Below are positions 1 through 64,000 of a stretch of 64,000 nucleotides of DNA, piece after piece. Within the stretch, counting starts at the first letter, position 1. The number at the start of each line of letters is the position of its first letter. The translations under genes were made by a program, and so were the position numbers. The stretch spans positions 186,001-250,000 of IMG/VR virus record IMGVR_UViG_3300044625_001067, one strand, 5' to 3'. The notes under the pieces are model-generated. The model ran no database searches. It was not told the DNA's origin and saw only the letters and a program-made list of their open reading frames with translations.

Positions 1-2
1 TT

Positions 3-1307
3 GACGAGCACGTACAAAGTTCGTTCTCAAAGTTAGTTCAAGAGGTTGTATCGAGACCGTGGTACGTTGAGGAATACAGCTCAAAGCCTGGCGATACTGC
101 AGTAAGGGACTTCGTAGCAGAAATCCTCGAAGAACTACCCTTAGATGAGATATATAAGGGACTTGCTGAAGCTCTTATCGTGGGGTTTAGTGTTGGCGAA
201 ATAATGTGGAAGAAATCAAAACGCGGGGTAATACCCTTTGACATTAGAATTAGAGACCAGCGCCGATTTGTTTTCCAAGAAGCGGAAGACTCACAAACAG
301 GCTTCACAATGAGGTGCTTAACCTTCAATCGTATGTTTGAGGGGGTTGAGCTCCCTGCTCGAAAATTCGTCGTAAATCGCTACTGGACTCAGCACAACGG
401 GGACCCATACGGAACTTCGCTAGGGCGAGTTCTTTACCCCCTGGTGAAATTCCGGAGAAGAGCCCTTGAGTCCTACGTTCTCTATGGGGACCGGTATGCG
501 ACACCCACAGCTGTTGCGACCGCACCCCTAAGCGCGTCTTCTGCTGAAATTGACACGATCTATGATCATATCTCAAACTTATCTCAGGAAACTGCGCTTA
601 TTTTGCCGGAAGGGTACAAGCTTGAGTTTGTTAACCCGAGCGGAACTCCGGATGTGTTTAAGGGACTGATTGACTATATCGACAAGGAAATTAGCCTCAT
701 ACTTTGCGGGGAAAACGAGGCTGGGCAAGCTGAGTCTGGATCCAGAGCTTCTTCGCAGGTTGCAAACGTTGTTCGAGTTGTGAAGGCAGCGGAAATTTCC
801 GAAGCGATCTCTCACACTCTGACTCGCACTCTGGTACGATGGATTGTAGACCTTAACTTCGGTGTAGACGTTGCAGCGCCAACCCTCACAAGGGAGTTTC
901 GAATTGAGGAGTCTTCCCTCACTGCCACCGACCTGGGTTCCCTTATCGACAAGGGGTACAAACCGCGTAGGGAGTGGGTTGAGAGGCATTTTCGTATTGA
1001 GCTTGAAGACGAAGCTCCTGAGTTCATGACGAAAGAGGAAGAAGGGAATACCACCTATAGCCCTGACGAGGACGAGGACCTTTACGGATCTATTTTTGGT
1101 GCTGACGGGGAGTACCCCGAAGGAAGTCTGGAGGACGAGCCGGAGGGTGGCGACGAGCCAAAGCCGGAGGAAGAACCATCTGGTGAGCAAACCACGTACA
1201 ACCCTGAAGAAGACGGAAACCTTTACGACTCAGTGTTCGGGAATGACTTAGAACCCGCTGAAGAAGGCGAAAAGAAGGGTAAAAACGTGTATGAGTACAA
1301 CGAGTAG
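3..1307 (+). CDS. Portal protein, Mu gp29/DUF935-like (5'-truncated by window edge)
   Basis: Frame open from base 3 (DEHVQSSFSKLVQEVVSRPW...GFSVGEIMW...PYGTSLGR...LVRWIVDLNFG), motifs typical of DUF935 portals; first gene of head module; acidic C-terminal tail. Confidence 0.85.
   Translation, partial: DEHVQSSFSKLVQEVVSRPWYVEEYSSKPGDTAVRDFVAEILEELPLDEIYKGLAEALIVGFSVGEIMWKKSKRGVIPFDIRIRDQRRFVFQEAEDSQTGFTMRCLTFNRMFEGVELPARKFVVNRYWTQHNGDPYGTSLGRVLYPLVKFRRRALESYVLYGDRYATPTAVATAPLSASSAEIDTIYDHISNLSQETALILPEGYKLEFVNPSGTPDVFKGLIDYIDKEISLILCGENEAGQAESGSRASSQVANVVRVVKAAEISEAISHTLTRTLVRWIVDLNFGVDVAAPTLTREFRIEESSLTATDLGSLIDKGYKPRREWVERHFRIELEDEAPEFMTKEEEGNTTYSPDEDEDLYGSIFGADGEYPEGSLEDEPEGGDEPKPEEEPSGEQTTYNPEEDGNLYDSVFGNDLEPAEEGEKKGKNVYEYNE
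1277..1291 (+). promoter_or_regulatory. GGGTAAAR-N5-YA putative late promoter
   Basis: GGGTAAAAacgtgTA; the final A is the A of the ATG at 1291. Confidence 0.6.
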
Positions 1308-3870
1308 CAAAGTGTTTTCAAAACGTGTTCATGTTTTTACGGCGGGACCCCAGGTTTCTGCCCAGGGCGTAGAAAGGGACTTCACACCCCAAGACCTTCA
1401 GCAAGTTGTTGATTCCTACGACCCCCAAACACATGAGGCACCCCTTGTTATTGGTCATACTGGGGACAACGACAGTGTTCCTTCTTTTGGGTGGGTCAAA
1501 AAGTTGGTCAGAAGCGGAGAGAAGCTATACGCAGACGTTGACTTCACTGACACTGCTAAAGATTTAGTGAAAAAAGGGCATTACCGCAAAGTCTCCATAT
1601 CCTTCTACTCTCCAAACTCTCCAATTAACCCGCATGAGGGACAGTGGAGCGTTCGGCACTTGGCACTTTTGGGAGCGTCGCCCCCTGCGGTTAAGGGCCT
1701 GGAGCCTTTCTCGTTCTCTGAGGAAGGTGACGGAGTGTTCAACTTCGCTTCAGCCCTCTCTCCCGAAGACATCTTTGACGATGAGCTCGGCCCCACACTT
1801 CTTGTTGAGCGAGGCCCGTTGGAAATCCTAAAGGAAAAGCTTGAGGAAATTCGTGGAGACATGAGTTCTTCTCTTCAAGAGCTACAAGAAAACCAAGACG
1901 ATCAGACTGAAACAGACGTCGATTCGACACAAACTACAAATTCGGCGGATGAAAGTACCGCCCCCGAAAACCCTAACCAGCAATTTTCCGAAATGAAAAA
2001 GAAAATGGGGCGTGAAGGAGCTGAAGTCTCCGAATCCGCTCAAAGTCTAGCAAACATGGAAGACAAATTTCCAGAAGAGAAGTTCGACGAAGGAGTCTCT
2101 CGCAAAGTTGCGAAAGGGGCTCACGGCCACCACGTACAAGTTGTGGAAGAGGTTTTTGAAGAGGGCGATGAAGAACTCTCGGACGAACACCGTGAGATTC
2201 CCGCTGCTTTCAAGAAAAATATCGCTAAGGTGAAGGCTAAGAACAAAGCCACCGATGATGGTGACGAAGGCGACGAAGATGAACTTTCCGAGGAACACGG
2301 AGAAGTTCCTGCGGCATTCAAGAAAAATATCGCTAAGATGAAGGCCAAGAGCGCGAAAGTGGAAGAGTCTGACGAGGAAGACTCTGAGGGCGACTACGCT
2401 GAGGTAGGCTACAAAACATCTGCAAATCGGAAGGCATCGTTTGGAAAACGTGCTGAGAAGGATCCAGGGGATCCAGCTGGTCGTTCTAAAACAGCACGGT
2501 CATCCGACGATAGCTACGGGGACCGTCAGTCGGTTGGACAAGGGGGTGAGGAAGACCGCGAAGGTTTGACTTCAGACGTGGCGCAAGACACGGACCGTTT
2601 AAACACTGCTAAGGACGGTGACCAGGAGCAAGACCGAGAAGAGCTGGCGAAGGCACTCGACGGTGAAGGGGACGAAGATTCCCGTTGGGCTGACCAACCT
2701 GAGGGTCGCCGCCGTTCAATGGAAGACGACCAGTACAACGATGGTGAGTACGGACTTCCAGGAAGAAACAAACCGGGAACCTCCGATGGAAACGACCCCC
2801 ACGGTCGCGACGGCGGGCCAACAACCGTCTCTGAGGACTCTGAGGAAGAGCCCGACACCGAGGACATTGCTGTGCCACTTCAGAGCACCAAGGGCAACAA
2901 AGTTTCTCGCGTTCTTCACCAAACCTCCGGACAAAAGAGGGCGTCGGTCAAAGGTAAGGAAATTGCGGATCACAGCGAAGAGTCCGACGGTGTTACACGA
3001 ACTGCGAAAAGGGCAGGTGTTTCTGCGGGGAACGACCCCCACGGTCGCGAAGACGGACCCACAAACTTCCCAGACCGGTCCGAGGAAGAGCCGGACGACC
3101 TCGACATTGCTGTCGACCTGGAAAATGTAGTGGGTAATCGCAAAGTTCGTGTGCTGCGTCAGAGATCGGGTGAAAAGCCTTCGATTGACCACGCTGAAGA
3201 AGACGATCTTGACGTTGAGGAGTGTGAGTCCACTGGGAGAGTTTCTCGCAAGTTTGCAGAACGCGATCCAATGACTCGAACCGGGAAAGGCTCCACTTAT
3301 GGGCAGAAGCGTCCCGTTATGGAAGAGGATCCGGACGAGGATGGCGACCGTGACGACAACGAATTCGCTGAAACTGACGACTTCTGTGGAATGGGGTCAA
3401 TGGGCCAGGCTAAGCCTATGGGTTATCCCACCCAAATGTTCGAAGAGTTCCAACGCGAGCTGGAAAATCTTAAGAGCGAAAATTCTCGCCTGAAGAAAGA
3501 GTACCAGGAGCATCAGACCAGAACACGTAAGCAACGCATCGCCGACTTTGTTGACAGCCTGTACACTGAAGGAAAAATGACTGACGGGGTAATTCCTCAG
3601 AGAGAGCTTCAAAACTACTGCGAAGGTCTTGAGTTCGGTACACTTGACTTCGCAGAAGGAGAAACTCCAACGACCAAGTTGTTTGCGCTGCTTGAGCGTT
3701 TGCCCAACATGGTTCACTTCGGTGAAGTTGTCGCAGAGGGACGTTTCAGTGACCCTGAAGATGACGAAGATCTAGACCCCCATTCTCGTGCAATGAAGAT
3801 GGTTCAGGCTGGAGAGTGCGACTATGTCGAGGCAATTAAGCGTTCCATTCCTTGGGGAGGTCGGGGCTGA
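1291..3870 (+). CDS. Mu-like prohead protease/scaffold protein with long acidic linker
   Basis: N-terminal HEAPLVIGH...FGWV...YRKVSISFY...HLALLGASPPAVKGL protease signature; acidic middle with internal repeats; C-terminal coiled-coil scaffold. Confidence 0.85.
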   Translation: MSTTSSKVFSKRVHVFTAGPQVSAQGVERDFTPQDLQQVVDSYDPQTHEAPLVIGHTGDNDSVPSFGWVKKLVRSGEKLYADVDFTDTAKDLVKKGHYRKVSISFYSPNSPINPHEGQWSVRHLALLGASPPAVKGLEPFSFSEEGDGVFNFASALSPEDIFDDELGPTLLVERGPLEILKEKLEEIRGDMSSSLQELQENQDDQTETDVDSTQTTNSADESTAPENPNQQFSEMKKKMGREGAEVSESAQSLANMEDKFPEEKFDEGVSRKVAKGAHGHHVQVVEEVFEEGDEELSDEHREIPAAFKKNIAKVKAKNKATDDGDEGDEDELSEEHGEVPAAFKKNIAKMKAKSAKVEESDEEDSEGDYAEVGYKTSANRKASFGKRAEKDPGDPAGRSKTARSSDDSYGDRQSVGQGGEEDREGLTSDVAQDTDRLNTAKDGDQEQDREELAKALDGEGDEDSRWADQPEGRRRSMEDDQYNDGEYGLPGRNKPGTSDGNDPHGRDGGPTTVSEDSEEEPDTEDIAVPLQSTKGNKVSRVLHQTSGQKRASVKGKEIADHSEESDGVTRTAKRAGVSAGNDPHGREDGPTNFPDRSEEEPDDLDIAVDLENVVGNRKVRVLRQRSGEKPSIDHAEEDDLDVEECESTGRVSRKFAERDPMTRTGKGSTYGQKRPVMEEDPDEDGDRDDNEFAETDDFCGMGSMGQAKPMGYPTQMFEEFQRELENLKSENSRLKKEYQEHQTRTRKQRIADFVDSLYTEGKMTDGVIPQRELQNYCEGLEFGTLDFAEGETPTTKLFALLERLPNMVHFGEVVAEGRFSDPEDDEDLDPHSRAMKMVQAGECDYVEAIKRSIPWGGRG

Positions 3871-3901
3871 TAGCTCCGAGACTTCTGCTCAGAGTGGAAC
3901 T

Positions 3902-4609
3902 ATGGACCTTCTAACTTTGGTCGGGCAGGTAACAAAAAAGCGAGCGGACTACTTCTCTCAAGCCGAGGTCTTAGCTCGCAAAGCGAAAACACAAGAGAAG
4001 CTGGAAAGTCTCATGACAAACCAGTCGAAAGTTCTTGTGAAGGCTTTGCGAGACAAGGACATTCGCTGGGAGGAGTACTCTCGAACTTTGATTGATAAGA
4101 CACTGTCTGCAGCCCTCGCTGCCGTTCACCTAGGGGCAGGAAAAGCCTCGCCACAAGCAAAAGTCGAACGGGCATGGGGCACTGTAACCGGGCAAATGCT
4201 CCCACCTTTGTTGGAATTCTTGAGCCAAACCGAACTAGCACTAAACGACGGATCCCTAATGCTCGGCGACGACCGCATAAATTTCTCGGAAATTGATCTT
4301 GAAGATATGTACGAAGGGGGCGAAGAGGTACTTCCACCGAAGCCGAAAATGTCTTGGCTGAGCCTTGTTACCAGAGTCGTTCGCTACCTTGCAAACCCTT
4401 CCTACTCATTTTTCAACCTTGGTGACTCCTACGTGAAACAAGAGCAGGGTTACCGGGAGATGCGACGAGTGCCAGTGTTGGACACGAGAACTTGTCCTGA
4501 CTGCATAAAGTTTGGGGAGAAGGGGTGGCAGCCCTTTGGAACCCTGCCGATGCCGGGGCAAGAGTGCCGGTGCTACGATCGCTGCCGCTGCCGAATCGAC
4601 TACCGTTGA
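3902..4609 (+). CDS. MuF-like minor head (morphogenesis) protein
   Basis: C-terminal RRVPVLDTRTCPDC...PMPGQECRCYDRCRC resembles MuF/SPP1 gp7 C-terminus; head-module location; ATG 3902 preferred over overlapping upstream start. Confidence 0.65.
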   Translation: MDLLTLVGQVTKKRADYFSQAEVLARKAKTQEKLESLMTNQSKVLVKALRDKDIRWEEYSRTLIDKTLSAALAAVHLGAGKASPQAKVERAWGTVTGQMLPPLLEFLSQTELALNDGSLMLGDDRINFSEIDLEDMYEGGEEVLPPKPKMSWLSLVTRVVRYLANPSYSFFNLGDSYVKQEQGYREMRRVPVLDTRTCPDCIKFGEKGWQPFGTLPMPGQECRCYDRCRCRIDYR

Positions 4610-4640
4610 CGAACACACACTAACCCACTAACATACCATT

Positions 4641-5063
4641 ATGGCTATTCTAAAACCAGTTGTTGAATCCCAAGTAGAAATTTCACTGTCTCGAGACGAC
4701 GGGAGTATGCGTTATGACCGGTCTTTCACAGCAATATCCGAGCTAATTGCTCACAGATTTGGAGCAGAAGTTACTTACGACCCTATAACGATTGAGTCAG
4801 TCTTTGATCCTATTTTTCACAAAGATCTTCTTGCGTACTGCGTAGACGCTTTCAAAAACCCTGAAAAGCATGGGGAAACCTTCACGCTTGTTCTATCAAT
4901 GCGTCATTCCCACGGAAGTGAACAAGGGACGCGAGCTCAGTACGAAATTACCGGTTGTCAGCTGATTGGGTTTTCCTTCCCTAAGTTCGACCGAAATGTC
5001 GGAGATGCGGCTAAGTTCAAACTATGCTTTAGACCCTCTGGATTGTCAAAACTTCTTACCTGA
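4641..5063 (+). CDS. Tail tube-like protein (paralog of 9515-9958)
   Basis: MAILKPVVESQVEIS vs MAILRPITKSQYEVS; YEITGCQ..FDR vs YTCYGCQ..VDR. Confidence 0.55.
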   Translation: MAILKPVVESQVEISLSRDDGSMRYDRSFTAISELIAHRFGAEVTYDPITIESVFDPIFHKDLLAYCVDAFKNPEKHGETFTLVLSMRHSHGSEQGTRAQYEITGCQLIGFSFPKFDRNVGDAAKFKLCFRPSGLSKLLT

Positions 5064-5067
5064 AGCA

Positions 5068-5075
5068 GGGTAAAA
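5068..5075 (+). promoter_or_regulatory. GGGTAAAR putative late promoter
   Basis: GGGTAAAA in intergenic gap upstream of 5151. Confidence 0.55.
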
Positions 5076-5150
5076 CCTGAATAACTAAGCTAGGTGAAAA
5101 ACAAGTCCTAGAGGAAACAACAAAACCAATAACCCTTTGAAAATATCAAA

Positions 5151-5624
5151 ATGTCTTTGAACATCGCACCAGTTTACGGTAAGCAATTCATTCGTTACGC
5201 GGAGACTTTCACCGCTGCTACTGACAACCAAGGTGGAACGGCTGGAGTCGTTGAAATTCCTGAGTTTGCAGTTGTTGCTTACGCAACCTATGCCGGAGCA
5301 AACAAAGTTTGCGCCCCTGGCAACCTAACCGCGTTTGATGGGAAGATTGTAGGTGTGAACCAGGCCTACATTCCCACAGCCCTGTCTCAACCTCGCACCG
5401 CTCGTCAAGCTTCTGTGGCCACCAGTGGCTCCTTGCTTGTTGAAGTGAGTGCCAGCGCCGTGGCCCCCTTCGTACTCAACGCCCAGCTTTCAGTTGGTGC
5501 TGACGGCAAGGCGCTACCCACTGCGAATACCGGGACCAACGTCACTCTTGACGGTACTATCCCGCTCATTCGTGAAATCGTGCGAATCGGCGGTCGCACT
5601 GTCTTGCTGGTTTCATTCGCCTGA
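5151..5624 (+). CDS. Capsid decoration/cement protein (DUF2190-like)
   Basis: Small Ala/Gly/Val-rich protein directly upstream of major capsid; IVGV...ASVATSGSLLVE...SVGADGKA pattern. Confidence 0.6.
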   Translation: MSLNIAPVYGKQFIRYAETFTAATDNQGGTAGVVEIPEFAVVAYATYAGANKVCAPGNLTAFDGKIVGVNQAYIPTALSQPRTARQASVATSGSLLVEVSASAVAPFVLNAQLSVGADGKALPTANTGTNVTLDGTIPLIREIVRIGGRTVLLVSFA

Positions 5625-5659
5625 GAAAAGCTGACGCATTTCGGTGCGTTTTCACTAAG

Positions 5660-5690
5660 AGCCTTCAACTTTCGAGTTGGGGGCTTTTTT
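5660..5690 (+). terminator. Intrinsic terminator
   Basis: AGCCTTCAACT-TTCG-AGTTGGGGGCT followed by T-run. Confidence 0.8.
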
Positions 5691-5702
5691 CGTGAAAAAG
5701 AA

Positions 5703-5710
5703 GGGTATAA
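5703..5710 (+). promoter_or_regulatory. GGGTATAA variant promoter for major capsid gene
   Basis: Variant of the recurrent motif just after the terminator, 96 nt upstream of capsid ATG. Confidence 0.5.
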
Positions 5711-5798
5711 CTACAGTGACCCCAAAGTTTTAGGACTCGCGGGTCGGATTGCTTCGGCAATCTTTGAAGTCAACTTTACACACAAGGAAACATCTATT

Positions 5799-8700
5799 AT
5801 GATGAATCATAAAGGTTCCACTCAGAGGTGACTCTGATTGAAAATCGGGTGAATTGCTGGGACACCTTAGTTTTGCTTTTGCAAAACAGGCAATCAGCAG
5901 CCAAGGCCCCTAGGGATAGGGGCAAGGTTCAACGACTAGGATAAGTAATCTAGAACAGAAGAAAGTCCCAAGAGCGCCCGACTCTTTGCTCAGGCAAAGA
6001 TGATGATATAGTCTGAACTTTACAGAAATGTAGAGAAGTAAAGGATAAAGAGCCTTTACGATAACAAGTTGCTACAACAGACCTATGCAGGGGTCGATCC
6101 CATTTTTTAGAGTGGCTTTGTTTTAACAAAGAAAATCCGGTGAATTGCTGGGACACCTTAGTTTTGCTTTTGCAAAATAGGCAATCAGCAGCCAAGTTTA
6201 CTTAGGGTCTTTACTAGCTATAGTAGAGTTAGGTAAAAAGGTTCAACGACTAGAAGATGACTGACCCAAGAATAACTCTTCCACGAGCGCCGGGACTCAC
6301 TAGTTACAGACAACTAAACAGATACTTTTTCTTCTTAGAAAAATTCGGTTCCCTCGAAAAGTTTAAATGCTGTCACGAACACCACATCCACCCAACTAAA
6401 ATGGGAGGAAGTGATGCCAAAGTGAACTTAATTTACCTTACACCCAGGGCCCATTACATCGCCCATCAGCTCCTCTTTAGAGCATTTACGGGAAACCAAC
6501 AAGCCCAACGGGCTGCTTGGCTTATGTCCCACACGATTGACGAAGCTTTCGTCAATTCTAGGGTGTATGAGTTTCTAAAAAATAACTACATTTTTTCTGA
6601 AGAGACCCGTAATAAACTTTCTGAAGCAGGTAGGAATAGGAAACTTAGTTTCGAGTCCAGAGAAAAAATCTCTAACTCAAACAAAGAAACCTACAGAAAC
6701 ACCTCTAAAGAAGTTCTACTAGAGAGAATTGAAAGGATGAGGGAGACTAAGAGAGGTACCCCGTGGAATGAGAGTCATAGAAACTCTATCCCCCCTTCTC
6801 TTCCTAGGGGGAGAGATCACTGGAGACTAAAAGATAGTCCATTATGGGGTGTATCCGATGAAATACTCAAAGTATGGCTAGAGAATGGTAAACCATCTTA
6901 TGTTATGCTTTGTAGATTGTTAGGAATCCCCAAAACTAAATCTGTTATGTCTGTAATAAAGAGTATGATATAGTCTGAACTCTTTGGAAACAAGGAGAAG
7001 TAGAGGATAAAGAGCCTTTACGATAACAAATGTCTTACAACCCTTGCACAAGGTTTTATGCTTCCGTCAACAAATATTGCGAATTTTATCGCACCGGTTG
7101 TTGACACTCCTACCAGAGCTGGGAGAATTCTCAGATTTGGGAAGGAACAGTTTGCTATAAACGATTTCCGTCGTGCTTACGGAACTAACATCCCATACGT
7201 CCAAAGCCGCTACGACTCTGAGCCTTATGCTCTAGAGCAGGAAGTGGTCGCCTGGGAATTGCCTGAAGAGGTTGAATCAATAGCCTCCATCAGTTGAGAA
7301 ACTGAAAGAAAAACTGGGTGAATTGCTGGGAAGCCTACGGCTTCAAACGAGAGTTTGAAACTATGGTAATCAGCAGCGAAGCGTTTTCGGGAGAAAACGA
7401 ACGTTCAACGACTAACAGCATACCACTAGAACAGTGATGAAGCTGACAAGAGCGCCTAGCACCCTAACAAGGGTGAAGATATAGTCTGAACTTTCTGGAA
7501 ACAGAAAGAAGTAAAGGATAAAGAGCCTTTACGATAACAGTATTGAATTGAAAACGCTGGCGAGGGTTGTTTGGCTCTTGCTGTGGCAGCTTAACCACAA
7601 ATTAACTGGGTGAATTGCTGGGATCCCTGAATTTCCATTAAAGAAACAGGCAATCAGCAGCCAAGTTTACTACGTCGAGAAGTCACTATGATTTCTGTGG
7701 TGAAAAGGTTCAACGACTAGACGATGAGTTTCGACAACAATAACTCGTCCACGAGCGCCCAGAGCAACATAACGTGCCATTACCGTAACAAATACGAAAA
7801 GTGGTACTGGACTTTAATCAACAAGTTTGAAAATAGAGACTACCTTCCAAAAAAGTTCGAAAATCACCACCCGGTACCAAAAGAGATCTGGCCCAAAGAC
7901 TGGGATAGTCGTGAGATTATAACCACTGTTGGAGTTAGTGTGAGGGAGCACTTCATACTACACCTACTACTAACCAAAGTGGGATTCAGCCACTCTTCCC
8001 TTATCAGATTTCTAAAAGGTTTTCGAAGGGGCCAACAAAGGGGCTTACACGCTACCAACTTAAAAAAGTTGTGGGATCGCTACCAGTTTAAGGGAGACAA
8101 TCTTCCGGATAAACCTTGGGAGCACAGCTACAGGGAAGATTTAAGTTTTCTCGACCTTTGGGTAGACGCTGACTACTTTTATTGGGTGTGGTTGAACATA
8201 CTTCCTACCCCCCTGGGGAAAGGATCCGGCTACCCCGGAAACGGCTATCGAAATCTGTCGAAAGCGGTTGGAGTTAAACCCACAAAGTCGATCAGAAGGA
8301 TGGTAATCTATTTCAAGGCAGGATGGGATCCCTTAAAGGACCCAAGTTGGTTAGATTTCGTTGCTAAGATATAGTCTGAACTTTCTGGAAACAGAAAGAA
8401 GTAAAGGATAAAGAGCCTTTACGATAACAATTTGCCTGCACAAGTAGATCTTCGTGCGATTGAAACAAGGAATGCGATGTCGAGGCTAAACACATTGGCC
8501 CTATGAGCTTAAGCTCATTTAGAAAATTGGGTGAATTGCTGGGAAACCTGACGGTTTCAGGAATGACTTCTCTGAAACACAAGGCAATCAGCAGCCAAGT
8601 TTACTACGTCGAGAAATCGCTATGATTTCTGTGGTGAAAAGGTTCAACGACTAGACGATGAGTTTCGACAACAATAACTCGTCCACGAGCGCCCAACTCT

Positions 8701-9486
8701 TTGCTTAGGCAAAGATGATGATATAGTCTGAGCTTCATGGAAACATGAAGATGTGGGGGATAAAAAGCCTTCACGATAACACAATGAATGAACAGCTACG
8801 AGTACACCGTTGCTCAAGCTGTTTCCGTCACCGCGACTTACAACCCTTACGAGCCCTATAACGGAACCGCAGGTTCCCAGACCGGACTCGGTTTCACAAC
8901 CTGGACAAACTTCAAGACAGCTTACGGCTCCGTTGCTGGAGACGCCGCCTGGTCTGGTGCTACTTCTAACCCAATTGAAGACATCCTAACCCTCAAGCGT
9001 GCAGTCGCCAACCAAATCGGTATCCGTCCAAACTCCGCAGTCGTCGGTACTGCCGTGTTTGACCTCTTGCTGACCAACGAGAAGATCCTTGATCGTATCA
9101 AGTACACATCTGCAGACAGCGTCGACACTGACGTCATTGCTCGCTACTTCGGTCTTGAGCGTGGCCTACGTGTTGCCGAAGGTCGTTACTTAGCGCAAGA
9201 TGGAACCCTACAGCCGGTATTCCCAGCTAACGGTATCCTTCTGTTCTACAGCCCTAACGGTCCTTCTGATTCCATCATGCCTGCTGGTGGTGCGAATGCT
9301 GCGACTCCTGCCTTCTCTTACACATATCAGCTCACAGGCACCCCCGCCGTCCGTCCCGAATACTACATTCGTGAACGTCGCGTTGTGCGTGCTGAAATCA
9401 CAATTGAACGTGTGGTTAACCTGGTTGGCCTCGGCGCAACTGGTCTTATCGGTTCTGGCGCTATGATCACCAACATCCTATCCTGA
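5799..9486 (+). CDS. Major capsid protein, spliced: join(5799-5807,6072-6103,7033-7272,7546-7567,8435-8487,8787-9486), 351 aa
   Basis: Removing five group I introns gives one 1056-nt frame: MMNLQQTYAGVDPILTTLAQGFMLPSTNIANFIAPVVDTPTRAGRILRFGKEQF...LPEEVIENAGEGPAQVDLRAIETRNAMSRLMNSYEY...; VDP.LT.LA.G / FGKE.F pattern of Mu-like capsids; RBS AAGGA upstream. Confidence 0.9.
5808..6071 (+). ncRNA. Group I intron 1 of capsid gene (264 nt, ORF-less)
   Basis: P1 GAAU|...GUUC with U-G; P3 CGGGUG/CGCCCG; GCAATCAGCAG; TTCAACGACTA; GATATAGTC; terminal G 6071. Confidence 0.9.
6104..7032 (+). ncRNA. Group I intron 2 of capsid gene (929 nt, carries HNH ORF)
   Basis: P1 CCAU|...GUGG; P3 CCGGUG/CGCCGG; same core motifs; terminal G 7032. 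Confidence 0.9.
6257..6973 (+). CDS. Intron-encoded HNH homing endonuclease with NUMOD3-like repeats
   Basis: HEHHIHP..MGGSD..NLIYLTPRAHYIAHQLL HNH signature; SEETRNKLSEA / SREKISNS repeats; lies within intron 2. Confidence 0.85.
   Translation: MTDPRITLPRAPGLTSYRQLNRYFFFLEKFGSLEKFKCCHEHHIHPTKMGGSDAKVNLIYLTPRAHYIAHQLLFRAFTGNQQAQRAAWLMSHTIDEAFVNSRVYEFLKNNYIFSEETRNKLSEAGRNRKLSFESREKISNSNKETYRNTSKEVLLERIERMRETKRGTPWNESHRNSIPPSLPRGRDHWRLKDSPLWGVSDEILKVWLENGKPSYVMLCRLLGIPKTKSVMSVIKSMI
7273..7545 (+). ncRNA. Group I intron 3 of capsid gene (273 nt, ORF-less)
   Basis: P1 GAGGU|...GCCUC; P10 UCAAU/AUUGA; P3 CUGGGUG/CGCCUAG; core motifs; terminal G 7545. Confidence 0.9.
7568..8434 (+). ncRNA. Group I intron 4 of capsid gene (867 nt, carries HNH-like ORF)
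   Basis: P1 GAGGGU|...GCUCUU; P3 CUGGGUG/CGCCCAG; core motifs; terminal G 8434. Confidence 0.9.
7724..8374 (+). CDS. Intron-encoded HNH-like homing endonuclease
   Basis: KYEKWYWTLI...ENHHPVPK...VSVREHFILHLLL; C-terminal region resembles that of 6257-6973; within intron 4. Confidence 0.75.
   Translation: MSFDNNNSSTSAQSNITCHYRNKYEKWYWTLINKFENRDYLPKKFENHHPVPKEIWPKDWDSREIITTVGVSVREHFILHLLLTKVGFSHSSLIRFLKGFRRGQQRGLHATNLKKLWDRYQFKGDNLPDKPWEHSYREDLSFLDLWVDADYFYWVWLNILPTPLGKGSGYPGNGYRNLSKAVGVKPTKSIRRMVIYFKAGWDPLKDPSWLDFVAKI
8488..8786 (+). ncRNA. Group I intron 5 of capsid gene (299 nt, ORF-less)
   Basis: P1 GGCU|...GGCC; P10 CAUU/AAUG; P3 UUGGGUG/CGCCCAA; core motifs; terminal G 8786. Confidence 0.9.
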
Positions 9487-9514
9487 TAAGGGAAGGTACT
9501 AAGGAGGTGACCCA

Positions 9515-9958
9515 ATGGCAATTCTCAGACCGATTACAAAGTCTCAGTACGAAGTTAGCTTCGTAGCTCCTGACGGACCCACACTAATCGCCACGTTTAC
9601 AAAATTCAGCGGAATCAAAGATTCCTCAAGTAGCAGTGACTACGCCAATGGTACTGGTAACCGTATTTACAAAGTTGTAGGCCCCAAAAAGGTAGACAAC
9701 ATCTCCCTTTCTGCTCCGTACGATCCCACGATCTTCAAGCAGTTGGAAATTTACTGGTTGCAGTATAATTGCAGAGAAATCACAGTTACAGTCACTCCGA
9801 AGGACTGTGTTGGAAACGGATCAGCCCCCGCTGGCGGCCAATACACTTGCTACGGATGTCAGTTCATGTCTCTTAATACCGCCGATGTTGACCGTGAAAG
9901 CGGCAATGTTCAGGAAATTGAGATTCAACTAACCGTGAACTCTTGGGACCGAACCTGA
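9515..9958 (+). CDS. Tail tube protein
   Basis: 147 aa, FTKFSGI...ITVTV...Y.CYGCQ..LNTADVDRESGNVQEIEIQLTV pattern of contractile tail tubes; RBS AAGGAGG. Confidence 0.65.
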   Translation: MAILRPITKSQYEVSFVAPDGPTLIATFTKFSGIKDSSSSSDYANGTGNRIYKVVGPKKVDNISLSAPYDPTIFKQLEIYWLQYNCREITVTVTPKDCVGNGSAPAGGQYTCYGCQFMSLNTADVDRESGNVQEIEIQLTVNSWDRT

Positions 9959-9970
9959 TTCTCAACTCGA

Positions 9971-10016
9971 AAAGCCCCCTAACCGGGGCTTTTTTTTTTT
10001 TTTTTTTTTTTTTTTT
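9971..10016 (+). terminator. Intrinsic terminator with unusually long T-tract
   Basis: AGCCCC-CTAACC-GGGGCT hairpin then about 27 T. Confidence 0.8.
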
Positions 10017-10028
10017 GTGCCTACAAGA

Positions 10029-10036
10029 GGGTAAAA
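10029..10036 (+). promoter_or_regulatory. GGGTAAAR putative late promoter
   Basis: GGGTAAAA right after terminator, upstream of 10065. Confidence 0.6.
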
Positions 10037-10064
10037 CCTCTGTAAGAACGAACCTTAAGAAGAA

Positions 10065-10541
10065 ATGGCCAAAACTCTGTTTTCAAGTGGCGTTGTCGTA
10101 ACAAGCGAGTGGCTAAATGGTGCAAGGAACATTGTTTTCGACGGCCAAGACCTTGACTGGCACTACGACCCCTTGGGTCTCGACGACCTTGAAAAAACAG
10201 GGCCCACAGGCTTAGACAGCCGCTACGTCACACTAACCACTGAGCAACCCACGTTGTCTGGCACCGGCCTACTTCTGTCGGGTACTCCGGTTTCCGGTTC
10301 AAAAGTTGTCACAGGGTACTGGGGGTTCGGCTTTGACCCTGCTTCAAACCCCACTCTCACTCAGAACTACAACAAGGCCCCGCGAAGTTTTCTAACAAAC
10401 CTTAAGTATAGCAACGCCAACGGCATCAGCCCTTCCTCGGCTAGCCAGAAATTCGCAGCGTTAGCAGACGCAGACTTGGTAACGAAAAAAGTATTGTCCG
10501 ACCAGCTCAACGCTCTTGTGGTGGATAACGGTACATACTGA
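10065..10541 (+). CDS. Hypothetical virion (baseplate/tail) protein
   Basis: ORF heading baseplate operon; GVVVTSEWLN N-terminus resembles tail-associated proteins. Confidence 0.5.
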   Translation: MAKTLFSSGVVVTSEWLNGARNIVFDGQDLDWHYDPLGLDDLEKTGPTGLDSRYVTLTTEQPTLSGTGLLLSGTPVSGSKVVTGYWGFGFDPASNPTLTQNYNKAPRSFLTNLKYSNANGISPSSASQKFAALADADLVTKKVLSDQLNALVVDNGTY

Positions 10542-10554
10542 ACGGAGAATCTAA

Positions 10555-13380
10555 ATGCCACGTTATTCACCGCTACCGTCGGTTTCCATTGACCCGCGCA
10601 ATGAAGCTGACTTGGTCCAAGCAGCGGCTCAAACCGTTTACGAAGCGTCCAACAAAACCCTGAACGACTTCAGTGCGGGAAACCCCCTAGCAGTCCTCCT
10701 TGAGGGGCAAGCTTTTGCTCAGGGAGAATTCTTGTACTGGGCCAACCAGCTCCCTGACAAAATCCTCATCGAGTGGATCGGACCCTTCTTAGGTGCCATG
10801 AGAAGGCTTGGGACAACCTCAACAGCTGAGCTGGTAATTTCGGTCCCGCCAACAAAGAGCTCCACGGTTATTCCCGCAGGGTCCCTATTCTCTACGAACC
10901 CTCAGCTAACAGCAGGAGAAAGCTACGAGTTTGTTACAAGTTCCGACCTGGTGATTCCGCCTGGAGACCTCACCGGTAGAGTCCCAGTTTACTCAAAGTT
11001 TGTAGGATCCGCCTATAACGTTCCCGCAAACTCAATCACCGGAACTTCAAACACAGGAACACTCAACTTATCCGCAACAAACCCTCAACCGTCTGTCGGC
11101 GGAAGTGACGTCGAGACTTTTCAGGAAGTTCAGGAAAGGTTCTTCACTCTAATTCGCAGGAGAAACCCCGTCAGTGGGTCCGACTGGCAAGATTTTTTCA
11201 CTGACTTGTATGGCATAGGCACTTTGACATCTGTCCAGCCGAACCGCTCCAGCTTCTACGGATACAACTACACACAAGACTACCTTCGCCCCAATGGGCA
11301 GGTGTCTTTTTTCGTGCTTGGGCCAAACGGTCAAGAACTTACAACTCAGCAACTGTCGCTGGGCCAAAACGCAGTAAATTTCTCTGTCCCGATTGAGAAT
11401 CAAGGACACTTGTTCCCCATTACGCTCAGCCAAGTTCAATACAACTTAACCGTAGAAGTAGACTCCAACGGGACTTTCGGGTCAAACTTTAAGGAGTCTG
11501 CACTCAATTTTCGAGACCGTCTCTTCTCAGTCTTCACTCCTGGGCAAGTTTTTCCTGCGAACGTGACTCCGACTGTGAGCGACATCGACGCAGCGTTCTA
11601 CGCAACTTTCGACACGAACACAAGGTTCAAAGATCCATCTGTAAAAGTATCGACCGCTTACAACACTCCGAACTCTCTCAATAAGGACGCGTCGGTATAC
11701 ACAAACATCTACGATTTTTCCGCGTCTGACAACCTGCTGGAAGAGGGTAACCTTATACTCGTCAATAGCCCCGCACCAACCTTCTACCCGGTAGAGTCAA
11801 ATTTTACACCCTACTCTTCGAACAAGAAAGATCAGACGGTTTACGGTAACCTTACGCTTAAACAGATTAGACCGCTAACCTCCGGGTCCTACTCCGTTGG
11901 TGACATAGTATATCATGATGGATCCGGGGATCTAGCCCAGCAAGGGTTGCATATTGTCCTGGAAAACATAAGCATCGGATCTTCTTCCGCTGTTTCTTCG
12001 TACATTCTGAACGGGAAGATCTCCGCAGTGAAAACCTTTTCGCCGTGGGAAATTGGAAACTCTTTCACATATTCCTCTGGCGGTACACTAGACCCTGAAA
12101 TTGTGGAGTATGACTACTCCTCAGGAGAGTTCGTTCCTCAAAGTCCCTCTGCAGTACCCTTAAATAGCCGTGCAGGAGGATTTGCCTGGCTAGTTTCAAA
12201 AAACTTTACACTCAACCCGTCCACCAACGATATTACTGGTGCTCAGGCAGAGTTTTTAGTCGGGCTTCCCGTGGTTCCTGCTCAGCTCACTGAAGGGTTG
12301 TCCTATGCCCAAGGAACGTGGGTTTCCACTCCCCAAGTGGGGGGAGGGCCCAATCCCGTTGTTGACCCTTACTACAACTACGTTGACTTAACAAAAGGCG
12401 CAATTGTGAAGTATGCCCGTGTCAATGCAGGCTTCACCTTTAACCCAAACCAGCTACCCATTAAGGAGTACTTTAGTAATCTTGTTGACAAGGGAATCCT
12501 ATCTGAGACTCTCGTGTTCGACGGGAACGGTGGATTACCTTTGTACAAGTATAAAGCTCGGTTCAAGCCAGGGCAGTACCTGTTGTATAAGGAAACTTCA
12601 TCTTCTTCAGCCACTTACTACGTTGCGTCTTCGCACTTCACCCCCAGTAGCACCAACATACAAGATTTGCTTAGCGAGGGTGTGGTTTACAACCTTGCTC
12701 CTAACCCTGCGCTTCAAACTCAGCTAGCTTCAGAACTAACGAACAACCCGCTCCTGCGAAAATTTGACAGAATGTTCACCTTTTTTCAGGGTGATCGCAC
12801 GTTCTTTCGAGAAGGTTCCGATGTGCAATCCTACACCGCCACCTCCGCAGTCACCCCCCTATTTGACTTTAGCATATATCTGAATAACGGCGTGTTCGTA
12901 AAGTCCGAGGAATTCGGCCCATCCCTTCTCCCCGTAGACGACTACATTCCTTACTTCAACCCTGCTTACTTAAACGCCACGGAAGACACGATCTTGAGTG
13001 AAGACGGTCGGAACTATTACAGAGTCATGAAGTCATTCACACCCCAGAAAACAGTGACGAACTGGTCCGGCCTGCCCGCAGACAACACCGCGAGGTACGA
13101 AGAGTACGCGGGCAACTTACTACGGTACGTAGTTTCCTATCGCTGTGAAGAGCCGGTGCTGTCCCAGTACGGTGTGGAAACATCTTCAATTAAGCTTGGA
13201 TCCTGCCAAATAACTGTTGTTCCTCGGAACTCCGGAAGGAACTTTAGCTCGTCACCAAGTTTAGCATACGTGTGGGAAAACACCTCAACCTTGAGTCAAA
13301 TTCCTGACTTATCCTGGTACACGGGAACAACTTTTGCGCTTAGCCCGCCGAACTACGGGGAGGGGACGTTAGCACTATGA
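10555..13380 (+). CDS. Baseplate J-like wedge protein with long C-terminal extension
   Basis: NDFSAGNPLAVLLE...IPAGS...G.AYNVPANSIT...ATNPQPSVGGSDVET..EV.ER baseplate J signature. Confidence 0.8.
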   Translation: MPRYSPLPSVSIDPRNEADLVQAAAQTVYEASNKTLNDFSAGNPLAVLLEGQAFAQGEFLYWANQLPDKILIEWIGPFLGAMRRLGTTSTAELVISVPPTKSSTVIPAGSLFSTNPQLTAGESYEFVTSSDLVIPPGDLTGRVPVYSKFVGSAYNVPANSITGTSNTGTLNLSATNPQPSVGGSDVETFQEVQERFFTLIRRRNPVSGSDWQDFFTDLYGIGTLTSVQPNRSSFYGYNYTQDYLRPNGQVSFFVLGPNGQELTTQQLSLGQNAVNFSVPIENQGHLFPITLSQVQYNLTVEVDSNGTFGSNFKESALNFRDRLFSVFTPGQVFPANVTPTVSDIDAAFYATFDTNTRFKDPSVKVSTAYNTPNSLNKDASVYTNIYDFSASDNLLEEGNLILVNSPAPTFYPVESNFTPYSSNKKDQTVYGNLTLKQIRPLTSGSYSVGDIVYHDGSGDLAQQGLHIVLENISIGSSSAVSSYILNGKISAVKTFSPWEIGNSFTYSSGGTLDPEIVEYDYSSGEFVPQSPSAVPLNSRAGGFAWLVSKNFTLNPSTNDITGAQAEFLVGLPVVPAQLTEGLSYAQGTWVSTPQVGGGPNPVVDPYYNYVDLTKGAIVKYARVNAGFTFNPNQLPIKEYFSNLVDKGILSETLVFDGNGGLPLYKYKARFKPGQYLLYKETSSSSATYYVASSHFTPSSTNIQDLLSEGVVYNLAPNPALQTQLASELTNNPLLRKFDRMFTFFQGDRTFFREGSDVQSYTATSAVTPLFDFSIYLNNGVFVKSEEFGPSLLPVDDYIPYFNPAYLNATEDTILSEDGRNYYRVMKSFTPQKTVTNWSGLPADNTARYEEYAGNLLRYVVSYRCEEPVLSQYGVETSSIKLGSCQITVVPRNSGRNFSSSPSLAYVWENTSTLSQIPDLSWYTGTTFALSPPNYGEGTLAL

Positions 13381-14651
13381 GTCAGAATCTGGTCGCATTG
13401 AACGGGGGGACTGCGCAAATTGAAACATCTTCCACTTTCGAGCAGGGTGTGAACCTTTCCCCCCAGTACGTGAATGCGCTTAAACTCCACCCCCACCCCA
13501 CTGAGTGGGTTGAAAACGGGAGGCCAATCTACGCACGTTTACCGTCGGCTTCGCAGCTTTACAAACTGGACTTCGGACTCGAGGACGAGTTTGCCTACAC
13601 TTACCTTCCCGTGAGCGATGGCCGCACGGGAACAGGGTCGCTTCAGGTTCAGTCTTCCGGGGAGAACAAGTTCCTGACAGTTCAGTCCGGAGTTGTGGTT
13701 TGGAAGTATGGGAGCTTAACGGTTGACCCTGTTATCATAAGCTTGGAAGAAATGGAAATGGTAAGTACGAAGTATCTTCTGGCCTACCAACTTTATTACG
13801 ACGACTCACCCTTTGTCGCTGAGTACTCTGTCAATAAATTTTCCTTATCTGGATACGACATAAGAGTAGAAAGTAGCACAGATGCTGTGCCAGGGTGGAG
13901 GTACAGTCCCGCTTTTGCTTTCACAGATCTTGAGTCTCAAGCGTGGAGAAACTTTGACGGTGTATTTCCGTCTTACGCGGGGCAAGCCTACCTGTCGTGG
14001 CAAAGCCCGCACCCCGCCGCTTACACCGAAGTTGAACTACGGTGCCCCGATGGCTCCTCGGTAACAGGCTCAGCGTCGCTTTATGTGTCGTCCAGCCCCC
14101 CCGAAAACGACGACGACCCCTACTGCTCAGATCCGGTATGGATCTTACAAGGTGCTTCCAATGTTGCTTCCGACGCTAACGGGCAGTACTTCAAGTTTTC
14201 AATTCCTGAACCCTCGTACAACCATGGGTGGAAAGTAGTATGGACGGATACCAAAGTGGCGATCAATCGGGTGCTTGTGAGTGGTACCCTGTCCTTGCTT
14301 AGAAAGCCCGCAGCAGCAACCTCCGTCATCAACCTAGTTGCTTATCCTGAAAACAGCGTACCGAAAACCGTCAGGAACAGCACAGGAAAGGAAGTACCGG
14401 TTACTCTGTGCAAACTGGCCTACGTGAGTATTGACGGGGCTTACCGTGTTGAAAAGATCACAGACCTGAGAGAGGTGGTTCACACAGACCACCAGCCCCT
14501 GGCTGATTGGCTTACACGTGCCCTGGATACAAATCTTATCAACCTGTTCTCGCAGGTGAACGGGTACTCGTCTTTGTGGATGAGCCCGCAAAACTGCATG
14601 AGACACGAATACGCCACTTTGCAGAACAATCTTGTAGCAGTGAAGGAGTGA
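13377..14651 (+). CDS. Putative baseplate protein
   Basis: ATGA overlap with baseplate J; long ORF; context only. Confidence 0.5.
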   Translation: MSQNLVALNGGTAQIETSSTFEQGVNLSPQYVNALKLHPHPTEWVENGRPIYARLPSASQLYKLDFGLEDEFAYTYLPVSDGRTGTGSLQVQSSGENKFLTVQSGVVVWKYGSLTVDPVIISLEEMEMVSTKYLLAYQLYYDDSPFVAEYSVNKFSLSGYDIRVESSTDAVPGWRYSPAFAFTDLESQAWRNFDGVFPSYAGQAYLSWQSPHPAAYTEVELRCPDGSSVTGSASLYVSSSPPENDDDPYCSDPVWILQGASNVASDANGQYFKFSIPEPSYNHGWKVVWTDTKVAINRVLVSGTLSLLRKPAAATSVINLVAYPENSVPKTVRNSTGKEVPVTLCKLAYVSIDGAYRVEKITDLREVVHTDHQPLADWLTRALDTNLINLFSQVNGYSSLWMSPQNCMRHEYATLQNNLVAVKE

Positions 14652-14652
14652 G

Positions 14653-16725
14653 ATGACCGACTTAAACCCCTCGTTCAGTATTAGTGACTTTGAGGACTAC
14701 GGTACCACAAACCTTTACCTAACTGCCGAGCAACTTAACTCAGTGGCTCTAACCGAGAGCCGTGTAAACGACCAGCTTGACTGGCTCGCCCAGCTTTTGG
14801 GCTGGAGTGGTCCTGAATACTGGGCCAATCTTGCCTCAACAGTGACCCAAAAGCGAAACCTTTTGACGGGATCCTTCGGTGTGTACGACAGGTACATTCA
14901 CCCAGAAGTTGTCGAAGTTCGCAACTGTAACGGCACAGTAATTATAAAGGCAGACCCAAGGATACAAGTCGGTCAGACCTTTTACTTAGGGGACTTCTCG
15001 TACTTGCTGAAGGAAGTGTCTCAAGCTGGGGCCAACTATGCTCTAACTTTCGAAGGTTTGGGGGGACAGTTCTTCACTGACCTTTCAGAAAATAAGCAGC
15101 TCAAGGTGATGGCCCCTGGCGATTTGCCCAGCCCATTTTTTCGCCCCGAGCCTGGCTCGACCGCTGACGCTTCCTTCCTTTGCGAAGTCCAGGGGTCCGA
15201 CCTTGTCCTGTTCCCGAAGTACAACACAGCGAGGACAATACCTTACAAGTTTAACACATTTTTAGCGGGTGCACGGTACTTTTTCAGCCTCCCTGTAACT
15301 TTCACCACCTCTTCAGTATCAATTGACCCGACCTACGACTTTTCGAGGGAGAGTTGGTACCTTGATATTCCCTCAGATCTTTCCTCTAACGGGTTCGGTC
15401 TCGAAGGGGAGCTAACGTACGAAAGTTCCACCTTGCGAGTGAGGGTATCCCCTTGGTCAAACCCTTCTGACTGGGCCACTCGAGAAAAGATCGATAACTT
15501 TTACGGAGTATGGTCGAACAAAGGTGGAAGGTTGCCCTTTAACTTTGTTTTTGATGCCCTAGGTATCCACGGGTTTAACGAAAAGGTCTCTGTCCATACG
15601 AGCGATGTTGACAAGTACGTAAGTTTTTACGATGTCTTGGCTTACATAGAAAGTGAGAACGGTGGGCCAGTTCCTGACTTCGGGAGCTTTGGCGCAGCTG
15701 TAATTCACTGTGACGGAGAGAGGGTCTTTGAAGGAGTTTCTCACGTCTCAGACAACTTTCAGTTTCTGTACGATATTGACTCCCCGTCTCAAACTTTTCG
15801 CTTTGTTTACACACCCTTGACTTACACAGGATCTGTGGTAGGCCCCGTAATAAGCATATCTGACTCGCTAGCATCGAGCTTCAACTGCAAAATATCCGAC
15901 CTCGTACTCAGTGGCCGCACTCACTACATGTCTCCGAATGTGGAAGATAGCGGGACCCTCTTAAGGCCATGGAAAAGTGAAGCTTTGCAGGTAATTAACT
16001 CTCCGAGCGATCTTGAGCTTCTTCGGAGCCCTAACTCTCTTCGGGCCGACACAAACCACGGGCCTAGTGACTCGAACTGGGAGCGGTACTTTGTGCGCCT
16101 TCCACCTGAGTATGGAAGAAACGATAGTACATGGCAAAAGGTAAACCTTGTGTGCAAGAATTTCGGGTACTGGGGCTCGTCACTCAACCCTGAGAAGATG
16201 TCATGCCCCCCGGAACAGTCGGAGCCACTTGTGTACGAACAAGTGGTTTTGTACGGTGGTGAAAAAGGGTTGATACCGTTTTTGTACTCGGAACCTTACC
16301 TATTCTCAGACATTTTGTACGGCCAAGGGACGTCGGACGACTACGACAATTCGGATATTGCCCCTGGTTTTGACACTCCCTACGACGACTTTGATGAGGC
16401 CGAACTGGTGAGCTACGACCTTCTTCATAATCGCACAGTAAACACATCCTTGCCTGGGGAGACTTACGGTGACTGGGACGGGGAGTACTTACGCTCGTCT
16501 TCCTCTGAGAACTTACGTGGCTTTCTTGTCAACGACCTCAATGAAGAAACACTCGAAGTCGTTCCAGCACCATTGTGGGACGCGAGCATTTATAAGTATC
16601 CGCCAGTCTGCAAAGATGGGGGTGCCTCGTCAACTGTCGACGCGAACCACTACAAAGTGGGGTACTCACTATTTGCAGCCGATCTGTCTGCGTCAGAAGA
16701 AGGCGTTTTCGACTTTGAGACTTGA
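14653..16725 (+). CDS. Putative baseplate/structural protein
   Basis: 690 aa; QLDWLAQLLGW resembles P2 gpI-type wedge motif; operon context. Confidence 0.5.
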   Translation: MTDLNPSFSISDFEDYGTTNLYLTAEQLNSVALTESRVNDQLDWLAQLLGWSGPEYWANLASTVTQKRNLLTGSFGVYDRYIHPEVVEVRNCNGTVIIKADPRIQVGQTFYLGDFSYLLKEVSQAGANYALTFEGLGGQFFTDLSENKQLKVMAPGDLPSPFFRPEPGSTADASFLCEVQGSDLVLFPKYNTARTIPYKFNTFLAGARYFFSLPVTFTTSSVSIDPTYDFSRESWYLDIPSDLSSNGFGLEGELTYESSTLRVRVSPWSNPSDWATREKIDNFYGVWSNKGGRLPFNFVFDALGIHGFNEKVSVHTSDVDKYVSFYDVLAYIESENGGPVPDFGSFGAAVIHCDGERVFEGVSHVSDNFQFLYDIDSPSQTFRFVYTPLTYTGSVVGPVISISDSLASSFNCKISDLVLSGRTHYMSPNVEDSGTLLRPWKSEALQVINSPSDLELLRSPNSLRADTNHGPSDSNWERYFVRLPPEYGRNDSTWQKVNLVCKNFGYWGSSLNPEKMSCPPEQSEPLVYEQVVLYGGEKGLIPFLYSEPYLFSDILYGQGTSDDYDNSDIAPGFDTPYDDFDEAELVSYDLLHNRTVNTSLPGETYGDWDGEYLRSSSSENLRGFLVNDLNEETLEVVPAPLWDASIYKYPPVCKDGGASSTVDANHYKVGYSLFAADLSASEEGVFDFET

Positions 16726-16755
16726 CGGGTAAAAACTCTTAGCTACCTAACTGAA

Positions 16756-17019
16756 ATGACCACACGAAGAAAAAGTACTCCCGACACAGAAACAGTTCCC
16801 CCGGATAACACCGAGGAGACAACCACTGTGACAACTGCACCTGAACACCCTATCAAGGAACTAGGCGAGTCTCACCAGGAAATCCCCCAGGAGGACCACC
16901 CTGAGGCAAGCTCTGAGGTGCCCCCTGTGAAAGAAGCAGAGGCGGCACTACGACCACCCGCACTCGCTAAGCGACTACCGTCAAAAAACACTCCGAAGTT
17001 TTCCCTCAAGATACGGTAA
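16756..17019 (+). CDS. Hypothetical low-complexity protein
   Basis: ORF preceded by GGGTAAAA motif at 16727. Confidence 0.5.
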   Translation: MTTRRKSTPDTETVPPDNTEETTTVTTAPEHPIKELGESHQEIPQEDHPEASSEVPPVKEAEAALRPPALAKRLPSKNTPKFSLKIR

Positions 17020-17022
17020 ACT

Positions 17023-18219
17023 ATGGCCCAAAGCCTGAGAAACATTCCATGGATTCGACAACAGGCCGAGATGGCGAAAGCCATCGAAGCCAACGCGAGG
17101 TACTCCGGGTCACCCAGGGGAACTGTTCGTGGGACCATAATTAGTGTTGAAGACCCTGAAGACTTGGGAAGAGTCAAGGTTCTGTTCGACGCCATGAACC
17201 CTCAGGACATTCCGTCAGTCGAAGGTGCTGGGGAGTTTTCTCTACCGAGGCCAGGAGAGTCAAGCAACTTGTCACACTGGCTCGATGTTTCCCCGGCTTT
17301 CAAGGGAAAGCAGCCGAAGACACTCGAAGGAAAGAGAGTGAATATTTCTCTGAGCAACGGGGAGTACCACTATGCAGTTTTGCAAGACGTACTGTACGAC
17401 CCTCAGAATTTAACCGACGGCTCTCAGCAAGCTCTACAGATTCCGAGCAACAGCACAATGACTCGGCTGCCGATATACGAAGCTGGCGGTCTGCCCCCAG
17501 CATGCAAGGAGAACCACGGTTGCACTGTTGTTGAAGAAAACGGTCCAATGAACTCAGATTGGGTGTGTATTTGTCTGAAGAGAGACGGACAGTACATATG
17601 GGTAAGGCACGCAGATTTAGCGCACGGGCACGCAGGCGGAAACGATGTTACATCGCAGGTTGACTCTGCTGGAAATCGTCTCAGCCCTGGACAAATGGCT
17701 GCAACATACGACCACGTCTTTGTTACAAGTCATCAGGAAATGAAAAAAGAGGGGCGAACCGGGTACTCTACTGCTCCTGCGGGAAACCCTTGGGGATCTG
17801 CTGCAGCGTGGGCACCGCCCCCGATGAGCACGATACAAGCGTTCAAGTTTGTGGAAGGGCCTTTGTTCAGCCAAGACACTGCCCTTAGCTTTGCACGAAA
17901 TTCTGGGTTTATCGATAATATTACCGGGTCGTTCATAACCACCTACAACCCCGAAATTCTTGCTGCAGTTGAGAGTGTCCCAGGGTCGAATTTTACGAAG
18001 ACAGCGATTCAGCAAGCACAAAAAGTTCTAAACTTCTCAGAAGTTCTTAGAAAAGTCATAGCAGACCCCACCGACTTTGTGAAAAATGCGGCAGAAAAGT
18101 CGCTGCCGTCCTATGTTCCGGGTGCCACCAAGTTTGTCATTTCGACGCTTCAGAACCCTGCGGCAACAATAAAAACTGTTTTCTCTAAGCTACCATCCTT
18201 ACCAAACCCATTCAAATGA
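17023..18219 (+). CDS. Baseplate spike protein (gpV/VgrG-type OB fold)
   Basis: RGTIISVEDPEDLGRVKV...SHW OB-fold signature; HxH (HGH) downstream. Confidence 0.7.
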   Translation: MAQSLRNIPWIRQQAEMAKAIEANARYSGSPRGTVRGTIISVEDPEDLGRVKVLFDAMNPQDIPSVEGAGEFSLPRPGESSNLSHWLDVSPAFKGKQPKTLEGKRVNISLSNGEYHYAVLQDVLYDPQNLTDGSQQALQIPSNSTMTRLPIYEAGGLPPACKENHGCTVVEENGPMNSDWVCICLKRDGQYIWVRHADLAHGHAGGNDVTSQVDSAGNRLSPGQMAATYDHVFVTSHQEMKKEGRTGYSTAPAGNPWGSAAAWAPPPMSTIQAFKFVEGPLFSQDTALSFARNSGFIDNITGSFITTYNPEILAAVESVPGSNFTKTAIQQAQKVLNFSEVLRKVIADPTDFVKNAAEKSLPSYVPGATKFVISTLQNPAATIKTVFSKLPSLPNPFK

Positions 18220-18587
18220 CTTTCACCGATGATTACGACCCAGGCTTTGTCAACTCTCCAGGGTTCGGCCAGAGTGCTACAAACCCGTTGGCACCAGTGT
18301 TCTACAAATCTCTCGGAGTAGTTGAGAACCTCTGTGTATACGACTCAATTTACGCGGCCAACTCTGTAAGTGCCCACGTTTCTTTCTCCATCGGGAAAAG
18401 CTTCCTGAGTCAGGAAAGATTCTATGTTGCTGTGCCCACTACTTTTCTTGAGCCGGTGACTTGCGAACAGGACCTGAGAGTCGAAGCAATAACCAACACG
18501 GATCGGCTCATTGTGGACGGAAAAGAGTACCGGGACCGGGTTATTGTCGCTAGGAACGGAACTTTCCACGCACTGGTGAGAGTCTAA
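18216..18587 (+). CDS. Hypothetical protein
   Basis: ATGA overlap with spike gene. Confidence 0.55.
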   Translation: MTFTDDYDPGFVNSPGFGQSATNPLAPVFYKSLGVVENLCVYDSIYAANSVSAHVSFSIGKSFLSQERFYVAVPTTFLEPVTCEQDLRVEAITNTDRLIVDGKEYRDRVIVARNGTFHALVRV

Positions 18588-18997
18588 TGGCAGTACGTCG
18601 CCCATCGGTCTATCGTCAAGGGGAGTTTATCTTTCAGGACTTCTTGTACTTTCAGGACGGGGCAAGTGAGCTGCGGTATATCCTGGGAAAGTATGATGGG
18701 GAGCCCTACGAGTCCGTTGCTCAAACTTTCGATTACCCTCCACCAGGTTTAAGGGGAGGGAGCATAGTATCCCGAGTAGACTACACAGTGAGCGGTAAGT
18801 CGCTCACGATAGACAATTGGGAAGTCAACTGGAGAGACGAGTGGCCCCTTCGATTGGCCTTTCAATTCCTCGCAAATTGTCTATACTCCGCAGCTCAGGG
18901 GTACTCGGTGCGAGTTCACAAGGATGTTTACTCGTTCTGGGTGTCCGAGAATCTATTTCCCATGACAAACGGTCCGAACGACTTCCTGCTGCGTTGA
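18587..18997 (+). CDS. Hypothetical protein
   Basis: TAATG overlap with previous gene. Confidence 0.55.
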   Translation: MAVRRPSVYRQGEFIFQDFLYFQDGASELRYILGKYDGEPYESVAQTFDYPPPGLRGGSIVSRVDYTVSGKSLTIDNWEVNWRDEWPLRLAFQFLANCLYSAAQGYSVRVHKDVYSFWVSENLFPMTNGPNDFLLR

Positions 18998-19075
18998 CTA
19001 CCTAGACCTGGTCCGCAGAGGGTAAAATAAAAAGATGGGGTGAAAACACTCCCTGAAATTTTCACAACATCAGAC

Positions 19076-19333
19076 ATGAATAAACTCGACCACTGTTACC
19101 TCGAAGCCCTTTCTGAAGCACTGAAAGGTAACCTTGGAGAGGCTTTAGAACTCCGCAATGAAGCGGATGCGTTAGCATCCGAAGGCTTCTCCTTCTCCGA
19201 AAATTACGGGAATAAATACCCGTTCATTGAAGAGGCTGTAAATACCCTGATTAATTCGTACGAATTCACACGCTGCGTAAAACCGTCCGGTGAAGCGTAC
19301 GGAACAGCGGGGCAGTGTAGAAAAGGAACTGAA
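19076..19333 (+). repeat. Dispersed repeat copy 1 (copy 2 at 32658-32915)
   Basis: Near-identical DNA over ~200 nt (atgaataaactcgaccactg...tacgaattcac), protein similarity continuing to KGTE. Confidence 0.9.
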
Positions 19334-19687
19334 GAAGCTAAACTGGTAAAGGCGACTTCTCCCACCAGGCGAACCAAGGTAGAAAGAGACATGGCTGCCC
19401 AATCCACTCTCAAAAGACTCGCAGCCAAAGGTCCGGATACTTCCGTAAGAAAGCAGGGTAACAGGGTAGTGGTCAGTAAGGGGTCTGAGTTCAAGGCTGT
19501 TCTACACCCCGAGCACCAGACTGCCCTTGGAAAGTTAAAGGAGGGGGAAAGGTTCAAATTTGAGGACGAAAGTGGCACCCATTGGTCGGCGACACGGTCC
19601 GGAAATAGTATACGCTTAGAGGGGGGAGATACAAGGCATGGCAGCAAACCTTACAAAATGTCAATGGGTAGGGACAAACTGATGTGA
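19076..19687 (+). CDS. Hypothetical protein with duplicated N-terminal leader (candidate head-cargo protein)
   Basis: First ~86 aa nearly identical to 32658 ORF; basic C-terminus; motif GGGTAAAA at 19020. Confidence 0.65.
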   Translation: MNKLDHCYLEALSEALKGNLGEALELRNEADALASEGFSFSENYGNKYPFIEEAVNTLINSYEFTRCVKPSGEAYGTAGQCRKGTEEAKLVKATSPTRRTKVERDMAAQSTLKRLAAKGPDTSVRKQGNRVVVSKGSEFKAVLHPEHQTALGKLKEGERFKFEDESGTHWSATRSGNSIRLEGGDTRHGSKPYKMSMGRDKLM

Positions 19688-19725
19688 GGTAGCTTTCGTG
19701 GGGCTCCTGCTTTCCTTGGGCAGCA

Positions 19726-19740
19726 GGGTAAAACCTTGTA
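19726..19740 (+). promoter_or_regulatory. GGGTAAAR-N5-YA putative late promoter
   Basis: GGGTAAAAccttgTA upstream of 19756. Confidence 0.6.
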
Positions 19741-19755
19741 CAAGGAAATAGCCGA

Positions 19756-20835
19756 ATGCCAGTTCCGCAGATAAAGGAGGCCATACTCTCAGCACCAAGT
19801 ACGGTTGTCCTATACTTCGATAGCCCACTTGACACTCGGGTCAGTGTCCCCATAAGTTCTTTCACTGTGAACTACGGCCAGTACGGAGTAGAGACATTCG
19901 TGTACTCCTCGGACACAATGGTATCCCTTGGGCTAGACAGCTGCTTGTCTGCGTGGGACGAGGTATTTGTTTCCTATGAGCCCCCCGTCGCCTTAGCGTC
20001 CTGCATGAGGGGGCCAGTTCCCTCCACAGCCAGCGATGTAGTCAAGAAAAGAAACGCAGTAAGGGGATTTTACCGAGTTTCAGTCAGAAACACACTTACG
20101 CCAAGCGAACAGACAGAAAACTCTCGCAAGGGGTCCAACCTCGGGCAAACCATCGGCGGTTACGGTTACCCACACCAAGATCGCTCAGGTGTTTTAACGC
20201 CAAACAGGTCCGACCCACGAAGTGCGTCGCCCGACGACTTCATTATCGCGTACGGACTCAAAGAGGCCATACAACTTACGAACATTGACGACGCGAGTGC
20301 AAACTCGGTGAATGTTGCCAAGATGCGAATGGCAATCGAGGATGCAAACGCTCTCATAGACTCTTACATTGAGCAGTCAGGGAAAGCGGGAAAGGTCCTA
20401 ATTACGAGCAACCGCCGCCGAACAGCACTAATTATAGCCCGATACTACCTAGATAATGTCCGGCGAAGAGAAGATGTTTTCAAGGACTATGCTGAGGCAC
20501 TGAAGCAACTCGACGCTGAACGAGAAATGACTTCGGTTCGTGCGGGCCACGGTGACTCAGCTATTGATACCAAGGCAGGAATCATGCGCTCCTGGCGTGT
20601 CCCGCAGCGGTACAACGGGGTTTCGGGGAAAGGTTTCGGGGGGTGGAATACAGACATGGCGGGAGACCAGGCTCCGGACTTTCGTGCTGGTTTCGGGGCA
20701 ACGGGGCAAAACAACTCTGAAACTAATTGGATCTCAGCACGAAACTACGAAGACTTAGGTGGGACTCCACAAATTACAGAGCCGAACGACGCAGGCGGCT
20801 ATCGCGTTAACGGCTCTGATACGATCTACCCTTAA
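19756..20835 (+). CDS. Head-tail connector (Mu gp36/DUF1320-like) with N-terminal Ig/SwmB-like domain
   Basis: DFIIAYGLKEAIQLT...AIEDANALIDSY...IARYYL...YAEALKQL; N-terminal VVLYFDSPLD..SSFTVN..VSY beta domain. Confidence 0.7.
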   Translation: MPVPQIKEAILSAPSTVVLYFDSPLDTRVSVPISSFTVNYGQYGVETFVYSSDTMVSLGLDSCLSAWDEVFVSYEPPVALASCMRGPVPSTASDVVKKRNAVRGFYRVSVRNTLTPSEQTENSRKGSNLGQTIGGYGYPHQDRSGVLTPNRSDPRSASPDDFIIAYGLKEAIQLTNIDDASANSVNVAKMRMAIEDANALIDSYIEQSGKAGKVLITSNRRRTALIIARYYLDNVRRREDVFKDYAEALKQLDAEREMTSVRAGHGDSAIDTKAGIMRSWRVPQRYNGVSGKGFGGWNTDMAGDQAPDFRAGFGATGQNNSETNWISARNYEDLGGTPQITEPNDAGGYRVNGSDTIYP

Positions 20836-20847
20836 GTCCTAACCTAA

Positions 20848-22071
20848 ATGGAACTGAATACAATAACGAAAATAGAGCAATTCCTCTGCGACTCTCTTAT
20901 TGCCTCCCCCCTCATACCAATTGGGGTTAATGTATTGCGTTTGGCTGACGCGGTTGAGAATGAGGGCGTTGTAACTCAGACGAACAACATTGTTGTGCGC
21001 TACGAAAGCTCAACAAGCAATGTTAAGAACCGAGTGCCTTTCATATACGAAGACACTCTCAATTTTGAGCTTAACTTTTCGTGCCAAAACTACCTGACGA
21101 GTTCCGGACACGACTTTGCTACGCAACTCCTTATGGGTGCGAAAATCACACTGTCGGGGAGTGCCCCTTCAGGTGCTTACGTGCAAGTTTTGGAACCTTT
21201 TCGATGCTCTACGTCCCAGTTCACAGGCTTAAGCCCGGAGTCTCAGTACACCTACACTCAAAGCTGGTCCGTAACTATAGAGGAAACCCTGCCGTATATA
21301 GCACTCGACCCCTGTGTTCAACGTGGTGATTGCCGCCAAATTTTCCCCACTCGAAATGTCCTAACTTCTTTACCTTTGGCTGGTGTTCTTGATGAAGCAA
21401 CGGGGAGTGTGTATGTGCCATGGTACCCTGAGACGAATCCCCTAGAGGCCGCGTTCACAGACGCACTCGGAGTGCAGTGGAGCGAAGAACTTACGCAGTC
21501 AGGGGATTGGGTCTATGTATGCAGCCCGAGTGAGGTATTCCTCGAAGACCCTCTAAATCAGCCAATCTACTTATTAAGCAATAAGAATTTCACGGCGGAC
21601 GGTCGCTTGGTTGTAACAATTTGGAACGCCACAACAAAGCAGCCCATAAAGGAAGTTTTCTACGTTAACTCCGGGAAAAGGCTTGCTCGTTACGCTGTGG
21701 ATCTTTGGAGGAACACGGTTTCTGGCGCAGCCAAGGGAGGAATAGACCCGCTAAGTGTGAAGGATGCGTCGTGGTCGTCGAGACTCACCTACGGAGAGTT
21801 CGCAATTGTGAGAGGGGCGAACCGAACCCTGTACTCAGACCCCCTAGATCCGAACGGCAAGACGCAAACTTTGATGGGTGGAACACTCGTCGGTGTGAAA
21901 CCTGACACGTTTATTCAAACACCGCAGGGACGGTTCTACTTTGTAGCTCAGTCTCCGCAGGGTAAAGGTTGGTTGATACAAGATTCCTTCGAGCTTGCGT
22001 CGATTAATTCCTTGTGGAAGCTCGGCTGCATTCCTTGCGAAGGCGGGCCAAATCCTCCGAGTCTCTGTTAA
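20848..22071 (+). CDS. Putative tail completion/neck protein with C-terminal extension
   Basis: Follows gp36-like gene; N-terminal ITKIEQFL...IVVRYESS resembles Mu gp37-like proteins. Confidence 0.45.
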   Translation: MELNTITKIEQFLCDSLIASPLIPIGVNVLRLADAVENEGVVTQTNNIVVRYESSTSNVKNRVPFIYEDTLNFELNFSCQNYLTSSGHDFATQLLMGAKITLSGSAPSGAYVQVLEPFRCSTSQFTGLSPESQYTYTQSWSVTIEETLPYIALDPCVQRGDCRQIFPTRNVLTSLPLAGVLDEATGSVYVPWYPETNPLEAAFTDALGVQWSEELTQSGDWVYVCSPSEVFLEDPLNQPIYLLSNKNFTADGRLVVTIWNATTKQPIKEVFYVNSGKRLARYAVDLWRNTVSGAAKGGIDPLSVKDASWSSRLTYGEFAIVRGANRTLYSDPLDPNGKTQTLMGGTLVGVKPDTFIQTPQGRFYFVAQSPQGKGWLIQDSFELASINSLWKLGCIPCEGGPNPPSLC

Positions 22072-22073
22072 GT

Positions 22074-22226
22074 ATGGCAACTCCCGCACAGCTCTGGGCA
22101 CAGTACGACGTTGCTGTTAAGTCCAACAACTCGGCCTTGGCACAGGCCATCCTTAAACAATTGCAAAACTTCCGGAGTTACCCCACTTCAAATACGGGGT
22201 GCTCACGATGCAGAAAAACACTATGA
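22074..22226 (+). CDS. Small hypothetical protein (50 aa, CxxC)
   Basis: ATG 2 nt after upstream stop; ATGA overlap with next gene. Confidence 0.45.
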   Translation: MATPAQLWAQYDVAVKSNNSALAQAILKQLQNFRSYPTSNTGCSRCRKTL

Positions 22227-22498
22227 CAACAACTTCGAACGACAAAATCCTGAGGCAGAAAGAGACCCTTGCCGCAGCAGCATTGCAGGTTGCTGAAGAC
22301 GCTCTTGAGCTACTTCAAGACCACTTGGAGGAGTGCAGCACTCGAGATCTTGTGACTGTGTTCAACTCGGCTGTGAAAGCGCACCGCGAGATTGTGTCGG
22401 ATATTGTGAGTCTGACCGATTCAGAAAGCAAACAGGAGCAGATACTGGCGAAAGAATATAACGGGACACTTACGAAATTGCTGAAAAGTATTGAGTGA
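22223..22498 (+). CDS. Hypothetical helical protein, candidate terminase small subunit
   Basis: Directly upstream of large terminase; helical composition; position only. Confidence 0.4.
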   Translation: MTTTSNDKILRQKETLAAAALQVAEDALELLQDHLEECSTRDLVTVFNSAVKAHREIVSDIVSLTDSESKQEQILAKEYNGTLTKLLKSIE

Positions 22499-22527
22499 GA
22501 GACCCGTAAAACGTGTAACAGTGTAAT

Positions 22528-24291
22528 ATGAACTTTCGCACCCCGTCTATAACGCACGCTTCTCAGCTAGAGGAAAAATCCCGGTGGAGAAAATATACGA
22601 AAGGTATTCGAGAGCTTGAACTTCTTGAAGCACCTCGATCTGTAATTCAGGAGTTCAGGTTTAAGGCTGCCCGAGATTGTTTCCTGGCCTTTTGTGACAT
22701 TATGAAAAATGGGGACTTAAACGTTTCCCCCTTTCACGAGATCATCGCAAGTGCCTTTGAGGATCTTTACGAACGTCGATACAATCGTCTTATTATATCC
22801 TGCCCACCACGTTCAGGGAAGTCAATGCTTTCCACTATGTTTTTAGCGTGGTTGCTCGGAAAAGACGAAAGAACTCAGCACATCTTGGCTTCCTACGGGG
22901 CTTCTTTATCTCAAAAGTTTCACAGAGAAGCTGTCGTAATGATGAAGACCCCTTCATTTAGGAAGGTCTTTCCTGAATTTTCAGGGTTTAACCGTGACTC
23001 GAAATATGACTTAGTCGGGGGTGGTTATGTACTTGCGACGTCCGTTGGAGGTATTCTCACTGGTTTCACGTCTGGAACCATAGACATGGAATCCACGGGT
23101 ATTGGTGCGGCACTAATTGACGACCCCCTGAAATCGTCTGACTCTAAAGCAGCGCTGGACAACTTAGAAAGTTGGTGGGCAGAGCAAATGTCCACACGAA
23201 GGACAAATCACTACGCCCAAGTCATTATAGCAACCCGTTTTCATGAAAAAGACCTTCATGGGGTCTTAATGGACGGTGATGGTTTATATGACCCTGAAGA
23301 TAATCCTTTCGGATGGAGGTGGATAAACATAGCAGGGCTCTGTGAGGACCCTGACAATGATCCTCTAGGTAGAGAGATGGGAGAGAGCCACTGGCCCGAC
23401 AACCCAGCCTTCTCTGTTCCGATGCTTGAGTCCCAGAAAAAGATAATGGGTAGCTTTAAGTTCGCAGCTCTTTACCAAGGGGTTCCTGTATCGGCTGAGG
23501 GACAGATTGTAAAGAATAGCTGGGTGGAGGTGATTGGGGAAGAAGACTGCCCCCCCTTGGACGTTGTATGGTTTGGAGTTGACTGCGCTTTCTCCGAGCG
23601 AGAGAAAGCTGATGAGAGCGCAATATGCGTCGCTGGTATAAACACTCGTAACCCAGATACTGTTTACATTCGTGAGATTGTTAAGGGTAAGTGGGGCTTT
23701 CCTGACTTGATTGACTCGGTAAAGCAGCATTACGCTCTGTATAACGCAAAAGTTCTGTGCATTGAAAAAGCAGCATCGGGGCACTCTCTCATTCAAATGC
23801 TGAAGCGAGAGGCTAAGATACCTATCGAGGAAATGAGGCCGCTGAAGTCAAAGACGACTCGCCTTCAGGCAGTCTGCCCTTTACTCGAAAACCACCGAGT
23901 TATACTGGTGCGGGGCCTGTGGACTGACGCGTTCGTAAAGGAACTAACTTCTTTCCCGTATGTTCGCCACGACGATAGTACTGACGCCATGGTGTGGGCG
24001 CTGACTTACTACTCGCTCAAAATTGACTCCGTTGACCGGGGTATACAAGACTCGATAATTCAGAGTCGAAAATGGGCTGGTGACCTACGCAGACCAATGT
24101 TTCGGGATGGTCACTCTTACGGTGGGCTTTTCGAAGAGCGAAATGTGTCGGTCGGGGGCCGAAGAGCTCCCCGCAGTATGGGCTTCAACGACCCTGATCC
24201 TAAGTCTGCCGAGGTACCTGATAGGGGCATTTTCCGAGGTGGCCGCAGCCGAGGTCTTCGAAGTGTATCCGGCTACGACCTTTTTAATTAA
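22528..24291 (+). CDS. terL: Terminase large subunit
   Basis: Walker A ISCPPRSGKS, Walker B LIDDP, IATRFHEKDL, ALYQG, nuclease GVD..IEK..HDDSTDA. Confidence 0.93.
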   Translation: MNFRTPSITHASQLEEKSRWRKYTKGIRELELLEAPRSVIQEFRFKAARDCFLAFCDIMKNGDLNVSPFHEIIASAFEDLYERRYNRLIISCPPRSGKSMLSTMFLAWLLGKDERTQHILASYGASLSQKFHREAVVMMKTPSFRKVFPEFSGFNRDSKYDLVGGGYVLATSVGGILTGFTSGTIDMESTGIGAALIDDPLKSSDSKAALDNLESWWAEQMSTRRTNHYAQVIIATRFHEKDLHGVLMDGDGLYDPEDNPFGWRWINIAGLCEDPDNDPLGREMGESHWPDNPAFSVPMLESQKKIMGSFKFAALYQGVPVSAEGQIVKNSWVEVIGEEDCPPLDVVWFGVDCAFSEREKADESAICVAGINTRNPDTVYIREIVKGKWGFPDLIDSVKQHYALYNAKVLCIEKAASGHSLIQMLKREAKIPIEEMRPLKSKTTRLQAVCPLLENHRVILVRGLWTDAFVKELTSFPYVRHDDSTDAMVWALTYYSLKIDSVDRGIQDSIIQSRKWAGDLRRPMFRDGHSYGGLFEERNVSVGGRRAPRSMGFNDPDPKSAEVPDRGIFRGGRSRGLRSVSGYDLFN

Positions 24292-24324
24292 CTCGATCCA
24301 AGACAACACAAACACAATCACAGG

Positions 24325-25744
24325 ATGTCACTTAAACACCAAAAAATAACGCACGCTTCTCAACTAGCAGAGCACTCAAGCTGGAGGAGCTACCGACGAA
24401 AACTCCTTGAACTGAAACTTGAGGGGTTTCCTCAAGAGGCTTACGCTAAGGAAAGTGCAAAAAATAGCTTTCTTGCTTTCTGCGATCTTGTCTCCGATGC
24501 AGGAGGTTTCGCACTCGAAAACGCACCGCTCGATGCAAAAGCATACGAAGTGATAGGGTCCGCCTTTGAGGACATTTCCGAAGGAAGGTACCCAATTCTC
24601 CTCGCGTCGATGCCTCCCCGCACAGGGAAAACCACTCTAGGGGTTCACTTGCTGTCCTGGCTCCTTAGCAAAGACCCCATTGCTAACCACTTTGTAACCT
24701 CGTACACACAGAATCTGGCCGCGTCGGTAGTTCACAAGACTAAGCATTTGGTTCAGTCCCCTCCGTTCCGGACGTACTCCTCTGTGGTTCCCCCACTTGC
24801 ATCGTTTCATGTTTTACCAGTCTCCTTTGGGGGGTCTGTGTGCGGGGACTATTACGGTAGCTTATACGAAACGCCAGGCGTATGGCTAATCGACGACTGC
24901 CACGACGGTGTTTCGGACGGAAGTGTCAACGAGAAACAGATACGCGAGATAGGAGACCATTACGTAGGCAAAAATGCAATAGTCGTTCTCGGGTCTCGAA
25001 GAGGTGAGGGAGATATTTTCAGCTACTTTCTGGAAAAGTACGGTGTCTTTGACCCAGTCTCAAACCCGAACGGAGCCGTTCACATTAACTTATCCGCCAT
25101 CATTGAGAGCGAAGAAGAAGCCAAGGTTGATATTCTCGGTAGGAAAGTTGGGCAGGGTATCAATGACGCTAACTCCACATTTAGCCCGAAGAATCTTCAG
25201 GACTTGCGGAAAACAATAGGGGATGTAAAGTTCTCGTGGTTGTACAAAGGGGTGCTCTCCACTGGGTTCGGAGTCTGCTCCGAGGTACCCCCCTCTAGAT
25301 AAGGTCATTATCTCTATTGACCCCTCTTGCTCGCCAGGCAACGCGGATATGACTGGAATTTGTGTGGCTGGATCCACGAAGGAAAAGGACTGTGTGTACG
25401 TTCTCGACGCGTACCAGGCGAATTGGGACTTGGAGACTGTTGGCGTAATTGTTTTTCTAGCCGCTAAAGCCTACAGTGTTACAGAAGTTGTTATCGAGTC
25501 GTCCATGGCGAGTGAGCACTGGAGACAGTACCTAGAGAAGCTAGGTTTACCTGTTCGAGTGAGCAAGGAGAGAGTGGTGGCTAAGGCACTTGCGACCAAT
25601 CTAATGGTAAAGTCGGGGAAAGTAGCATCCAACCCAGATATACACAACGTGTTGTTTAAAAGTTGGGACTGCATTGGATCGTACTCAGATATAATGGATG
25701 CTATTTTGGTTAGCTTCATGGAACTGCTTCCACCTGCTGTTTAA
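24325..25744 (+). pseudogene. Second, divergent terminase large subunit paralog with apparent frameshift at C6 run 25288-25293
   Basis: ITHASQL.E.S.WR.Y shared with terL; MPPRTGKTT, WLIDD; other frame continues PLDKVIISIDPS...ICVAG, VIES, DIMDA; may be intact if the homopolymer is miscalled. Confidence 0.7.
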
Positions 25745-25806
25745 TTCCGGTGTAGATTGCGATTCGCAACCGCACAAAAAGTTTCTATTGTTTCTCAACA
25801 GTTAAA

Positions 25807-26010
25807 ATGGCTATTTCACCAACTGATAAAAACACTGCAATAATGCAGGAGCTACACGGGACTCGTTGTCTCATCACAAGTCCTTCCTCGGACAAGTACC
25901 TTCGTCAAGCGAAGACGCGAAAAGAGTACCCGATTCCCGAAGACTCCTACTCTCGGTGATGTGGCGGGGCCGACGGTTTTGATCTATTCGTAGAAAGAGT
26001 TCACGAGTGA
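25807..26010 (+). CDS. Small hypothetical protein with in-frame TGA at 25957
   Basis: MAISPTDKNT...DSYSR*CGGADGFDLFVERVHE; frame continues past the stop. Confidence 0.4.
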
Positions 26011-26185
26011 GTTGAACGCCACACTTCAGTCAAAAAAAAAGGGGGGGGCCAGCGGGTAAAGTCACTCGTAGGGTTTCCCTTTCACAATAAACTCTACCAT
26101 TCGTTTCGAAAGGGGGAAGGATTATGTAGTCCTGGTTATCAACGAAGAATACACGCTATCCACTGTTGTCAAATCCCCTTATACC

Positions 26186-26908
26186 ATGTTGAAAAGTCGA
26201 GACAAGCGCAAGTCACGTCGCGCTGAAACAGCTCAAACGGTTGAACGTTCCTATGGCCGGGGTATGGATGTCATGCCCTTCTACTCAAAGTCTGACCGCC
26301 AAGAAGATCTTTGGACTTCTTTGAATAAAAATACAGTTACCATAGCTATTGGACCGTCCGGAGTTGGGAAAACTCTTGTGGCCCTGTGGTGGGGTTTGAC
26401 TGAGATTTCAAAGGGTAATATACAGAAAGTTTACTACATTCGAAGTGATGTAGGATGCTCTCATCAAAGAAGTAGGGGTGCCTTGCCTGGAACGCTTGAG
26501 GAAAAGATGAAACCTCTTGTTGGACCAGTATACGACAATTTGGTTGTAATGACTAAGAGTAGGGGGGCTGCTGACTACTTGGTTGATAAGAAAATTGTAG
26601 AGCCCACTCTTCTAGAGGACTTACGGGGAAGATCGCTAAATGAGTGTCTGATTCTTTTTGATGAGGCTCAGAACTCTATGCCCGAAAACGTCAAAACCGT
26701 CATTAGTAGGGTTGGAAAAGATTCAAAAGTTATCATTACAGGGGACACTAGACAAATTGACCTCGATGTGTTTAAACCTGAAAACGGACTCTTAGACTGC
26801 TACCATCGACTTTCCTCCATTAGGGGTGTAGGGAGAGTTAAGTTTGAAAGAGAGGATATTGTAAGAAATGGAATTATAGCTGAAATCTTGGAGGCTTACG
26901 AGGCTTAG
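26186..26908 (+). CDS. phoH: PhoH-like ATPase
   Basis: GPSGVGKT, GALPG..EKM.P, LRGRSL, DEAQN, ITGD..QID, DIVRNG. Confidence 0.92.
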   Translation: MLKSRDKRKSRRAETAQTVERSYGRGMDVMPFYSKSDRQEDLWTSLNKNTVTIAIGPSGVGKTLVALWWGLTEISKGNIQKVYYIRSDVGCSHQRSRGALPGTLEEKMKPLVGPVYDNLVVMTKSRGAADYLVDKKIVEPTLLEDLRGRSLNECLILFDEAQNSMPENVKTVISRVGKDSKVIITGDTRQIDLDVFKPENGLLDCYHRLSSIRGVGRVKFEREDIVRNGIIAEILEAYEA

Positions 26909-26944
26909 TAATTCGTACCTTAGCTAGGTAACACGACTGAGACA

Positions 26945-26969
26945 AGGGGCCGAAAGGCCCCTCTTTTTT
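26945..26969 (+). terminator. Intrinsic terminator
   Basis: AGGGGCC-GAAA-GGCCCCT then CTTTTTT. Confidence 0.85.
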
Positions 26970-27059
26970 CGGGGCAGGGTGGGGTAAAATTCATCATAGC
27001 CAGTAAAACAATAGCACCGTGATTTGTGCCCCCCCAAAGCCCAGCCTTGAGGCAAAACC

Positions 27060-27395
27060 ATGAGGAGAGACACTCGCTTCCCTCGCCCCGACCGCTTGGC
27101 CTTAGAACAAAGCCTGCCACCTGGCTCCCTCAGCCACCCTCAATCCTACGGGGTATGGTCCGTTTTCTTGCAGTGTGACGACCCCTCAGATGTTGCACAC
27201 AAGTTTCGTTCCTACCGCGACAGCAACCTGTGCACAATCCCCCGCGAACAACTCCGAGCAATGCGAGACACCTTGATTCTTGGTATGAGAGAGTCAAACA
27301 AAGCATCAGCAAAGCCACTCAAGGAAAAGCAAAGGGGCCGGCATTACGCCGACTACGACAAAGAATGGGTAGAAAAGCCCCGCAATGGAGCCTAA
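27060..27395 (+). CDS. Hypothetical protein
   Basis: ORF downstream of motif at 26982. Confidence 0.55.
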   Translation: MRRDTRFPRPDRLALEQSLPPGSLSHPQSYGVWSVFLQCDDPSDVAHKFRSYRDSNLCTIPREQLRAMRDTLILGMRESNKASAKPLKEKQRGRHYADYDKEWVEKPRNGA

Positions 27396-27397
27396 CT

Positions 27398-27763
27398 GTG
27401 ATAAAGACCAAAGACAAAATTGAGAAGCTATACCGCGTACCTTGCGGTCCGATGGACATATCCGCCAACGCTATCTGTCGCCGCTCACTTCGAGACCACT
27501 TCGATAAGTTGCTTGATCGTTTAACTCTTGAGGTGAATCCGAATCCTGCTGCCCCGGCGAAGCTACAAAGCGACCTTGAAGTTACCGCAGATGGACGACT
27601 TATTGAAAAGTCTGAAGAGACCCAAGAAGAACGCAAGAGAAAGCTTGTCGAGGAAGGAAAGTTCCGCGCCGATGTCCAGTCCGAGATCAAAAAATACCGA
27701 GAGAACCTCCAAGGTAACGGAAAATTGCTGCAGGATGTTTCAGGCAAGTACGAATCGATCTGA
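27398..27763 (+). CDS. Hypothetical protein
   Basis: GTG start 2 nt after upstream stop within ORF 27230-27763. Confidence 0.5.
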   Translation: MIKTKDKIEKLYRVPCGPMDISANAICRRSLRDHFDKLLDRLTLEVNPNPAAPAKLQSDLEVTADGRLIEKSEETQEERKRKLVEEGKFRADVQSEIKKYRENLQGNGKLLQDVSGKYESI

Positions 27764-27804
27764 GGTAAGCGGAGGGTAAAGTTTAGCAGTCCACAAACCA
27801 TACA

Positions 27805-28410
27805 ATGTCCAACAAAATCAACGGTGACTTCGACACTGACTCGATTGAAGCGTTCAGAGCTGCCTACGCAGCACAAATCCTCGAACCGGAAGACCAAGAG
27901 ACCGACAAATACACGGGCCTTCCAACCAACTTAGTTCTGAACACATCGCCGTGGATTCAGCACACTGGTCTGTGGAAGGCGAACGACGGGTCAAACAAAG
28001 ACTTTCAGGCCAATCAAGTTCTTGTTCCAGGAATTGAAGAACCCGAGAAAGAGCTCTCCGACGAAGAGCTTGAGGAGCTTATTGATCAGCTTCTTGCAGA
28101 GGGCGGCGGCGATGAGCTTTCTGAGGATTCGCTCGAAGATGACGACTACGACGATGACGCTTACTTTGACACAGGGGAAGAGGAGGAGCCGGAGCTTACC
28201 GATGACGAAGTAGAACGGTTAATCGACGAGCTCTTGAGCGAAGAATCCGAGCTGGATGAGTTGGACGAACTGGAAGAACTGGAAGACGACTATGACGAAG
28301 AGCTATCTGACGAGGATATTGACCGCATAGTGGACGAGCTCTTGAGTGAAAGCGAAGACGAACTCTTCGAAGACGACCTTGACTCTGACCTTGACTCTGA
28401 CCTTGACTAA
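27805..28410 (+). CDS. Highly acidic repeat protein
   Basis: Three EL(S/T)D(E/D).(L/V/I)...(I/V)D(E/Q)LL repeats; GACCTTGACTCT tandem at 3' end; motif at 27774. Confidence 0.7.
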   Translation: MSNKINGDFDTDSIEAFRAAYAAQILEPEDQETDKYTGLPTNLVLNTSPWIQHTGLWKANDGSNKDFQANQVLVPGIEEPEKELSDEELEELIDQLLAEGGGDELSEDSLEDDDYDDDAYFDTGEEEEPELTDDEVERLIDELLSEESELDELDELEELEDDYDEELSDEDIDRIVDELLSESEDELFEDDLDSDLDSDLD

Positions 28411-28422
28411 GGGGAACAATCA

Positions 28423-29103
28423 GTGGGTAACCCTAGGAAAAAATGCACAGCAGGAAAGTCTTGCTCGGCAACTTGCATAAGCAAGGGGTTTAAATGCAAG
28501 AAAAAGTTGCCGTCACCAGTTAGCGACAGTCTCACACGTAACAGTGAGAAGTTGTTGCACCTTGGTGAGCATGTTGGGGCCAACGTGACGTCTTGGAAAG
28601 TTGGGAAAGTTGTTGGCCCCCTGGTATCAAAGTACCTGGAAACTCGCTACGGCATACCACCGGAAACCACAGAAAAGCTGTCGGAAACTATTGTTCAAGC
28701 GGTGGTTGCCACGGGACTTCACTCTCGACATTTAAGGTCGAGTGAGGACTTTGTAAGAGACCTACTCACAGAAGCTTCTGCCGCGTTCCTGGGGAAAAGT
28801 GCCCACACAGGTGTGGAAAGTTTCCTAACCCACCAGGAAAGTCGCGAGATTGTCCAACAAGCTTTGCCCCTACTTGCAGGAAAGTTCACCGGAATTGGTG
28901 CAGCTTTTGCAGGGTCAAAACTTCCCAAAGTGGCCCAAATTTCGGGCGCCATATCACGAAAGTACAACTCCGACCTTTTGAAGCTACAGAGGCTATTCAG
29001 AAGATCTGAAGCTTCATTTTCTGAGCAAACCAACCAGGTAACCTCAGCTAAGCTTCTCGGAGACCTTTCTCTTCTCTCGGTTTTACTGTCCTTGAACGGG
29101 TAA
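28423..29103 (+). CDS. Hypothetical protein with N-terminal CxxGKSCxxTCIxxxxxC motif
   Basis: KKCTAGKSCSATCISKGFKC shared with kinase at 33641. Confidence 0.6.
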   Translation: MGNPRKKCTAGKSCSATCISKGFKCKKKLPSPVSDSLTRNSEKLLHLGEHVGANVTSWKVGKVVGPLVSKYLETRYGIPPETTEKLSETIVQAVVATGLHSRHLRSSEDFVRDLLTEASAAFLGKSAHTGVESFLTHQESREIVQQALPLLAGKFTGIGAAFAGSKLPKVAQISGAISRKYNSDLLKLQRLFRRSEASFSEQTNQVTSAKLLGDLSLLSVLLSLNG

Positions 29104-29126
29104 AACTGTTTACTGGCGAAATAAGC

Positions 29127-29447
29127 ATGACTCAGTTCAACGAGAGAGCTCTTCTTATTCGAGCATTAGCGGGTATATTCCTGATTCAGTTTCTAATTGT
29201 AGGGTATCAAACGTGGTCCTGCCAATCCTATGCAGAACGTGACAAAGACTCCACAAAAGTAACCCTCATCTGTAACAATGCGACCAACACATTTAACGAG
29301 ACCGGGAAGCTAGCACTCACTACAATTTTAGCACTTTTGGTCCCTTCTTCAGGGCAAAATGTTTCAGAAATAATTTCAACTGTGCGAGGGGGCCGCAAGC
29401 GCAAGACTAAAGAAGATGATGGCCTGGACGGAGAAAGTAAGGTCTAA
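29127..29447 (+). CDS. Small membrane protein (two hydrophobic segments; holin-like candidate)
   Basis: LLIRALAGIFLIQFLIVGY and LALTTILALLV; basic C-terminal patch. Confidence 0.5.
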   Translation: MTQFNERALLIRALAGIFLIQFLIVGYQTWSCQSYAERDKDSTKVTLICNNATNTFNETGKLALTTILALLVPSSGQNVSEIISTVRGGRKRKTKEDDGLDGESKV

Positions 29448-29526
29448 CGTTCCCGTGGGGAAGTAAACCCTGGAGTCCGTTTCTGAGCGAAAAGAGGGTA
29501 AAGTTAAGTATCAACGTAAGACCCCT

Positions 29527-30321
29527 ATGTACGGTGCTAACTTAGACTTTTCGTCTGTAACCCTGCCGGGAGTTGGCGGTTCCATAAATGCGGCTACAGC
29601 TATTTCCACAGACAAACTTGAGGAAATGAACCGCACAGGAAAAAAGTGGCGAACTGACAAAGATGGTAATATGTCTTTTCACAACGAAGCCCTCTTAGAA
29701 GCCAATAAGGCTAGCCGCCAAAAGAAAGAGAATCTGGTTAATCGTGACCGAGACGCTCACGCGGATGGAAAAGCTGCTATGAAAGAGATTTTCGGTCGCA
29801 AGCGGGCGAGAATGGAGGCATTTCGAGAAATAAAGAGAAAAGAGTATAACTTTGCCGATGACACTGAGCTAATGTCTATGCCTCAGCCCTTCTCACAAGC
29901 GACTTGCAAGGGAGTGGGCAAATGCAAATGTGACTCTTGCAAAGCAGCAGCGAAAAGCGACGCAGACTTTCGAGAGTGGTCCGCGAGTAAAAGGCAGAAG
30001 TTGCAGTCCGGAGAGGAGCGGGGAGAGTTTGCTGGGCCCGGTATGTCCTTTCCCGTCGCAAGCGCTCAAGATGTGTCAGCAGCGTGGTCTTCCGTGGGCA
30101 GGGCAGCGAACCCTCGCAAAATTATGTCAGAGATTATTCGCATTGCTAAGAAATACGGTTGGGAGTCGGGTCTCCCCCAAACGGTGAAAGATCGAATGGG
30201 ACAAGGGGAGTCAGGCTTGCCTTCCCCGGACTTCCGCGAAGGGGCACCGAATGCAAGAAAGAGTTCGAGGAAAGCAGCTAGAGCAGCGGCCGAAGTTGGC
30301 AAGTCAAGGTTGCCGGAGTAA
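29527..30321 (+). CDS. Hypothetical protein, candidate head-associated
   Basis: Basic; FAGPGMSFPV...DVSAAWSSVGRA.NP...IIRIAKKYG domain; DFRE sites. Confidence 0.6.
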   Translation: MYGANLDFSSVTLPGVGGSINAATAISTDKLEEMNRTGKKWRTDKDGNMSFHNEALLEANKASRQKKENLVNRDRDAHADGKAAMKEIFGRKRARMEAFREIKRKEYNFADDTELMSMPQPFSQATCKGVGKCKCDSCKAAAKSDADFREWSASKRQKLQSGEERGEFAGPGMSFPVASAQDVSAAWSSVGRAANPRKIMSEIIRIAKKYGWESGLPQTVKDRMGQGESGLPSPDFREGAPNARKSSRKAARAAAEVGKSRLPE

Positions 30322-30323
30322 AC

Positions 30324-30695
30324 ATGGGACTTTTTGAAATACCACTCATAATCTGCGGCTGGATTTTCACAGCTGGTCTTGCGGGTGTCGGTGGCACCTT
30401 TATGATTCAAGGTAAGAACGAGAAAAGAGTTCAGTACCTGAGAAACAACGCAGACCAAAAGATAGAACGTCTTATTGAGGAAAACGACAAAAGAATTAAC
30501 GCTCTGATTGCAGCGAATACTGTCCAGAACGAGAATGTCCTTTCCCACATTAAGAATGTTGAGAAAGCTCTTAATGACATGAGAGCGGAACTTCCTGAGA
30601 AGTACACACTGAAGACAGACCACAACCGTCTTGTCGACAAGGTGGAAGAGCTTTCTATGCAGTTTTACAGGCATAGGGAGAACGCTAATAGCTAG
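30324..30695 (+). CDS. Membrane-anchored coiled-coil protein
   Basis: N-terminal hydrophobic helix followed by heptad pattern. Confidence 0.6.
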   Translation: MGLFEIPLIICGWIFTAGLAGVGGTFMIQGKNEKRVQYLRNNADQKIERLIEENDKRINALIAANTVQNENVLSHIKNVEKALNDMRAELPEKYTLKTDHNRLVDKVEELSMQFYRHRENANS

Positions 30696-30728
30696 GGGGT
30701 AAAGTTAGGTAGTTAACCACTTACAGAA

Positions 30729-31109
30729 ATGAGTCACTGGGGATCCTTTTCACCGGAAGCTTACAGAGCTTACAAGTACGGGGTTGAAAACCCCAGCAAC
30801 TTCATGGGAGTTGCTCCAGCATTTGAGAAAGAGCCAGGGAGGGACCCTGACACCTTCTTTATGGGTGAGGACGACGAGGATGACTACGACTCCGACTCTG
30901 AATACGAAGACGCTGCCGAAGACGACAGGGAAGTCGAACCGAACGGCAGCATGGCCATTTCTCAGTTGCGATCTATGAGGGACAATATTGAAACTATACT
31001 GGAACTGGTTGGGCCTTACACGAATCTGAGTCCGTGGATGGCGGCAAAGTTGGCTGAGGCTGAGAACAGCATGACCTCAGTTGCCGACGCGTTGCAATAC
31101 GAAGATTGA
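30729..31109 (+). CDS. Hypothetical acidic protein
   Basis: Motif at 30697; WGSFS N-terminal leader. Confidence 0.6.
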   Translation: MSHWGSFSPEAYRAYKYGVENPSNFMGVAPAFEKEPGRDPDTFFMGEDDEDDYDSDSEYEDAAEDDREVEPNGSMAISQLRSMRDNIETILELVGPYTNLSPWMAAKLAEAENSMTSVADALQYED

Positions 31110-31113
31110 GACA

Positions 31114-31455
31114 ATGTGGGGATCCTTTGACAATTCATCCTACGCTTCTTTTCGAGAGGCTGCACTGGAAAAGTATGCAGAACAGGTAGACAAAAGCTCT
31201 CTCGACTGTAACGACCCCCGCGCCACACCGAGTCACCCAACAAAATCTCACATTGTAAAGTCGTGCTACCCTGGCGCACCAAAAGGGGGCAAACTGATTC
31301 GATTCGGACAACAAGGCGTGAAAGGGTCGCCAAAGAAAGATGGTGAGTCAGAGTCTTATAAAGCCAGACGGCAGTCATTTAAAGCGAGGCATGCTGCTAA
31401 TATTGCGAAGGGGAAGTCTTCTGGTAGTTATTGGGCCAATTTGGAAAAATGGTAA
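31114..31455 (+). CDS. Hypothetical basic phage protein
   Basis: HPTKSHIV...LIRFGQQG...ARRQSFKARH...YWA; WGSFD leader. Confidence 0.65.
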   Translation: MWGSFDNSSYASFREAALEKYAEQVDKSSLDCNDPRATPSHPTKSHIVKSCYPGAPKGGKLIRFGQQGVKGSPKKDGESESYKARRQSFKARHAANIAKGKSSGSYWANLEKW

Positions 31456-31581
31456 GTTAAACTAAAGAATTCTCCCTGGACATATGGGGAATGTAACTTC
31501 TGTAGAGGTGAGACCTAATGCGACAAAATACCTCAAACCATGTGATGTGACGGGGTAAAACAACTTAGTTGAGCCACGGGA

Positions 31582-32082
31582 ATGATAGGAGACTTTAGCG
31601 TACCCAACGTAGATCACCTCACAGAGGGAGTGCATTACCATGTTGTAGACTGGGACTTTGCGGCATGTGAACCCGACGAGAAGATGGTATACGGTATATG
31701 TAGGAAAGTTGGGGGGACCGGGGAAAAAGATTTCGACACGTCAAAAAGAAGCAAGCAAGAAGAGCAGCTAGGCAACGAAGCCCAAAAGCAAGGTGCCGGG
31801 GCGTCAACAAAAGAGCAAGCGTCCGCAGCCAATAAAAAGGCTTTTACGGTTGAGGGGAAGAAGTTCGGGTGGGCCATCAAGGGAGGCAAGCCAGTAATCG
31901 TAGCCTGGGGATCTGTTGCAGGAGAGGCAAAGGTGGGCCCGAAGCAAAGAGTTTCACCCCAGCCGCAGTCCCCCGCAGTTCAAACGAACAGGATGGAAGG
32001 GCTTAAGAAAGCCTTAGCGAGTCAAACCACCGAGAGTGGGCGCCAGGCCATACAGAATCAAATTCGTCAGCTCGGCGGGTGA
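31582..32082 (+). CDS. Hypothetical protein
   Basis: Motif at 31553; IGDFS leader, WDFAAC then basic domain. Confidence 0.6.
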   Translation: MIGDFSVPNVDHLTEGVHYHVVDWDFAACEPDEKMVYGICRKVGGTGEKDFDTSKRSKQEEQLGNEAQKQGAGASTKEQASAANKKAFTVEGKKFGWAIKGGKPVIVAWGSVAGEAKVGPKQRVSPQPQSPAVQTNRMEGLKKALASQTTESGRQAIQNQIRQLGG

Positions 32083-32145
32083 GACAACAGTAGTGAAGGG
32101 TAAAGTTATGTACAACAAGAATCTCTTTTCTCAAGAAGGGAACCC

Positions 32146-32580
32146 ATGAATCCTAACTTCCCCGAGAACGAACTTCAGCTCGAAGGTTTCTCCCACATTC
32201 CAACGGATTACTACCGGGGAACTGTGATGGAACCCTCAGCCACCTCGACTCTCCGCCCCAGCTTCGGGGAGTACGGCGCTATGGGCGAGCGGCACGAAGC
32301 GATATCGAGAGCAATTGCTGACTTGGGCTTTGCCATGAAACTCTCTCGACAGCGTGGAGCGTTTCAAGAACTTCAAAGGCAGATGGCTGCGACAAAGAAA
32401 CTTGTGAAAGAGCGCGAGGAAATTGACGGCAAAATGGCAACGCTTGACCTGGCCCGAAAGAACACTGACGACCACAATATTGCTGCTGGTATGGAAACTT
32501 CCTACTCAGAGCGGATAGACTCTGTGAGCACCCGTATTAACCGTCTCCAAGAGCTGCTATCCAACTTTAGCGACTTTTAG
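32146..32580 (+). CDS. Hypothetical coiled-coil protein
   Basis: Motif at 32098. Confidence 0.6.
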   Translation: MNPNFPENELQLEGFSHIPTDYYRGTVMEPSATSTLRPSFGEYGAMGERHEAISRAIADLGFAMKLSRQRGAFQELQRQMAATKKLVKEREEIDGKMATLDLARKNTDDHNIAAGMETSYSERIDSVSTRINRLQELLSNFSDF

Positions 32581-32657
32581 TCCTTATACTCGCCCTACGG
32601 AAACCAACCGTTAAACGATAAGATGTACTCGCTTCCACAATTTTCTCACTGTCAACC

Positions 32658-33644
32658 ATGAACAAACTCGACCATTGTTACCTCGAAGCCCTTTCAGAAG
32701 CACTGAAAGGTAACTTAGGCGAAGCTTTAGAACTCCGCAACGAAGCGGATGCGTTAGCATCCGAAGGTTTCTCCTTCTCTGAGGACTACGGGAGTAAATA
32801 CCCATTCATTGAAGAAGCTGTAAACACTTTACTTGATTCGTACGAATTCACTCGATGCGTCCGAGCCGACGGCTCGGCCTATGGTACACGCGGGAAGTGT
32901 AAGAAGGGCACAGAGGCTGGAGCGGCTGACCAGAGGGGTGTAGGTAAGAAGGGTTCCATTAAGGAAAGAAAGGTAGCACGACTTTACGAAGCCCTTAAAG
33001 AAAAGAAACTTACGAGTAACGCGACCTAGCGATTAATGAGACAGATGCTTGACACTCCAGAAGTTAAGAGCCAGTTTTCAAGTCTAGAAAAGAAAGGCGA
33101 CGTGGAAGGGGCGAGAGCCCTTTACTCCAAGATTGAAGCTGAGGCTGGAAAAAGGGCGAGTGCAGGGGAAGGGAGACTGGCCAAGGGCGACAGTAGGACA
33201 CCTGCCAGTGCGGACAGGGCTCGTGCGTCAGAGAAAGCAGAAAGCAGAAAGAGTCCGATGAAGTTAGGGAAAGAACAGCCACAGGCCGGGAAAGACATAT
33301 CACCACGAAGAAGAAAAACTACAGCAGAGTATAAGGCAGTAGCGGTACAACTATTTGATCTTTATAAAATTGCTCAGCGAAAAGAGCGAGAAGCGGAAAA
33401 GGCACTAAAAAGCGTTGAGAAAGAAACCAAAGGCGACAATAGTCGTGAAGCGAGGCTAAAACGCTCTACTGCAGAGAAAGCTTTAATGAAGGCGTACTCA
33501 AGTGGAGAAAGAGCTATGAAGGCTGAACTCAAAGCAAACTCATCCTATATGAAATCACTCAAGAAGGACGTACGAGCTAAGATGAGTCCCCAACAAAAGG
33601 CCGCTGAAAAGGAGATTGATAAAATAATACAGGAACGAGGTTGA
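32658..33644 (+). CDS. Leader-bearing basic protein, interrupted by a single in-frame TAG at 33027 (ORFs 32658-33029 and 33036-33644)
   Basis: N-terminus duplicates 19076 ORF; NAT*RLMRQ continues in the same frame. Confidence 0.55.
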
Positions 33645-34912
33645 GTCTAGTGAAACGCTGCACCAAGGGAAAGAGCTGTGGAGGTACCTGCATTAGCCGC
33701 GAGGCTAAGTGCAGAGCCTCCTTGACCCCCAAACTATCCCACCAAGTAGAAAACTTACAGGGATCATTAGCAGGCAAAGTTGCTAAGAGTGGCGAGACAA
33801 ACCCGCTGGTCAAGGACCTTATTGAGGCGTTAGCGTCCAACTCAAAGGTCAGGGTGGGTAATGACTTCCCATCGTTAAAGCGGGAGGCAGAGCGCCAGCT
33901 TGCTGAGCTGCGCAGTAAAGAGTATATGACGGACGAGGAAATAAATAGGGCCACGAAAGTTGAAAAGGCACTCTTTGACACATGGGCCAAGCACACCAGG
34001 GCGGATCGCCCAGCTATTCAAGAACGTCAAAATGCACTCGAATTCGACTCCGAGTTTACACCAACCCTAAAGTTAGGGGGTAGCTACGACTGGAAACAGT
34101 CGTACGAATCAGGATCAAAGGGGTTAGGATCAGGTTTGTACGGAGCGGTAATTGCATCCAAACCACCCCCGTCCGTAGTCGTGAAAAGGGGGGAGGTGGG
34201 GGAAAATGAAGTGAGAATTCTTGAGAAATTAAGTGGAAAGGATATCACCCCCAGGCTAATCTCGGCTGAGATGAATAAATCTGCTGAGTTCAACAACGCT
34301 GGGTACTACCCTGGAAGAATAGCAATGTCCCGTGTAAGGGGTAAGCCGGCTGAAGACTTTGAATCCTACGAAAGCCCAGTCGGAAGCACAACTGTGGGAG
34401 ACTCTTACTACGCTCTACGAAAGAAGCTCCATGAGCAAGGTGTTGCCCATAATGACGCCCACGTAGGAAACGTAATTATCGATGACAAGGGGAAAGCACG
34501 TTTTGTTGACTTCGGTGTTTCACAGGATGACCCTCGTGCAGCTCTCTCAGAGGCCATTGGAGTTTTATCGGTGAGGTACTTACTACCCCCTGGTGCAATG
34601 CTCAGAAAGCCACTCAATGAAAACTCAGGGGATTTTCAGGCACGAGACAACAAGCAGTTTTACTTGCCACCATCCACTACAGTTACTCCTAAGGGAACTA
34701 CCCCCAAAACGAACCTTGGGAAGATTATACGAAACCGAATCAAAGTTTACTCCGAGATGGAAAAGCTTGGTCTTAACAAAGACGATATTGCTGAGGTGGT
34801 GACCCACAGTTTAGACCAACCACTTAGCTCTTACAACAAAGGTGCTTGGGGTAAGATCGGCAAAGACGACGCTGCAAGGCTTATTTCCATACTTTACGAA
34901 GGGGTTAGTTAA
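33641..34912 (+). CDS. Protein kinase-like protein with N-terminal Cys4 motif
   Basis: GLGSGLYGAV (Gly loop), VVVK, HNDAHVGNV (catalytic loop), VDFG. Confidence 0.85.
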   Translation: MSLVKRCTKGKSCGGTCISREAKCRASLTPKLSHQVENLQGSLAGKVAKSGETNPLVKDLIEALASNSKVRVGNDFPSLKREAERQLAELRSKEYMTDEEINRATKVEKALFDTWAKHTRADRPAIQERQNALEFDSEFTPTLKLGGSYDWKQSYESGSKGLGSGLYGAVIASKPPPSVVVKRGEVGENEVRILEKLSGKDITPRLISAEMNKSAEFNNAGYYPGRIAMSRVRGKPAEDFESYESPVGSTTVGDSYYALRKKLHEQGVAHNDAHVGNVIIDDKGKARFVDFGVSQDDPRAALSEAIGVLSVRYLLPPGAMLRKPLNENSGDFQARDNKQFYLPPSTTVTPKGTTPKTNLGKIIRNRIKVYSEMEKLGLNKDDIAEVVTHSLDQPLSSYNKGAWGKIGKDDAARLISILYEGVS

Positions 34913-35073
34913 TGGACAAAGACCAAAAGTACCTCGACCTCATGTCACTCTACAAAAGGGTAAGGAGAAACCCAAGCGAAAGAGATCGTGCTCGGGGAAT
35001 TCTTAACACGGCAATAGAGCTTGGGAAACGCGGAGTGAGCTCTGAGGCGAAAGAGGCAGTGAGGTACATCTAA
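34912..35073 (+). CDS. Small protein (53 aa) coupled to kinase; candidate inhibitor/immunity protein
   Basis: TAATG overlap; MDKDQKYLDLMSLYKRVRR...EAVRYI; absent from ORF track (under 60 aa). Confidence 0.5.
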   Translation: MDKDQKYLDLMSLYKRVRRNPSERDRARGILNTAIELGKRGVSSEAKEAVRYI

Positions 35074-35082
35074 GGGAGAGGG

Positions 35083-35090
35083 GGGTAAAA
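35083..35090 (+). promoter_or_regulatory. GGGTAAAR putative late promoter
   Basis: GGGTAAAA upstream of 35131. Confidence 0.55.
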
Positions 35091-35130
35091 GTAGGAGTGC
35101 CTCTGCACACAGTCTTAAGCTCTTTAGCAA

Positions 35131-38100
35131 ATGTCAGCAAAAGCCAAACGAATAGTTCTGAAGCGTTCTTCAATCGCCGGAAAGAGGCCGAGTCCGTCGC
35201 ACCTTCCGCCAGGTGAAATCGGCCTAAACACAAACAGCGAAGAACCAGGGCTTTTCTTCTCAGTCACTGACGGTCAAGTAATTAAAGTTGGGCCCCCCTC
35301 AGTGCTACCCCTTCCTCCTACGAACCTCCCTGAAAAGGGTGAGTTGTGGTTCGACACCGAGGACGGCACACTCAATGTGGGGGACGCAACGAGTCAGTGG
35401 CGCACGGTGTCCGCTCCTTTCCTCGGTGGTGGGGGGAGCATAGTGTTTGTTGCGCCTGAGTTTAAGTACTCAACGGATTCTCTTCGAAACGACGGGCAAG
35501 CCTTGCCCTTTCAGACTTTATCCCGAGCAATACTTGAGCTTTCAAAGATATACATAAGCCGCGTTTTAGCTGGTTTCTCCACTTCGAACGAAAGCAATCG
35601 CTATACGATCCTTCTCTCCTCCTCCATCATAACAGCCAACAATGGCCCCGGTGTTAGCCTCGATGACTTCACTGTAAATTTCTCTTCTTCAGGCGACAAA
35701 GTTACAACTGCGCAACTCCAGCAGTTCAACCCCCTAAGTGGAGGGATAATTGTCCCCTTCGGTATCTCGATTATAGGGCTCGATCTAAAAAAGTGCGTTG
35801 TTTCCCCGGCATTTGTTCCGTCATATTTCAACCCGGCATTTCCTGCAGCTTACCAAGGAATTGACCAACCCTTAAGCTCAATTTTCAAATGCGTAGGAAA
35901 TTCTGTAGCTGAGTCCTTCTCCGTAGTTGACAAATTGTCATCGAGAACTGTTATTTCAGTTACAGAAGAAAACGGACTAGCCGTTTTTATTTCCGAAAGA
36001 CCGCACGGACACTTATTCAATGATGTCGCGTCCGTAAGTTTCGAGCCGACTGTGGATCAGAGCACAGGGACATTCACCGCAGGGAACTACTATGTTGTCC
36101 CCATTGATACTGACCGCTTTTACTTATCTTTCGGGTCTCAAACAGAGACTCCCGCTGCGGAGTACGTACCTTTCTCCTCTTTACCGGCATTCAGTGATAA
36201 GACAACGCCGAAGTTTTTAGTGGAAAACACTCTAAAGTCTGCTCACAGGCTCAAGGTGTTCGAAAACGCAACTTTATTTGAGATTGGTGAGTACTTCACG
36301 AAAGTTCAGAAGGCATTTCCTGACTTCTTTGGCGGGAAAGTCACAAAGGGCATGTCCCTAGTAGATAGCGGGGACTATACAATCGTAGCCCCAGTTGGGG
36401 CCTACCCTAACAACGAGGAATCAAACACCACGAGAAACTCGCCGTTTTACGCAAAAGACGTTGTTCTCAGATCCGACTATGGCATGAACTGGGGGGATTT
36501 CGACGGGGCGTCTGTTTCCGGGTTTAAGTCGGTAGTTGCAGTCTCTTGCACAGCGGTTTCTTTACAGAACGACCCGTGCGTGTACGAAATTTACACAACC
36601 CTCGTAAACCCGGCCACGAAGCTACCAGAGCAAAAGTGGTGGAATTTGACTGAAGCGAAGTTTCTATCGACTCCAGTGGAGCTTCGCCCTTCTTCGCTGT
36701 CCGACGTTACAGTGAAGGATCAACTTTCCTTGTTAAACTCCACTCCCGTAAATAACATACGGTATTACTACAAGAGCCTCACGGAGCCAGGCGGCAAAAG
36801 CATAGGAATTGTAGACATTGAGAGGGACTTCCGGCATTTCGGGTTTCGAGTTAGGAACGGGGCCCACGGACAGTTTCAATCTGTGTACAGTATCGGCCCT
36901 GCAATTGGGGTCTGGGCGCTAAACGGCGGAACCTGCAGCCTAACAAATAGCACGACAAACTTCGGATCGGTTGCGTTTAAGTCTGAGGGTTTCCTCGGAA
37001 TCAACACAATCGGAGGTGCAAAACCGAACGGAAGGGGATTCGTTCTTGAGGGTGTTCAAAGGCCACTGGCCCTGCTTAAGTCTCAGGTAGAGAACCCAGA
37101 CAATAAGAGAATACTTTCCCTTGGGGGAAAGATTAAGGCGATTTACATTGACCCCGAGGACCCGAACACGCAAATACTAGAGCTGAGCTCAGACTTTTCC
37201 CCGTGTCACTTACTTCCTTACTCCTTAGGGCCGGGGACAGCACTCTGGGTTGAAACTGAGTCCTGCACCTACCGTGGATTTTTTGCCGCAGACGGGGGGC
37301 CAACGGTTATTACTGGCCTTGGGGACCCCGTAAACTTCGCTAAACTCCGCTTAAGGTCCTCAGACAGTACGATACCGAATGATGAGAGTCTACTACCCAT
37401 TCTTGGTGTCCCTTATATTCGAAGGTTTACGGACCCAAGACAAGACTTTGAAAGATCGTATAGTCTGTTCATAAGAAACACCCTTCCGAACGCTATCGCC
37501 CCCCAAGTTGGATCGGTACTAAGGTTAAACCAAACCAGCCAACAACAGGGTTCAATTTCGCTAAGACCGAATGTTCAATTTGACCCAGGAATTCTAGGGG
37601 GTTGGGGAAGACTATTCACAGTTGATGCTACGGAGACAGGTGGACAAGGGTCTTCTCCACAGTTTAACTACGTCATTGGGGATAGTAACCAAGATCTAAC
37701 TTACTATGTAGCAATCACTGCAACAGACTACAGTCGCCCATGGGGACAGGGGGCCGATTTCAATCTTCCTTCGGGTTCGTACACGACATACAGAAACAGA
37801 AACTGGTACACAGCCGAGAATAACCTGTGGACCTGCGTGTATTACGGCGAGGCTTTAAGCTTTACGGACAGCTTCGGGCCTTTCTCTGTGGCCCCGATCG
37901 AGACCTGCTCGCCGTTCGTTGACACAAGTGTTCTGGAAAAACAAGAAAAAGTCTCAGAAACTTTTCAAGGTTCTTACGCAGTCGACTCTTACCTGAGCAT
38001 AGAAGGGTATGCAGATCAGACCTACTTTAGAGGGGCTACAGAACCCTACCCTACCTACTCTTCTCAGGATGTTTACGACGGAGACGACAGCACAGAGAGT

Positions 38101-39903
38101 ATGGGACTGTGCCTAAAGAACTTAGCGGATGGCGCAGTTACCTACACGGTCTCTACGTTGACCGAGGTGCAGCTGAAACAAGACGCCACCTTGACTCCTC
38201 TACCAAAGAGGTACCGACCCTCAATAGCGGAGTTTTCCGTATTATCCTCAGTTGAAATCGAGAACCCGCGTCAAACTGCGTCAGTAATTCAACTGAGCTC
38301 TTCTTCAGGAGTTGAATACATTCGAGTAATAAGCTTGAACGGAACAGTTGTTCGAGGACTACGCCTAACTTACGAGAATAGCTATTACCCCACGACACTT
38401 CCGGGAAACAACTGGCCGCAGCAAACCACAGTAACAGTGTGTAGCGCAAATCCCCTGCCTCAACCCGAGCTATACGACCCGGACTGGATCAGCACCAAGA
38501 GAGCAATTTACCGTTTTTTCGAAGTCATGGGGTACTCAAAAGGCGTTCTAAAACCACTTTTAACCCCGAAGTACTGGGGCGAACGGCTGATGTCAATTTC
38601 ATCCCTTTCAGGGAATCTACCGACAAACGGCTACTCTCTTACTGTGGACAAGTGGCCTCTAGAGTTTAATCAACCTTCAGTAATAACTGCAAACACTCAC
38701 ACGTGGGCTTACGCAGGCTACTACAACTACTCTCGTGGACTTCCTGAGTTTCAGAGCAATGACTTCACTCGAAAGCTGGCTACCGACTACCAAGCCACAA
38801 CCACCTGGAGCGGAAGACTCACTGTGATGGGTGTGAACGATAAGGGGGAAATTGTTCAGTTTGGTCCACAGCGTCAGGCACTAACAGCGAACTTCTACGA
38901 GTCTTCTACTCCGACAAATAACCCCAGCAACCAACAAATCTACGAAGAGCAACCATATGTTGAGTTTCCTTCACAAGTTGTTGTATACTCTGCCGACGAT
39001 ATTTCACCTGAGTTCAACGGGTCACGTTCAACCTTCGACTTAACTCGTAGTGGCTTAGCGATACCCCCGGATCAGCTGTCCGCAGAGTCTTTATTCGTAA
39101 CCCTTGGGGCTTCCGTTCAAAAACCGGGTGTAAACTACTCGCTGGTTGGAAATAGGATTCAGTTCGCAACGTCCCCTGCCGCAGGTTTGTCCTGCAATAT
39201 TCGAGTTGTAACTAGTGTTGACTCAAGCCGCACTTTGACTATCGCGTCTTTGAGCTTTACTGAACCCTGTGACGGCGCAAGAACAAACTTCACGGCCACA
39301 ATACCAGGCGACCCGAACTCATTGTCCTCCCTGGAAATAACTGCCAATAATACATTTGTCTTTTTGGGGGGAGTACTTCAAGTTCCTCTATCTGCTGTAA
39401 ACCCTTCTTCACCTTTCTCATACTCCGTGGAAAGGATGTCTCCGACAACTGTCCAGTTTTCCTTCACAGGGGTTCCCCCTGAGGGGAGCACCATTGATGT
39501 AAGGTCTGTCTGCTCTGGCCCATATTGGTCCCTCCGGTCCACTTTCCCGGTCGAAGTTTACTCTTTGGATGATATCAGTAGTGAGTTTAACGGGGCTAAG
39601 ACTTCTTTCACGCTTAGGTACGGCGGGAAGAGAGTGGACGCGTTGACAGTGAATGACGGAAACCTTCTACTGAGCTTGGGTGGCGCGGTTCAGCTACCTC
39701 GTGTGTCATACACAATAGAAAACTCGGTCCTAACCTTCTTAGATCCTGCTGACGCACCACAACCCGGAACCATCGTAAACCTACGAGTCATAGCTAACGC
39801 TGAGTTTATCTTCTGTCCTAGCCAAGGCAAGTACGGGAGTAGTTTCTTAAGATGGGGTCCGGGAATCGTGCTATCCGTAGCAAACGAGATCGGGGCGTTA
39901 TGA
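35131..39903 (+). CDS. Large tail fibre/tail-spike-like structural protein (1590 aa)
   Basis: N-terminal LKRSSIAGKRP..L..GEIGLN adaptor; central beta-helix-like region paralogous to 39941 ORF; C-terminal DDIS.EFNG....F.L repeats. Confidence 0.7.
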   Translation: MSAKAKRIVLKRSSIAGKRPSPSHLPPGEIGLNTNSEEPGLFFSVTDGQVIKVGPPSVLPLPPTNLPEKGELWFDTEDGTLNVGDATSQWRTVSAPFLGGGGSIVFVAPEFKYSTDSLRNDGQALPFQTLSRAILELSKIYISRVLAGFSTSNESNRYTILLSSSIITANNGPGVSLDDFTVNFSSSGDKVTTAQLQQFNPLSGGIIVPFGISIIGLDLKKCVVSPAFVPSYFNPAFPAAYQGIDQPLSSIFKCVGNSVAESFSVVDKLSSRTVISVTEENGLAVFISERPHGHLFNDVASVSFEPTVDQSTGTFTAGNYYVVPIDTDRFYLSFGSQTETPAAEYVPFSSLPAFSDKTTPKFLVENTLKSAHRLKVFENATLFEIGEYFTKVQKAFPDFFGGKVTKGMSLVDSGDYTIVAPVGAYPNNEESNTTRNSPFYAKDVVLRSDYGMNWGDFDGASVSGFKSVVAVSCTAVSLQNDPCVYEIYTTLVNPATKLPEQKWWNLTEAKFLSTPVELRPSSLSDVTVKDQLSLLNSTPVNNIRYYYKSLTEPGGKSIGIVDIERDFRHFGFRVRNGAHGQFQSVYSIGPAIGVWALNGGTCSLTNSTTNFGSVAFKSEGFLGINTIGGAKPNGRGFVLEGVQRPLALLKSQVENPDNKRILSLGGKIKAIYIDPEDPNTQILELSSDFSPCHLLPYSLGPGTALWVETESCTYRGFFAADGGPTVITGLGDPVNFAKLRLRSSDSTIPNDESLLPILGVPYIRRFTDPRQDFERSYSLFIRNTLPNAIAPQVGSVLRLNQTSQQQGSISLRPNVQFDPGILGGWGRLFTVDATETGGQGSSPQFNYVIGDSNQDLTYYVAITATDYSRPWGQGADFNLPSGSYTTYRNRNWYTAENNLWTCVYYGEALSFTDSFGPFSVAPIETCSPFVDTSVLEKQEKVSETFQGSYAVDSYLSIEGYADQTYFRGATEPYPTYSSQDVYDGDDSTESMGLCLKNLADGAVTYTVSTLTEVQLKQDATLTPLPKRYRPSIAEFSVLSSVEIENPRQTASVIQLSSSSGVEYIRVISLNGTVVRGLRLTYENSYYPTTLPGNNWPQQTTVTVCSANPLPQPELYDPDWISTKRAIYRFFEVMGYSKGVLKPLLTPKYWGERLMSISSLSGNLPTNGYSLTVDKWPLEFNQPSVITANTHTWAYAGYYNYSRGLPEFQSNDFTRKLATDYQATTTWSGRLTVMGVNDKGEIVQFGPQRQALTANFYESSTPTNNPSNQQIYEEQPYVEFPSQVVVYSADDISPEFNGSRSTFDLTRSGLAIPPDQLSAESLFVTLGASVQKPGVNYSLVGNRIQFATSPAAGLSCNIRVVTSVDSSRTLTIASLSFTEPCDGARTNFTATIPGDPNSLSSLEITANNTFVFLGGVLQVPLSAVNPSSPFSYSVERMSPTTVQFSFTGVPPEGSTIDVRSVCSGPYWSLRSTFPVEVYSLDDISSEFNGAKTSFTLRYGGKRVDALTVNDGNLLLSLGGAVQLPRVSYTIENSVLTFLDPADAPQPGTIVNLRVIANAEFIFCPSQGKYGSSFLRWGPGIVLSVANEIGAL

Positions 39904-39906
39904 CTA

Positions 39907-39921
39907 GGGTAAAACTGCTTA
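39907..39921 (+). promoter_or_regulatory. GGGTAAAR-N5-YA putative late promoter
   Basis: GGGTAAAActgctTA upstream of 39941. Confidence 0.6.
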
Positions 39922-39940
39922 TATGTGTTAGTTCTGAACA

Positions 39941-42900
39941 GTGGCATTAACCCGAGCACAACTACTCATGGGGGACAGTGGAAAAGGCGCTGTTTTACCT
40001 GGACAACCTCAAGGGGTGAAGGAAGGCTCCGGCGTTACAATCGGGCTGGACGGAACTATCTCGTTCAATGCTGCGAGTGCAACAGGGGTCGTTAAGACCA
40101 ACAACCCGAGCGCCTTTAACTCTTATGTTTGGCCAGCAGCCCCCGTAACCGGTGGTCAGCTTACAATTGGCGTCAACGGGGTATTATCGTGGGTTGTGAG
40201 GAATCCAGGATTTGGGCTAGACCTAGAGGGAACGGCCATAAAAGTTTCTCTTCCGTTTGGAACAGTTGGGAATGCTCCGGACATCGGTACAAACGAAGAC
40301 GAAGCAACGACTGGAAGTTTGTACTGGAATAGTGAGAGTGAGCAGCTGTTTATTTGTACAGGGACATCGTGGGTCCCTGCTTCATACGGTCCCGCAGACC
40401 TTAATAATGAATTTCTCACAGGTACCTTCACGTTATACGTAAACCCTCAAATAGGTAGCGATGTTTATGTTGCGGGCGTATACGACGGGACTGTTGTGCC
40501 CGTTATCACCAACCAAATGACAGTTGCGGGGTACACACCCCAGAAGCCTTTCAAAACCCTGCAGAGAGCCGCTCTCGAAGTTGCCCGTTTCCAGGCGGGC
40601 CTGCAACCGGACTCGTTAGCATTTGATCGCTTTGTTATCAAGTGCTCAGCGGGTGAGAACACAGTTGACGGGACACCGGGAAGCGCCACAGTTAGCCCGT
40701 GGGTTAGTGGTACGACTCCAACGGAGTCTCAGTTAAGGGCAATGAATAGCGACTCTTACGCTGGCGTTATACTCCCCAGAGGTGTGTCCGTCATTGGCGA
40801 GGACCTAAGAAAGACTATAATTCGGCCAGGCTATGTTCCAGTTAAGTCCGGAAATATTGATACGGACAGAGGATCAATTCTTCGCATCACAGGTGGAGGA
40901 TTCTTCTTCAATTTCACTTTCAAGGATAAGCTCGGTTTAGCAGCTAGCCACCACTTGCTCGACTGTTTCTCGTTCGCGTCAGACGCAGACCTAACTGCTT
41001 ACTACGCCAAAGTACGGACGATCTTCGGTCAAACCAACCCGAACCTGCCTGTAAACCCCGGTGAGTCTGAGATTGTTGCGCCGAAGCCCCCTGGACTTCC
41101 TGAGGAAAACACAGATGGGGTTATAGGGTCGTCCCCCTATATATTTAACTGTTCGGTAAGGTCCCGGTACGGCCTCTGCGGAGTTTACGCGGATGGAAAC
41201 GAAGTGACCGGGTTTAAGTCCGTAGTGACTTCCCAGTTCACCGGCGTTAGCTTGCAGAGGGACTTGTACTGCTGGCAAAGATACAACTCCTCTACTAAAG
41301 TTTGGGGTAATACAATATCCAATTACGACAGCTTTATTGCGCTAAATCCCAACAATACTCGAATGGATCCCTCAAGGGTGTCCTTCCACATTAAGGCGGT
41401 TAATGGTGCGTTCATTCAGGAGGTTTCTGTTTTTGCGATTGGACAAGGGATTCACCACTGGGTGAAGAACGGGGCTGAAATCTCGGTCACAAACTCAAAC
41501 AGCTCTTTCGGGGGTTGTGCAGCTTTGGCAGAGGGCTACAAGTCTGAGGCATTCCCGCAGGACACCAACTGGAACGTGGCCACGATAAACGTGGCTACAA
41601 ATATGACAGACCAAACAACGGTGGTTAACAATATTTCCCTAGGGGTGATAGCTACGGGGGTGGCTGACGACGCCACCGTGTTGATTTTGACTCAACCCCT
41701 TATTGAGTCAGAGATTCACCTAGGGGTTCCTCAAGTCTTGGCGTCCAAGAACTACACTTTAAAGAGTGGTAGTTACCTGTGGATTGAGAATCCTAACGGA
41801 CCAGACTGGAGAGCACCTTTAGCCTCTTCACCGTGGGTATCAACAACTCCTGGAAACCTTCAAGTGTCAGCTCGAATGCAAAACCAGGACGGCGACTACC
41901 CTGGGGTTGATGGAGCTAGTTTGGTTGGGAATAAAGTTTATATACGTAGACTCGTGGATAATCGTTCCTTGAGTCAAAGACGCTACAGCCTCAACGTTAC
42001 AAACACAGATAGCAATACACGAACTCCACCTCGAGACTACGTAGTTCAAACTACGGTGAGTTCCGGCGGGGGGACCGTTGATCTGCTCCCAGACTCGGGA
42101 ATGGTTATCGTTAACAAATCTGGCCCCATTCCAATTGGAGCGGACCCCGTTGTAAGAAAAGCTCAGATTGTACTTCAAAGGGCAAACCCCTCAAACGTCT
42201 GGACATCTGGAGGGTACTACCGACCTGGTGAAACTGTAAAGCACCAAAATAAGCACTTCACATGTGTTGTGAAAAACTCAGACACTTCGTTCAATGCAGA
42301 TAAGTGGAGTGAGTCTTATGTCCACATGCCGTCGGACTTTAACGCCTACGACTTTTTCACTAATGTTGCGCCGGTAGTTTACTTTGACAATGACACAGAC
42401 GGGGTTCAACCTTCCGCAAATTGTGGTTATAACTTAGCAACTTGCTGGTCAACTGATAGTGCGATTTCGGCACAGTACAGAACTTCTACGGACTACAGAG
42501 GAGTCTACGAGTTTTTACGTGGAATTGGTTTTACAGAGCCACAAGCCACATCTATACTACTACCAGTGGTCAACTCTGATAGAGAGTTGAACCCAGGGTT
42601 GAGTTCCGACATGAAGGGGTTCACTCCTAATGGCGCCGCAAACTCTCTCTCAAACTGGCCCATTGATTTTAGACGTCCATCTGTTCTACGAGTGTTTGGC
42701 CATGCTTGGGAGTGGACTGGCTTCTTAAACTATACGAAAGCATTACCCGAGTACCAAGGGGATCTCTCTCCTCAAAATCAATTCACATACTACTTCACCA
42801 ACCAGCTCGGCGGAAGAGTGTATGCTACTGGTTTTAATCAGGAGGGTTATTTTGTAACTGCAGCAGGGTTAACTGATCTAAGCACAGGGGCAATTACCAG

Positions 42901-43564
42901 TATAACAGATATCGGTAACCCATTCGCCGGAATAGACATTCCCACCTACTACCCTCAGCTTACGGTTGATAATCTTAACGTAACAACTACTCTTGAGTTC
43001 ACTTCAGGGAGCTCTGTTTCGGGTGCTCCAATTTTTTCCCCAGAATGGTACACGAACTTTAGAGCAGCGACAGAAACTTTACCAGGGTTAGTGAACCTGT
43101 CAGCCATTACGAGTGTAGGTTTTCCCGCCGGGACCCGTATAGCCTTCAATAACGCCTCACCACCTGCTGGGTGGGTGACTGTGACAAACTCCACTCATAA
43201 CAACGCAACGATTCGAATTCTAAACTCGTCCGGGGGCGGGACAGGGGGGTCTACAGCATTCACTGATGTGTTCACAGGGACGCGTAGTTCAAGTATTAGC
43301 CTAAGCTCCAGCGGCTTTGTGAACAGTCACACCCTGTCAATAGCGGAACTAGCCTCCCACACCCACGGCTACACGGCTGCACTTTTGTCCGATACGTCTC
43401 TGGACGGGCCAACCGACAGAGAGTTTATCAGCCAAAGTTCTACAACCGACGCTACAGGATCTAACGCTGGACACGGTCACGGTTTTACAAATGCCTCCTA
43501 CTCAATGGGGGATATGAACTTTAACGTCAAGTACGTCGATTTTATCGTGGCTCAAAAAAGTTAA
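39941..43564 (+). CDS. Large tail fibre protein (1207 aa)
   Basis: PFKTLQRA, GVSVIGEDLRKTIIRP, GFKSVV..FTGVSLQ; C-terminal collar (FPAGTRIAF..PPAGW) and HTLSIAELASHTH tip motifs. Confidence 0.75.
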   Translation: MALTRAQLLMGDSGKGAVLPGQPQGVKEGSGVTIGLDGTISFNAASATGVVKTNNPSAFNSYVWPAAPVTGGQLTIGVNGVLSWVVRNPGFGLDLEGTAIKVSLPFGTVGNAPDIGTNEDEATTGSLYWNSESEQLFICTGTSWVPASYGPADLNNEFLTGTFTLYVNPQIGSDVYVAGVYDGTVVPVITNQMTVAGYTPQKPFKTLQRAALEVARFQAGLQPDSLAFDRFVIKCSAGENTVDGTPGSATVSPWVSGTTPTESQLRAMNSDSYAGVILPRGVSVIGEDLRKTIIRPGYVPVKSGNIDTDRGSILRITGGGFFFNFTFKDKLGLAASHHLLDCFSFASDADLTAYYAKVRTIFGQTNPNLPVNPGESEIVAPKPPGLPEENTDGVIGSSPYIFNCSVRSRYGLCGVYADGNEVTGFKSVVTSQFTGVSLQRDLYCWQRYNSSTKVWGNTISNYDSFIALNPNNTRMDPSRVSFHIKAVNGAFIQEVSVFAIGQGIHHWVKNGAEISVTNSNSSFGGCAALAEGYKSEAFPQDTNWNVATINVATNMTDQTTVVNNISLGVIATGVADDATVLILTQPLIESEIHLGVPQVLASKNYTLKSGSYLWIENPNGPDWRAPLASSPWVSTTPGNLQVSARMQNQDGDYPGVDGASLVGNKVYIRRLVDNRSLSQRRYSLNVTNTDSNTRTPPRDYVVQTTVSSGGGTVDLLPDSGMVIVNKSGPIPIGADPVVRKAQIVLQRANPSNVWTSGGYYRPGETVKHQNKHFTCVVKNSDTSFNADKWSESYVHMPSDFNAYDFFTNVAPVVYFDNDTDGVQPSANCGYNLATCWSTDSAISAQYRTSTDYRGVYEFLRGIGFTEPQATSILLPVVNSDRELNPGLSSDMKGFTPNGAANSLSNWPIDFRRPSVLRVFGHAWEWTGFLNYTKALPEYQGDLSPQNQFTYYFTNQLGGRVYATGFNQEGYFVTAAGLTDLSTGAITSITDIGNPFAGIDIPTYYPQLTVDNLNVTTTLEFTSGSSVSGAPIFSPEWYTNFRAATETLPGLVNLSAITSVGFPAGTRIAFNNASPPAGWVTVTNSTHNNATIRILNSSGGGTGGSTAFTDVFTGTRSSSISLSSSGFVNSHTLSIAELASHTHGYTAALLSDTSLDGPTDREFISQSSTTDATGSNAGHGHGFTNASYSMGDMNFNVKYVDFIVAQKS

Positions 43565-43581
43565 TCAAATCACTTGAAATC

Positions 43582-43902
43582 ATGAAAAAAGGAAACCACT
43601 GCCCACTTATTCGAAAAGACTGCATTGAAAATAAATGTGCTTGGTACTGCCAAGCGAGAGGTGTGAACCCGAACACTGGTCTTGAGGTATCTGAGTGGCA
43701 ATGTGCTGTGAACCTCCTCCCGGTTCTTTTAATCGAAAATTCGTATCAGCAGAGGCAAACCTCCGCGTCTGTCCAAAGTTTCCGAAATGAATCAGTGGAA
43801 AGATCGGACTTACTGAATACGATTCTACTGCAAGCTTCTCAGGGGCACTCACGCAGAGACTCAATCCAGCCTGTGGACCTGAAAGAGCTTTCACCAGGGT
43901 AA
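43582..43902 (+). CDS. Cys-rich hypothetical protein associated with tail fibre
   Basis: CPLIRKDC...CAW...W.CA; follows fibre gene. Confidence 0.6.
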   Translation: MKKGNHCPLIRKDCIENKCAWYCQARGVNPNTGLEVSEWQCAVNLLPVLLIENSYQQRQTSASVQSFRNESVERSDLLNTILLQASQGHSRRDSIQPVDLKELSPG

Positions 43903-43924
43903 AGTCCCTTAGCACCTTAACGAA

Positions 43925-44620
43925 ATGTCTAAGATTACAATCGTCCCAATTGATAGAGTAGTAGTTCTCAACGGTATCGTAGCCTCGGGAGTTGACATGA
44001 CTTCCGTTGACCCTGCTATACACGCTATACAGTTTGACACTGAAAGCTCGGAGGGGACCGTAGAGTACAAAGGGGACCCGACCAAAGGGGTCACACCCTA
44101 CGTAGAAGTCATAGCGAGTATTGAGCCGTGGGAGATTCTAATCGCAGAAGCTGAAGAGATGAACTTCTGCAAGCGAAACCCTAAAACCTTTTACAACACC
44201 GTCCCCCCCGTGGGAAAGAAAATTGTAGTTTCTGAGAGGGGTTGGCCTCAACCGAGAAACTCAACTGAAAAACCGCCCACGGATCAGCCCTACTTAAACA
44301 CATCCCTTTATTGGGATGGCTCTGACTATGTTTGGTCTGTTTTTCCACTTGACTTGTCTCTACTTGACGCACAAAACTTTGTAGCAGACGGGATAAGCGA
44401 GAAAACTTATTCCTTGTTACAACCATCCGATTGGATGGTGGTTCGTCAGACTGAAACTGGAAAGGATACTCCTGAAGATTGGGGCACGTGGAGAGAAGCT
44501 GTAAGAGAAGAGTCAAAGGTTAAGCGAAGGTTAACCTTCGAAAAAGAGGACTTGGCATCGTTAAGCGACTATTGCAATAGCACGGAATTTCACTCTTGGC
44601 CCATTTCCCCGTCCGCCTAG
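43925..44620 (+). CDS. Tail fibre assembly chaperone-like protein
   Basis: LLQPSDWMVVR..E......W..WR.A.R...WP C-terminal pattern. Confidence 0.6.
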   Translation: MSKITIVPIDRVVVLNGIVASGVDMTSVDPAIHAIQFDTESSEGTVEYKGDPTKGVTPYVEVIASIEPWEILIAEAEEMNFCKRNPKTFYNTVPPVGKKIVVSERGWPQPRNSTEKPPTDQPYLNTSLYWDGSDYVWSVFPLDLSLLDAQNFVADGISEKTYSLLQPSDWMVVRQTETGKDTPEDWGTWREAVREESKVKRRLTFEKEDLASLSDYCNSTEFHSWPISPSA

Positions 44621-44623
44621 GCC

Positions 44624-45700
44624 ATGATCACAAAAATACAAATTTTAAGGAGTCTAGAAGAACAGAAACGCCCTAACCCTGCGGCTCTCTCCCAGGGCCA
44701 ATTGGCTGTGAACATCGACCCTGCAGAGCCAGGCTTATACTTCGCAGACACTGACGGCAATCTTCGAAAGATAGGCCCGTGCCATGTTGGGCCGGAGCCT
44801 CCAAACTTTGGTGTGCCACCTTCGTATTTCAGTGGAAACTGTGTCGGAGAAATGTGGTACGACACCGCCGAGGGGTCACTCAATATATGGGACGGGTACG
44901 TATGGCTCGCCATACAGGGCGGGGGGACATCCCCAGGAACAATTGGGGCGACGGGGCCTGCGGGGGCCACTGGTGCCGCTGGTCCTACAGGTGTGGGGAC
45001 TTCTGGCGCAAGTGGTGCGACGGGTGCGACGGGTCCTATCGGGGCAACGGGTGCGGGAGTTACCGGGGCGACTGGAGTGGGAACTTCTGGCGCGACGGGT
45101 GCGACGGGTCCTATCGGGGCAACGGGTGCGGGAGTTACCGGGGCGACTGGAGTGGGAACTTCTGGCGCGACGGGTGCAACTGGGGCTGTGGGTGCAACCG
45201 GTGCAGGTGTAACTGGGGCAACTGGGGCTAAAGGTGCCACCGGTGCATCTGGGGTTGGGGTGCCGGGGGCCACAGGAGCCACAGGAGCTGTCGGGGCGAC
45301 AGGCCCCGTAGGATCCCTACGAGTAAATACCACTTACACAACCAGTTTGCTATCTCAGGGTGACATTGAAGACTTTACACTTGGGCTGGGTAAACTTTCA
45401 GACTTAGTTTCCATTCAAGTGTCAGAACCCGCTTGGGTTCGAATGTACCGGTCAAGTGTACAACGGGAGGCAGACCCTCGACCTGCGCCGGGGGGTCCTT
45501 TTCAGTCTATGATAGATCTTGGAGACAACAAACCCTATTCAGAAAACGTTACAACCCTGACCCCTGAAACCATTATTCAAAACCCTGTTCCGCTTCTTCA
45601 AGGCGATTCAAACGGTCTTGTTTACGTTAGACTAGTCAAACGTGGCGTAGGATCCAGCGCGATAACCTTAACCACAACAACTCATCCTCAGGAGAACTAA
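44624..45700 (+). CDS. Collagen-like tail fibre protein
   Basis: GATGxxG repeats; N-terminal adaptor shared with 47024 ORF. Confidence 0.75.
45017..45177 (+). repeat. Exact 75-nt tandem duplication in collagen region
   Basis: 45017-45091 = 45092-45166, plus partial third copy. Confidence 0.9.
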
Positions 45701-45705
45701 CAATT

Positions 45706-46689
45706 ATGGCCGTTACGAAACAAGCTTACGTCGCCAATGCACCCTGGACAATCACTCAGGTCACTGATACAGTGCGAGATGCCTTTATCGGCGCGGGGTT
45801 AATGACAGCCTGGCATGATTCTTTTACATCGGGAGGTAGAGAGCACCGAGTTTTGGAGATTATATACAATGGTTCCAAAACCTATGGAAAAACTTATTAC
45901 TGGTTCACATTCGATGGAACCGGAATTTGGGTTAGAACCAGTACGGGGTGGAACACCACATCTAAGATTCCTAGTGGACCGGGGGTTCCAGGTACACAAT
46001 ATGTTGACTGGTTTGATACTACTACAGCGGGACTTGGAGCTGCGTCTCAATTATTAGCAATATCCACATCAATCAGCTTCTCTATTACTCGTTACACATC
46101 AAGTGGTAGAAGCTTTTTTGTTCTTCGGACTGGCACATCATACTTCACGTTTACAATCGACCCTCCAGGTACATCTTTTAGAGCGTTTTACGATCTAAAT
46201 CTTGGTTATCATAGTGGCATCTACCAAGTCACCACACAAGGTAGAAAGGTTGTCATCAACTCCGTACATCGCAATAGAAGGGAGCTTCTTCTTGGGTCTA
46301 GTCTAAACAACTCAACTTCCGGGAGCGGAGTTCCATCTCGAGTACCCTGCTCAGAGTATTGCATTCCAACTAATTATGGAAATAACAACCAGGCAAGTTT
46401 ACCGGAAGAGGGGTTTTTATTGCCCGGTTGGACAACCGCAGCCAACCCGAGTGCGGGATCAGATTTTAATCCGGTTTTTAACGGCATTCGGCTCACTAGT
46501 ATTCATTCAGCAGACTTACCCGCAGAGTTCGGCGTATCCTCCATTAAAAATAGCGACATCTTGGCAATACAAGACAATGCCACAGTGAGTGCTGGAGTTG
46601 AAGAGTACGAGATACTAGCATTTTTTAACACTGGAACTACAAATTCACTAACCAGCAACCCGGTATTCCTAGCCCGTACAGTGGGATGA
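45706..46689 (+). CDS. Putative virion/receptor-binding protein
   Basis: Ser/Thr/Gly-rich beta-type protein in fibre cluster. Confidence 0.5.
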   Translation: MAVTKQAYVANAPWTITQVTDTVRDAFIGAGLMTAWHDSFTSGGREHRVLEIIYNGSKTYGKTYYWFTFDGTGIWVRTSTGWNTTSKIPSGPGVPGTQYVDWFDTTTAGLGAASQLLAISTSISFSITRYTSSGRSFFVLRTGTSYFTFTIDPPGTSFRAFYDLNLGYHSGIYQVTTQGRKVVINSVHRNRRELLLGSSLNNSTSGSGVPSRVPCSEYCIPTNYGNNNQASLPEEGFLLPGWTTAANPSAGSDFNPVFNGIRLTSIHSADLPAEFGVSSIKNSDILAIQDNATVSAGVEEYEILAFFNTGTTNSLTSNPVFLARTVG

Positions 46690-46961
46690 GCATAACTACG
46701 GCACAAAGTTTATCTGGAGCATTAGATGGTAGCGGTTCTATTGCGGGGTCAATTGTTACCCTAAGAGAACTTGGACCACAATCAAAAGTAGCTCCCGCTG
46801 GATTTACTATACAAATTAGCAGTGTAAACCCGGCATCTCCAATTATTGGTAATGCCGGTGGTATAAACTTTGTATCACCGGGATTTGATCCGGTTGTTGT
46901 TTCTGCACTTCAAGTTGTACTCCGCTCAACTGGACAAATATGGCCGGTAGGGTTTAGCTAG
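46686..46961 (+). CDS. Hypothetical protein
   Basis: ATGA overlap with previous gene. Confidence 0.5.
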   Translation: MSITTAQSLSGALDGSGSIAGSIVTLRELGPQSKVAPAGFTIQISSVNPASPIIGNAGGINFVSPGFDPVVVSALQVVLRSTGQIWPVGFS

Positions 46962-47023
46962 CTTCGCCCCCGGCTCTTAAAGGGTATAACCTACAATAAG
47001 AGTCGAAAATCCCCAAGGGCCGT

Positions 47024-47713
47024 ATGTCTCAAACCACCCTGGTTTTACGAAGTACAGACGAAAAGAAAAGACCGAACCCTACTACTTTGCAGGAGGGGCA
47101 GCTAGCTGCAAATATAGGTGAATCGGAGCCAGGTTTGTACTTCGCAGACGCTAATGGAGGTCTTCGAAAAATTGGACCATGTCACGTTGGTTTTGAACCC
47201 CCAAACCTTGGTGTTCAAGCACCGTACTTCCCAGGCTTATGCTTGGGAGAGCTTTGGTACGACACTGTCGGAGAAATTTTAAAGGTTTGGAGTGGATCAA
47301 GCTGGCTCTCGTCCGACCAAAGACTAAGCCTAGCTTCGCAAGCAGACGAGATATTCAGCCTTAGCGACGAAACCTCCAGCTTAACCGTCGGGGCACGGTT
47401 AAAAATTCCATACTGGCCCAGGGCCACGGTGCTTACAAGTCTTCCAGTGTGGGCGGTCGGGACACCCCCCACGGGTGCTTCTTTGCAATTCGATATCCAG
47501 GTTAACGGCTCATCAATATATGCAGCCTTACCAACGATTACAATTGGATCCACGAACTCTACAGCTACGCCTGGGGCATTCTCAACAGCGTTTTCTAATG
47601 GGGGCTTCACTCTAGCGGCAGGATCCCTAGTGACCTTCTCAGTAACTCGTGTAGGGAGTACGGTTGCAGGGGCTTGTTTGAAAGTCGTGCTGTACACTCG
47701 AAAGATAGGGTAG
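47024..47713 (+). CDS. Short fibre-like protein with shared N-terminal adaptor
   Basis: [41 protein letters not shown] nearly identical to 44624 N-terminus. Confidence 0.65.
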   Translation: MSQTTLVLRSTDEKKRPNPTTLQEGQLAANIGESEPGLYFADANGGLRKIGPCHVGFEPPNLGVQAPYFPGLCLGELWYDTVGEILKVWSGSSWLSSDQRLSLASQADEIFSLSDETSSLTVGARLKIPYWPRATVLTSLPVWAVGTPPTGASLQFDIQVNGSSIYAALPTITIGSTNSTATPGAFSTAFSNGGFTLAAGSLVTFSVTRVGSTVAGACLKVVLYTRKIG

Positions 47714-47765
47714 TCTTTGTTGCTCTTCTACGTGGGACTCCAGGGTGCCAAGTGCGCTGTCACCG

Positions 47766-48524
47766 TTAAAAGTCAAGTGAAAGATCCTCTGTGTCACACT
47801 TGGAGAAAGACCCAAGAATATCCTCAGAAGTCTCATAGCCCTCGCACCCCTTTGACCGATTAGCTGAGGAGCATACCAGAGAGAAATTAGCCTTTGCAAG
47901 GTGATATCTCTTCCATTCTTCCCACAGGGCTTTATCCTTGAACTCCTTTGCCGTAGGTGGGCCCACCAGAAAAATGTCTACGTAAGTTAACGAGTTTAGT
48001 TTAACGAACGAATCGGCAATTTCAGCAAAAGACAGACCTACATGGTCTACGTCAGTCCTCATTCCCCGTCTTAGGTTCTTTCCCGTCAGATAGCAAGTTG
48101 CCGGAAGACACACAGAGTCCCGAAAGTCCTTCAGCTGTTGAGAAACCCCGCTCCTCATGGCCGCCTTCACAGAATTAAAGTGTTTCTCCTCTGAGCTTGC
48201 GCTTGTCGCGATTTTCTTCGGAGGGTACAAAAAGTCTATAAGTTTCTTCTTGGGCACGGGTTGTTGAGAGCCACCTCTTTCGAGGCTTAGCATTTTCACT
48301 CTCATGCCGCCAGCGATATCAACATTCCTAAGGTAGAGCTTAACTTCAGGGTCTGTAGACAACTTTCCCCAAGTAGGTGTGACTCGGCACGACCTTAAAA
48401 CAAACTCCTTCGGTTCACCAATAAGCTGGGAGTTTACTCGGTGGTTCTCTATAATTCTACTTAGTTTGTCTGTGTAGTCTTTTTTGGTTAGTCCGAATGT
48501 TTGTTTGCCGAGAGTGTTGCTCAT
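47766..48524 (-). CDS. Putative HNH-like nuclease (possible DUF3223-like N-terminus)
   Basis: CYLTG....DVDH...VCSSANRSK beta-beta-alpha-like pattern; own GGGTAAAG motif on minus strand; ends LSLDF. Confidence 0.55.
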   Translation of the reverse strand: MSNTLGKQTFGLTKKDYTDKLSRIIENHRVNSQLIGEPKEFVLRSCRVTPTWGKLSTDPEVKLYLRNVDIAGGMRVKMLSLERGGSQQPVPKKKLIDFLYPPKKIATSASSEEKHFNSVKAAMRSGVSQQLKDFRDSVCLPATCYLTGKNLRRGMRTDVDHVGLSFAEIADSFVKLNSLTYVDIFLVGPPTAKEFKDKALWEEWKRYHLAKANFSLVCSSANRSKGCEGYETSEDILGSFSKCDTEDLSLDF

Positions 48525-48538
48525 TGAGTAGGTTCGTA

Positions 48539-48553
48539 TGAGAAACTTTACCC
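48539..48553 (-). promoter_or_regulatory. GGGTAAAR-N5-YA putative promoter (minus strand)
   Basis: Reverse complement GGGTAAAGtttctCA, ending 14 nt before ATG at 48524. Confidence 0.65.
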
Positions 48554-48598
48554 TTGCTTAAACGGCGCTAAACTCCAGGTAGAAACAACTAGCTAAAT

Positions 48599-48973
48599 GT
48601 GACCGAGGATACCTCAGTAATACGACAGCGAGGCGATCTAAAGTACCTAGTAGGAACTGAGGTTGAGTGCTCAGGTAGAGTGAAAGAGTTTCGACCCCAT
48701 GTGAAGAGAAAAGATCTTGATTCTCTGTGCCTTGTCAACGTTTTTGTAACCCCTTTGCCCCTGGGGGAGTCTGTATACCTTGATCACTTATGGGTATTGA
48801 AAAAGCAGTTTAAAGTAGTGGGAAGTGTACCACAGAAAAACGAGCGTATACACTTCATCGGCAAAGTTTACTCCTACAAGAGGGTAGGAGGGAAGTCAAT
48901 TGACAGGGGCTTATTTGGACTCGAAGATTTTGGAATCCTACCATTAACTCTCTCTGAAGATTATGAAAATTGA
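48599..48973 (+). CDS. Hypothetical protein (OB-fold-like)
   Basis: First gene of divergent operon. Confidence 0.5.
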   Translation: MTEDTSVIRQRGDLKYLVGTEVECSGRVKEFRPHVKRKDLDSLCLVNVFVTPLPLGESVYLDHLWVLKKQFKVVGSVPQKNERIHFIGKVYSYKRVGGKSIDRGLFGLEDFGILPLTLSEDYEN

Positions 48974-49217
48974 AGTCGAAAGCCACGACCACGACGGACG
49001 GACTTACTTTGAGTTTGTTCTGCAAGACGGGCCGGGAAACCGAGAACGGGTTCGGGGCTACGCAACAGACCTAATCGTTGCTTTCACGAAGGTGATAGAA
49101 TGGCACGAAAGGATTGAAAGAGAGTACCGTGACGCCCATGGTTTACTACCCTTGGAGGCAACCTACAATAAAGCTGAAGCGGACGACCCCGCCTTAGAAA
49201 ACTTACCTAAACAGTGA
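48963..49217 (+). CDS. Hypothetical protein
   Basis: Overlapping operon gene. Confidence 0.5.
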   Translation: MKIEVESHDHDGRTYFEFVLQDGPGNRERVRGYATDLIVAFTKVIEWHERIEREYRDAHGLLPLEATYNKAEADDPALENLPKQ

Positions 49218-49834
49218 AACCAACAGAGTTAGAGTTTAAAGAGCTCAAGCGAAAATCGTCAGAGTGGGCGAAAGAGCGCCTTGCTGATACAAAAACGGTA
49301 GTCATCGACTGCGAAACCACAGGGATACTAAGAAACGACCCTACGACGGAAATTGTTCAGCTTACTGTAACAAACACCGCTATGCGACCGTTGTTTTCCA
49401 TGCTGATAAAACCCGCTCAGCCAATGAGCGACCAGCTTGTTGGAATACACGGCATATCCAACGACATGGTTAGTGAGAGCCCTGTCTTCCCTCAAGTTGC
49501 AAAGCTAATATCTTTCATCCTAGATGGTAAGCACGTTGTTGCGTACAACGCGGATTTTGACATCGCCCTCTTAGTACATTTGTACAAGAAATACAACATG
49601 GCGGTTCCCAAATTTTCGGGGGTGAGTTGCTGCATGGACAGATACTCAGAGTGGAAGGGTGAGTGGAACGAAAGCAAGGGCAGTGTACGCTGGCAGAAAC
49701 TTCCGAACCTGTCGGGAATGCCCGCACACGATGCCCTTGCAGATTGCATATCTACCGTCCGTATCATGGACCTCATGGCGAAGGGTTTGGACCTTGCCGC
49801 TTTAAGCTCCGACGAAATTTCTCTCGACTTTTGA
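49214..49834 (+). CDS. DEDDh 3'-5' exonuclease (DnaQ-like)
   Basis: VIDCETTG, IHGI, AYNADFD, HDALAD. Confidence 0.9.
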   Translation: MKPTELEFKELKRKSSEWAKERLADTKTVVIDCETTGILRNDPTTEIVQLTVTNTAMRPLFSMLIKPAQPMSDQLVGIHGISNDMVSESPVFPQVAKLISFILDGKHVVAYNADFDIALLVHLYKKYNMAVPKFSGVSCCMDRYSEWKGEWNESKGSVRWQKLPNLSGMPAHDALADCISTVRIMDLMAKGLDLAALSSDEISLDF

Positions 49835-49839
49835 ACACC

Positions 49840-50214
49840 ATGTTGTTTGGTACAATTACCTTTCTCTACGAGCCTTCCACCGAGGGGTTCCCAGCTTTCA
49901 TTGACGCCGAAGATCCATCCGACCCACGAGTATCTATACAGTTTTCGTCTGAGGCGGACCTTAGCGAAATGATTGAGAATTTTGAGCGGTTCTTGAGAGC
50001 AATAGGCTACCCGTTAGACTACGACGAGTTTCTTGCATTGTCCTCGGGTGAAGAGTCACAAAGGGGGAATGAGCCCGTGGAACACCCTGTTTTCAGTGTT
50101 CAAGACCCTGTTATTAAGATCAATGACTCCACTGCCGTAGCCACTATGGCTGAGATTGTCGCGGGGATTGCTGATAGACTCGAAGCCCGTCTAACCTCAC
50201 AGGGAGCTTCTTGA
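49840..50214 (+). CDS. Hypothetical protein
   Basis: ATG 49840 within ORF 49663-50214; FERFLRAIGY. Confidence 0.55.
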   Translation: MLFGTITFLYEPSTEGFPAFIDAEDPSDPRVSIQFSSEADLSEMIENFERFLRAIGYPLDYDEFLALSSGEESQRGNEPVEHPVFSVQDPVIKINDSTAVATMAEIVAGIADRLEARLTSQGAS

Positions 50215-50215
50215 C

Positions 50216-51019
50216 ATGGAGAATAACAATCCGTGGTTCATCGAAGGCTCTAGCAAATCTCGCCTTGTAAGCACCACTCCCCAAGGGGAAGAGCTGATAG
50301 CCTACATCGCACGAGTAACAAGCAAAGACCAGAGCAACCCTAAAATTGAGAATCTGCTCAAGTACTGTGCGAAAGAGGGTCACTGGAGCGTGTTTGACCA
50401 GGCCGACCTCACTGTGGAAGTTGTAACACCGCTTGCAATTTCTGTCCAGGTACTTAGACATAGTTCGTTCAAGTTTCAGCAGTTTTCGGGGCGGTACGAA
50501 AACCAAGAAATGATGCGTAAGCACACGGAAGACTTACCGACATTCAAGGATCTCTTCTACATGCCTGAACAGGCGCGGTTGCAAGACACCAAGAACCGGC
50601 AAAACAGCTTTGTAGCCGAGGACCCCAGCCTCACAGACTTTATGTTGGCTGAGTTTGAGTTTGCGTATAAAGCAGCGCTCCAGTCCTACACAAACCTTCT
50701 GGACAAGGGCATCGCAAAAGAGATGGCCCGATTTGTGCTACCTGAAGGAGTATACACTCGCATGTACCTTAAGGGAAGCGTTCGCTCCTTCATTCACTAC
50801 ATCGGAGTGAGAGACGATGAGGGTGTGGCGCAGTGGGAGCACGTTGAGTTAGCAAGGGCGGTTCGAACAATCTTTTCAACACAGTTTCCTACCATCTATC
50901 GCTCCCTGTTCGATGAGAAGACACAAAAGCCCTTATACGCTGAAGACGAGAAAGCTCGTGAGATCCTAAAGCTGAAGGCCACAATCGAGCTCTTAAGAGA
51001 ACAATTACCCACGACATGA
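50216..51019 (+). CDS. thyX: Flavin-dependent thymidylate synthase
   Basis: AYIARV, GHWSVF, QVLRHSSFKFQQFSGRY, AKEMARFVLP, AQWEH. Confidence 0.92.
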   Translation: MENNNPWFIEGSSKSRLVSTTPQGEELIAYIARVTSKDQSNPKIENLLKYCAKEGHWSVFDQADLTVEVVTPLAISVQVLRHSSFKFQQFSGRYENQEMMRKHTEDLPTFKDLFYMPEQARLQDTKNRQNSFVAEDPSLTDFMLAEFEFAYKAALQSYTNLLDKGIAKEMARFVLPEGVYTRMYLKGSVRSFIHYIGVRDDEGVAQWEHVELARAVRTIFSTQFPTIYRSLFDEKTQKPLYAEDEKAREILKLKATIELLREQLPTT

Positions 51020-51249
51020 ACAATCAACTCGCAAAAGGATTCTGGAAGATTGCGGAGGATTCCCCCCCGGTCGACAAAGAATACTGGGTCGCATTCTCTG
51101 ATAGGAGTGGGGACTTTCAAGTGTCAAATTGTGACGTGTGGCTCTTCAAATCAGGTGAATGGCACAGTTTATCTGACTCGCGATTTTCCGAGGAAGAAGT
51201 TGGCCTTCCGGCATACTATATAGACTTACCTATGCCGAAAACAATATAG
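51016..51249 (+). CDS. Hypothetical protein
   Basis: ATGA overlap with thyX. Confidence 0.5.
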   Translation: MNNQLAKGFWKIAEDSPPVDKEYWVAFSDRSGDFQVSNCDVWLFKSGEWHSLSDSRFSEEEVGLPAYYIDLPMPKTI

Positions 51250-51276
51250 TTTACGAATAGCGGTAGACCCTAGAAT
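51249..51276 (+). promoter_or_regulatory. Second promoter class GTTTAC-N16-TAGAAT
   Basis: Same spacing also at 59655 and 60761. Confidence 0.45.
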
Positions 51277-51298
51277 AAGGGTGCTACCGCTGAACTAT

Positions 51299-52282
51299 AT
51301 GAGTGAAAATGAAACGCCAAGACCAAAATTAGAGTCCTACTTTAAGCTCGATAGTAACCCTGCCCCACTCGTAGTTGTTGATTTCCACGTTTATTTACAC
51401 GACGTGAAACGGTGGTTCGAAGATAAAGTCGAGGGATCTGTAAATAAGGATGTAGAGGACAAACTGATAAAAGGGTGTTGGGCCCTAAAAATTAACCGGG
51501 GGCCAGATATGCTCCCGAGGCACCCCTACCGTATAGTCGTGGTTGCGGATAGTCGGTTCAAAGACACAGGGAACTACTGGCGCGACCGGGTCATGATAGA
51601 GTCCACAGAAGTTCAGACCGCCTGGGTAGAATATGCCGAGAAGAAAGGAAAAGACATATCAGAGATTCCAACTAATTACAAAGGTACTCGGGGGGACAAG
51701 ACAGATACGTTTTGGCGCATCTTTGACATAGGGTGGGAATACGTCAACAAGTACTATCCGGTGTTCTCTCAGGAAGGTTTTGAGGCCGATGATATTGCCG
51801 GGGCCGTTTATCGGCTTTCTCGAGATAGCGAACCAGGGTCTGTTGTAAGAGACCGGCAAATTTTGCTATCCACCCTAGACAGAGATTGGTCTCAACTTGT
51901 AGATGAAGACATTGGAGTGTATTTCGCAAACACTCGTGTCCCCTTCCCAAAAGAGAAAATTCAAGCAAGACTTGTAGATAATGCAGGTGTAATTGAGCAT
52001 ACTAAATGGAGGATGGGTTTTGACTTAGACCACCCCAAAAATCTTGCCGACTGGAAAGTTAAATTTGGTGACATGGGAGATAATTTGCCACCAGGCAGCC
52101 CAAAATCCTTATTCGATTTGACAGAACCCAACCTTGACTACAACATAGAAAAGGACGCCCCATGGTATGAAAACCTTGTAGAATGCTTAAATGAACCCGG
52201 AGTTAACCTTCGGAGTGACCACTTTGATCAAACCCTAGTTCAGTTTGCTAAGGTGGGTTTAGATTCACCAACGAGACTTTAG
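51299..52282 (+). CDS. 5'-3' exonuclease / flap endonuclease (Pol I N-terminal, T4 RNase H-like)
   Basis: VVVD, YWR, YKGTR, FEADDIAG, STLDRDWSQL, GDMGDNLP. Confidence 0.88.
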   Translation: MSENETPRPKLESYFKLDSNPAPLVVVDFHVYLHDVKRWFEDKVEGSVNKDVEDKLIKGCWALKINRGPDMLPRHPYRIVVVADSRFKDTGNYWRDRVMIESTEVQTAWVEYAEKKGKDISEIPTNYKGTRGDKTDTFWRIFDIGWEYVNKYYPVFSQEGFEADDIAGAVYRLSRDSEPGSVVRDRQILLSTLDRDWSQLVDEDIGVYFANTRVPFPKEKIQARLVDNAGVIEHTKWRMGFDLDHPKNLADWKVKFGDMGDNLPPGSPKSLFDLTEPNLDYNIEKDAPWYENLVECLNEPGVNLRSDHFDQTLVQFAKVGLDSPTRL

Positions 52283-52324
52283 GGTGGTAAAACGGGTAAA
52301 ACTAGGGAGAATGATTGTGCCGGG

Positions 52325-52996
52325 ATGCAGTCCGACTTATCCTACTTTGCCCATTGTAACTCAATGGCGCACCTTCTTCTCGAAGCGTGCGAAGGAAATG
52401 CTGCGAGCATTCCCCAGGGTTACCTAGACAACTTTGCCCACGACTTCGCTGATGGGGATGTTTCACTAGTCTCTGCACTCTCTAAGGTTGAGGGGGTGGA
52501 AGACCTGAGTACTGAAGAAGTTGATGAGACCTTAGAGTTGCTACAAAAGGTAAACCCCGATCACTGGCCGTCTGCAGAGTCCATAGAGAGTATATTCCCC
52601 GAAAAGCTCTGGAATAGCGCAAGCGACCCTCAAAGTATTTCCGACGACTTCGTTGAGGATAACCTGGGAACTGCGGAAAAAGTTGAGAGGGTACTTACAA
52701 GCGTTATTGAGAGTGTTTTCGGGGACTCGGTAAACAGCATTCGTGATGCTAAGGGCAAGTACCCATCAAGTTCGAACGACTTTTTGCAAGTAGACGACGG
52801 AACGTTCGCAGGAACTTTTCAGTACGACAGTCATCGTTTCAACTTTGAGATTGCACCAACTGAGCGAGGGTGGATTTGCACATACCGCCTAGATGAGTCA
52901 TCGCTCGACGCAATTCCACAAATTGTGAAAGATGTGAAGAGGGACGATAAGAAGAACACTAGCGTGAAGAAAACCCGTAGCCAGGGATGGAAATAA
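52325..52996 (+). CDS. Hypothetical protein
   Basis: Motif GGGTAAAA at 52294; TAATG coupling to next gene. Confidence 0.6.
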   Translation: MQSDLSYFAHCNSMAHLLLEACEGNAASIPQGYLDNFAHDFADGDVSLVSALSKVEGVEDLSTEEVDETLELLQKVNPDHWPSAESIESIFPEKLWNSASDPQSISDDFVEDNLGTAEKVERVLTSVIESVFGDSVNSIRDAKGKYPSSSNDFLQVDDGTFAGTFQYDSHRFNFEIAPTERGWICTYRLDESSLDAIPQIVKDVKRDDKKNTSVKKTRSQGWK

Positions 52997-54516
52997 TGGC
53001 CTTTTCCGGAGTCATTCCTACAATCTCAGTAAGCTCAAACTCCCTTGTGAACAGTGTTGCAGGGGGTCTAATAAATAATGTCGCATCCTCAGCAGTCAAG
53101 GTAGCATTAAGCCCCAAACTGTCAAACCAATGGGCAAGCTCCTCAGGATTAAGCCCGCAGTCAATTACTTCGCTGTTGAGTTCGGCAGTAACACCTGGGC
53201 TAATTTCAACCGGTAGTCAAGCCATATCCCAGTCCTTGACGGCTTCAATTGTAAACTCTAAAGCCCTTGGCCCCCTGGGTCCGTTGGTTCAAGACTTTGC
53301 GGGAAACGCTGTCAGTAACTTGTCGAGAGACCTGCTGGGTACATTATTCCCGGCAACAGTAAGTAGCCCAACCAAGTTCTTTCCAGGGGCAGGAAACGAG
53401 CCAGACGCGGATTACCAAGGGTACGCTTACAACCCTGGATCAAACGGTGCTGACGTGGTGTTTTCAATTAAGCCCGCAGTATCCGGAGCTCAAGCAGAAG
53501 TTACGGATCAGGTGTCAGGCAAGGGTGGAAGTGGCGTTCAAACATCCATCCCGGCAGGGCAAAGTGTGCCGTCTTCCGGGGGCTTAGCTCCAACACCAAA
53601 AGCAGACTACTCAGCGGCATTCCAGAGCGCATCTGGAGCTGTCCTAGGAGACTTGACAAAACAAGCCAGTTTAGCAGGATCCTTTCGTGGTGTTCCGTTT
53701 GGGAGCCCTGACGCATTTAAGGCAATATCAACAGTCCCGCAGATTCTCACAAGCTCCACAGTAGGACAACCCTTCTCTCAAGACTCACAACAGTCCTCAG
53801 TGTGGAACTTTATCTGCGCACCTGAAGAAATTTCCTGGTCAACCGCCGTTCAGGTGGATAGAGTTCCAATTTTCGGCACAAACCTGCCACCCGTGATATC
53901 GGGCAGCCGGGGAATGAGGGAACTAAGCATGTCAAACGCTCTTGTGGAGGGTTTCACAAGGGGGAAGACCATTGAAGGGAAGGTTTCTGACTTGGAAAAA
54001 CTCCTGAGTTTCACACTGGACACGCAAAACGGCTACGTTAAGGTGCCCGTGTATTGGGTCTATGCAAATAATAAGAGATACGGTGATGTTGACGGTGGGT
54101 GCTTTCTCATTAAAGAAGTGAAAGTGAAGGAGGAAATGAGGGACTTGACTGGCCTTGCAACACGTGCCAAGGTTGACATTTCCTTTTCACAAGTTCCCTC
54201 GTACCAAGTTGATGATGGGAGAGACATAGCAAGCAAAACAGTTTCCGGGACCACATCAAATTTGGGTGCCGTAGCGAGTGTTCTGTCGACTCGTCCAGTA
54301 GTTGTAAATCAGCAGCAGACCAACTCGTCTCGTGGGGGTGGCGTGGCTGGACAAACAAGTCAAAATGTTTCGCCGACAACAAAAATTCCCGGTGTACCCT
54401 CCGGAGCAACAAATGTGAGAGTCAATGTGAATAAAAAGGGAGAGAGTACCGTGAGTTATACTAACAATGGGGTTGAGGTTAGAAAGACATTGCCTCGGGG
54501 TCAAGGGCAGTTTTAG
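52996..54516 (+). CDS. Putative tail tube initiator/baseplate protein
   Basis: FICAPEEISWS...LIKEVKVKE....G.ATRAKVDISF pattern; upstream of tape measure. Confidence 0.55.
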   Translation: MAFSGVIPTISVSSNSLVNSVAGGLINNVASSAVKVALSPKLSNQWASSSGLSPQSITSLLSSAVTPGLISTGSQAISQSLTASIVNSKALGPLGPLVQDFAGNAVSNLSRDLLGTLFPATVSSPTKFFPGAGNEPDADYQGYAYNPGSNGADVVFSIKPAVSGAQAEVTDQVSGKGGSGVQTSIPAGQSVPSSGGLAPTPKADYSAAFQSASGAVLGDLTKQASLAGSFRGVPFGSPDAFKAISTVPQILTSSTVGQPFSQDSQQSSVWNFICAPEEISWSTAVQVDRVPIFGTNLPPVISGSRGMRELSMSNALVEGFTRGKTIEGKVSDLEKLLSFTLDTQNGYVKVPVYWVYANNKRYGDVDGGCFLIKEVKVKEEMRDLTGLATRAKVDISFSQVPSYQVDDGRDIASKTVSGTTSNLGAVASVLSTRPVVVNQQQTNSSRGGGVAGQTSQNVSPTTKIPGVPSGATNVRVNVNKKGESTVSYTNNGVEVRKTLPRGQGQF

Positions 54517-54523
54517 TGCTACG

Positions 54524-54538
54524 GGGTAAAGTCTATTA
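54524..54538 (+). promoter_or_regulatory. GGGTAAAR-N5-YA putative late promoter
   Basis: GGGTAAAGtctatTA upstream of tape measure gene. Confidence 0.6.
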
Positions 54539-54569
54539 ACACCCGGCTATTACCGCACGAGACACGAGA

Positions 54570-57500
54570 ATGGCGGAGAATAAGACCTTTACACTGATTG
54601 GTAAGTTTGACGACCAAATTACCAAGAAGCTAAAGGATCTAAATAAAGAGTTTCAGAAGCTGAGCAAACCCCTCAGCAAGGATAATGCTGCGGCATCTTT
54701 GCGAGACGGATTTAAGGCGGCTAACTCAGAGCTGAAGACTCTTCAGAATGAAATGAAGACTCTGAACAAGCTTCAGTTTAAGTTCGACAAATCCGGTATT
54801 CAAGCAGCTCGCGAAGAAGTACAGATGCTTGGCAAAGACCTTGAATCGGTGTCGAAGAAAGGGCTTCCCATCGATAAGTCTGGGTTAAAGGCGGCGCAGG
54901 AAGATGCAAAGATTCTGGGAAAAATTCTCGAGGCAAACGCACTTATAAAAGTAGGAGAAGGGTTTGCGAATGCTTTAACAGCGGGGGCCTCTTCCGCAGT
55001 AAACATCCTTCAGCAGGGTATAGGGTTCATAGGAAAGAGATACTCTGAGGCAGTTCAAGACCAACTCGGGGATGTCATGGCTCGTGGTTCCCTGTTTGGG
55101 TCCCTAAATAAAGAGGGAATGTTCAAACAGGGGCTGGCCGGCAAAGAGGGTCAGGCATTGAAGGACGCTTCGAACGACATGTACCTGCAGACGAAAAACA
55201 TTAGTCGCTCCATGGATAGCGCGATTAACGAGATTATTCGTACAAGTACAGTAAGCTCCCAAACCATTCAAGTACTATCGAGACAGCTCGGCGACAACTT
55301 ACTTCCCGTAATGTTGAAGGAGAAGGGCATCACAGACCTTTCGATTGTAAGTAGGGAGAAACTAAATGAAGTGATGGGGGGAGAAAACGGCGTCGGCAAG
55401 AAACTCGCTATCTTGTACTCCCAAATCGGCTCTGTAGTCACTAGTCCGGCGTACGCACCCCAGGCTGCTATGGGAGTCACACAGTTCCTTGGATCGGGGA
55501 CAATCAACAGACAATTATCCGTCTTTGAAAATAACCCGATCCTCGTCTCATCCCTCAAAGAGGGTCTTAAAAAGTTCGGTAACACCGTCGAAGGAAGAAT
55601 TAAGGCGGCCAGTTACGGTTTCTCGATCGCAATGCCTGAGGCTGCTCTTGAAGAAGCTAAGAATACGATTGCAGGTGGTATGCAGTCCGTAAACGACACC
55701 TTTCTCGGTCCGTCCGGTATTCTCACATTAACAGCAGACATTAACAAACAGGGGGAGAAGACCCTAGCAATGATGGCCTCAAGTGGGGCGAGAGATAAAC
55801 AAATAGCGAAATATGATAGGCGAAACAAGGAAGTTTTAGACGCTCTTGCGAAACAAGGCAAGAAAGAGTCTGAGATACAGAAGATTGAGGAACAACAGAA
55901 GAACAACAGAGTCCGATTCATAAAAAACCTCGATGACTTCTACAAGTCGGCAGACTCTCCGATCGAAGTAATAGCGACTCAATTCGGGCCCCTGTTGCAA
56001 AGTTTTGCTAACATGATGAACTCGGCGGGGAACCTTTTGATAGGACCCGTTAACTCAATTATTGGCGCACTTGCGAGACCTTTAACGGAACTGCAAGACA
56101 ACTTTGAGAACTTAGGGTCTGAAATTTCTGCAGGAAAAAAGAGCCTAGCTGAAGCACTCGGACGGGGCTTAGCCGAGACTTTTAAGGCACTTGCGAGTTA
56201 TTTCAACCCAGAACAGGCAGGGAAAGATGTTGGAACGGGTATACAAAAGTTCCTGTCGGACTTCATGAAGGGCTTTAAGGGTGGGGAAGTGAACGGTGAG
56301 CGGTACATGAAAATTGTACTCGACACCTTTAAGGACATTGTTCTCAAGATGTTGTTCAACGATGGCAACGCACTCCAAGGTGTTACACCGCTCGGCAACG
56401 CCCTAGGAAAGGTTTTTCTGTTGTTGGCTGCCCCAGCTTTCATCAGTGCTGTAATAGCGGGGGTGGTTCCCCTCGCAATTATGGGATTCGGCAACATGCT
56501 CATGGGTGTTTTTGCTGGCTTGGCAGGAGGTGCTCTGGCGGGTGTGGCAGGATTTGCTCTACCCATTGTGGCGATCGTAGCGGGTTTTGTAATTTTCGAA
56601 GGTCCGTTGCGAATGCTAGCGGATTGGCTGAAGGACACGGGGGCCAAACTATCCGAGAGCACAAACTGGGTCGCTTCGGCAGCCGGACTGTTCTTGGGGG
56701 GCCTGGGTGACATACTTCAGGGACTTACGAATTTCTTCACAGGAATTTGGGATTTACTCGTGGGCATATTCACGGGAAATCAGCAATTGATAGTTCAGGG
56801 CGTTAAAAAAATCTTTAGCGGAATAATTGAAACTCTCATCGGAGCTGCGGAAAGCGTCGTGGGCTTGGGGGGCATAATCATCGGGGCAGTCGGAAATCTT
56901 TTTACGGCCATTGGACGTAAGATTAATGATATTGCAATTAGTGTTGGGGGTTGGATCAGTGACCGTGTGCCTGGGAGTAGCAAAGCGTCTCCGAGACCTG
57001 CTGCCGGTGCGTCTTCTGCAAGAGCTCCGAAGGCAAAGGCATCCGCGTTTGGGAGCGCAAACCCTTTCTCCGGGAGCTTGAGCCAAGCCATAGACTTTGA
57101 AATGGCAAACAAACCACCGAGTTCCAGTCTTGTAATAGCGAACAGCAGTGAAACGGTTATACCTGCTGCGGGTGGTCTTGGAGTGGGCTCTTTCATGGAA
57201 ACTCTCAAAGAGGGATTCGGTCAGCTCACAACCACAATGAACGAGAACAACCAAGTGTACACCGAAAACGGTAAGAGATTCACAGAGGGATTGTTCAAAG
57301 TTTCCGGCCAAGTTATTGAGTCCCAAACTCAAATAAACAGTCTTGGATCGGCCCTATCTAAAGCGCAGGAGCACAATAATAACATGTTCTCTAAGGTCCA
57401 AGAACAACTGAATAGCAACCAAAACCAAACAGCATCAATGTTCTCAGCAATAGGAAAGCAAATCTCTCAAATTGCATCCTCCGCTGGGGGAATGTTTGGG

Positions 57501-58049
57501 GGAGCACTCGGAATGATGTCCGGGAGTTTGGGGGCGGCAAGTTCGCTGGCACAAAATCTAGGACTCACGATAACCTCAACAACGGGAGGGAAACACGCCC
57601 CTGGGTCGTATCATTACGCCGGACGAGCTATTGACGTAGCGGGCTCACCTGGCGCGATGCTCGCCTATGCTCAGCGACTGGCCTCTACTTCGGGGGGCAG
57701 AATGGCAGAGCTTTACTACACGCCCCTGGGATTCAGCATAAAAAACGGTGTGAAGGTTCCATGGACAATTCCAAACCACATGGATCATGTTCACGTAGCG
57801 TACGCTCTCGGGAAGGGGACCCCTGCGTTCTTCTCCAACCAAAAGGAAGCCGAGTCTTGGGAGAGAAAAATGATGCCACCGTCGGCGAAAGTCACTTCGA
57901 TCACCTCAAACACGTCTGAAGGATTCGGTAGCTCAACGATTCACGCCCCAATAACAATTTATCAACAGCCGAATCAAGACCCAGAGGAACTCGCTTCCTT
58001 AGTCGCTATGCGAATTGGAATGGTTGTGGACGAACTTAGGAACCACTAG
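54570..58049 (+). CDS. Tape measure protein with C-terminal peptidase M15-like domain
   Basis: FTL...DQITKKL start, helical body, hydrophobic segments, HAPGSYHYAGRAIDV...HMDHVHVA, ITIYQQPNQDPEELA tail. Confidence 0.75.
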   Translation: MAENKTFTLIGKFDDQITKKLKDLNKEFQKLSKPLSKDNAAASLRDGFKAANSELKTLQNEMKTLNKLQFKFDKSGIQAAREEVQMLGKDLESVSKKGLPIDKSGLKAAQEDAKILGKILEANALIKVGEGFANALTAGASSAVNILQQGIGFIGKRYSEAVQDQLGDVMARGSLFGSLNKEGMFKQGLAGKEGQALKDASNDMYLQTKNISRSMDSAINEIIRTSTVSSQTIQVLSRQLGDNLLPVMLKEKGITDLSIVSREKLNEVMGGENGVGKKLAILYSQIGSVVTSPAYAPQAAMGVTQFLGSGTINRQLSVFENNPILVSSLKEGLKKFGNTVEGRIKAASYGFSIAMPEAALEEAKNTIAGGMQSVNDTFLGPSGILTLTADINKQGEKTLAMMASSGARDKQIAKYDRRNKEVLDALAKQGKKESEIQKIEEQQKNNRVRFIKNLDDFYKSADSPIEVIATQFGPLLQSFANMMNSAGNLLIGPVNSIIGALARPLTELQDNFENLGSEISAGKKSLAEALGRGLAETFKALASYFNPEQAGKDVGTGIQKFLSDFMKGFKGGEVNGERYMKIVLDTFKDIVLKMLFNDGNALQGVTPLGNALGKVFLLLAAPAFISAVIAGVVPLAIMGFGNMLMGVFAGLAGGALAGVAGFALPIVAIVAGFVIFEGPLRMLADWLKDTGAKLSESTNWVASAAGLFLGGLGDILQGLTNFFTGIWDLLVGIFTGNQQLIVQGVKKIFSGIIETLIGAAESVVGLGGIIIGAVGNLFTAIGRKINDIAISVGGWISDRVPGSSKASPRPAAGASSARAPKAKASAFGSANPFSGSLSQAIDFEMANKPPSSSLVIANSSETVIPAAGGLGVGSFMETLKEGFGQLTTTMNENNQVYTENGKRFTEGLFKVSGQVIESQTQINSLGSALSKAQEHNNNMFSKVQEQLNSNQNQTASMFSAIGKQISQIASSAGGMFGGALGMMSGSLGAASSLAQNLGLTITSTTGGKHAPGSYHYAGRAIDVAGSPGAMLAYAQRLASTSGGRMAELYYTPLGFSIKNGVKVPWTIPNHMDHVHVAYALGKGTPAFFSNQKEAESWERKMMPPSAKVTSITSNTSEGFGSSTIHAPITIYQQPNQDPEELASLVAMRIGMVVDELRNH

Positions 58050-58050
58050 T

Positions 58051-59640
58051 ATGGCAAACAGTTTGATAATCCCCCGCTGCGAGGTTGTTTGGGGGGACGT
58101 GAACCTGATGAACCACAACTTCGACGGTAGCACAACGGGGCTGACGAATCAGCCACTGGTGTACAATGTGAGGGTGTCTTTACAAGACTCAGGGCAGACC
58201 CCGACTGGCTCAATGAGATGGAATCCGACTGGCGCCGCGTTCAGCGTCTACGAAAAACTGCTGGAAACTGCGCTCAACCGCACAATTACAGTCCGGTACT
58301 ACTACTTGAATGGACGTTCCATCACCTTTTCGTTCGTTTGGTCTGGACAGACAGAGGTATACGGGAAGGAAATGTCGCTGGAAGTGAAACTCGCGTCTGA
58401 ACTCGACGGGCTCGTGAATGCGAATATAAAGAGTACGGCGCAAGCTAGCGACCAGGGAACGTCGCCTCTAGCAAATTTATCGCAGCTTGACTACACGTTC
58501 GGGGTCGAAAAGTATGATCTTGTGAAAGTCACGAAGCAGATGCAAGAAAGTCTGAAAACAACGAAAGTTCTGTCAAACTATTCCGAGGGGTCCAACTACC
58601 TTGACAGCGTGAAAAACCTAGTTGAGCAAACTGGTGGGCTCGTTATGGCGACGAACATTGTTTCTCCGGGAACTTCTCAAAAACTTTCTGCAAGTTGCGT
58701 GGTGCTGGGGCCGTACTTGTCAGATAAGACCACAGTGGAGGAGCTCGCACCACAGAGTCAGTTCCCCGACCCCACTATTCGGTACGGGTACTTCCTTGGG
58801 CCAGGGATTATAAACACAATCACAAAAACGTCTGAATGGCAGCCCCCTCAAAAGACTCAGACGAGCTTGGAGAGCACGCAAGAAAAGGTTCAGCCTGCGC
58901 AACCGGGAACACAGGGGCAACCTGCGACGTCAACTCCACAGAGCCAGCAAGCAGTGGCGGCTCAACAGTCCCAGAGCAAGAGCGGAGCTGGAAACACGGC
59001 CAACTCTCGTGCTAGGCCCGGAGTGCGCCTAAAGGAAAATCAAGACGGAGAGAAGCGAAAACTTGAGATACAGCAAGAGCGCAGTTCCAAGCTAAGCGCC
59101 TCAGTTTTTATGTGTCCTGCCCTTACCGGTGTGAAGCCGAACGATGTCTTATTTATACCAAACTTCAGTGGAACTTTCATAGAAGACTGGATTGTTAATG
59201 GTATTGAGTACACTCAGACGGATGGTGGAGTGGAAGTTTCCATTCAAGCTAGCCGTCAGTACGGCCTCGGGAATCTCATGAATAAGGCACTCGGCGAGAC
59301 TTGGCTCGGAAAAGCCAAAGAGAAAAACTTGGTCGGAAGCACAGGAACTCTGGAGAGTTGGCACAACTACGCCTGGGGTTCACTAGGGTTTAACACTCCT
59401 GCGCAAACCTACCCCGAGCCATCGAGTGGACAAGTTGCACAAAAAGAGTCGGAGGCTGCAGACTCCTTCCATCTTTTAGCAAAACTTTTTGGAACTTCTC
59501 AGACTTTGGTGACCGACCGGGGCTTGTACGATTATTTGACAAAGGAGCTGGGCATCAAGTTTGTGAACGGAAGCGGTGTTGTTGATCTACCGTTCGAGAA
59601 GGTCAGGCAGTTGAATCTTCGTCGCATTGGCAAAACGTAG
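58051..59640 (+). CDS. Putative baseplate hub protein
   Basis: Follows tape measure; P.L...KPND......W.V..IEY pattern. Confidence 0.5.
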   Translation: MANSLIIPRCEVVWGDVNLMNHNFDGSTTGLTNQPLVYNVRVSLQDSGQTPTGSMRWNPTGAAFSVYEKLLETALNRTITVRYYYLNGRSITFSFVWSGQTEVYGKEMSLEVKLASELDGLVNANIKSTAQASDQGTSPLANLSQLDYTFGVEKYDLVKVTKQMQESLKTTKVLSNYSEGSNYLDSVKNLVEQTGGLVMATNIVSPGTSQKLSASCVVLGPYLSDKTTVEELAPQSQFPDPTIRYGYFLGPGIINTITKTSEWQPPQKTQTSLESTQEKVQPAQPGTQGQPATSTPQSQQAVAAQQSQSKSGAGNTANSRARPGVRLKENQDGEKRKLEIQQERSSKLSASVFMCPALTGVKPNDVLFIPNFSGTFIEDWIVNGIEYTQTDGGVEVSIQASRQYGLGNLMNKALGETWLGKAKEKNLVGSTGTLESWHNYAWGSLGFNTPAQTYPEPSSGQVAQKESEAADSFHLLAKLFGTSQTLVTDRGLYDYLTKELGIKFVNGSGVVDLPFEKVRQLNLRRIGKT

Positions 59641-59654
59641 GGGGCAACACGGGA

Positions 59655-59682
59655 GTTTACTAGTCCGGGGCAAGCCTATACT
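59655..59682 (+). promoter_or_regulatory. Second promoter class GTTTAC-N16-TATACT
   Basis: Upstream of 59741. Confidence 0.5.
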
Positions 59683-59740
59683 TGTGTTGAACGTGCTGGG
59701 CAATAGGGCTCAGTTTATCGCGTTCTTCACAAGTAACACA

Positions 59741-60712
59741 ATGGCTGTAACTACATTCAAAATTCTGCCCCAACTCGACGACAAAAACCGCGCAAGGTTG
59801 GAGTCAAAGAGCTACTCACGGGCATACACCGACATTCCAAACAAGGCTCTACCCGAGTCTTACCGCAATGGGTTGTCAACCATCTTTCGTGCGCTAACTG
59901 GCGAGGATTTCGATCTTGAGGCGTCTACCTTCACTGTGAAGGCTGACCCGAATGGGACCTTTCAACGTCTTTACTCTCCCACAATCTTCTCTACTGAAGT
60001 AGGTGGCCTTGTAATTCGTTGGGGTGATAGGGATATTCCCCTTCTGTTGGCTCCTGGCAAGGTCGGAGTGGCTAACGCCCCGAAAGGACTAAAGTTCGCC
60101 TTTAAGGATGAGCAGATCGGTAAATACACCGAGCCCGTTCTTTCTGTGTCCGTACAAGGAGACGGCACTCTTTACACTCTTCCTATCACAATTCGGAAGA
60201 AGGAAATTAAGGAGGAACTTCCCGCAGATCTTCTCGAACTCTTGCTCGATGAAAATCCCGAAGCGATTGCTGAAAAGGTTTATGCCGCACCGGATCTTTC
60301 CAAGCGTGGTGAAAACACAGGGGGAGAGCGTCTTGTGGGTCCTTTCGTCAAAGTCGCGAGTCTACCCTTAGGCGAATACACAATCACTTCTTATAGGGTT
60401 AAGGAAGGTGGTGCTTTCGGTACTGACTACTTTCTGCAAGCGAAAGTGACTGAGCCATTTGTGGCACCAGTTCGCGTTCAAGTCGAGGGAGAGTGGATAG
60501 ACCAAGAAACCGAAGTCTCCGACTGGGTGATTGTCAAGCCGAACTCCGCAATGAAGAAGATTCTTGCTGCTGAGCCCTTGATTACTCCTGACGCTCCCGC
60601 AACTCTAAAGGTTCTTGAGCACTTCGAGTATAACGGCAACGCTGCAGCAAAAGTGACACTGAAGTGTCCGAACTTTGTTCAGAACCCTGAGAGCTTTGCT
60701 CTGGATTTTTGA
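59741..60712 (+). CDS. Hypothetical protein, possible ssDNA-binding/replication protein
   Basis: Beta-rich, own promoter and terminator, upstream of helicase, ends FALDF. Confidence 0.5.
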   Translation: MAVTTFKILPQLDDKNRARLESKSYSRAYTDIPNKALPESYRNGLSTIFRALTGEDFDLEASTFTVKADPNGTFQRLYSPTIFSTEVGGLVIRWGDRDIPLLLAPGKVGVANAPKGLKFAFKDEQIGKYTEPVLSVSVQGDGTLYTLPITIRKKEIKEELPADLLELLLDENPEAIAEKVYAAPDLSKRGENTGGERLVGPFVKVASLPLGEYTITSYRVKEGGAFGTDYFLQAKVTEPFVAPVRVQVEGEWIDQETEVSDWVIVKPNSAMKKILAAEPLITPDAPATLKVLEHFEYNGNAAAKVTLKCPNFVQNPESFALDF

Positions 60713-60751
60713 TCAACAATTTAAGTCTCTGAGTTAAACTCTTGGGACAAC

Positions 60752-60780
60752 AAGACCCTGGCTTACCGCTGGGGTCTTTT
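60752..60780 (+). terminator. Intrinsic terminator overlapping next promoter
   Basis: AAGACCCTGGC-TTACC-GCTGGGGTCTT-TT. Confidence 0.65.
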
Positions 60781-60819
60781 GCTATACTACACCGTCAAAC
60801 CTAAACAACAAGAGGATAC

Positions 60820-63773
60820 ATGGCAGATCCCTTTTCCGGGGGACTCGGAAGTACGAAACAAGAGATTGGAATACTAACCGAAGCGAAAGAGAGAAACAAG
60901 GCAGCGTCCTTCCGGTCGAAGAAAGACGGAGAGGAAAAACAAGAGAAGAAAAAGAGAGCACCCACAAAAGTGTCCGAGCTTTACAACTCAGGCGTCACTC
61001 TGCTGAAGGCGAAGGGGTTCGTTATTGAGATCGACGAGTCCGGTGACCACTGTAAGCACCGTATTCTGAAGCCCACGCCACCGGTAATGGTAAGGGGAAT
61101 TCAGTACCCGGCAGACTTCAACCCCTTGCAGGATATCTCAGTTTACGACGACTTTGAAAAAGTCGAGTCATGCTTCCATCCTGACTTGTGTCCAGACGAC
61201 GTAAGAACTTTCTGGGAACCTTTATTCAAACCGAAAGCCGGTGACTCAGATCTCGTCTCTTTCACAGAGCGGCTGCTGAAGATGAAGAGAATAAACATGA
61301 GCAAGAGCATTCATGAAACGCTAAGTTACGGCCATACATTTGACCCTGCGGCTCGGTGGGGTGGAGTTCCTGTCTCTAATCCAAGGTCGTGGGTACCAGA
61401 CAGAGACTGGTTCAACCCTGTTCTGCAACTGGTTACCCTAGCTGACGTTTTCTCTATCTTTCCTGAGGCAGAGCGGGAAATGCTCAGGTTGATTATTGGG
61501 CGAATCGGGGTAGGCAGGTCAAATCACTTGCCACCGGGAAAGGACCAGCCTGTAGATCACACTGCTCGTATGGCGGGGGTGATTGTGGGTAAGGATGCTG
61601 GATTAGGAAAGTCGACTCTCTTCAATGGAATGACCGCAGCTTTTTCCAAGTGCGGTTTTGTAACCCACACGTTTAAATCGACTGAGGATCGCTTCGGCCT
61701 TAAAGCTGCTGCTCTTAGTGACATAGCATACAAGGATGATACCTCCTTGGCTTCTCTCAAGAAGTTCCTTGCTTCTGAGGAGACCAAGATTTTGATCACG
61801 AATGGGCTTTTCCAAGTAGAAGAAAAGTTCGAGAAGGCCGAGCAAATTTGGCCAAAGACAGTCATATTGGTTAACTCCAATGACTGGAACAGTAAGTTTG
61901 CCTACGACTTAGATCCGGGGATTGACGCACTAGTCCCCCTGCCCGGTAACGGACAGTAAAAAACGCATTCTAAACGGGGGAACCCCTTGGCGGGTAAAAT
62001 CTGTAAAACAAGGGCAATCCCGTGCTAAGTGGAATTTATCGAATCTTTTGTACGTCAAATGGTAAGTCATACACTGGATCCTCAATAAACATTGACTCTC
62101 GGTGGGGTAAGCACATATACTTACTTCGCAAAGACTGTCATTCTAATGTTCACCTTCAAAACTGCTTCAACAAGTACGGTAGAGAATCTCTAGAGTTCAG
62201 CTTGCTTGAAGACCTTAGCGGTCTACCCCTGGACGAGATCCGGGAGGTTGAGCAGAAATACTTGGACTCCCTGGACTGGAGTGAAGCACTAAACATATGC
62301 AAAGACTCCAGGGGTGGGCAGATAACAGAGGAAGCTAATGAGAGACGAAGGGAGTCTCTAAGGGACTATTACAAAACTAACCCCGATGCTTTGCGGGGGG
62401 GAGAATAATCCCTTCTATGGCAAAAAACACAGTCAAAGTACAAAAGACAGCATATCCAGAGCTAATAGCGGCAAGATGAGGTCAGACGAGTTTAAGAGAC
62501 AGAAATCTGAGTTTATGTCTAACCGCAAGGGCGTACACCATAGCGAAGAACACAAAAGTAAACTAAAGGACAAGTTTACCGGCGGCGGTAATCCTAATGC
62601 CATAGAGACCGTCATCAACGGTGTAGTGTACCCTACAAAACGTGAAGCCCTGAGAGCTTTGGGCCTGAGATATGACTATCAACTTGATAAACACCTAAAA
62701 GCCGAACGACTATCCCGAGAGGGAGTAGAGTCAAGTGACTCGAAACGAATGCCCCCTGTGTAAGCAGGGAGAAGATATAGTCTGCTCTGAATGGTAACAT
62801 TCAGCTGGGTTAGTCCCGGAAAAAGTCTAACGATCTTTTTTGAACATTTGGTATTGATCGCATTAAGCTCATTAGTACATATAGGGAGTATGAGGTAACA
62901 AAAAACATCGAGAACACGAAAGGGACAGTGTCAGAGGGGTCTCCCGACCTTCGCCCACGAGCACACATTCCTTACCTCTCTAATAAGCTAGGTGTGAGTG
63001 CTGATGCGTTGTATCTTTGGTGTCTCCGCCTCGCTACCGATAGGTTCTGGGAAATCATTAACGATGTAGCTGATCCCCGCATCAATCGCCTTCAGGTTGA
63101 AGTGCGCTATTGGACCACACGACAAAGGATCCGATTCAAAGCCGATGTCACACAGGCACTCGTTAATGCCATGGCGTTCGCTCACTCGGTTCGAACGGGG
63201 TCAGACCTTAGCTTCATGCCCGAGCTGACGCCGGATGTTCTCTACGAGTATCTCAGTTCTCTTTACTTTGTGGGAGTGGACCCGTCGTGCCAACACTTAA
63301 CTGCGAGCATGAAAAAAGAGTGGGAGAACGCAGGGCGTCCGTCGACACATTACTACCAAGGTTTCCGAGAGCTAAGGTGGGAATCTGTGAGAAAGGCAAT
63401 TTCCCTCGCACGAGAGTTTCTGTTCGACGAAACGACGGGTCAGCGGCAAGAGACCAAGGACAAAACAGCTCTGACGCTAATTCGAGAGATAATGGAAAAG
63501 CTGGTGATGAGGGATGGTTTTAAGATTGGTGGCGAGGCGAACTACGTCATTGAAAACTGGAACAATTGTCGTCACGCTCAAGAGGAACTTGTTTTGGAAG
63601 GGGAAAAGCTAGTTGAATCCATGGAAGACATGGACAAACAAAGACTACTCAACCCTAAGACAAATTGCTGTGACGATTGGCTTCTTGACAAGAACTACTC
63701 ACCCGATGTTGCTGAAAGGTTCCGAGAATCCGCACGTAAAAAACTCTACGAGGTTAAAGGGGTAAAAGTATGA
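60820..63773 (+). CDS. SF3/D5-like helicase, spliced: join(60820-61922,62852-63773), 674 aa
   Basis: Walker A GKDAGLGKST, Walker B IAYKDD, motif C ILVNSN; splicing restores LDPGIIDRIKLIS (Arg finger region) in frame with ORF 62928-63773. Confidence 0.8.
61992..61999 (+). promoter_or_regulatory. GGGTAAAR motif inside intron upstream of GIY-YIG gene
   Basis: GGGTAAAA in the P5 region, 30 nt before GTG at 62022. Confidence 0.5.
62022..62763 (+). pseudogene. Intron-encoded GIY-YIG homing endonuclease with NUMOD3 repeats, frameshifted at G7 run 62395-62401
   Basis: SGIYRI...YTGSS..I..RW..H; second ORF GENNPFYGKKHS; removing one G fuses both (LRGENNPFYG). Confidence 0.8.
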
Positions 63774-64000
63774 ACATACAAAACTCTGAACAAACCCTTG
63801 TGGATTCTTTTACATACGAATGCCAAAAGCAACTTAGGCTCAAGGATCAATTGGAATCCGAGGGTTTTGTCTTAGCAGATGATCCCGCAGGGTTGTACGA
63901 CAAGATTGGAACGGTTCAGGAACTGAGTTGTCTCTGTGAGTTGTACACTCCTCGCCTCCTTGTGAAGACCTTTATAGAGGGGACAGAGCATCTTGCTTAC
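63770..64000 (+). CDS. Hypothetical protein (3'-truncated by window edge)
   Basis: ATGA overlap with helicase; frame open to the end. Confidence 0.5.
   Translation, partial: MNIQNSEQTLVDSFTYECQKQLRLKDQLESEGFVLADDPAGLYDKIGTVQELSCLCELYTPRLLVKTFIEGTEHLAY

Follow-up and report, generated by a model that had tools for sequence, protein, structure and literature searches.

Why does one stretch of a phage genome encode several small, otherwise unrelated proteins that begin alike? The question arises in the window, by which we mean the whole 64,000-nucleotide stretch that was analyzed (positions 186,001 to 250,000 of virus record IMGVR_UViG_3300044625_001067). The window belongs to a jumbo myovirus from lake water with a genome of 277 kb, and it lies in the half that contains the virion genes. 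The head module of this phage is Mu-like, with a PF10123 protease and a Mu Gp36 adaptor, and its closest isolated relative is Synechococcus phage S-CBWM1. In a megablast search, none of 50,697 phage records matched the region. The region is also present, as contigs, in lake RNA libraries. The original prediction, which was made from the DNA alone, was that interchangeable N-terminal tags load diverse effectors into the phage head.

The leader and its family in this genome

Part of that prediction was that an N-terminal module of 86 amino acids is duplicated, almost identically, in two genes:

19076..19687, + strand: leader-family gene 1, with the 86-aa "MNKLDH" variant of the module (GFSFSE and a 2-Cys core), then a basic tail and, at the C-terminus, a domain without assignment
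32658..33029, + strand: leader-family gene 2, with the identical type of 86-aa module and a short basic tail, but without its own promoter motif

The duplication is real: the two modules share 81% nucleotide identity over 258 nt, and 28 of the changes fall in synonymous codons versus 20 in non-synonymous codons. The similarity is bounded by the ATG and by ..KGTE; outside these limits, identity falls to the random level (33-42%). A third copy lies beyond the window, at genome position 167692. More broadly, paralogous modules are 81-88% identical at the DNA level, have unrelated flanks, and differ mostly by synonymous changes, so it is the peptide that is kept.

The last 30 amino acids of the module (..[YF][DE]FTRCV..G..YG..G.C.KG) recur in 14 genes of this genome. 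In a profile search, this 2-Cys core scored 63-75 bits in each of the 14, and there were no intermediate scores. Both of the genes listed above have the core within their first ~100 residues (74 bits for 19076 and 69 bits for 32658). The core is basic, has the pattern Y-D-F-T-R-C..G..Y-G..G-x-C-[RK]-K-G, and is modelled as a beta-hairpin.

The original prediction also described a G-[SD]-F-[SD] leader on four small proteins. On the sequence evidence, this start and the 86-aa module are parts of one leader of ~58 amino acids, which runs from Met-x-Gly-Ser-Phe-Ser through an amphipathic helix and D-F-[SA]-E-G-E-T to the two-cysteine hairpin; a Lys/Ala/Glu-rich linker completes the tag. Of the 14 proteins with the 2-Cys core, 10 truly begin with this start, which can be written as M-x(1-3)-G-[SYN]-F-[ST]. 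The AlphaFold model of the leader has moderate confidence (pLDDT 71), and Foldseek found no fold match for it in the PDB (the best match had E = 2). Searches of the ESM Atlas with the leader or with 28423 (see below) gave scores of 0.69-0.75, which is below the level of a lead.

The four small proteins themselves are all without the 2-Cys core. They are listed here with two neighbors:

27805..28410, + strand: repeat protein, very acidic, with GDFD close to the N-terminus; a weak leader case
30729..31109, + strand: acidic 126-aa protein that starts with MSHWGSFS and resembles the N-terminal part of the leader without the core
31114..31455, + strand: 113-aa protein that starts with MWGSFD, followed by a phrog_7595 domain; its L015 orthologue keeps MWGSF
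31582..32082, + strand: 166-aa protein that starts with MIGDFS; the weakest leader case
32146..32580, + strand: 144-aa protein that ends with ..NFSDF; its counterpart in a relative forms the N-terminal part of a core-containing protein
33036..33644, + strand: basic 202-aa protein whose C-terminus matches that of the fused protein in locus L083

Two of the four match the leader weakly. The best is 30729, which was the top match outside of the family to the profile of the leader helix (E = 0.055-0.18). In L083, the orthologue of 30729 forms one protein with FSEG, a 2-Cys core, and a basic tail. We consider 31114 a weak case because its E values against the same profile were 0.46-0.96. MxWGSF is kept in the orthologues of both. 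The case is weak for 27805 and weakest for 31582, which had no score against the leader profile and whose orthologues vary: those of 27805 read GGDFD and SYFD, and that of 31582 reads MYNPFSSF. Another protein from L083 (11517-12362) joins the orthologue of 32146, a 2-Cys core, and a tail like 33036. As a nucleotide-level signal, G-[SD]-F-[SD] was rejected: the codons differ between genes.

A motif with four cysteines had been noticed at the head of two other genes, and this was confirmed:

28423..29103, + strand: 4-Cys-head protein with a helical C-terminal domain and a hydrophobic C-terminus
33641..34912, + strand: 4-Cys head followed by an APH/ABC1/RIO-like protein kinase with HND..N and DFG motifs

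The pattern is C-x2-G-K-S-C-x3-C-[IV]-x5-6-C. It also heads a third gene of this genome, a kinase at 135906-137066, and the family totals at least 17 genes (14 with the 2-Cys leader and 3 with the 4-Cys head). Elsewhere, the 4-Cys head is present in four proteins of S-CBWM1 and in 38 ORFs from 28 of 76 related viral loci. The head may be a zinc-binding knuckle or ribbon; its four cysteines are invariant across 32 sequences. Kinases make up 12 of 32 proteins with this head. It had no match in Pfam, and a word-index search with the head of 33641 returned a single near-identical match. The cysteine-rich stretches had been described as linkers; they seem instead to be conserved, folded modules.

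The N-terminus of 28423 matches S-CBWM1 gp174, and in the family of 28423, a conserved F-[SA]-E lies ~25 amino acids ahead of the hydrophobic C-terminus. As for 33641, its sequence places it in the protein kinase superfamily, with HND..GN, DFG, and a match to PF01636 (23.9 bits, cut-off 23.2). S-CBWM1 gp163 and gp113 have the same architecture. The heads are swapped between kinases: 33641 is 32% identical over 295 amino acids (E = 9e-44) to the kinase at genome position 259632, which has the 2-Cys leader.

Payloads, relatives, and promoter-like motifs

We built a profile of the leader and catalogued the C-terminal domains that are fused to it in other viruses, which is a check that the original prediction had proposed. 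At E ≤ 1e-3, 890 protein clusters matched, of which 396 also passed E ≤ 1e-10, and in most of the best 150 of the 890 matches, the match spans residue 1 to ~58. The C-termini are unrelated to one another. Together with the kinases behind both heads, this bears out the expectation of interchangeable tags on diverse payloads. In related viral loci, 88 of 100 full-length leader matches have a Met within 5 residues of the expected start. Nine residues are invariant in 118 leaders, taken from clusters at no more than 50% identity. A 20-kb locus can have as many as 9 copies of the leader, and some loci have tandem arrays of 5-9 family genes. A scan of 185,579 bacterial and archaeal species genomes for one exact 9-residue pattern did not find the leader.

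The only isolated phage with the leader is S-CBWM1, where it is carried by gp165, which is annotated only as a hypothetical protein. Of the Cys-headed proteins of S-CBWM1, just gp174, which has the 4-Cys motif, is annotated as a "virion structural protein"; three others are kinases, none of them annotated as structural. More generally, leader-family proteins are "hypothetical" in every annotation source. When we compared ten of the small proteins to Pfam and PHROGs, no tag was covered, and the only matches were to the kinase and phrog_7595. We did not find a description of the Cys motifs in surveys of polyvalent proteins or of jumbo phages.

The payloads in this genome include kinases, an ADP-ribosyltransferase (PF03496), a probable HExxH peptidase, and many unassigned domains that are mostly basic. 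The ADP-ribosyltransferase is beyond the window (genome 99204-100169); it scored 51.3 bits (cut-off 23.4) and has an R-S-E type signature (YRG, GSYS, and ENE). Among the best 150 leader matches, there are seven ADP-ribosyltransferases and three or four kinases. The 2-Cys core is sometimes internal and can occur twice per chain (L052 and L091), in which case each copy has its own linker and domain. In fused relatives, F-[SA]-E is found at domain junctions, and fusions and fissions fall exactly at the junction of F-S-E and the core.

Many of these genes were also thought to have their own late-type promoter. We found that GGGT[AG]A[AG] precedes 12 of the 17 family genes at a distance of 24-60 nt, versus 35 of 507 other ORFs. 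These other ORFs include sheath, protease, adaptor, and fibre genes, so family genes and virion genes have the promoter-like motif in common; family genes also sit within the structural module. In the window, the motif occurs as follows:

27774..27780, + strand: GGGTAAA promoter-like motif (example), 31 nt upstream of 27805
19020, 19726, 29098, 29496, 30697, 31553, and 32098: starts of further motifs

Four of the eight genes that were originally named have the motif: besides 27805, these are 19076 (56 nt before the gene, at 19020), 30729 (32 nt), and 31582 (29 nt). The other four do not have it. In related loci, the motif is ahead of 44 of 60 leader genes, versus 23% of other ORFs, and its position peaks 29-33 nt before the ATG of leader genes. 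It may act as a late promoter.

A link to the prohead protease, and what the tag might do

The leader has a motif in common with a head-maturation gene:

1291..3870, + strand: prohead protease/scaffold, 859 aa, Mu gpI-like, with five F-[SA]-E motifs
3646..3666, + strand: D-F-A-E-G-E-T, the same motif as in the leaders, within the protease's conserved C-terminal scaffold block

The protease belongs to the Mu gpI-like family (PF10123, phrog_976); its profile had no match among PDB sequences. F-[SA]-E-G-E-[TS] is invariant in 52-56 distinct orthologues of the protease/scaffold, and another F-x-E, also invariant, is found where the protease domain ends. Outside of the leader family, this protein has the most F[SA]E motifs (5 in 859 aa, versus 0.45 per 1000 aa); the enrichment within the leader family is partly circular because the motif belongs to the leader. 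Aligning leader columns 9-32 to scaffold columns 55-77 with hhalign gave P = 0.007 and a probability of 5%, while HMMER gave E of about 1 for a match that is short and was noticed post hoc. An F-x-E in the gp171-like head protein was also considered and rejected: it is not conserved, and only the Phe is kept across orthologues. Given the shared motif, the protease is the likely recognition partner of the leaders.

Since the tag has a motif in common with the head-maturation protease, we infer that the head probably takes up the tagged proteins and delivers them together with the DNA. The promoter-like motif that family genes have in common with virion genes and the annotation of gp174 as a virion protein also favor head loading. 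In such a mechanism, the family would consist of late-expressed proteins, each with a tag and a payload, and the tag would bring the payload into the assembling prohead. There, the Mu-like protease would recognize F-x-E and would probably cut after it. The processed payloads would remain in the head and then enter the host with the DNA. The 4-Cys module would be a second type of tag, in place of the hairpin. We give this course of events (loading into the prohead, processing by the protease, and injection) about an even chance.

Alternatively, the payloads might be late effectors that act inside the cell and are never packaged. The tag would then be a docking or regulatory module, which might bind a host hub or keep enzymes inactive until they are cut, and the likeness to the protease would reflect cytoplasmic activation or chance. 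Kinases and ADP-ribosyltransferases do work within cells, as T4 ModA and ModB and the T7 kinase illustrate (PMC5512222). Also, gp174 is the sole Cys-headed protein of S-CBWM1 with a virion annotation; neither gp165 nor any of the three kinases has one, which counts against head loading. However, enzymes that remodel the host are most useful early, yet these genes lie behind a motif of virion genes and inside the structural module, as the gene for T4 Alt does. Furthermore, prohead proteases are normally active only in proheads. Overall, we consider it fairly unlikely that the payloads act without being packaged.

It seems more doubtful still that the tag is a nucleic-acid anchor, whose basic Cys hairpin and Lys-rich linker would bind DNA or RNA so that payloads work on the phage or host chromosome or are carried along with it, be they packaged through a protein-protein address or not. 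The charges fit (about +4 for the core, a median of +3 for the next 50 amino acids, and +6.4 per 100 amino acids for the rest), and T4 internal proteins are basic too, but several family members have acidic or neutral tails. A core that may be internal or repeated, each copy with its own linker and domain, also suits an anchor and would be superfluous for a pure N-terminal address. However, neither the conserved M-x-G-S-F-S and helix at the extreme N-terminus nor the motif in common with the protease/scaffold would be explained, and no known DNA-binding fold was found in Pfam or by Foldseek against the PDB. Finally, the module might be a relic of duplication or a recombination handle whose 5' DNA lets C-termini shuffle, with a peptide that has no function itself. 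The tandem arrays and the junctions at which relatives are fused or split are consistent with this, but the mostly synonymous divergence of the paralogues and the nine invariant residues make it very improbable; recombination may diversify the family without being its purpose.

Returning to head loading, a broader version is plausible but somewhat doubtful: freshwater and estuarine myoviruses may have a widespread and undescribed system for loading their capsids, with a bipartite tag (a copy of F-[SA]-E-G-E-T plus a Cys hairpin). One phage would load, trim, and inject up to 17 different enzymes as a first-strike arsenal, and recombination at the tag would bring in new payloads. If the tag does serve as a signal for loading and processing, then hundreds of "hypothetical" proteins from lake and estuary viromes would be explained together. 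The kinases, ADP-ribosyltransferases, and peptidases would be candidate enzymes for the takeover of picocyanobacteria-like hosts during the opening seconds of infection. Such a tag, being compact and having a defined protease motif, might also be used to put foreign proteins into phage heads.

Comparison with known systems

The original prediction drew on phage T4, and the comparison stands only as an analogy. The capsid-targeting sequence of T4 is ~10 amino acids long, and the T4 protease gp21 cleaves at L/I-x-E. The T4 sequence, which is found on IPI-III (from the hypervariable IP locus) and on Alt, is likewise a short, common N-terminal tag on unrelated and often basic proteins. In both systems the family is polymorphic and multi-copy, many genes have an upstream element of their own (a late promoter in T4, a promoter-like motif here), the payloads include an ADP-ribosyltransferase (as in Alt), and a hydrophobic-x-Glu motif lies where gp21 would cut. 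However, the leader is ~58 amino acids long with a folded Cys hairpin, has no sequence likeness to the T4 consensus, and has a core that can be internal. The head module here is Mu-like, its protease is not of the gp21 type, and F-x-E is only analogous to the T4 site. Thus, the leader family has neither a ~10-aa tag that resembles IP or Alt nor a gp21-type protease that acts at L/I-x-E. T4 Alt itself is packaged and injected (PMC5512222).

Encapsulin cargo-loading peptides, like the proposed tag, are short terminal peptides that address varied cargo into an HK97-fold shell, but encapsulins are cellular compartments without a protease or delivery, and their peptides have no sequence relation to the leader.

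In the phiKZ-like jumbo phages SPN3US and 201phi2-1, the E and inner-body proteins are paralogous head proteins with N-terminal propeptides that contain several protease motifs. In SPN3US, the protease that removes propeptides from ejection proteins cleaves after Glu and also processes its own C-terminus (PMC10052503). Those phages are jumbo phages too, but their lineages and S80-type proteases are unrelated to the ones here, and their motif is (A/S/G)-X-E, whereas ours is F-[SA]-E with Phe at P3; we found no (A/S/G)-X-E propeptide with an S80-type protease in our phage. Also, recognizable enzyme payloads lie behind a far more conserved tag here.

The kinds of effectors are the same as in phage polyvalent proteins and MuF-anchored polymorphic toxins, namely ADP-ribosyltransferases, kinases, and metallopeptidases. 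For those systems, too, it is predicted that the effectors travel inside the capsid and reach the host together with the DNA (Iyer et al. 2017, PMC5512222). Each of them is either one giant chain of 2-15 domains or is attached to a MuF anchor. According to Pfam, the leader proteins have no MuF or LPD domain and one payload domain at most; here, many separate genes each encode one payload behind a small, common tag. If this tag does load the head, then phages with Mu-like heads would have reached the strategy of T4 and phiKZ with different parts.

Phage setting and the N-terminal leader

The window (bases 186001-250000) is part of one 277,244-bp contig from a tailed jumbo phage, whose DNA is present in lake-water metagenomes. 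The genome encodes a portal, a Mu gpI-like prohead protease, a major head protein, a tube, a baseplate, a Mu Gp36-like adaptor, a large terminase, PhoH, and giant fiber-like proteins. Among isolates, Synechococcus phage S-CBWM1 is the closest (60% identity for terminase and 61% for portal), and the interval from PhoH to a 1590-aa fiber protein is a conserved cassette that is also present in S-CBWM1 and in metagenomic relatives. Several features lie in the window (window coordinates):

1291-3870, prohead protease/scaffold
5794-9483, major head protein gene, split into three or more parts (7031-7273, 8435-8494, and 8794-9483), with five Rfam group I intron hits
6257-6973 and 7724-8374, two homing endonuclease genes in the region of the major head protein gene
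22528-24291, the real large terminase (TerL)
24325-25302 and 25349-25744, directly 3' of TerL, a second, diverged large-terminase-like gene, seemingly split into two ORFs
27805-28410, an extremely acidic protein

Also, a palindromic element of type GGGGGTAAACCGCCC, perhaps a terminator or repeat element, has at least 10 copies genome-wide (for example, in the window 80624 region, which is genome 266624, and at genome 13046, 29037, 75174, and 123307).

An 86-aa N-terminal module had been reported as duplicated in the genes that start at window positions 19076 and 32658, and it is: at the DNA level, the two copies share 81% identity over 258 nt, with mostly synonymous codon changes and unrelated flanks on both sides. 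A third copy is at position 167692 of the whole contig ("genome" positions below). The final 30 residues of the module form a sharply conserved core with two cysteines, which is found close to the N terminus in 14 genes of this genome (63 to 75 bits each, with no intermediate scores). Ten of the 14 proteins start with Met, one to three residues, and Gly-[Ser/Tyr/Asn]-Phe-[Ser/Thr]; next come a helix, D-F-[SA]-E-G, and the core. Because these proteins join that start to the core, the module and the G-[SD]-F-[SD] motif, which the original prediction had treated separately, are opposite ends of a single leader, about 58 aa long, of which the 86-aa ('MNKLDH') module is a longer variant. The leader is predicted to form a helix and then three short strands (pLDDT 71); we sought a fold match for this predicted structure and found none.

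The G-[SD]-F-[SD] motif had been noticed on four small proteins (27805, 30729, 31114, and 31582). A start of this kind is real in 10 of the 14 core proteins; all four of the small proteins lack the core. Outside the family, two of them, 30729 and 31114, match a profile built from the first part of the leader better than any other protein, with E values of only 0.055 to 0.96. Their orthologs retain MxWGSF, and in one related viral locus, the ortholog of 30729 extends through FSEG and the core to a basic tail. The other two, 27805 and 31582, had no score against this profile, and their orthologs are variable. The acidic protein encoded at 27805-28410 contains three repeats of the unit E-E-L-I-D-x-L-L-[AS]-E, and its orthologs are conserved throughout the phage group.

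In a lake metatranscriptome (X21), contigs across the 'MNKLDH' module at window 32625-32916 had word depths of 186 to 507, compared to 13 to 25 beside the module, and one of these contigs extends into the sequence upstream of the 19076 copy. Such depth could reflect strong expression of that gene or the sum of its paralogs.

Spread and modularity

We scored a profile built from the 14 leaders against 1.84 billion representative proteins and obtained 890 clusters at E ≤ 1e-3, including 396 at E ≤ 1e-10. Most of the best 150 matches span residue 1 to about residue 58, in proteins of 75 to 699 aa. The C termini of these 150 include ADP-ribosyltransferases (7), kinases (3 to 4), DUF6496, a cytidylyltransferase-like domain, and others; most have no assignment. 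The leader falls outside every Pfam family, and in all sources the proteins that carry it are annotated as hypothetical. Among 50,697 phage isolate records, the leader is found only in S-CBWM1 (gp165), while in IMG/VR it is encoded by 139 stretches, with up to 9 copies per 20-kb locus. A scan of 185,579 bacterial and archaeal species genomes with one exact 9-residue pattern gave no match. Overall, the pattern is genuine and far above chance, and it is distributed much more widely than had been reported.

The second type of tag, a head with four cysteines (C-x2-G-K-S-C-x3-C-[IV]-x5-6-C), was also confirmed. It is carried by 28423, by the kinase 33641, and by a third kinase at genome 135906-137066, as well as by gp106, gp113, gp163, and gp174 of S-CBWM1. 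Across related viral loci, it is found in 38 ORFs (28 of 76 loci), and 12 of 32 proteins with this head are kinases by Pfam. In one case, the 4-Cys head directly follows the F-A-E-G motif, where the 2-Cys core usually lies. The family of 28423 keeps F-[SA]-E about 25 aa before the C terminus. In S-CBWM1, gp174 is encoded between head genes and is annotated as a virion structural protein. The annotated start of gp113, a RIO-like kinase, looks too late: immediately before it, the same reading frame encodes the 4-Cys motif (18420-18464 of locus L019).

The same kind of payload can follow either tag: the kinase domain behind the 4-Cys head of 33641 is a paralog of the one behind the 2-Cys leader of genome 259632 (32% identity over 295 aa, E = 9e-44). 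Other payloads behind the leader in this genome include an ADP-ribosyltransferase (PF03496) and a protein with a HEIGH motif. Relatives fuse genes that are separate here through the F-S-E/core junction, as with 32146 and 33036, or with 30729 and a tail resembling that of genome 261686. The 2-Cys core is sometimes internal and repeated. Outside the window, at genome 261304-261621 and directly ahead of the next leader gene, is a DUF6496-like ORF with a truncated 2-Cys core at its end (E = 0.0024). Relatives have DUF6496 joined to a complete core, so the copy here may be broken or shuffled.

A shared upstream motif

Of the 17 family genes (14 with the core and 3 with the 4-Cys head), 12 have GGGT[AG]A[AG] 24 to 60 nt ahead of their start codon, compared to 35 of 507 other ORFs. 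With spacing of 27 to 36 nt, the counts are 9 of 17 and 22 of 507, and the non-family genes with this spacing include sheath, protease, adaptor, and a fiber gene. Family genes that are dispersed over the non-structural half of the genome retain the motif. In related loci, it precedes 44 of 60 distinct leader genes, with a peak at 29 to 33 nt upstream, compared to 23% of other ORFs. Given the genes that it accompanies, we consider it a candidate late promoter.

The prohead protease and a possible role of the leader

The most conserved block of the C-terminal domain of the prohead protease/scaffold contains T-L-D-F-A-E-G-E-T, and the S-CBWM1 protein has T-L-E-F-S-E-G-E-T at the same position. 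F-[SA]-E-G-E-[TS], which is the leader's own motif, is invariant across 52 to 56 distinct orthologs. Leader columns 9 to 32 align with scaffold columns 55 to 77 in hhalign (P = 0.007); with HMMER alone, the protease is the next match after the family and two small proteins (E ~ 1). Another invariant F-x-E is located at the end of the protease domain, and the F-S-F-S-E of this site recurs in the 'MNKLDH' variant; a conserved Q-F-S-E lies farther along. F[SA]E motifs have a background frequency of 0.45 per 1,000 aa, and the protease, with 5 in 859 aa, has more of them than any other of the 507 non-family ORFs.

The S-CBWM1 protease/scaffold has only 480 aa. The extra middle part of the 859-aa protein is acidic and includes an internal repeat roughly 90 aa long, and metagenomic orthologs are mostly long too (710 to 1,130 aa). 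A 219-aa protein at genome 2364-3023 (outside the window) has three F[SA]E motifs, a number exceeded among non-family proteins by the protease alone, and GGGTAAA 35 nt upstream; it may be an additional head or cargo protein.

The prohead protease of T4 cuts after Glu in short motifs, trims itself, and strips N-terminal propeptides from internal or ejection proteins. The phiKZ-like prohead proteases also cut after Glu in short motifs, self-trim, and remove the N-terminal propeptides of internal or ejection proteins (PMC10052503). By analogy, the prohead protease of this phage probably uses F-x-E as its recognition site and the leader proteins as its substrates, which would place these proteins inside proheads.

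The best-supported explanation, to which we give about an even chance, is that the leader is a tag for capsid loading and processing. One of the two main alternatives is that the tag is a docking or regulatory module on late effectors that stay unpackaged, which we consider unlikely. The other is that it anchors nucleic acid; the leader-family proteins are basic overall, and we consider this alternative somewhat less likely again. As a capsid-loading and processing tag, the leader would resemble both the T4 capsid-targeting sequences and the phiKZ-type propeptides in its mode of working. However, it differs from both in sequence, length, Cys module, and protease family, and therefore the leader family is a member of neither group.

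What the first reader, a model, noticed from the sequence alone, without database searches (positions are those of the whole stretch)
22528..25744. Tandem second terminase large subunit paralog
Seen: directly after intact terL lies a shorter, divergent copy sharing the distinctive N-terminus (ITHASQL.E.S.WR.Y), Walker A/B and candidate nuclease acidic residues (IDPS, IES, DIMD). It is broken only by one extra C in a C6 run. Phages normally carry one TerL. Inference: either a decaying duplicate or a retained variant, for example a decoy for terminase-sensing defences such as Avs proteins, or a packaging regulator. A slippery C-run could also give separate ATPase-only and full-length forms.
Basis: partly seen in the sequence, partly recalled or inferred. 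Interest (0 to 1): 0.6.

Follow-up and report, generated by a model that had tools for sequence, protein, structure and literature searches.

The report
Conserved second terminase copy, here frameshifted
Right after its DNA-packaging enzyme gene (terL), this large uncultured lake phage carries a diverged second terL-like gene; related phages keep that gene intact under selection, here one extra base breaks it, and its job is unknown.

Summary
terL (22528-24291, 587 aa) is followed after 33 nt by a TerL paralogue: 24325-25302 plus 25349-25744 in the +1 frame. It is 32% identical to TerL (E 3e-46).

The break is one extra base that creates a C6 run (25288-25293) in the linker between the two domains. 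About 20 related contigs carry one uninterrupted ORF of 451-482 aa at the same place, always between terL and phoH.

The family is under purifying selection (dN/dS 0.18-0.53, never reaching 1). That is 5-10 times more relaxed than for TerL (0.02-0.06). It recombines in blocks and is cleanly absent from some relatives.

A confident model (pLDDT 89) has the full two-domain TerL fold. ATPase motifs are kept in all 25 clusters aligned (two singletons vary in Walker A). The nuclease centre is thinned, and the core triad is hit in three lineages. The ~90-aa basic C-terminal tail of TerL is missing.

An independent contig from the probable source run (70x) reproduces the frameshift, so it is probably real. 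Relatives have no slippery run, so programmed frameshifting is not supported.

Best reading: an undescribed, dispensable, TerL-derived accessory ATPase family, with a recently inactivated allele in this window. The decoy idea is untested.

The parts
22208..22498 (+). Small conserved 96-aa helical protein directly upstream of terL. Function unknown. Present in relatives with and without the paralogue.
   Evidence: 58-100% identity in relatives, 31% in S-CBWM1. No Pfam or PHROG hit.
22528..24291 (+). terL, the canonical terminase large subunit (587 aa), with a ~90-aa Gly/Arg-rich C-terminal tail.
   Evidence: Pfam Terminase_6N and 6C. 60% identical to Synechococcus phage S-CBWM1 TerL. dN/dS 0.02-0.06.
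24292..24324 (+). 33-nt spacer between terL and the paralogue. No promoter-like or terminator-like site, so co-transcription is likely.
   Evidence: The spacer is 33-59 nt in relatives. A metatranscriptome contig of a related strain spans 23560-24822.
24325..25302 (+). 5' ORF of the TerL paralogue: N-terminal helices plus the ATPase domain. It ends prematurely at TAA 25300-25302, giving 325 aa.
   Evidence: Walker A and B and the C-motif Arg are kept.
25288..25293 (+). C6 run and frameshift site. There is one base more than in all relatives. It lies in the linker between the ATPase and nuclease-like domains.
   Evidence: The Logan contig of source run X1 (70x) is identical here. X3 carries the allele one base shorter at 25287.
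25291..25744 (+). 3' part of the paralogue in the +1 frame, which is open from 25229: the RNase H-like (nuclease-like) domain. The first ATG is at 25349. A product starting there would lack strand beta-1 and the first catalytic Asp (IDPS).
26186..26908 (+). phoH-like ATPase gene, the conserved downstream neighbour. In relatives that lack the paralogue it follows terL directly.
   Evidence: Pfam PhoH 7.5e-50. Synteny.

Best explanation
SHOWN. The window lies in a 277-kb uncultured lake phage whose closest cultured relative is Synechococcus phage S-CBWM1. Directly after terL it carries a member of an undescribed, lineage-restricted family of TerL-derived proteins of about 450-480 aa.

The family has the complete two-domain TerL fold. 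Every lineage keeps the ATPase catalytic set. The nuclease centre is thinned: auxiliary Lys and Asp residues are lost in nearly all members, and core triad residues are lost in three lineages. The basic C-terminal tail that all TerLs of this clade carry is missing.

The family is kept by purifying selection, much more loosely than TerL. It is shuffled in blocks between lineages and is patchily present.

In this window's phage the gene is interrupted by a genuine 1-nt insertion in the interdomain linker. The main products would be a 325-aa ATPase-only protein and, at best, a C-terminal fragment without its first catalytic Asp. This is a recent, strain-level inactivation or truncation. It also shows the gene can be dispensed with, at least for a while.

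INFERRED MECHANISM. The intact protein is a non-essential accessory ATPase made together with TerL late in infection. It acts on DNA or on the terminase machinery away from the portal, as a modulator or competitor of packaging rather than as a second motor.
For: - Homology and fold: 32% identity to TerL, E 3e-46. PHROG 38 at E 4.9e-24. AF2 model with a 113-row alignment, pLDDT 89.4 and pTM 0.83. Foldseek top hits are all TerLs: PhiV-1 8dgc_E at 2.3e-18, then HK97, T4 gp17 and Sf6. A profile of the joint paralogue+TerL alignment (A4) hits the PhiV-1 and T7 TerL chains.
- Family and synteny: 34 clusters at 90% identity and 4 clusters at 50% identity ahead of the true TerLs. The gene always lies between terL and phoH.
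- Intactness: a single uninterrupted frame in every relative.
- Selection: dN/dS 0.18-0.53, with 0 of 1000 bootstraps reaching 1, against 0.02-0.06 for terL.
- Local outlier: neighbouring genes are 96-100% identical where the paralogue is only 50-95% identical.
- Block mosaicism.
- Residues: ATPase motifs are kept in all lineages. D458S is near-universal, and D462 is replaced in all but the window's own subgroup. K421 is lost in most members. Triad residues are lost in P0032, P0036 and P0038.
- Tail absent.
- Patchiness: clean absence in L036-L042 and S-CBWM1. Five changes are needed on the TerL tree.
- Frameshift: unique to the window and reproduced at 70x by an independently built contig. 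A second sample covers the site without the 1-nt deletion. An in-frame C7 run in terL argues against systematic homopolymer error.
- Recency: the window's allele still shows dN/dS 0.18 against its nearest relative.
Against: - No experiment or interaction evidence bears on function.
- The off-portal role rests on the missing tail and on analogy with other TerLs, whose C-termini dock on the portal. That is established knowledge for lambda-like and T3/T7-like systems, not tested here.
- Only contigs, not raw reads, were available, so minority intact alleles in the source sample cannot be excluded.
- The window's subgroup has His at a position where all 88 TerLs compared have Arg. Its ATPase may therefore already be altered.
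- Fast change, allele shuffling and dispensability fit a conflict gene at least as well as a packaging modulator.
Confidence: 0.55

Rival explanations
1. Immune decoy or target mimic. The paralogue imitates TerL to bind and neutralise host sensors that detect TerL (Avs1-3-type STAND NTPases). It diversifies quickly while the real TerL stays constant, as with the poxvirus K3L mimic of eIF2alpha.
For: - TerL is about 98% conserved while the paralogue is 50-95% identical in the same genomes.
- It is patchy, dispensable and shuffled like a conflict gene.
- It keeps the TerL fold and the ATPase-site residues. From my own knowledge of Gao et al. 2022, not checked here, Avs3 reads those residues.
Against: - No window showed robust dN/dS above 1.
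- No host or Avs gene is known for this phage.
- A faithful mimic should itself trigger Avs.
- Nothing here tests binding.
Confidence: 0.12
2. Second subunit of the packaging motor or maturation nuclease: a hetero-oligomer with TerL, or a dedicated cutting enzyme needed for packaging.
For: - It shares an operon with terL.
- The N-terminal motif is shared and the ATPase is kept.
Against: - A lineage with the frameshift is abundant at 70x.
- Relatives lack the gene altogether.
- Paralogue alleles swap freely against near-identical TerLs.
- The nuclease triad is lost in three lineages.
- No C-terminal tail.
Confidence: 0.1
3. The frameshift is a sequencing or assembly error, and the window's gene is really intact.
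For: - The site is a homopolymer.
- Every relative is intact.
- dN/dS on the window's lineage is still low.
Against: - Logan's independent contig from the probable source run has the same C6 at 70x with no difference over 3.5 kb.
- A second sample covers the site without the deletion.
- terL's C7 run is in frame.
Confidence: 0.1
4. Programmed recoding: +1 ribosomal slippage on CCC_CCC, or transcriptional slippage, gives both an ATPase-only and a full-length protein.
For: - There is a 71-nt overlap window (25229-25299) in which a +1 shift restores the frame.
- CCC-C sites are known to be +1-prone (established knowledge on tRNA-Pro).
Against: - No relative has the run or the shift, so it is not a conserved feature.
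- C6 is short for transcriptional slippage.
Confidence: 0.06
5. A selfish, homing-like TerL-derived nuclease gene that spreads between co-infecting relatives and cycles through gain, decay and loss.
For: - Clean presence or absence at one intergenic site next to a highly conserved gene.
- Phylogeny incongruent with TerL.
- Allele swaps in the flanking phoH.
- The genome is rich in mobile introns.
Against: - The ATPase, not the nuclease, is the conserved part.
- No known homing-endonuclease domain.
- TerL nucleases are not sequence-specific (established knowledge).
Confidence: 0.05
6. A neutral, decaying duplicate across the whole clade.
For: - The window's allele is broken.
- The gene is absent from some relatives.
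Against: - About 20 intact copies down to 37% identity.
- dN/dS CI is below 1 in all pairs.
- Family-wide invariant residues are kept.
Confidence: 0.02

Closest known systems
Terminase large subunit (TerL; Pfam Terminase_6N/6C, PHROG 38). Nearest cultured example: Synechococcus phage S-CBWM1 TerL. Nearest solved examples: PhiV-1/T7 gp19, HK97, T4 gp17.
   Same: Two-domain ASCE ATPase plus RNase H-like fold. Walker A PPRxGK[ST], Walker B DD, C-motif Arg, and the core D/E/D of the nuclease in most members. Clade-typical N-terminal helices.
   Different: It is a second copy beside a canonical TerL. It has no C-terminal tail. Several positions conserved in 82-98% of the 88 TerLs compared are changed (K442, D482, D486, FP476/477, W263, Q317, P269). 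It scores below the Pfam thresholds. Its dN is about 10 times higher. It is patchy and dispensable.
'Two large terminase homologs in tandem' reported for Xanthomonas jumbo phages XaC1 and XbC2 (PMC11273794), and split TerL genes such as phiPDS1 (PMC10773633).
   Same: Two terL-like ORFs side by side in a phage genome.
   Different: The phiPDS1 case is one gene split into its two domains. The XaC1/XbC2 case is only mentioned in the paper and I did not examine it. Here both copies are complete two-domain genes, and the second forms its own conserved family.
Target-mimic decoys such as poxvirus K3L (an eIF2alpha mimic). This is an analogy from my own knowledge.
   Same: A conserved target alongside a fast-diverging, dispensable look-alike encoded by the virus.
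   Different: No evidence here for binding to any immune sensor, and no demonstrated positive selection.

Membership tests
Terminase large subunit (TerL) | N-terminal ASCE ATPase domain plus C-terminal RNase H-like nuclease domain (fold). | tested here: met
   AF2 model with pLDDT 89.4. Foldseek probability 1.00 to full-length TerLs 8dgc_E, 6z6d, 3cpe and 4idh.
Terminase large subunit (TerL) | Walker A, Walker B and the coupling-motif residues of the ATPase. | tested here: met
   P97, P98, R99, G101, K102, D190, D191, R225 and D230 are kept in 23-25 of 25 paralogue clusters.
Terminase large subunit (TerL) | Complete nuclease active site: the D/E/D triad plus the conserved Lys and the HDDxxD motif. 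| tested here: inconclusive
   The triad D336/E395/D459 is kept in 22 of 25 clusters. TerL K442, D482 and D486, each 91-98% conserved in TerLs, are replaced. The triad is lost in P0032, P0036 and P0038.
Terminase large subunit (TerL) | Scores above the curated Pfam thresholds for Terminase_6N/6C or a related model. | tested here: not met
   No Pfam hit for the window's two ORFs. For the intact relative P0004 there is only a sub-threshold T7 RNaseH-like hit, 16 bits against a cut-off of 27. PHROG 38 does match at 4.9e-24.
Terminase large subunit (TerL) | The C-terminal extension found in all TerLs of this clade (presumed portal-docking tail). | tested here: not met
   The paralogues end right after the last nuclease helix (...LLPxV). 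TerLs of the clade carry 60-90 further residues.
Terminase large subunit (TerL) | Drives DNA packaging and cuts concatemers. | not testable with these tools
   Needs biochemistry or genetics.
Programmed frameshift gene | Slippery site and frame change conserved in relatives. | tested here: not met
   Relatives read CCCACC or CCCACA in a single frame.
Pseudogene (this window's allele) | A frame-disrupting lesion that is real and absent from functional relatives. | tested here: met
   A unique 1-nt insertion, reproduced by an independent 70x contig. Raw reads were not available.
Free-standing homing endonuclease gene | Patchy presence at a fixed intergenic site, with phylogeny incongruent with the flanks. 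| tested here: met
Free-standing homing endonuclease gene | A recognised homing-endonuclease catalytic domain with a conserved nuclease site. | tested here: not met
   No such domain. The nuclease residues are the less conserved part.
Avs (TerL-sensor) decoy | Binds the sensor and blocks its activation. | not testable with these tools
   No host or sensor is known. Only fold mimicry is shown.

The most novel reading that the evidence does not exclude
The family is a virus-encoded TerL mimic used in conflict. It could be a decoy for host sensors that recognise TerL, or a weapon against the terminase of co-infecting relatives. That would explain why it keeps the TerL fold and the ATPase-site residues. 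It would also explain why it diversifies and recombines much faster than TerL, and why it is gained, lost and occasionally broken, as in this window.
Probability: 0.15. Interest if true: 0.85.

Novelty: new variant of a known kind. Interest (0 to 1): 0.55.

Why it matters
TerL is the most conserved tailed-phage protein and is normally present as a single copy. In the tblastn search of 50,697 phage records, 2,542 records matched this TerL at 2,543 places in all, so second copies are very rare.

Here a complete second TerL has been kept by selection in a whole clade of uncultured large lake phages. Its ATPase is conserved, its nuclease centre is thinned and its tail is missing. That gives a natural dissection of which TerL features matter outside the packaging motor.

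If it proves to be a regulator, it adds a new component to packaging. If it proves to be a mimic used against TerL-sensing immunity or against rival phages, it would be a new class of counter-defence.

The broken allele in this window is a ready-made natural knock-out for comparison.

Tried and rejected
- blastn of the region against 50,697 phage records gave no match. tblastn with the paralogue found only ordinary TerLs in 8 records.
- The first AF2 run used only 24 paralogue rows and gave pLDDT 52. I discarded it in favour of the 113-row run.
- Complex prediction of the paralogue ATPase domain with the conserved 96-aa upstream protein scored 0.00, 'no answer'. This is no evidence either way.
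- I considered that the paralogue goes with the roughly 280-kb genome size and is lacking in 139-kb relatives. This is not supported: the paralogue-less contigs G001 and G002 are rated only 53-61% complete.
- I considered an Arg-to-Lys change at a putative arginine finger (paralogue position 140). I withdrew it because the close TerLs are not conserved there.
- I looked for other duplicated packaging or structural genes, such as a second portal or capsid, in the 277-kb genome. None was found.
- Origin is unresolved. In a quick tree the paralogues form one clade (support 100) on a long stem (1.53) that lies outside the TerL clade of this group. Long-branch effects are possible. The careful search did not finish and no AU test was run.
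- Sliding-window dN/dS gave no robust window above 1.
- For the codon analyses only, a script read the window's allele through by leaving out base 25287. No other genetic code was used.
- I did not search for a TerS.
Full report
**What is there.**
The window is bases 186001-250000 of a 277,244-base IMG/VR virus record rated 98% complete.
- terL is 22528-24291 (587 aa). It matches Pfam Terminase_6C at 2.2e-16 and Terminase_6N at 9e-5.
- After a 33-nt spacer comes a 325-aa ORF (24325-25302). A 131-aa ORF in the +1 frame follows at 25349-25744.
- The first ORF aligns with TerL residues 1-319 at 32% identity, E 3e-46. The second aligns with the TerL nuclease domain.
- The C6 run is at 25288-25293. 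The +1 frame is open from 25229, and the zero-frame stop is TAA at 25300-25302.

**Relatives.**
- The closest cultured phage by TerL is Synechococcus phage S-CBWM1 (60% identity). In that phage terL is followed by a 54-aa ORF and phoH, with no second copy.
- Ten IMG/VR contigs carry the paralogue at 74-95% identity in the N-terminal part. In every one the two halves lie in one frame and form one ORF of 468-476 aa, 33-59 nt after terL.
- The 5.8-billion-protein search found 34 clusters, mostly 450-480 aa, down to 40% identity. They lie on contigs of up to 282 kb. All are unnamed, and none has a terminase Pfam domain.
- An exhaustive profile search found four 50%-identity clusters ahead of the true TerLs.
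- In the more distant members examined (37-53% identity) the order terL, paralogue, phoH is the same.
- Relatives whose TerL is 66-79% identical have terL followed directly by phoH, with no remnant. A whole-record search of two of them found only TerL.
- On a TerL tree, presence and absence need five changes, at least three of them forced by well-supported branches. The pattern is no more clustered than shuffled labels.
- Paralogue and TerL trees disagree. For example, L031 and L041 have an 84% TerL but an 89% paralogue, while L006 has a 98% TerL but a 69% paralogue.

**Selection.**
- Pairwise Nei-Gojobori dN/dS for the paralogue is 0.18-0.53. No bootstrap replicate out of 1000 reached 1 in six pairs. 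For terL it is 0.02-0.06.
- Among the close relatives, neighbouring genes are 96-100% identical. The paralogue's N-terminal part is 74-95% and its C-terminal part 50-95% identical.
- Sliding windows show block mosaicism. L004 and L010 are identical in codons 1-90 and 226-375 but heavily diverged in codons 106-225. L006 has a foreign C-terminal half. Within diverged blocks pN/pS is 0.4-0.7, and no window is robustly above 1.
- The family is therefore a functional gene under relaxed constraint and frequent recombination. It is not a decaying remnant.

**Structure and residues.**
- A model built from a 113-row alignment of paralogues and TerLs reached pLDDT 89.4 and pTM 0.83.
- Its best PDB matches are full-length TerLs: PhiV-1 TerL from the Avs3 complex at 2.3e-18, then HK97, T4 gp17, Sf6 and D6E. 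At the sequence level, the joint paralogue+TerL alignment profile matches the PhiV-1 and T7 TerLs and the thermophilic-phage TerL nuclease-domain chains 5tge and 5m1f.
- I compared 88 diverse TerLs with 25 paralogue clusters.
  - The paralogues keep PPRxGK[ST], the DD of Walker B, R225, D230, R273 and Y311 in every lineage.
  - In the nuclease-like domain D336, D345, E395 and D459 are kept in most.
  - TerL K442 (98% conserved), D482 (91%), D486 (98%) and the FP motif (94%) are replaced.
  - Three lineages have lost triad residues: P0032 (E395K), P0036 (D345G, E395K, D459G) and P0038 (D336S, D459A).
  - The window's own subgroup has His or Leu where every TerL compared has Arg (position 212).
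- All TerLs of the clade carry a 60-90-aa Gly/Arg-rich C-terminal tail. No paralogue has it.
It is partly lost in the two most distant paralogues.

**The frameshift.**
- Against the relatives the window has one extra base in GAGGT[A]CCCCCCT. Relatives read GAGGTCCCACCT or GAGATCCCACAC.
- Only Logan contigs were available, not raw reads.
  - The contig from the probable source run (13.4 kb, word depth 70) is identical to the window over all 3,501 bases laid.
  - A second lake sample covers position 25287 at depth 5.3 without the 1-nt deletion.
  - A third sample carries a related allele one base shorter, which is the intact frame.
- terL contains an in-frame C7 run, so homopolymers are not systematically miscalled.
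- The lesion lies in the interdomain linker. The zero-frame product is the ATPase domain alone. The first ATG downstream would start after strand beta-1 and its catalytic Asp.
- The window's allele still shows dN/dS 0.18 against its nearest relative, so the lesion is recent.
- Because no relative has a slippery run, programmed frameshifting is not a conserved feature. Low-level +1 slippage at CCC_CCC remains possible.

**Expression.**
- There is no promoter-like or terminator-like site between terL and the paralogue.
- A metatranscriptome contig of a related strain runs from 23560 to 24822, across the junction. Another covers 25288-25528.
- DNA carry-over in that library cannot be excluded.

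**Interpretation.**
- Shown: this is a conserved, lineage-restricted, TerL-derived family with the ATPase kept, the nuclease thinned and the tail missing. It is under purifying but relaxed selection, it recombines, and it is patchy. This window's allele is broken by a probably genuine insertion.
- Inferred: it is an accessory, dispensable ATPase co-expressed with TerL that acts away from the portal.
- The free exchange of paralogue alleles against almost identical TerLs argues against a tightly co-evolving heteromer.
- A target-mimic or conflict role fits the evolutionary pattern but has no direct support.
- Full-text searches found no description of a complete, conserved TerL paralogue. One paper mentions tandem 'large terminase homologs' in two Xanthomonas jumbo phages, and another describes a TerL split into its two domains.

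**Limits.**
- There are no raw reads, no host and no biochemistry.
- The complex prediction gave no answer.
- The careful tree did not finish.
- For the codon analyses a script read the window's allele through by omitting base 25287.
- No alternative genetic code was used.

Noticed in passing
window 5794-8750 (+): Five Rfam group I introns (51-107 bits) are packed into 3 kb. The ORF after the last one (8788-9486) matches Phage_cap_E, the major capsid protein. An ORF at 6257-6973 has a NUMOD3 motif, which suggests a homing endonuclease. The capsid gene appears to be split by several introns.
   Followed up: partly
window 26186-26908 (phoH): phoH comes in two allele classes among otherwise 96-100% identical relatives. 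It is 99-100% identical in L005, L006, L012, L031 and L041 but only 59% in L004, L010 and L028. The stretch downstream of terL is a recombination hot spot.
   Followed up: partly
L045:1110-3362: In one 3.5-kb Logan contig the gene after terL is 750 aa. It has an extra ATPase-domain copy (residues 17-258, 48% identical to paralogue residues 65-326) fused in front of a complete paralogue. It rests on a single contig, so misassembly is not excluded.
   Followed up: partly
G000:C1:145739-149101 (outside the window; locus L046): Two tandem 495-aa paralogues, 49% identical, both with a Tet/JBP 2OG-Fe dioxygenase domain. This suggests modified cytosines in the phage DNA.
   Followed up: partly
window 19040-19687 and 32658-33029; also G000:C1 167659-168171 and several genes at 259-276 kb: A short module is shared at 40-90% identity by more than ten proteins of the genome, probably fibre or baseplate proteins.
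   Followed up: no
L017:3608-4222 and L018:3608-4222: These relatives have an extra 204-aa ORF inserted between the conserved 96-aa gene and terL. It has no Pfam match.
   Followed up: partly
window 25745-26185: About 440 nt between the paralogue and phoH hold no ORF of 60 aa or more. A similar gap is present in relatives, for example L015 7429-7923. There is no Rfam hit.
   Followed up: no
window 22208-22498: A small helical 96-aa protein with an invariant core (ECSTRDLV..FNSAVKAHR) lies directly upstream of terL in all relatives, including S-CBWM1. It has no family match. It could be a small terminase subunit or another packaging factor.
   Followed up: partly

What the first reader, a model, noticed from the sequence alone, without database searches (positions are those of the whole stretch)
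47766..60712. Shared C-terminal (S/A)LDF tag on three putative DNA-acting proteins
Seen: the HNH-like protein ends EDLSLDF, the DEDDh exonuclease ends DEISLDF, and the 59741 protein ends ESFALDF; the proteins are otherwise unrelated. Established: T4 gp43, gp55 and gp33 bind the gp45 clamp via C-terminal SLDF(L/F)-type peptides, and SSB tails end in acidic-Phe motifs. Inference: a common docking peptide for a sliding clamp or other replisome hub.
Basis: partly seen in the sequence, partly recalled or inferred. Interest (0 to 1): 0.6.

Follow-up and report, generated by a model that had tools for sequence, protein, structure and literature searches.

The report
Shared C-terminal docking tail, cyanophage replisome
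Three unrelated DNA-handling proteins of a 277-kb cyanophage end in the same conserved peptide (acidic, then Φ-x-L-D/N-F, where Φ is a hydrophobic residue), which is almost certainly a shared docking tag for one partner in a replication machine that has no sliding clamp of its own; the partner is not yet identified.

Summary
In the whole 277-kb phage genome only three ORFs of at least 100 aa end in LDF (expected 0.03-0.11), and all three lie within 13 kb. They are a DUF3223-family protein (47766-48524, minus strand), a DnaQ-like DEDDh exonuclease (49214-49834) and a 323-aa protein with an OB-fold-like domain, probably an SSB (single-stranded DNA-binding protein) (59741-60712).

The tail is under selection. 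It is present in 119-120 of the 120 closest database relatives of each family, and in S-CBWM1 and S-TIM5. The three genes encode it with different codons.

In the SSB-like family the tail persists down to about 25% identity, so it is ancestral there. The exonuclease and the DUF3223 protein carry it only in the S-CBWM1-like clade.

The phage encodes a Pol gamma-like family A polymerase and a primase-helicase. No clamp, clamp loader or canonical SSB was detectable.

The phage-clamp version is not: a clamp partner would have to be the host's beta clamp, and the glutamine that defines that motif is absent.

My best guess follows T7: the tails dock on the phage polymerase or primase-helicase. The rivals are the SSB-like protein's own core and the host beta clamp. 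The "HNH-like" label was not confirmed.

The parts
47766..48524 (-). p252: a 252-aa protein with a DUF3223/DCL-like N-domain (residues 1-106), a helical C-domain, a roughly 25-residue disordered linker and the tail ...PEDLSLDF. The tail codons are 47769-47789 and the stop codon is 47766-47768.
   Evidence: ORF. In the fold model (pLDDT 74) the N-domain matches 2k0m (DUF3223) at Z 10.4 over 96 aligned residues. Atlas look-alikes are DUF3223/DCL clusters at score 0.92. There is no Pfam, NCBIfam or PDB sequence hit. All 120 listed relatives end in L-x-L-D/E/N/S-F.
49214..49834 (+). A DnaQ-like DEDDh 3'-5' exonuclease of 206 aa with the tail ...(A/S)(D/E)E-I-S-L-D-F. The tail codons are 49811-49831.
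   Evidence: Pfam RNase_T PF00929 at 6e-19; phrog_192 'DNA polymerase exonuclease subunit' at 5.5e-32; NCBIfam dnaQ-type models. The catalytic residues D32, E34, D116, H172 and D177 are invariant in 33 sequences. The tail is conserved in 119 of 120 listed relatives.
59741..60712 (+). p361: a 323-aa protein, probably the phage SSB, with a beta-rich N-domain, an OB-fold-like domain at residues 209-313, a short linker and the tail ...PESFALDF. The tail codons are 60689-60709.
   Evidence: phrog_25892, function unknown, at 9e-32. The AF2 model has pLDDT 93.7. The OB-like domain matches bacterial and phage SSBs, Pf3 SSB, PRD1 P12 and HIN domains at Z 3-5.4; Foldseek gives SSB probabilities of 0.7-0.95; BFVD returns phage SSB and DUF669 rows. 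The genome has no PF00436 SSB. The gene lies directly upstream of the primase-helicase gene, as in S-CBWM1. For the tail.
60820..63773 (+). Context and candidate partner: the DUF5906/D5-type primase-helicase gene, split into 60820-61959 and 62928-63773 by an insert carrying a GIY-YIG homing endonuclease. Neither half carries the tail.
   Evidence: phrog_25243 positions 9-341 and 364-608; Pfam DUF5906; GIY-YIG PF01541.
50216..52282 (+). Context: ThyX (50216-51019) and a 5'-3' exonuclease/FEN (51281-52282) in the same replication module. Neither carries the tail.
   Evidence: Pfam Thy1 at 5.8e-43; 5_3_exonuc_N at 1.8e-8; phrog_26716.

Best explanation
The tail is a short linear docking motif. 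It consists of an acidic run, then a hydrophobic residue at -5, any residue at -4, Leu at -3, Asp or Asn at -2 and a C-terminal Phe at -1.

It is ancestral to the SSB-like protein of phages that replicate with a Pol gamma-like family A polymerase plus a D5-type primase-helicase and no clamp. In the S-CBWM1-like clade, which includes this 277-kb phage, a DnaQ-like exonuclease and a DUF3223 protein acquired the same tail.

All three proteins therefore compete for, or take turns at, one binding site on a phage-encoded replisome protein. By analogy with T7, where the SSB gp2.5 and the helicase gp4 both end in acidic ...D-F tails that dock on the polymerase, the most likely receptor is the Pol gamma-like polymerase and/or the primase-helicase.

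Shown here: the motif, its selection, its distribution, and the absence of a phage clamp. Inferred: that it is a docking peptide, and which protein receives it.
For: Selection. The tail is kept in 120/120 (p252), 119/120 (exonuclease) and 119/120 (p361) listed relatives, while position -4 and the preceding linker vary. Each family keeps its own residue at -5 (L, I and F respectively), and the codons differ. This points to independent maintenance rather than recent transfer.

Depth. Of 118 full-length 50%-identity representatives of the p361 family, 70 end in hydrophobic-x-aromatic and 19 more carry the motif followed by 1-3 extra residues. The S-TIM5 orthologue ends EEDLNLDF.

Specificity. In G000, in two related contigs of 201 and 136 kb, and in S-CBWM1, exactly these three proteins bear the tail. 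In S-TIM5 only the p361 orthologue does.

Replisome type. The polymerase at genome 174955-177885 matches human POLG at E 8e-99, with exonuclease motifs I-III intact. The p361 family sits with a Pol gamma-like polymerase and a DUF5906 primase in S-CBWM1, A-HIS1 and an unrelated metagenomic contig.

No phage clamp, clamp loader or canonical SSB was found.

T7 precedent. gp2.5 ends ...EADEDGDF and gp4 ends ...WSNDTDF, and both tails bind the gp5 polymerase (PMC4124056; bioRxiv 10.64898/2026.05.20.726333; PMC12339929).

The tails of the exonuclease and p252 hang on flexible linkers: the p252 tail has pLDDT below 45.
Against: No binding was tested. The only complex job gave no verdict.

The tails are much less acidic than T7's: 2-6 acidic residues in the last 20, against 7-14. 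Their conserved features are hydrophobic (positions -5, -3 and -1), which suggests a peptide-in-groove contact rather than T7's mainly electrostatic one.

The helicase-primase does not carry the tail here, unlike T7 gp4.

About one in six family representatives has 1-3 residues after the aromatic, so a free terminal carboxylate is not strictly required.

The p361 tail is modelled as ordered (pLDDT 77-86), which would fit a site on p361 itself.
Confidence: 0.38

Rival explanations
1. The receptor is the SSB-like protein p361 itself. Its own tail docks on its core, either in cis or on a neighbouring protomer on ssDNA, giving cooperativity or auto-inhibition. The exonuclease and the DUF3223 protein mimic that tail so that they are recruited to SSB-coated ssDNA.
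For: In the AF2 monomer model the p361 tail is ordered (pLDDT 86 and 77 for the last two blocks) and follows the OB-like domain after only about 10 residues, whereas the p252 tail is disordered at pLDDT 33-43.

The tail is ancestral in the p361 family and was acquired secondarily by the other two proteins.

From my own knowledge, not tested here: SSB tails that fold back on their own OB fold are established for E. coli SSB and T7 gp2.5, and herpesvirus ICP8 uses a C-terminal FNF motif for protomer-protomer contacts.
Against: Model coordinates and contacts were not available, so a high pLDDT alone does not show a pocket. If the tail occupies the ssDNA groove, client tails would compete with DNA rather than recruit to it. 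There is no direct test.
Confidence: 0.25
2. The tails are clamp-binding motifs for the host's beta sliding clamp (DnaN). The clamp-less phage would hang its SSB-like protein, exonuclease and DUF3223 factor on the host clamp, as T4 hangs its clients on gp45 and as Mu's MuC uses E. coli DnaN.
For: The hydrophobic pattern at -5, -3 and -1 (hydrophobic-x-L-x-F) fits the six-residue form of the beta-clamp motif (Pol IV QLVLGL type). The core S-L-D-F is literally the start of the T4 clamp motif SLDFL(F/Y).

E. coli epsilon, a DnaQ exonuclease, binds the clamp by a motif placed just after its exonuclease domain (PMC3664792).

Extra residues after the aromatic are tolerated, as they are for internal clamp motifs (PMC3716654).

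A phage without its own clamp using host DnaN through such a motif has a precedent in Mu (PMC12867686).

No phage clamp exists here.
Against: The glutamine that defines the bacterial motif, described as 'highly conserved' in PMC3716654, is never among the common residues at the equivalent position. That position is E in the exonuclease family, D in the p252 family, and S or A in the p361 family, across 360 sequences and the wider family.

The phage polymerase, which is the client that would gain most from a clamp, ends ...RYEAIQKGLI without the motif.

SSBs are not known clamp clients. The complex job that included Synechococcus DnaN gave no verdict.
Confidence: 0.15
3. The tail is not a docking site for a replisome partner but some other C-terminal signal, for example a degron read by a host protease or adaptor that limits the lifetime of three DNA-acting proteins, or a virion-packaging signal.
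For: Short conserved C-terminal tags can serve as degradation or sorting signals (general knowledge). The module is interleaved with tail genes: the tape measure gene is at 54570-58049.
Against: The carriers are replication and repair-type proteins. The motif resembles known replisome docking peptides of T4, T7 and bacteria. It does not resemble an ssrA-type tag.
Confidence: 0.05
4. The shared ending is a chance coincidence with no function.
For: The shared part is only three to five residues long.
Against: The expected count is 0.03-0.11 against 3 observed. The tail is near-invariant in hundreds of orthologues of three unrelated families, with variable flanks and different codons.
Confidence: 0.01

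Closest known systems
Phage T7 acidic C-terminal tails of gp2.5 (SSB) and gp4 (primase-helicase), which dock on gp5 DNA polymerase
   Same: Both are clamp-less replisomes built on a family A polymerase. In both, the SSB and at least one other replisome protein share a C-terminal tail ending ...D-F-COOH, preceded by acidic residues. Several proteins use one docking site.
   Different: The tails here are far less acidic. They have invariant hydrophobic residues at -3 and -5. They sit on an exonuclease and a DUF3223 protein rather than on the helicase. Some family members carry residues after the Phe. The receptor is untested.
Phage T4 sliding-clamp-binding motif (SLDFL[F/Y]) shared by gp43, gp55 and gp33
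   Same: Functionally unrelated proteins share an interchangeable hydrophobic and acidic C-terminal peptide on a flexible linker. The residues S-L-D-F are identical (PMC2988020).
   Different: The chain ends at F, without the following L-F/Y. No gp45-type clamp and no gp44/62 loader is encoded. The polymerase itself lacks the motif.
Bacterial beta-clamp-binding motif (QL[S/D]LF; six-residue form QLxLxL/F), as in Pol IV, Hda, epsilon and Mu MuC
   Same: The spacing of hydrophobic residues (hydrophobic-x-L-x-F) matches the six-residue form. The location is C-terminal. One carrier is a DnaQ-type exonuclease, as with epsilon.
   Different: The defining Gln is absent in all three families. Position 5 is Asp or Asn. 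Binding to DnaN is unshown.
Bacterial SSB C-terminal tip (D-D-D-I/L-P-F)
   Same: Both are acidic tails ending in Phe on an OB-fold ssDNA-binding-type protein. A few distant p361 relatives actually end ...DIPF or ...GIPF.
   Different: Here other proteins carry the same tail as the SSB-like protein, which is the reverse of the bacterial arrangement. There is no long disordered linker, and L-D-F replaces I-P-F.

Membership tests
Bacterial beta-clamp-binding motif (CBM) | Conserved Gln at motif position 1, which contacts clamp subsite 2 | tested here: not met
   The equivalent position -6 is E in 101/120 exonuclease relatives, D in 93/120 p252 relatives, and S or A in 118/120 p361 relatives. In the 50% representatives it is S, D, G, A, T, E or L, and Q is never among the common residues.
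Bacterial beta-clamp-binding motif (CBM) | Leu then Phe/Leu inserting into the hydrophobic pocket, with hydrophobic spacing as in QLxLxL/F | tested here: met
   L at -3 and F at -1 are near-invariant, and I, L or F occupies -5 in all three families.
Bacterial beta-clamp-binding motif (CBM) | Physical binding to DnaN | tested here: inconclusive
   The single complex-prediction job gave 'no answer' and is not used as evidence either way.
T4-type sliding-clamp-binding motif | Core S-L-D-F-L-(F/Y) at or near the C-terminus on a linker | tested here: not met
   S-L-D-F is present, but the chain ends there and the L-F/Y is missing. Compare T4 gp43 ASLDFLFG and gp55 SLDFLYEAND.
T4-type sliding-clamp-binding motif | A cognate phage clamp (gp45) and clamp loader are encoded | tested here: not met
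   PF09116, PF02916, PF00705, PF00712, PF02768 and PF13177 all gave no match at E <= 1 in the 98%-complete genome.
T7-type acidic C-terminal tail | C-terminal Phe preceded by Asp on the SSB and on another replisome protein | tested here: met
   All three proteins end L-D-F. T7 gp2.5 ends G-D-F and gp4 ends T-D-F.
T7-type acidic C-terminal tail | Strongly acidic tail that binds basic patches of the polymerase | tested here: inconclusive
   There are 2-6 acidic residues in the last 20, against 7 (gp4) and 14 (gp2.5). Binding to the polymerase was not testable: at 976 aa it is too long for the complex tool alongside a partner.
DnaQ/DEDDh 3'-5' exonuclease (the 206-aa protein) | RNase_T/DnaQ domain with the D-E-D-D-h catalytic residues | tested here: met
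   PF00929 at 6e-19 over residues 29-184. D32, E34, D116, H172 and D177 are invariant.
OB-fold single-stranded DNA-binding protein (the 323-aa protein) | An OB fold resembling SSBs, and ssDNA binding | tested here: inconclusive
   Residues 209-313 match many SSBs, but only at Z 3-5.4 and Foldseek E of about 1e-2. There is no sequence-family hit. ssDNA binding cannot be tested here.
   The query has no Pfam hit, and only 1 of 45 relatives touches HNH_4, at E 0.087. The fold match to the T5 SciA HNH endonuclease is only Z 4.7, below the sigma-region-2 rows. D158, D160, H161, H208 and N222 are invariant, but their spacing is not canonical.
DUF3223 / DCL family (the 252-aa protein) | The DUF3223 fold in the N-terminal roughly 100 residues | tested here: met
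   2k0m (Rru_A0810) matches at Z 10.4, rmsd 3.5, with 96 of 104 residues aligned, well above the next row at Z 6.0. 25 of 30 Atlas look-alike clusters carry PF11523, at score 0.92. The Pfam HMM itself does not reach threshold.

The most novel reading that the evidence does not exclude
A jumbo cyanophage that has a mitochondrial-type (Pol gamma-like) polymerase and no clamp uses a Gln-less variant of the clamp-binding peptide to hang a whole tool-belt on the host's beta clamp. The tool-belt would consist of an SSB-like protein, a proofreading-type exonuclease, and a DUF3223 protein whose helical domain weakly resembles sigma region 2. This would couple replication, repair and perhaps late transcription to a hijacked clamp, as T4 does with its own gp45.
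Probability: 0.12. Interest if true: 0.8.

Novelty: new variant of a known kind. Interest (0 to 1): 0.55.

Why it matters
Replisomes built on Pol gamma-like polymerases occur in A-HIS1, S-TIM5, S-CBWM1 and many uncultured cyanophages. They are essentially uncharacterised, and they are the nearest prokaryotic-virus relatives of the mitochondrial replicase.

A conserved tail shared by three proteins gives a concrete experimental handle. A peptide pull-down should name the hub of this replisome. It should also assign a role to two abundant families of unknown function: the p361/phrog_25892 family, which has hundreds of metagenomic members, and the phage DUF3223 proteins.

If the partner turns out to be the host clamp, this would be a new and divergent class of clamp-binding motif, and a further case of a phage without a clamp hijacking the host's. 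S-CBWM1 and its host Synechococcus CBW1002 are in culture, so the hypothesis can be tested directly.

Tried and rejected
1. Complex prediction. The chains were p361 residues 1-308 (tail removed), Synechococcus elongatus DnaN (DPO3B_SYNE7) and the exonuclease as partner. The verdict was 'no answer (no support, and no evidence against)'. Scores were 0.43/0.40/0.40. Controls with the partner replaced scored 0.00 and 0.00. The control with DnaN replaced scored 0.40. DPO3B_PARMW was not held.

2. The idea that p361 is a Pol gamma-B-like accessory subunit related to an aminoacyl-tRNA synthetase. It rested on phmmer hits to GlyRS at E 0.4-0.6. A profile search of the family against the PDB found nothing, and the fold search gave an OB fold instead. 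Dropped.

3. A phage-encoded clamp, clamp loader or canonical SSB. Searches with PF00712, PF02768, PF00705, PF09116, PF02916, PF13177 and PF00436 all found nothing. A clamp diverged beyond recognition cannot be excluded.

4. Correlating loss of the tail with polymerase type. The contigs of three tail-less p361 homologues were only 2.3-2.6 kb, so this was uninformative.

5. Widening the genomic contexts with the search for related loci, using the family alignment or the distant members P0285 and P0250. This gave no usable pattern or no relatives.

6. Sequence-family searches for p361 and p252 in Pfam, NCBIfam and PDB profiles. Nothing significant was found.

7. The ESM Atlas searches for p361: the structure search returned only its own family, and the feature search gave only low-scoring leads (all under 0.9), among them a phi29-type phage SSB cluster at 0.83.

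8. Recent DNA-level copying of the tail between the genes. Rejected, because the codons differ.

Full report
WHAT THE WINDOW IS

The window is bases 186001-250000 of a 277,244-bp IMG/VR virus record estimated to be 98% complete. Its nearest annotated relative is the cyanomyovirus Synechococcus phage S-CBWM1, with which the region 47-64 kb is gene-for-gene syntenic. More distant relatives are Acaryochloris phage A-HIS1 and cyanophage S-TIM5.

OBSERVATION

A six-frame scan of the whole genome finds only three ORFs of at least 100 aa that end in LDF, namely these three. The expectation from composition is 0.03-0.11, giving P(>=3) between 4e-6 and 2e-4. Relaxed patterns add no other credible gene. 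The tails are written in different codons in the three genes.

WHAT THE THREE PROTEINS ARE

(i) 49214-49834 is a DnaQ-like DEDDh exonuclease. It matches PF00929 at 6e-19 and phrog_192 'DNA polymerase exonuclease subunit', and the catalytic residues D32, E34, D116, H172 and D177 are invariant.

(ii) 59741-60712 (323 aa, phrog_25892, function unknown) folds with pLDDT 93.7 into a beta-rich N-domain plus a domain at residues 209-313. That domain matches OB-fold SSBs repeatedly but weakly: bacterial SSBs, Pf3 SSB, PRD1 P12, HIN domains, and phage SSB/DUF669 models, at Z 3-5.4 with Foldseek probability up to 0.95. The genome has no canonical SSB, and the gene sits directly upstream of the primase-helicase gene. 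I read it as the probable phage SSB, but this is an inference.

(iii) 47766-48524 (252 aa) has no sequence-family hit. Its first roughly 106 residues match the DUF3223 structure 2k0m at Z 10.4, and its language-model look-alikes are DUF3223/'DCL family' clusters at 0.92. The helical C-domain matches sigma region 2 (Z 6.0) and a T5 HNH nuclease (Z 4.7) only at background levels. The 'HNH-like' label is therefore not confirmed.

CONSERVATION

In S-CBWM1, at about 45% identity, the three orthologues end ...GDISLDF...DEINLDF and ...GALDLAF. The closest 120 database relatives of each family give the following.

| Family | Tail consensus | Relatives keeping it |
|---|---|---|
| p252 | P-E-D-L-(S/A)-L-D-F | 120/120 |
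| exonuclease | (A/S)-(D/E)-E-I-(S/D)-L-(D/N)-F | 119/120 |
| p361 | P-(E/D)-(S/A)-F-x-L-D-F | 119/120 |

Position -4 and the linkers vary, while L at -3 and F at -1 are near-invariant. Each family keeps its own residue at -5.

An exhaustive search with p361 found 139 representatives at the 50% identity level. Of the 118 that are full length:
- 70 end in hydrophobic-x-aromatic;
- 19 more carry the motif followed by 1-3 extra residues;
- 13 have another aromatic end;
- 16 have none.

The family-wide consensus is an acidic run at -9 to -6, then (L/I), (D/S), L, (D/N), F. The S-TIM5 orthologue ends EEDLNLDF and the A-HIS1 orthologue ends ESDDLLSGW.

Whole-genome scans show that exactly the same three proteins carry the tail in G000, in two related contigs (201 and 136 kb) and in S-CBWM1. 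In S-TIM5 only the p361 orthologue does, and the A-HIS1 DEDDh exonuclease lacks it. The tail is therefore ancestral on the SSB-like protein and was acquired by the other two in one clade.

THE REPLISOME

The polymerase (genome 174955-177885, just upstream of the window) is a Pol gamma homologue. It matches human POLG at E 8e-99, and exonuclease motifs I-III are present. The primase-helicase is of the DUF5906/D5 type. A distant p361 homologue on an unrelated metagenomic contig sits in the same kind of module, with a ligase, ThyA, a DUF5906 primase, a UvrD helicase and a Pol gamma-like polymerase.

No DnaN-, PCNA- or gp45-type clamp and no clamp loader is detectable. None is annotated in S-CBWM1 either. 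Neither the polymerase nor the primase-helicase carries the tail.

MECHANISM

A short C-terminal peptide with invariant hydrophobic positions, sitting behind a variable linker and kept in three unrelated proteins, has the signature of a linear docking motif for one shared site. Three systems are comparable.

1. T7. The SSB gp2.5 (...EADEDGDF) and the helicase gp4 (...WSNDTDF) share acidic tails that dock on the family A polymerase (PMC4124056; PMC12339929; bioRxiv 10.64898/2026.05.20.726333).

2. T4. gp43, gp55 and gp33 share the interchangeable motif SLDFL(F/Y), which binds the gp45 clamp (PMC2988020; PMC7892883).

3. The bacterial beta clamp. Its clients share the consensus QL[S/D]LF (PMC3716654). 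A phage without a clamp of its own, Mu, exploits this through MuC (PMC12867686).

The present motif lies between these. It ends ...D-F as in T7. It contains S-L-D-F as in T4. Its hydrophobic spacing matches the six-residue beta-clamp motif.

It also departs from each. It lacks the defining Gln of the bacterial motif in all 360 close relatives and in the wider family. It lacks the L-F/Y extension and the cognate clamp of T4. It is much less acidic than the T7 tails.

Only in T7 does the SSB itself share its tail with another replisome protein, and the replisome here is of the T7/mitochondrial type. I therefore rank a phage-encoded receptor first: the polymerase and/or primase-helicase, at 0.38. 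The SSB-like protein's own core comes second, at 0.25. Its tail is modelled as ordered (pLDDT 77-86) against below 45 for the p252 tail. The host beta clamp comes third, at 0.15. The identity of the partner is the open question, and it was not resolved here.

LIMITS

No binding experiment or valid binding prediction exists. The one complex job returned no verdict and is reported only under Tried and rejected. The SSB assignment rests on weak fold similarity and on genomic context. A clamp diverged beyond recognition cannot be excluded.

VERDICT

The inference of a shared docking peptide is well supported. The specific idea of a phage clamp is not supported. The hub is unresolved. This is a new variant of a known kind of system: shared C-terminal docking peptides in phage replisomes. 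It sits in an uncharacterised Pol gamma-type cyanophage replisome and can be tested directly in the cultured S-CBWM1 system.

Noticed in passing
window 5794-8750 (+), with flanks 5151-9486: Five Rfam group I intron matches lie within 3 kb, at 5794-6035, 6094-6303, 7263-7508, 7540-8398 and 8478-8750, scoring 51-107 bits. The S-CBWM1 major capsid protein matches the window in three pieces: 7031-7273, 8435-8494 and 8794-9483. The capsid gene therefore appears to be split by at least three introns. Two of the introns carry ORFs, at 6257-6973 and 7724-8374.
   Followed up: partly
window 60820-63773 (+): The primase-helicase gene is split into two halves, at 60820-61959 and 62928-63773. The roughly 970-bp insert carries a GIY-YIG homing endonuclease that is itself broken into two overlapping frames (62022-62408 and 62386-62763). 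The insert also has a sub-threshold group I intron match at 62642-62804 (29.8 bits against a gathering score of 50). S-CBWM1 has the gene intact, at 662 aa.
   Followed up: partly
window 47766-48524 (-), residues about 106-231: The helical C-domain of the DUF3223 protein weakly resembles sigma factor region 2 (6pmj_F Z 6.0, several ECF sigma factors at Z 4-5). A sigma-R2-like domain followed by a linker and an SLDF tail is the layout of T4 gp55. The Z scores are in the range common for helical bundles, so this is only a lead.
   Followed up: no
window 52987-59640 (+): Tail-type genes sit in the middle of the replication module, between the 5'-3' exonuclease and the SSB-like gene. They are a tape-measure-like 1159-aa ORF at 54570-58049 (phrog_58) and the flanking 509-aa and 541-aa ORFs, which have no family hit. 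S-CBWM1 has the same arrangement in gp132-gp134.
   Followed up: no
distant relatives P0329, P0374 and P0298 of the 59741-60712 protein: A few distant family members end ...GIPF...DIPF or ...DIPY, which is the tip of bacterial SSB tails (DDDIPF), instead of L-D/N-F. This suggests that the tail tracks its partner.
   Followed up: no
G000 250544-251065 (+), 544 bases beyond the window's end (L060:544-1062): A 173-aa ORF ends in a very acidic tail with aromatic residues (...AEQGEVEEVEFSY). It has no Pfam hit. It may be another tailed protein of a different type.
   Followed up: partly
window 1-64000: There are no tRNA genes in the window, although S-CBWM1 carries 34 tRNA genes elsewhere in its genome.
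   Followed up: no

What the first reader, a model, noticed from the sequence alone, without database searches (positions are those of the whole stretch)
60820..63773. Sixth group I intron, of a different lineage, inserted just before the Arg finger of an SF3-like helicase
Seen: full P1/P3/P4/P7 elements; splicing 61923-62851 joins two separately called ORFs into 674 aa. Core sequences differ from the capsid introns and the ORF (GIY-YIG) lies in P6 rather than P8, indicating independent acquisition. The intron carries the phage's GGGTAAAA motif 30 nt before the nuclease start, paralleling late-promoter control of T4 intron endonucleases.
Basis: partly seen in the sequence, partly recalled or inferred. 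Interest (0 to 1): 0.6.

Follow-up and report, generated by a model that had tools for sequence, protein, structure and literature searches.

The report
T4 td-type intron in cyanophage helicase
A 929-base self-splicing-type (group I) intron, a close cousin of the classic phage T4 td intron and carrying a recently broken homing-nuclease gene, interrupts the replicative primase-helicase gene of a 277-kb freshwater cyanophage-like virus; it is a clear but essentially ordinary new member of a well-known kind of mobile element.

Summary
Window 61923-62851 is a 929-nt group I intron splitting a 674-codon primase-helicase gene (exon 1 60820-61922, exon 2 62852-63773). Intron-less homologues are exactly collinear across the junction. 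Genomes 97-99% identical to the window lack precisely these 929 nt. ORF-less orthologues at the same site pass Rfam's RF00028 threshold (58.9 and 64.7 bits). Across 7-8 relatives, 98% of the cells in 70 proposed base pairs are canonical, and 22 pairs show compensatory changes.

The intron belongs to the T4 td lineage, subgroup IA2: P7.1 and P7.2 are joined by GUA, and the 3' core is 77% identical to T-even td introns. It shares only a 39-nt stretch with this genome's capsid introns. Its P6 ORF is an I-TevI-like GIY-YIG/NUMOD3 nuclease.

Relatives and a co-occurring lake population carry in-frame alleles.

GGGTAAAA is a real, strand-specific upstream motif, and it sits in L5 30 nt before the nuclease's GUG start. 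Its promoter role, in vivo splicing and the 'Arg finger' label remain inferences.

Verdict: new member of a known kind, moderate interest.

The parts
60820..61922 (+). Exon 1 of the primase-helicase gene (367 codons plus 2 nt of a split Ile codon). It holds Walker A (GKDAGLGKST), Walker B (YKDDTS) and motif C (LVNSN).
   Evidence: PHROG 25243 positions 9-340, E 2.9e-74. Pfam DUF5906 at residues 256-355. 56% identical to S-CBWM1 gp136.
61917..61938 (+). P1: exon GGGGAU (61917-61922) pairs with the internal guide GUCCCC (61933-61938), with a U.G wobble at the 5' splice site (U61922.G61933).
   Evidence: Read from the sequence. All 6 pairs are canonical in 7 sequences, including T4 td, whose guide sequence differs to match its own exon.
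61923..62851 (+). The group I intron, 929 nt, subgroup IA2, T4 td lineage. It ends in omega-G at 62851.
61939..61956 (+). P2 hairpin, a 7-bp stem with a GUAA tetraloop.
   Evidence: 5 of 7 pairs show compensatory changes.
61965..61970 (+). P3 5' strand (GCAUUC), which pairs with 62747-62752 (GAAUGC) across the ORF.
   Evidence: 3 of 6 pairs show double compensatory changes among win, L143, L151-156 and td.
61974..62023 (+). P4-P5 domain: P4 61974-61979/62018-62023, P5 61984-61989/62009-62014, and a 19-nt L5 at 61990-62008.
   Evidence: RF00028 partial match at 61974-62067. P4 is invariant and shared with T4 td. MFE folding of the 5' region reproduces P1, P2, P4 and P5.
61992..61999 (+). GGGTAAAA motif in L5, 30 nt before the nuclease start. 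It is a putative internal (class-specific, possibly late) promoter element.
   Evidence: 14 copies in the window, all on the + strand, against 3.2 expected. The whole genome has 30 on + and 6 on -, with 14 of the 30 lying 25-34 nt before an ORF start. The motif occurs only in GIY-YIG-bearing versions of this intron: win and L153, with GGCAAAA in L143. It is absent from the ORF-less and HNH versions.
62022..62408 (+). Nuclease ORF part 1, the GIY-YIG catalytic domain (128 codons). The GUG start straddles P4 3' and P6 5'.
   Evidence: Pfam GIY-YIG, E 1.8e-8. 41% identical to I-TevI residues 1-83, E 7e-16, with Y6, Y17, R27, H31, H40 and E75 equivalents kept.
62395..62401 (+). G7 run holding a 1-nt insertion, which causes a +1 frameshift in the nuclease gene.
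   Evidence: L143, L153 and L005 have one base fewer here. The same G7 is present in L119 and in DNA run X2. DNA run X6 and RNA runs X11 and X12 carry G>A at 62396 plus a 1-nt deletion at 62397, which restores the frame.
62386..62763 (+). Nuclease ORF part 2 in the +1 frame: NUMOD3 repeats and the DNA-binding region. It reads on through P7, P7.1, P7.2 and P3' to a stop in the P8 loop (62761-62763).
   Evidence: Pfam NUMOD3, E 7.4e-11. phrog_314 positions 282-368 follow part 1's positions 179-278. T4, L151 and L153 have TAA where this intron has GAA at 62704-62706.
62701..62782 (+). 3' catalytic core: P6 3' 62701-62702; P7 5' 62708-62712; P7.1 62713-62724; GUA linker 62725-62727; P7.2 62728-62741; P3 3' 62747-62752; P8 62754-62769; J8/7 62770-62777; P7 3' 62778-62782.
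   Evidence: RF00028 match of 29.8 bits at 62642-62804. 77% identical to the T-even td intron over about 155 nt. Covariation is seen in P7.2, P8 and P3.
62787..62851 (+). Peripheral 3' helices and the 3' splice site: P9 62787-62804 (GUAA loop), P9.1 62805-62819, P9.2 62820-62840, and the tail UGAACAUUUGG.
   Evidence: Compensatory changes in P9, P9.1 and P9.2. Alignment with near-identical intron-less genomes resumes at 62853.
62852..63773 (+). Exon 2 of the primase-helicase gene. It starts with the last base of the split Ile codon, followed by I-D-R-I-K (the invariant R, a putative Arg finger).
   Evidence: PHROG 25243 positions 342-608, E 1.5e-43. LDPGIIDRIK is invariant in 9 intron-less homologues down to 62% identity.

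Best explanation
Window 61923-62851 is a mobile group I intron of subgroup IA2. It is homologous to the phage T4 td intron and sits in the primase-helicase gene of a 277-kb freshwater phage related to Synechococcus phage S-CBWM1.

Inferred mechanism. The gene is transcribed through the intron. The RNA folds into the ribozyme, with P1 formed by exon GGGGAU and the guide GUCCCC, P3-P8 and P4-P6 domains, and P7.1/P7.2. It then excises itself by the standard guanosine-initiated two-step transesterification, joining ...GAUCCGGGGAU to UAUUGAUCGC and restoring the invariant LDPGI-IDRIK block.

The P6 loop carries an I-TevI-like GIY-YIG/NUMOD3 homing endonuclease gene. When intact, as in relatives L143 and L153 and in a co-occurring lake population, it would cut intron-less alleles and drive copying of the intron into them. 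This fits the cluster of synonymous differences at the junction. In this genome the nuclease gene is inactivated by a 1-nt insertion in a G7 run, so the intron here is probably a splicing-competent passenger that has just lost its own mobility function.

The GGGTAAAA element in L5 is probably a phage-class promoter element. A transcript started there would lack the 5' strands of P4 and P5. That would free the SD-like AAGGG while making a transcript that cannot fold as a ribozyme, which is analogous to late-promoter control of I-TevI.

Shown: the anatomy, homology, covariation, presence/absence polymorphism and frameshift. Inferred: splicing in vivo, the homing activity and the promoter function.
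For: Collinearity: PHROG 25243 matches exon 1 at 9-340 and exon 2 at 342-608. In uninterrupted genes of three cyanophage lineages the two exon matches lie 1-2 codons apart. At least 120 full-length protein clusters cover residues 215-470 without interruption.

Precise indel: L120 and L140 are 96.9% identical up to 61922 and 98.8% identical from 62853, and lack exactly the 929 nt. Both alleles occur in the same lake metagenomes.

Ribozyme: ORF-less orthologues at the same site score 64.7 and 58.9 bits against RF00028, above the gathering score of 50. The window copy gives partial hits of 29.8 and 12.3 bits. The bona fide T-even td intron scores only 40 bits, and the U5 td intron with a full ORF scores nothing. 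Of the cells in 70 pairs, 98.1% are canonical, and 22 pairs show compensatory changes, including the long-range P3.

Lineage: the 3' core is 77% identical to the td intron. P7.1 and P7.2 joined by GUA is the IA2 criterion quoted in PMC3428280.

Nuclease: GIY-YIG plus NUMOD3 and 41% identity to I-TevI. The frameshift is shown, and in-frame alleles.

Motif. The motif co-occurs with the GIY-YIG cassette. The SD-like AAGGG has unpaired probability 0.0 in the pre-mRNA context and 0.5-0.6 in a transcript started in L5. The T4 precedent is described in PMC2988022.
Against: No spliced RNA of this allele was observed. The only exon-exon joint in the RNA run (61907->62856) carries the 19 nt of the intron-less DNA allele and is also present in DNA runs. 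One RNA-library contig (61951-62914) spans the 3' splice site unspliced. Only contigs were available, not raw reads.

Rfam does not reach its gathering score on the window copy itself. P10 is only about 2 bp.

The unpaired probability of the GUG start itself hardly changes between the two transcript contexts (0.33 against 0.29-0.30). There is no operator-like similarity between the L5 region and the homing site. The motif's promoter role is untested.
Confidence: 0.9

Rival explanations
1. The element is a decayed, non-splicing insertion, and the helicase is made as two separate polypeptides or not at all. On this reading it is a split gene or pseudogene rather than a spliced gene.
For: No spliced RNA was seen. 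The window copy is below Rfam's gathering score. The nuclease gene is already broken.
Against: Every core helix is intact and 98% canonical, with compensatory changes. The intron splits a codon inside an invariant block, and exon 2 has no start codon at its beginning. The same intron is kept at this site across hosts from 63% to 100% protein identity. The low Rfam score is explained by the 700-nt ORF, because genuine td introns with an ORF also fail.
Confidence: 0.04
2. The nuclease is still made in this genome. The G7 run would be read through by transcriptional slippage or a programmed frameshift, or the extra G would be an assembly error, so the intron would still be actively mobile.
For: Homopolymer G7 runs are slippery. 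All catalytic residues of the GIY-YIG domain are kept. Both halves remain open to their ends.
Against: The same G7 appears in three independent assemblies: the window, L119 and run X2. Intact relatives have non-homopolymeric sequence here (GC-TTGGAGAG, GTGGGG, CGAGGGG), so the run looks like a fresh mutation and not a conserved recoding site.
Confidence: 0.1
3. GGGTAAAA in L5 is not a promoter for the nuclease. It would be a structural loop element of the ribozyme, or a chance copy of a motif whose role elsewhere is translational or terminator-related.
For: No transcription start data exist. L143 has GGCAAAA in its place. Some genomic copies lie only 8-14 nt from a start codon. The capsid-intron ORF has no such motif.
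Against: The motif is strand-specific and four-fold enriched. Its modal spacing of 29-31 nt to start codons is matched exactly here. The L5 expansion that carries it is present only when the GIY-YIG ORF is present, and is absent from otherwise near-identical ORF-less and HNH versions (L153 against L154 and L151).
Confidence: 0.3

Closest known systems
Phage T4 / T-even td group I intron (subgroup IA2) with I-TevI
   Same: The P4 and J3/4 core (CUAAACGGGG...CAAUCCCGUGCUAA) is the same, and the P7-P7.1-GUA-P7.2 block is nearly identical, with 77% identity over about 155 nt of the 3' core. The ORF sits in the P6 loop. The nuclease is a GIY-YIG enzyme 41% identical to I-TevI, with a matching GENNxF..KHS NUMOD3 segment. 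ORF-deleted derivatives exist in both systems: e11/2 td and L154.
   Different: The host gene is a primase-helicase, not thymidylate synthase, and the guide sequence differs accordingly. The host phage is a freshwater cyanophage-like jumbo phage. The nuclease lacks the I-TevI zinc finger. Its GUG start lies inside P4/P6, not about 55 nt into P6. The T4-position stop codon (TAA) is GAA here, so the ORF runs through P7 and P3' to the P8 loop. L5 is expanded and carries the phage's own GGGTAAAA motif in place of a T4 late promoter. No operator-like copy of the homing site was found. The nuclease gene is frameshifted.
[quoted passage not shown]
   Same: It is an IA2 intron (P7.1/P7.2 joined by GUA) in a replication gene of a freshwater cyanophage. 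Its ORF starts in P6a and extends over P7.
   Different: The gene, the phage type (T7-like) and the nuclease family (HNH) all differ. Splicing and nicking were shown experimentally there and not here. Relatives L151 and L152 of the present intron do carry an HNH_3 ORF.
The five to six group I introns in the capsid region of the same genome (window 5794-8750)
   Same: They are RF00028 group I introns with the shared J8/7-P7 consensus GAAGAUAUAGUCU and an insertion between P7 and P3'.
   Different: The P4-P6 sequence differs (AAUUGCUGGGAA... against UAAACGGGGGAA...). Only a 39-nt BLAST match to the helicase intron was found. Their ORF lies in P8 and is not a GIY-YIG gene. No GGGTAAAA precedes it.

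Membership tests
Group I intron (Rfam RF00028) | P1 with a U.G wobble at the 5' splice site, formed with an internal guide sequence | tested here: met
   U61922.G61933. GGGGAU pairs with GUCCCC, and all 6 pairs are canonical in 7 sequences.
Group I intron (Rfam RF00028) | The intron ends in a G (omega-G), and the exons join in frame | tested here: met
   G62851. Only this boundary keeps the frame open, and homologues are collinear to the codon.
Group I intron (Rfam RF00028) | Conserved core helices P3-P8 and P4-P6, with the P3/P7 pseudoknot supported by covariation | tested here: met
   70 pairs, 98.1% canonical cells, 22 pairs with compensatory changes; P3 covaries across about 780 nt.
Group I intron (Rfam RF00028) | Score at or above Rfam's gathering threshold (50 bits) | tested here: inconclusive
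   The window copy gives split hits of 29.8 and 12.3 bits. ORF-less orthologues at the same site score 64.7 and 58.9 bits. The genuine td intron scores 40 bits, or nothing when it carries a full ORF.
Group I intron (Rfam RF00028) | Self-splicing, or splicing in vivo | not testable with these tools
   Only contigs of the RNA runs were available. No spliced junction of this allele was seen.
Subgroup IA2 / T4 td lineage | P7.1 and P7.2 between P7 and P3', linked by G-U-A (the criterion quoted in PMC3428280) | tested here: met
   UCCC-GAGA-GGGA, then GUA, then GAGUC-AAGU-GACUC at 62713-62741.
Subgroup IA2 / T4 td lineage | Nucleotide-level homology to the td intron core | tested here: met
   Megablast gives 76-77% identity over 152-155 nt to the U5 and e11/2 td introns, E 6e-15. 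The P4 and J3/4 strings are shared.
GIY-YIG homing endonuclease (I-TevI family) | GIY-YIG catalytic domain with the conserved Tyr, Arg and Glu residues | tested here: met
   Pfam PF01541, E 1.8e-8. Aligned to I-TevI, the Y6, Y17, R27 and E75 equivalents are present.
GIY-YIG homing endonuclease (I-TevI family) | A single intact ORF joining the catalytic and DNA-binding domains | tested here: not met
   A +1 frameshift at the G7 run 62395-62401 splits the ORF. The ORF is intact in L143, L153 and the population of runs X6, X11 and X12.
GIY-YIG homing endonuclease (I-TevI family) | Site-specific cleavage of the intron-less allele | not testable with these tools
   Indirect evidence only: presence/absence polymorphism, and 9 synonymous differences within +/-50 nt of the junction against 0-2 per 50 nt in the adjacent sequence.
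SF3 (D5/NrS-1-type, DUF5906) helicase | Walker A, Walker B and motif C within a DUF5906 domain | tested here: met
   PF19263 scores 28.4 bits (cut-off 27.6) at residues 256-355. Atlas neighbours are DUF5906 clusters that also carry Pox_D5, RNA_helicase or Parvo_NS1. DUF5906 is the SF3 AAA+ helicase domain of D5 and NrS-1 (PMC9611036).
SF3 (D5/NrS-1-type, DUF5906) helicase | Arginine finger shortly after motif C, here R371, the third residue after the junction | tested here: inconclusive
   R371 is invariant in 9 homologues and lies 17 residues after N354. There was no PDB sequence hit, and the AlphaFold model was unusable at pLDDT 37.6.

The most novel reading that the evidence does not exclude
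The nuclease cassette and the ribozyme are wired as a mutually exclusive switch. The cassette brings its own phage-class promoter inside L5, and its SD-like sequence and GUG start are the 3' strands of P5 and P4. Read-through pre-mRNA would therefore fold and splice with the nuclease start region paired. Transcripts started in L5 could not form the ribozyme and would instead translate the nuclease. The promoter-plus-ORF unit (L5 to P6) would move between otherwise identical introns as one module, as suggested by comparing L153 with L154 and L151.
Probability: 0.3. Interest if true: 0.5.

Novelty: new member of a known kind. Interest (0 to 1): 0.4.

Why it matters
It extends the T4 td/I-TevI intron lineage to the replicative helicase of freshwater cyanophage-like jumbo phages. 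Natural lake populations here show every stage of the homing cycle at a single site: an empty site, an intact nuclease, a just-frameshifted nuclease, a nuclease swapped for an HNH gene, a deletion remnant, and an ORF-less intron. For annotation, the two 'hypothetical' ORFs 60820-61959 and 62928-63773 are one essential gene. For biology, the helicase gene of this phage group is an intron hot spot, with up to four td-like introns. The promoter-in-L5 and start-codon-in-P4 layout is a testable variant of the T4 strategy for keeping nuclease expression from interfering with splicing.

Tried and rejected
- **Rfam on the window copy:** the gathering-threshold search finds nothing at this site. This was rejected as evidence against an intron, because genuine td introns with an ORF also fail.
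- **Spliced RNA:** the one read-laying run showed a joint 61907->62856 in RNA run X12, but its 19 intervening letters are those of the intron-less DNA allele, and it is also present in DNA runs. It was therefore rejected as evidence of splicing.
- **Autorepressor operator:** an I-TevI-style operator (a copy of the homing site overlapping the internal promoter) was looked for and not found. The best local alignment was no better than shuffles.
- **Arg finger by structure:** phmmer and a profile search against PDB gave no relevant hit, NCBIfam gave none, and AlphaFold2 on the helicase domain of the intron-less relative L120 with 14 sequences gave pLDDT 37.6, which is unusable. No fold search was run.
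- **Start-codon sequestration:** thermodynamic folding supports release of the SD-like AAGGG in an L5-initiated transcript, but not of the GUG itself.
- **Joined exons:** the spliced (joined-exon) protein was never built or searched. All searches were run exon by exon by reference, or on natural intron-less homologues.
- none occurred.
Full report
**Setting.** The window is bases 186001-250000 of a 277,244-bp IMG/VR virus record that is estimated to be 98% complete. Public runs holding this stretch are lake-water and freshwater metagenomes. The closest named relative of the interrupted gene is gp136, annotated 'putative DNA primase', of Synechococcus phage S-CBWM1, at 56% identity.

**Observation check.** Two + strand ORFs, 60820-61959 and 62928-63773, flank a stretch holding two shorter ORFs, 62022-62408 and 62386-62763.
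- Exon 1 ends ...GATCCGGGGAT at 61922, the proposed intron ends in G at 62851, and exon 2 begins TATTGATCGC.
- The frame stays open from 62853 into the downstream ORF, and the two exons add up to 674 codons.
- I never built or searched the joined product.
- PHROG 25243 ('DNA primase', 610 positions) matches exon 1 at positions 9-340 and exon 2 at positions 342-608. This is perfect collinearity apart from the split codon.
- In tblastn against uninterrupted genes of S-CBWM1, S-TIM5 and Acaryochloris phage A-HIS1, the exon 1 and exon 2 matches lie exactly one or two codons apart.
- A word search with an intron-less relative returned at least 120 full-length clusters (about 660 aa) that cover residues 215-470 without interruption.

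**Comparative proof of a precise insertion.** Of 39 related helicase loci in IMG/VR, 30 have an empty site.
- L120 and L140 are 96.9% identical to the window over 5.1 kb ending exactly at 61922, and 98.8% identical from 62853 onwards. They lack precisely the 929 nt.
- The site is occupied in L119 (an independent assembly with an identical 929 nt), L143, L151-L156 and the partial L005.
- Contigs from single lake metagenomes (X2, X6) hold both the intron-plus junctions and an intron-less joint.
- Against L120 and L140, differences cluster at the junction. There are 9 differences, all synonymous, within +/-50 nt, against 0-2 per 50 nt in the neighbouring several hundred nt.
- Intron-plus alleles from hosts as diverged as 63% protein identity share the flank GAUCCGGGGAU|UAUUGA. 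This is the pattern expected from homing with short co-conversion, or from selection for P1 pairing.

**Is it a ribozyme?**
- Rfam's gathering search finds only the capsid-region introns.
- A permissive search finds the P4-P6 part at 61974-62067 (12.3 bits) and the P7-P9 part at 62642-62804 (29.8 bits, E 2.5e-5).
- This shortfall is uninformative. The bona fide T-even td intron with a truncated ORF scores 40 bits, and the U5 td intron with its full ORF is not detected at all.
- ORF-less orthologues at the same site score 64.7 bits (L154) and 58.9 bits (L156), above the 50-bit threshold.
- I placed P1, P2, P3, P4, P5, P6, P7, P7.1, P7.2, P8, P9, P9.1 and P9.2 on the sequence (coordinates are in 'parts').
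- I then tested them on a MAFFT alignment of the same-site introns plus the td intron. Across 70 pairs, 98.1% of 522 cells are canonical. 22 pairs show double compensatory changes, three of them in P3, whose strands lie about 780 nt apart across the ORF.
- Thermodynamic folding of the 5' region alone reproduces P1, P2, P4 and P5.

**Lineage.**
- Megablast finds 76-77% identity over about 155 nt between 62693-62847 and the td introns of phages U5 and e11/2.
- The P4 and J3/4 strings and the P7-P7.1-GUA-P7.2 block are nearly identical to T4 td.
- P7.1 and P7.2 linked by G-U-A is the criterion for subgroup IA2 quoted in PMC3428280.
- By contrast, the only similarity to this genome's capsid introns is a 39-nt J8/7-P7-P9 stretch. 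Their P4 sequence differs, and the ORF-bearing capsid intron has its roughly 590-nt insert in P8.
- The td-type P4-P5-P4' signature occurs in more than 113 IMG/VR contigs: 21 in td genes, 5 in this helicase and 87 elsewhere. Their sizes are bimodal, ORF-less against ORF in P6. The lineage is therefore widespread, which limits novelty.
- Relatives carry related td-like introns at three further sites of the same gene, after residues about 261, 303 and 330. L156 has all four sites occupied.

**The nuclease.**
- ORF 62022-62408 is a GIY-YIG domain (Pfam E 1.8e-8). It is 41% identical to I-TevI residues 1-83, with the catalytic Tyr, Arg, His and Glu positions kept.
- ORF 62386-62763, in the +1 frame, carries NUMOD3 repeats and matches the I-TevI GENNxF..KHS segment.
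- The two pieces are collinear on phrog_314, at 179-278 and then 282-368.
- Alignment with L143, L153 and L005 shows exactly one extra base in the window's G7 run at 62395-62401.
- L143 and L153 encode single intact ORFs of 246 and 227 aa.
- The same G7 is present in L119 and in DNA run X2. DNA run X6 and RNA-library runs X11 and X12, from another study, carry G>A at 62396 plus a 1-nt deletion, which restores ...LRGENNPFYG....
- The frameshift is therefore a real, recent allele and not an assembly slip.

**Stages of the homing cycle at this one site.**
- L151 and L152 have an HNH_3 ORF in place of the GIY-YIG gene.
- L154 and L155 keep only a deletion remnant (MLNGIYSI|GLKYSYQLDK...).
- L156 has no ORF.
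- The T4-position stop codon (GCC UAA CGACUA), retained in L151 and L153, is GAA in the window, L143, L154, L156 and L005. The ORF there reads on through P7, P7.1, P7.2 and P3' into P8.

**The motif.**
- GGGTAAAA occurs 14 times in the window, all on the + strand, against 3.2 expected; none of 100 shuffles reached 14.
- In the whole record it occurs 30 times on the + strand and 6 on the - strand. 28 of the 30 lie in the 167-276 kb part, and 14 lie 25-34 nt before an ORF start, with a mode of 29-31 nt.
- The intron copy (61992-61999) lies in an expanded L5, 30 nt before GUG 62022.
- The expanded L5 with the motif is present in the GIY-YIG-bearing versions: the window and L153, with GGCAAAA in L143. 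It is replaced by a short loop in the otherwise near-identical ORF-less and HNH versions.
- This links the motif to nuclease expression. Its identity as a promoter, and as a 'late' one, is inference by analogy with T4 (PMC2988022).
- The SD-like AAGGG is the 3' strand of P5, and GUG straddles P4 and P6. The computed unpaired probability of AAGGG rises from 0.0 in the pre-mRNA context to 0.5-0.6 in a transcript starting in L5. That of GUG does not change.
- No I-TevI-like operator was found.

**The host protein.**
- Pfam DUF5906 matches residues 256-355, from Walker A to motif C.
- DUF5906 is the SF3 AAA+ helicase domain of vaccinia D5 and NrS-1 (PMC9611036).
- Atlas neighbours are DUF5906 clusters that also carry Pox_D5, RNA_helicase or Parvo_NS1.
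- The junction falls inside the invariant block LDPGI|IDRIK. R371 lies 17 residues after motif C N354. From my own knowledge of E1, large T antigen and D5, that is where SF3 arginine fingers lie.
- PDB sequence searches found nothing relevant, and the AlphaFold model was unusable. 'Arg finger' therefore stays an inference.

**What was not shown.** Splicing was not observed. The only exon-exon joint in an RNA library belongs to the intron-less DNA allele, and one RNA-library contig crosses the 3' splice site unspliced. Contigs cannot show rare spliced forms.

**Verdict.** This is a genuine td-type IA2 group I intron with a freshly frameshifted I-TevI-like nuclease gene, precisely inserted in a conserved helicase motif. 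It is a new member of a known kind. The population-level snapshot and the promoter and start-codon layout are the most interesting aspects.

Noticed in passing
window 6793-6997: Candidate additional group I intron (RF00028 32.8 bits, below the gathering score), just upstream of the major-capsid exon that starts near 7031. S-CBWM1 gp175 maps to 7031-7273, 8435-8494 and 8794-9483. The window may therefore hold seven introns, not six.
   Followed up: partly
L156:4001-7586 (also L143, L150-L155, L121-L123, L149): In relatives the same helicase gene carries introns at up to four sites, after residues about 261, 303, 330 and 367. L156 has all four sites occupied. Several have td-like 3' cores 65-78% identical to the window's intron.
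   Followed up: partly
L151:5716-6517 (same as L152): The same intron at the same site carries a 169-aa HNH_3 endonuclease ORF in place of the GIY-YIG gene. This is a nuclease swap within one intron lineage.
   Followed up: yes
whole record G000 (window motif sites 1277 ... 63760): GGGTAAAA occurs 30 times on the + strand and 6 on the - strand in 277 kb. 28 of the 30 lie in G000 167.6-276 kb, typically 29-31 nt before a start codon. This looks like a class-specific upstream element for one half of the genome.
   Followed up: partly
window about 10000-10028: A run of at least 23 T lies immediately upstream of the GGGTAAAA at 10029 and the ORF starting at 10065 (row 196029). Its function is unknown.
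   Followed up: no
window 7724-8371: The 216-aa ORF inside P8 of the capsid intron 7540-8398 has no Pfam match at E<=0.01 and no GGGTAAAA upstream.
   Followed up: partly
window 61900-62860 in runs X2 and X6: Contig depth over the intron (26-34) is about half that over the exons (55-60), and the intron-less joint has depth 28-34. Intron-plus and intron-minus phages appear to coexist at similar abundance in the same lake samples. These are contig-level depths only.
   Followed up: partly
L143:4784-5722: The site-261 intron of L143 also carries GGGTAAAA, here overlapping the ATG of a 273-aa ORF that has no Pfam hit.
   Followed up: no
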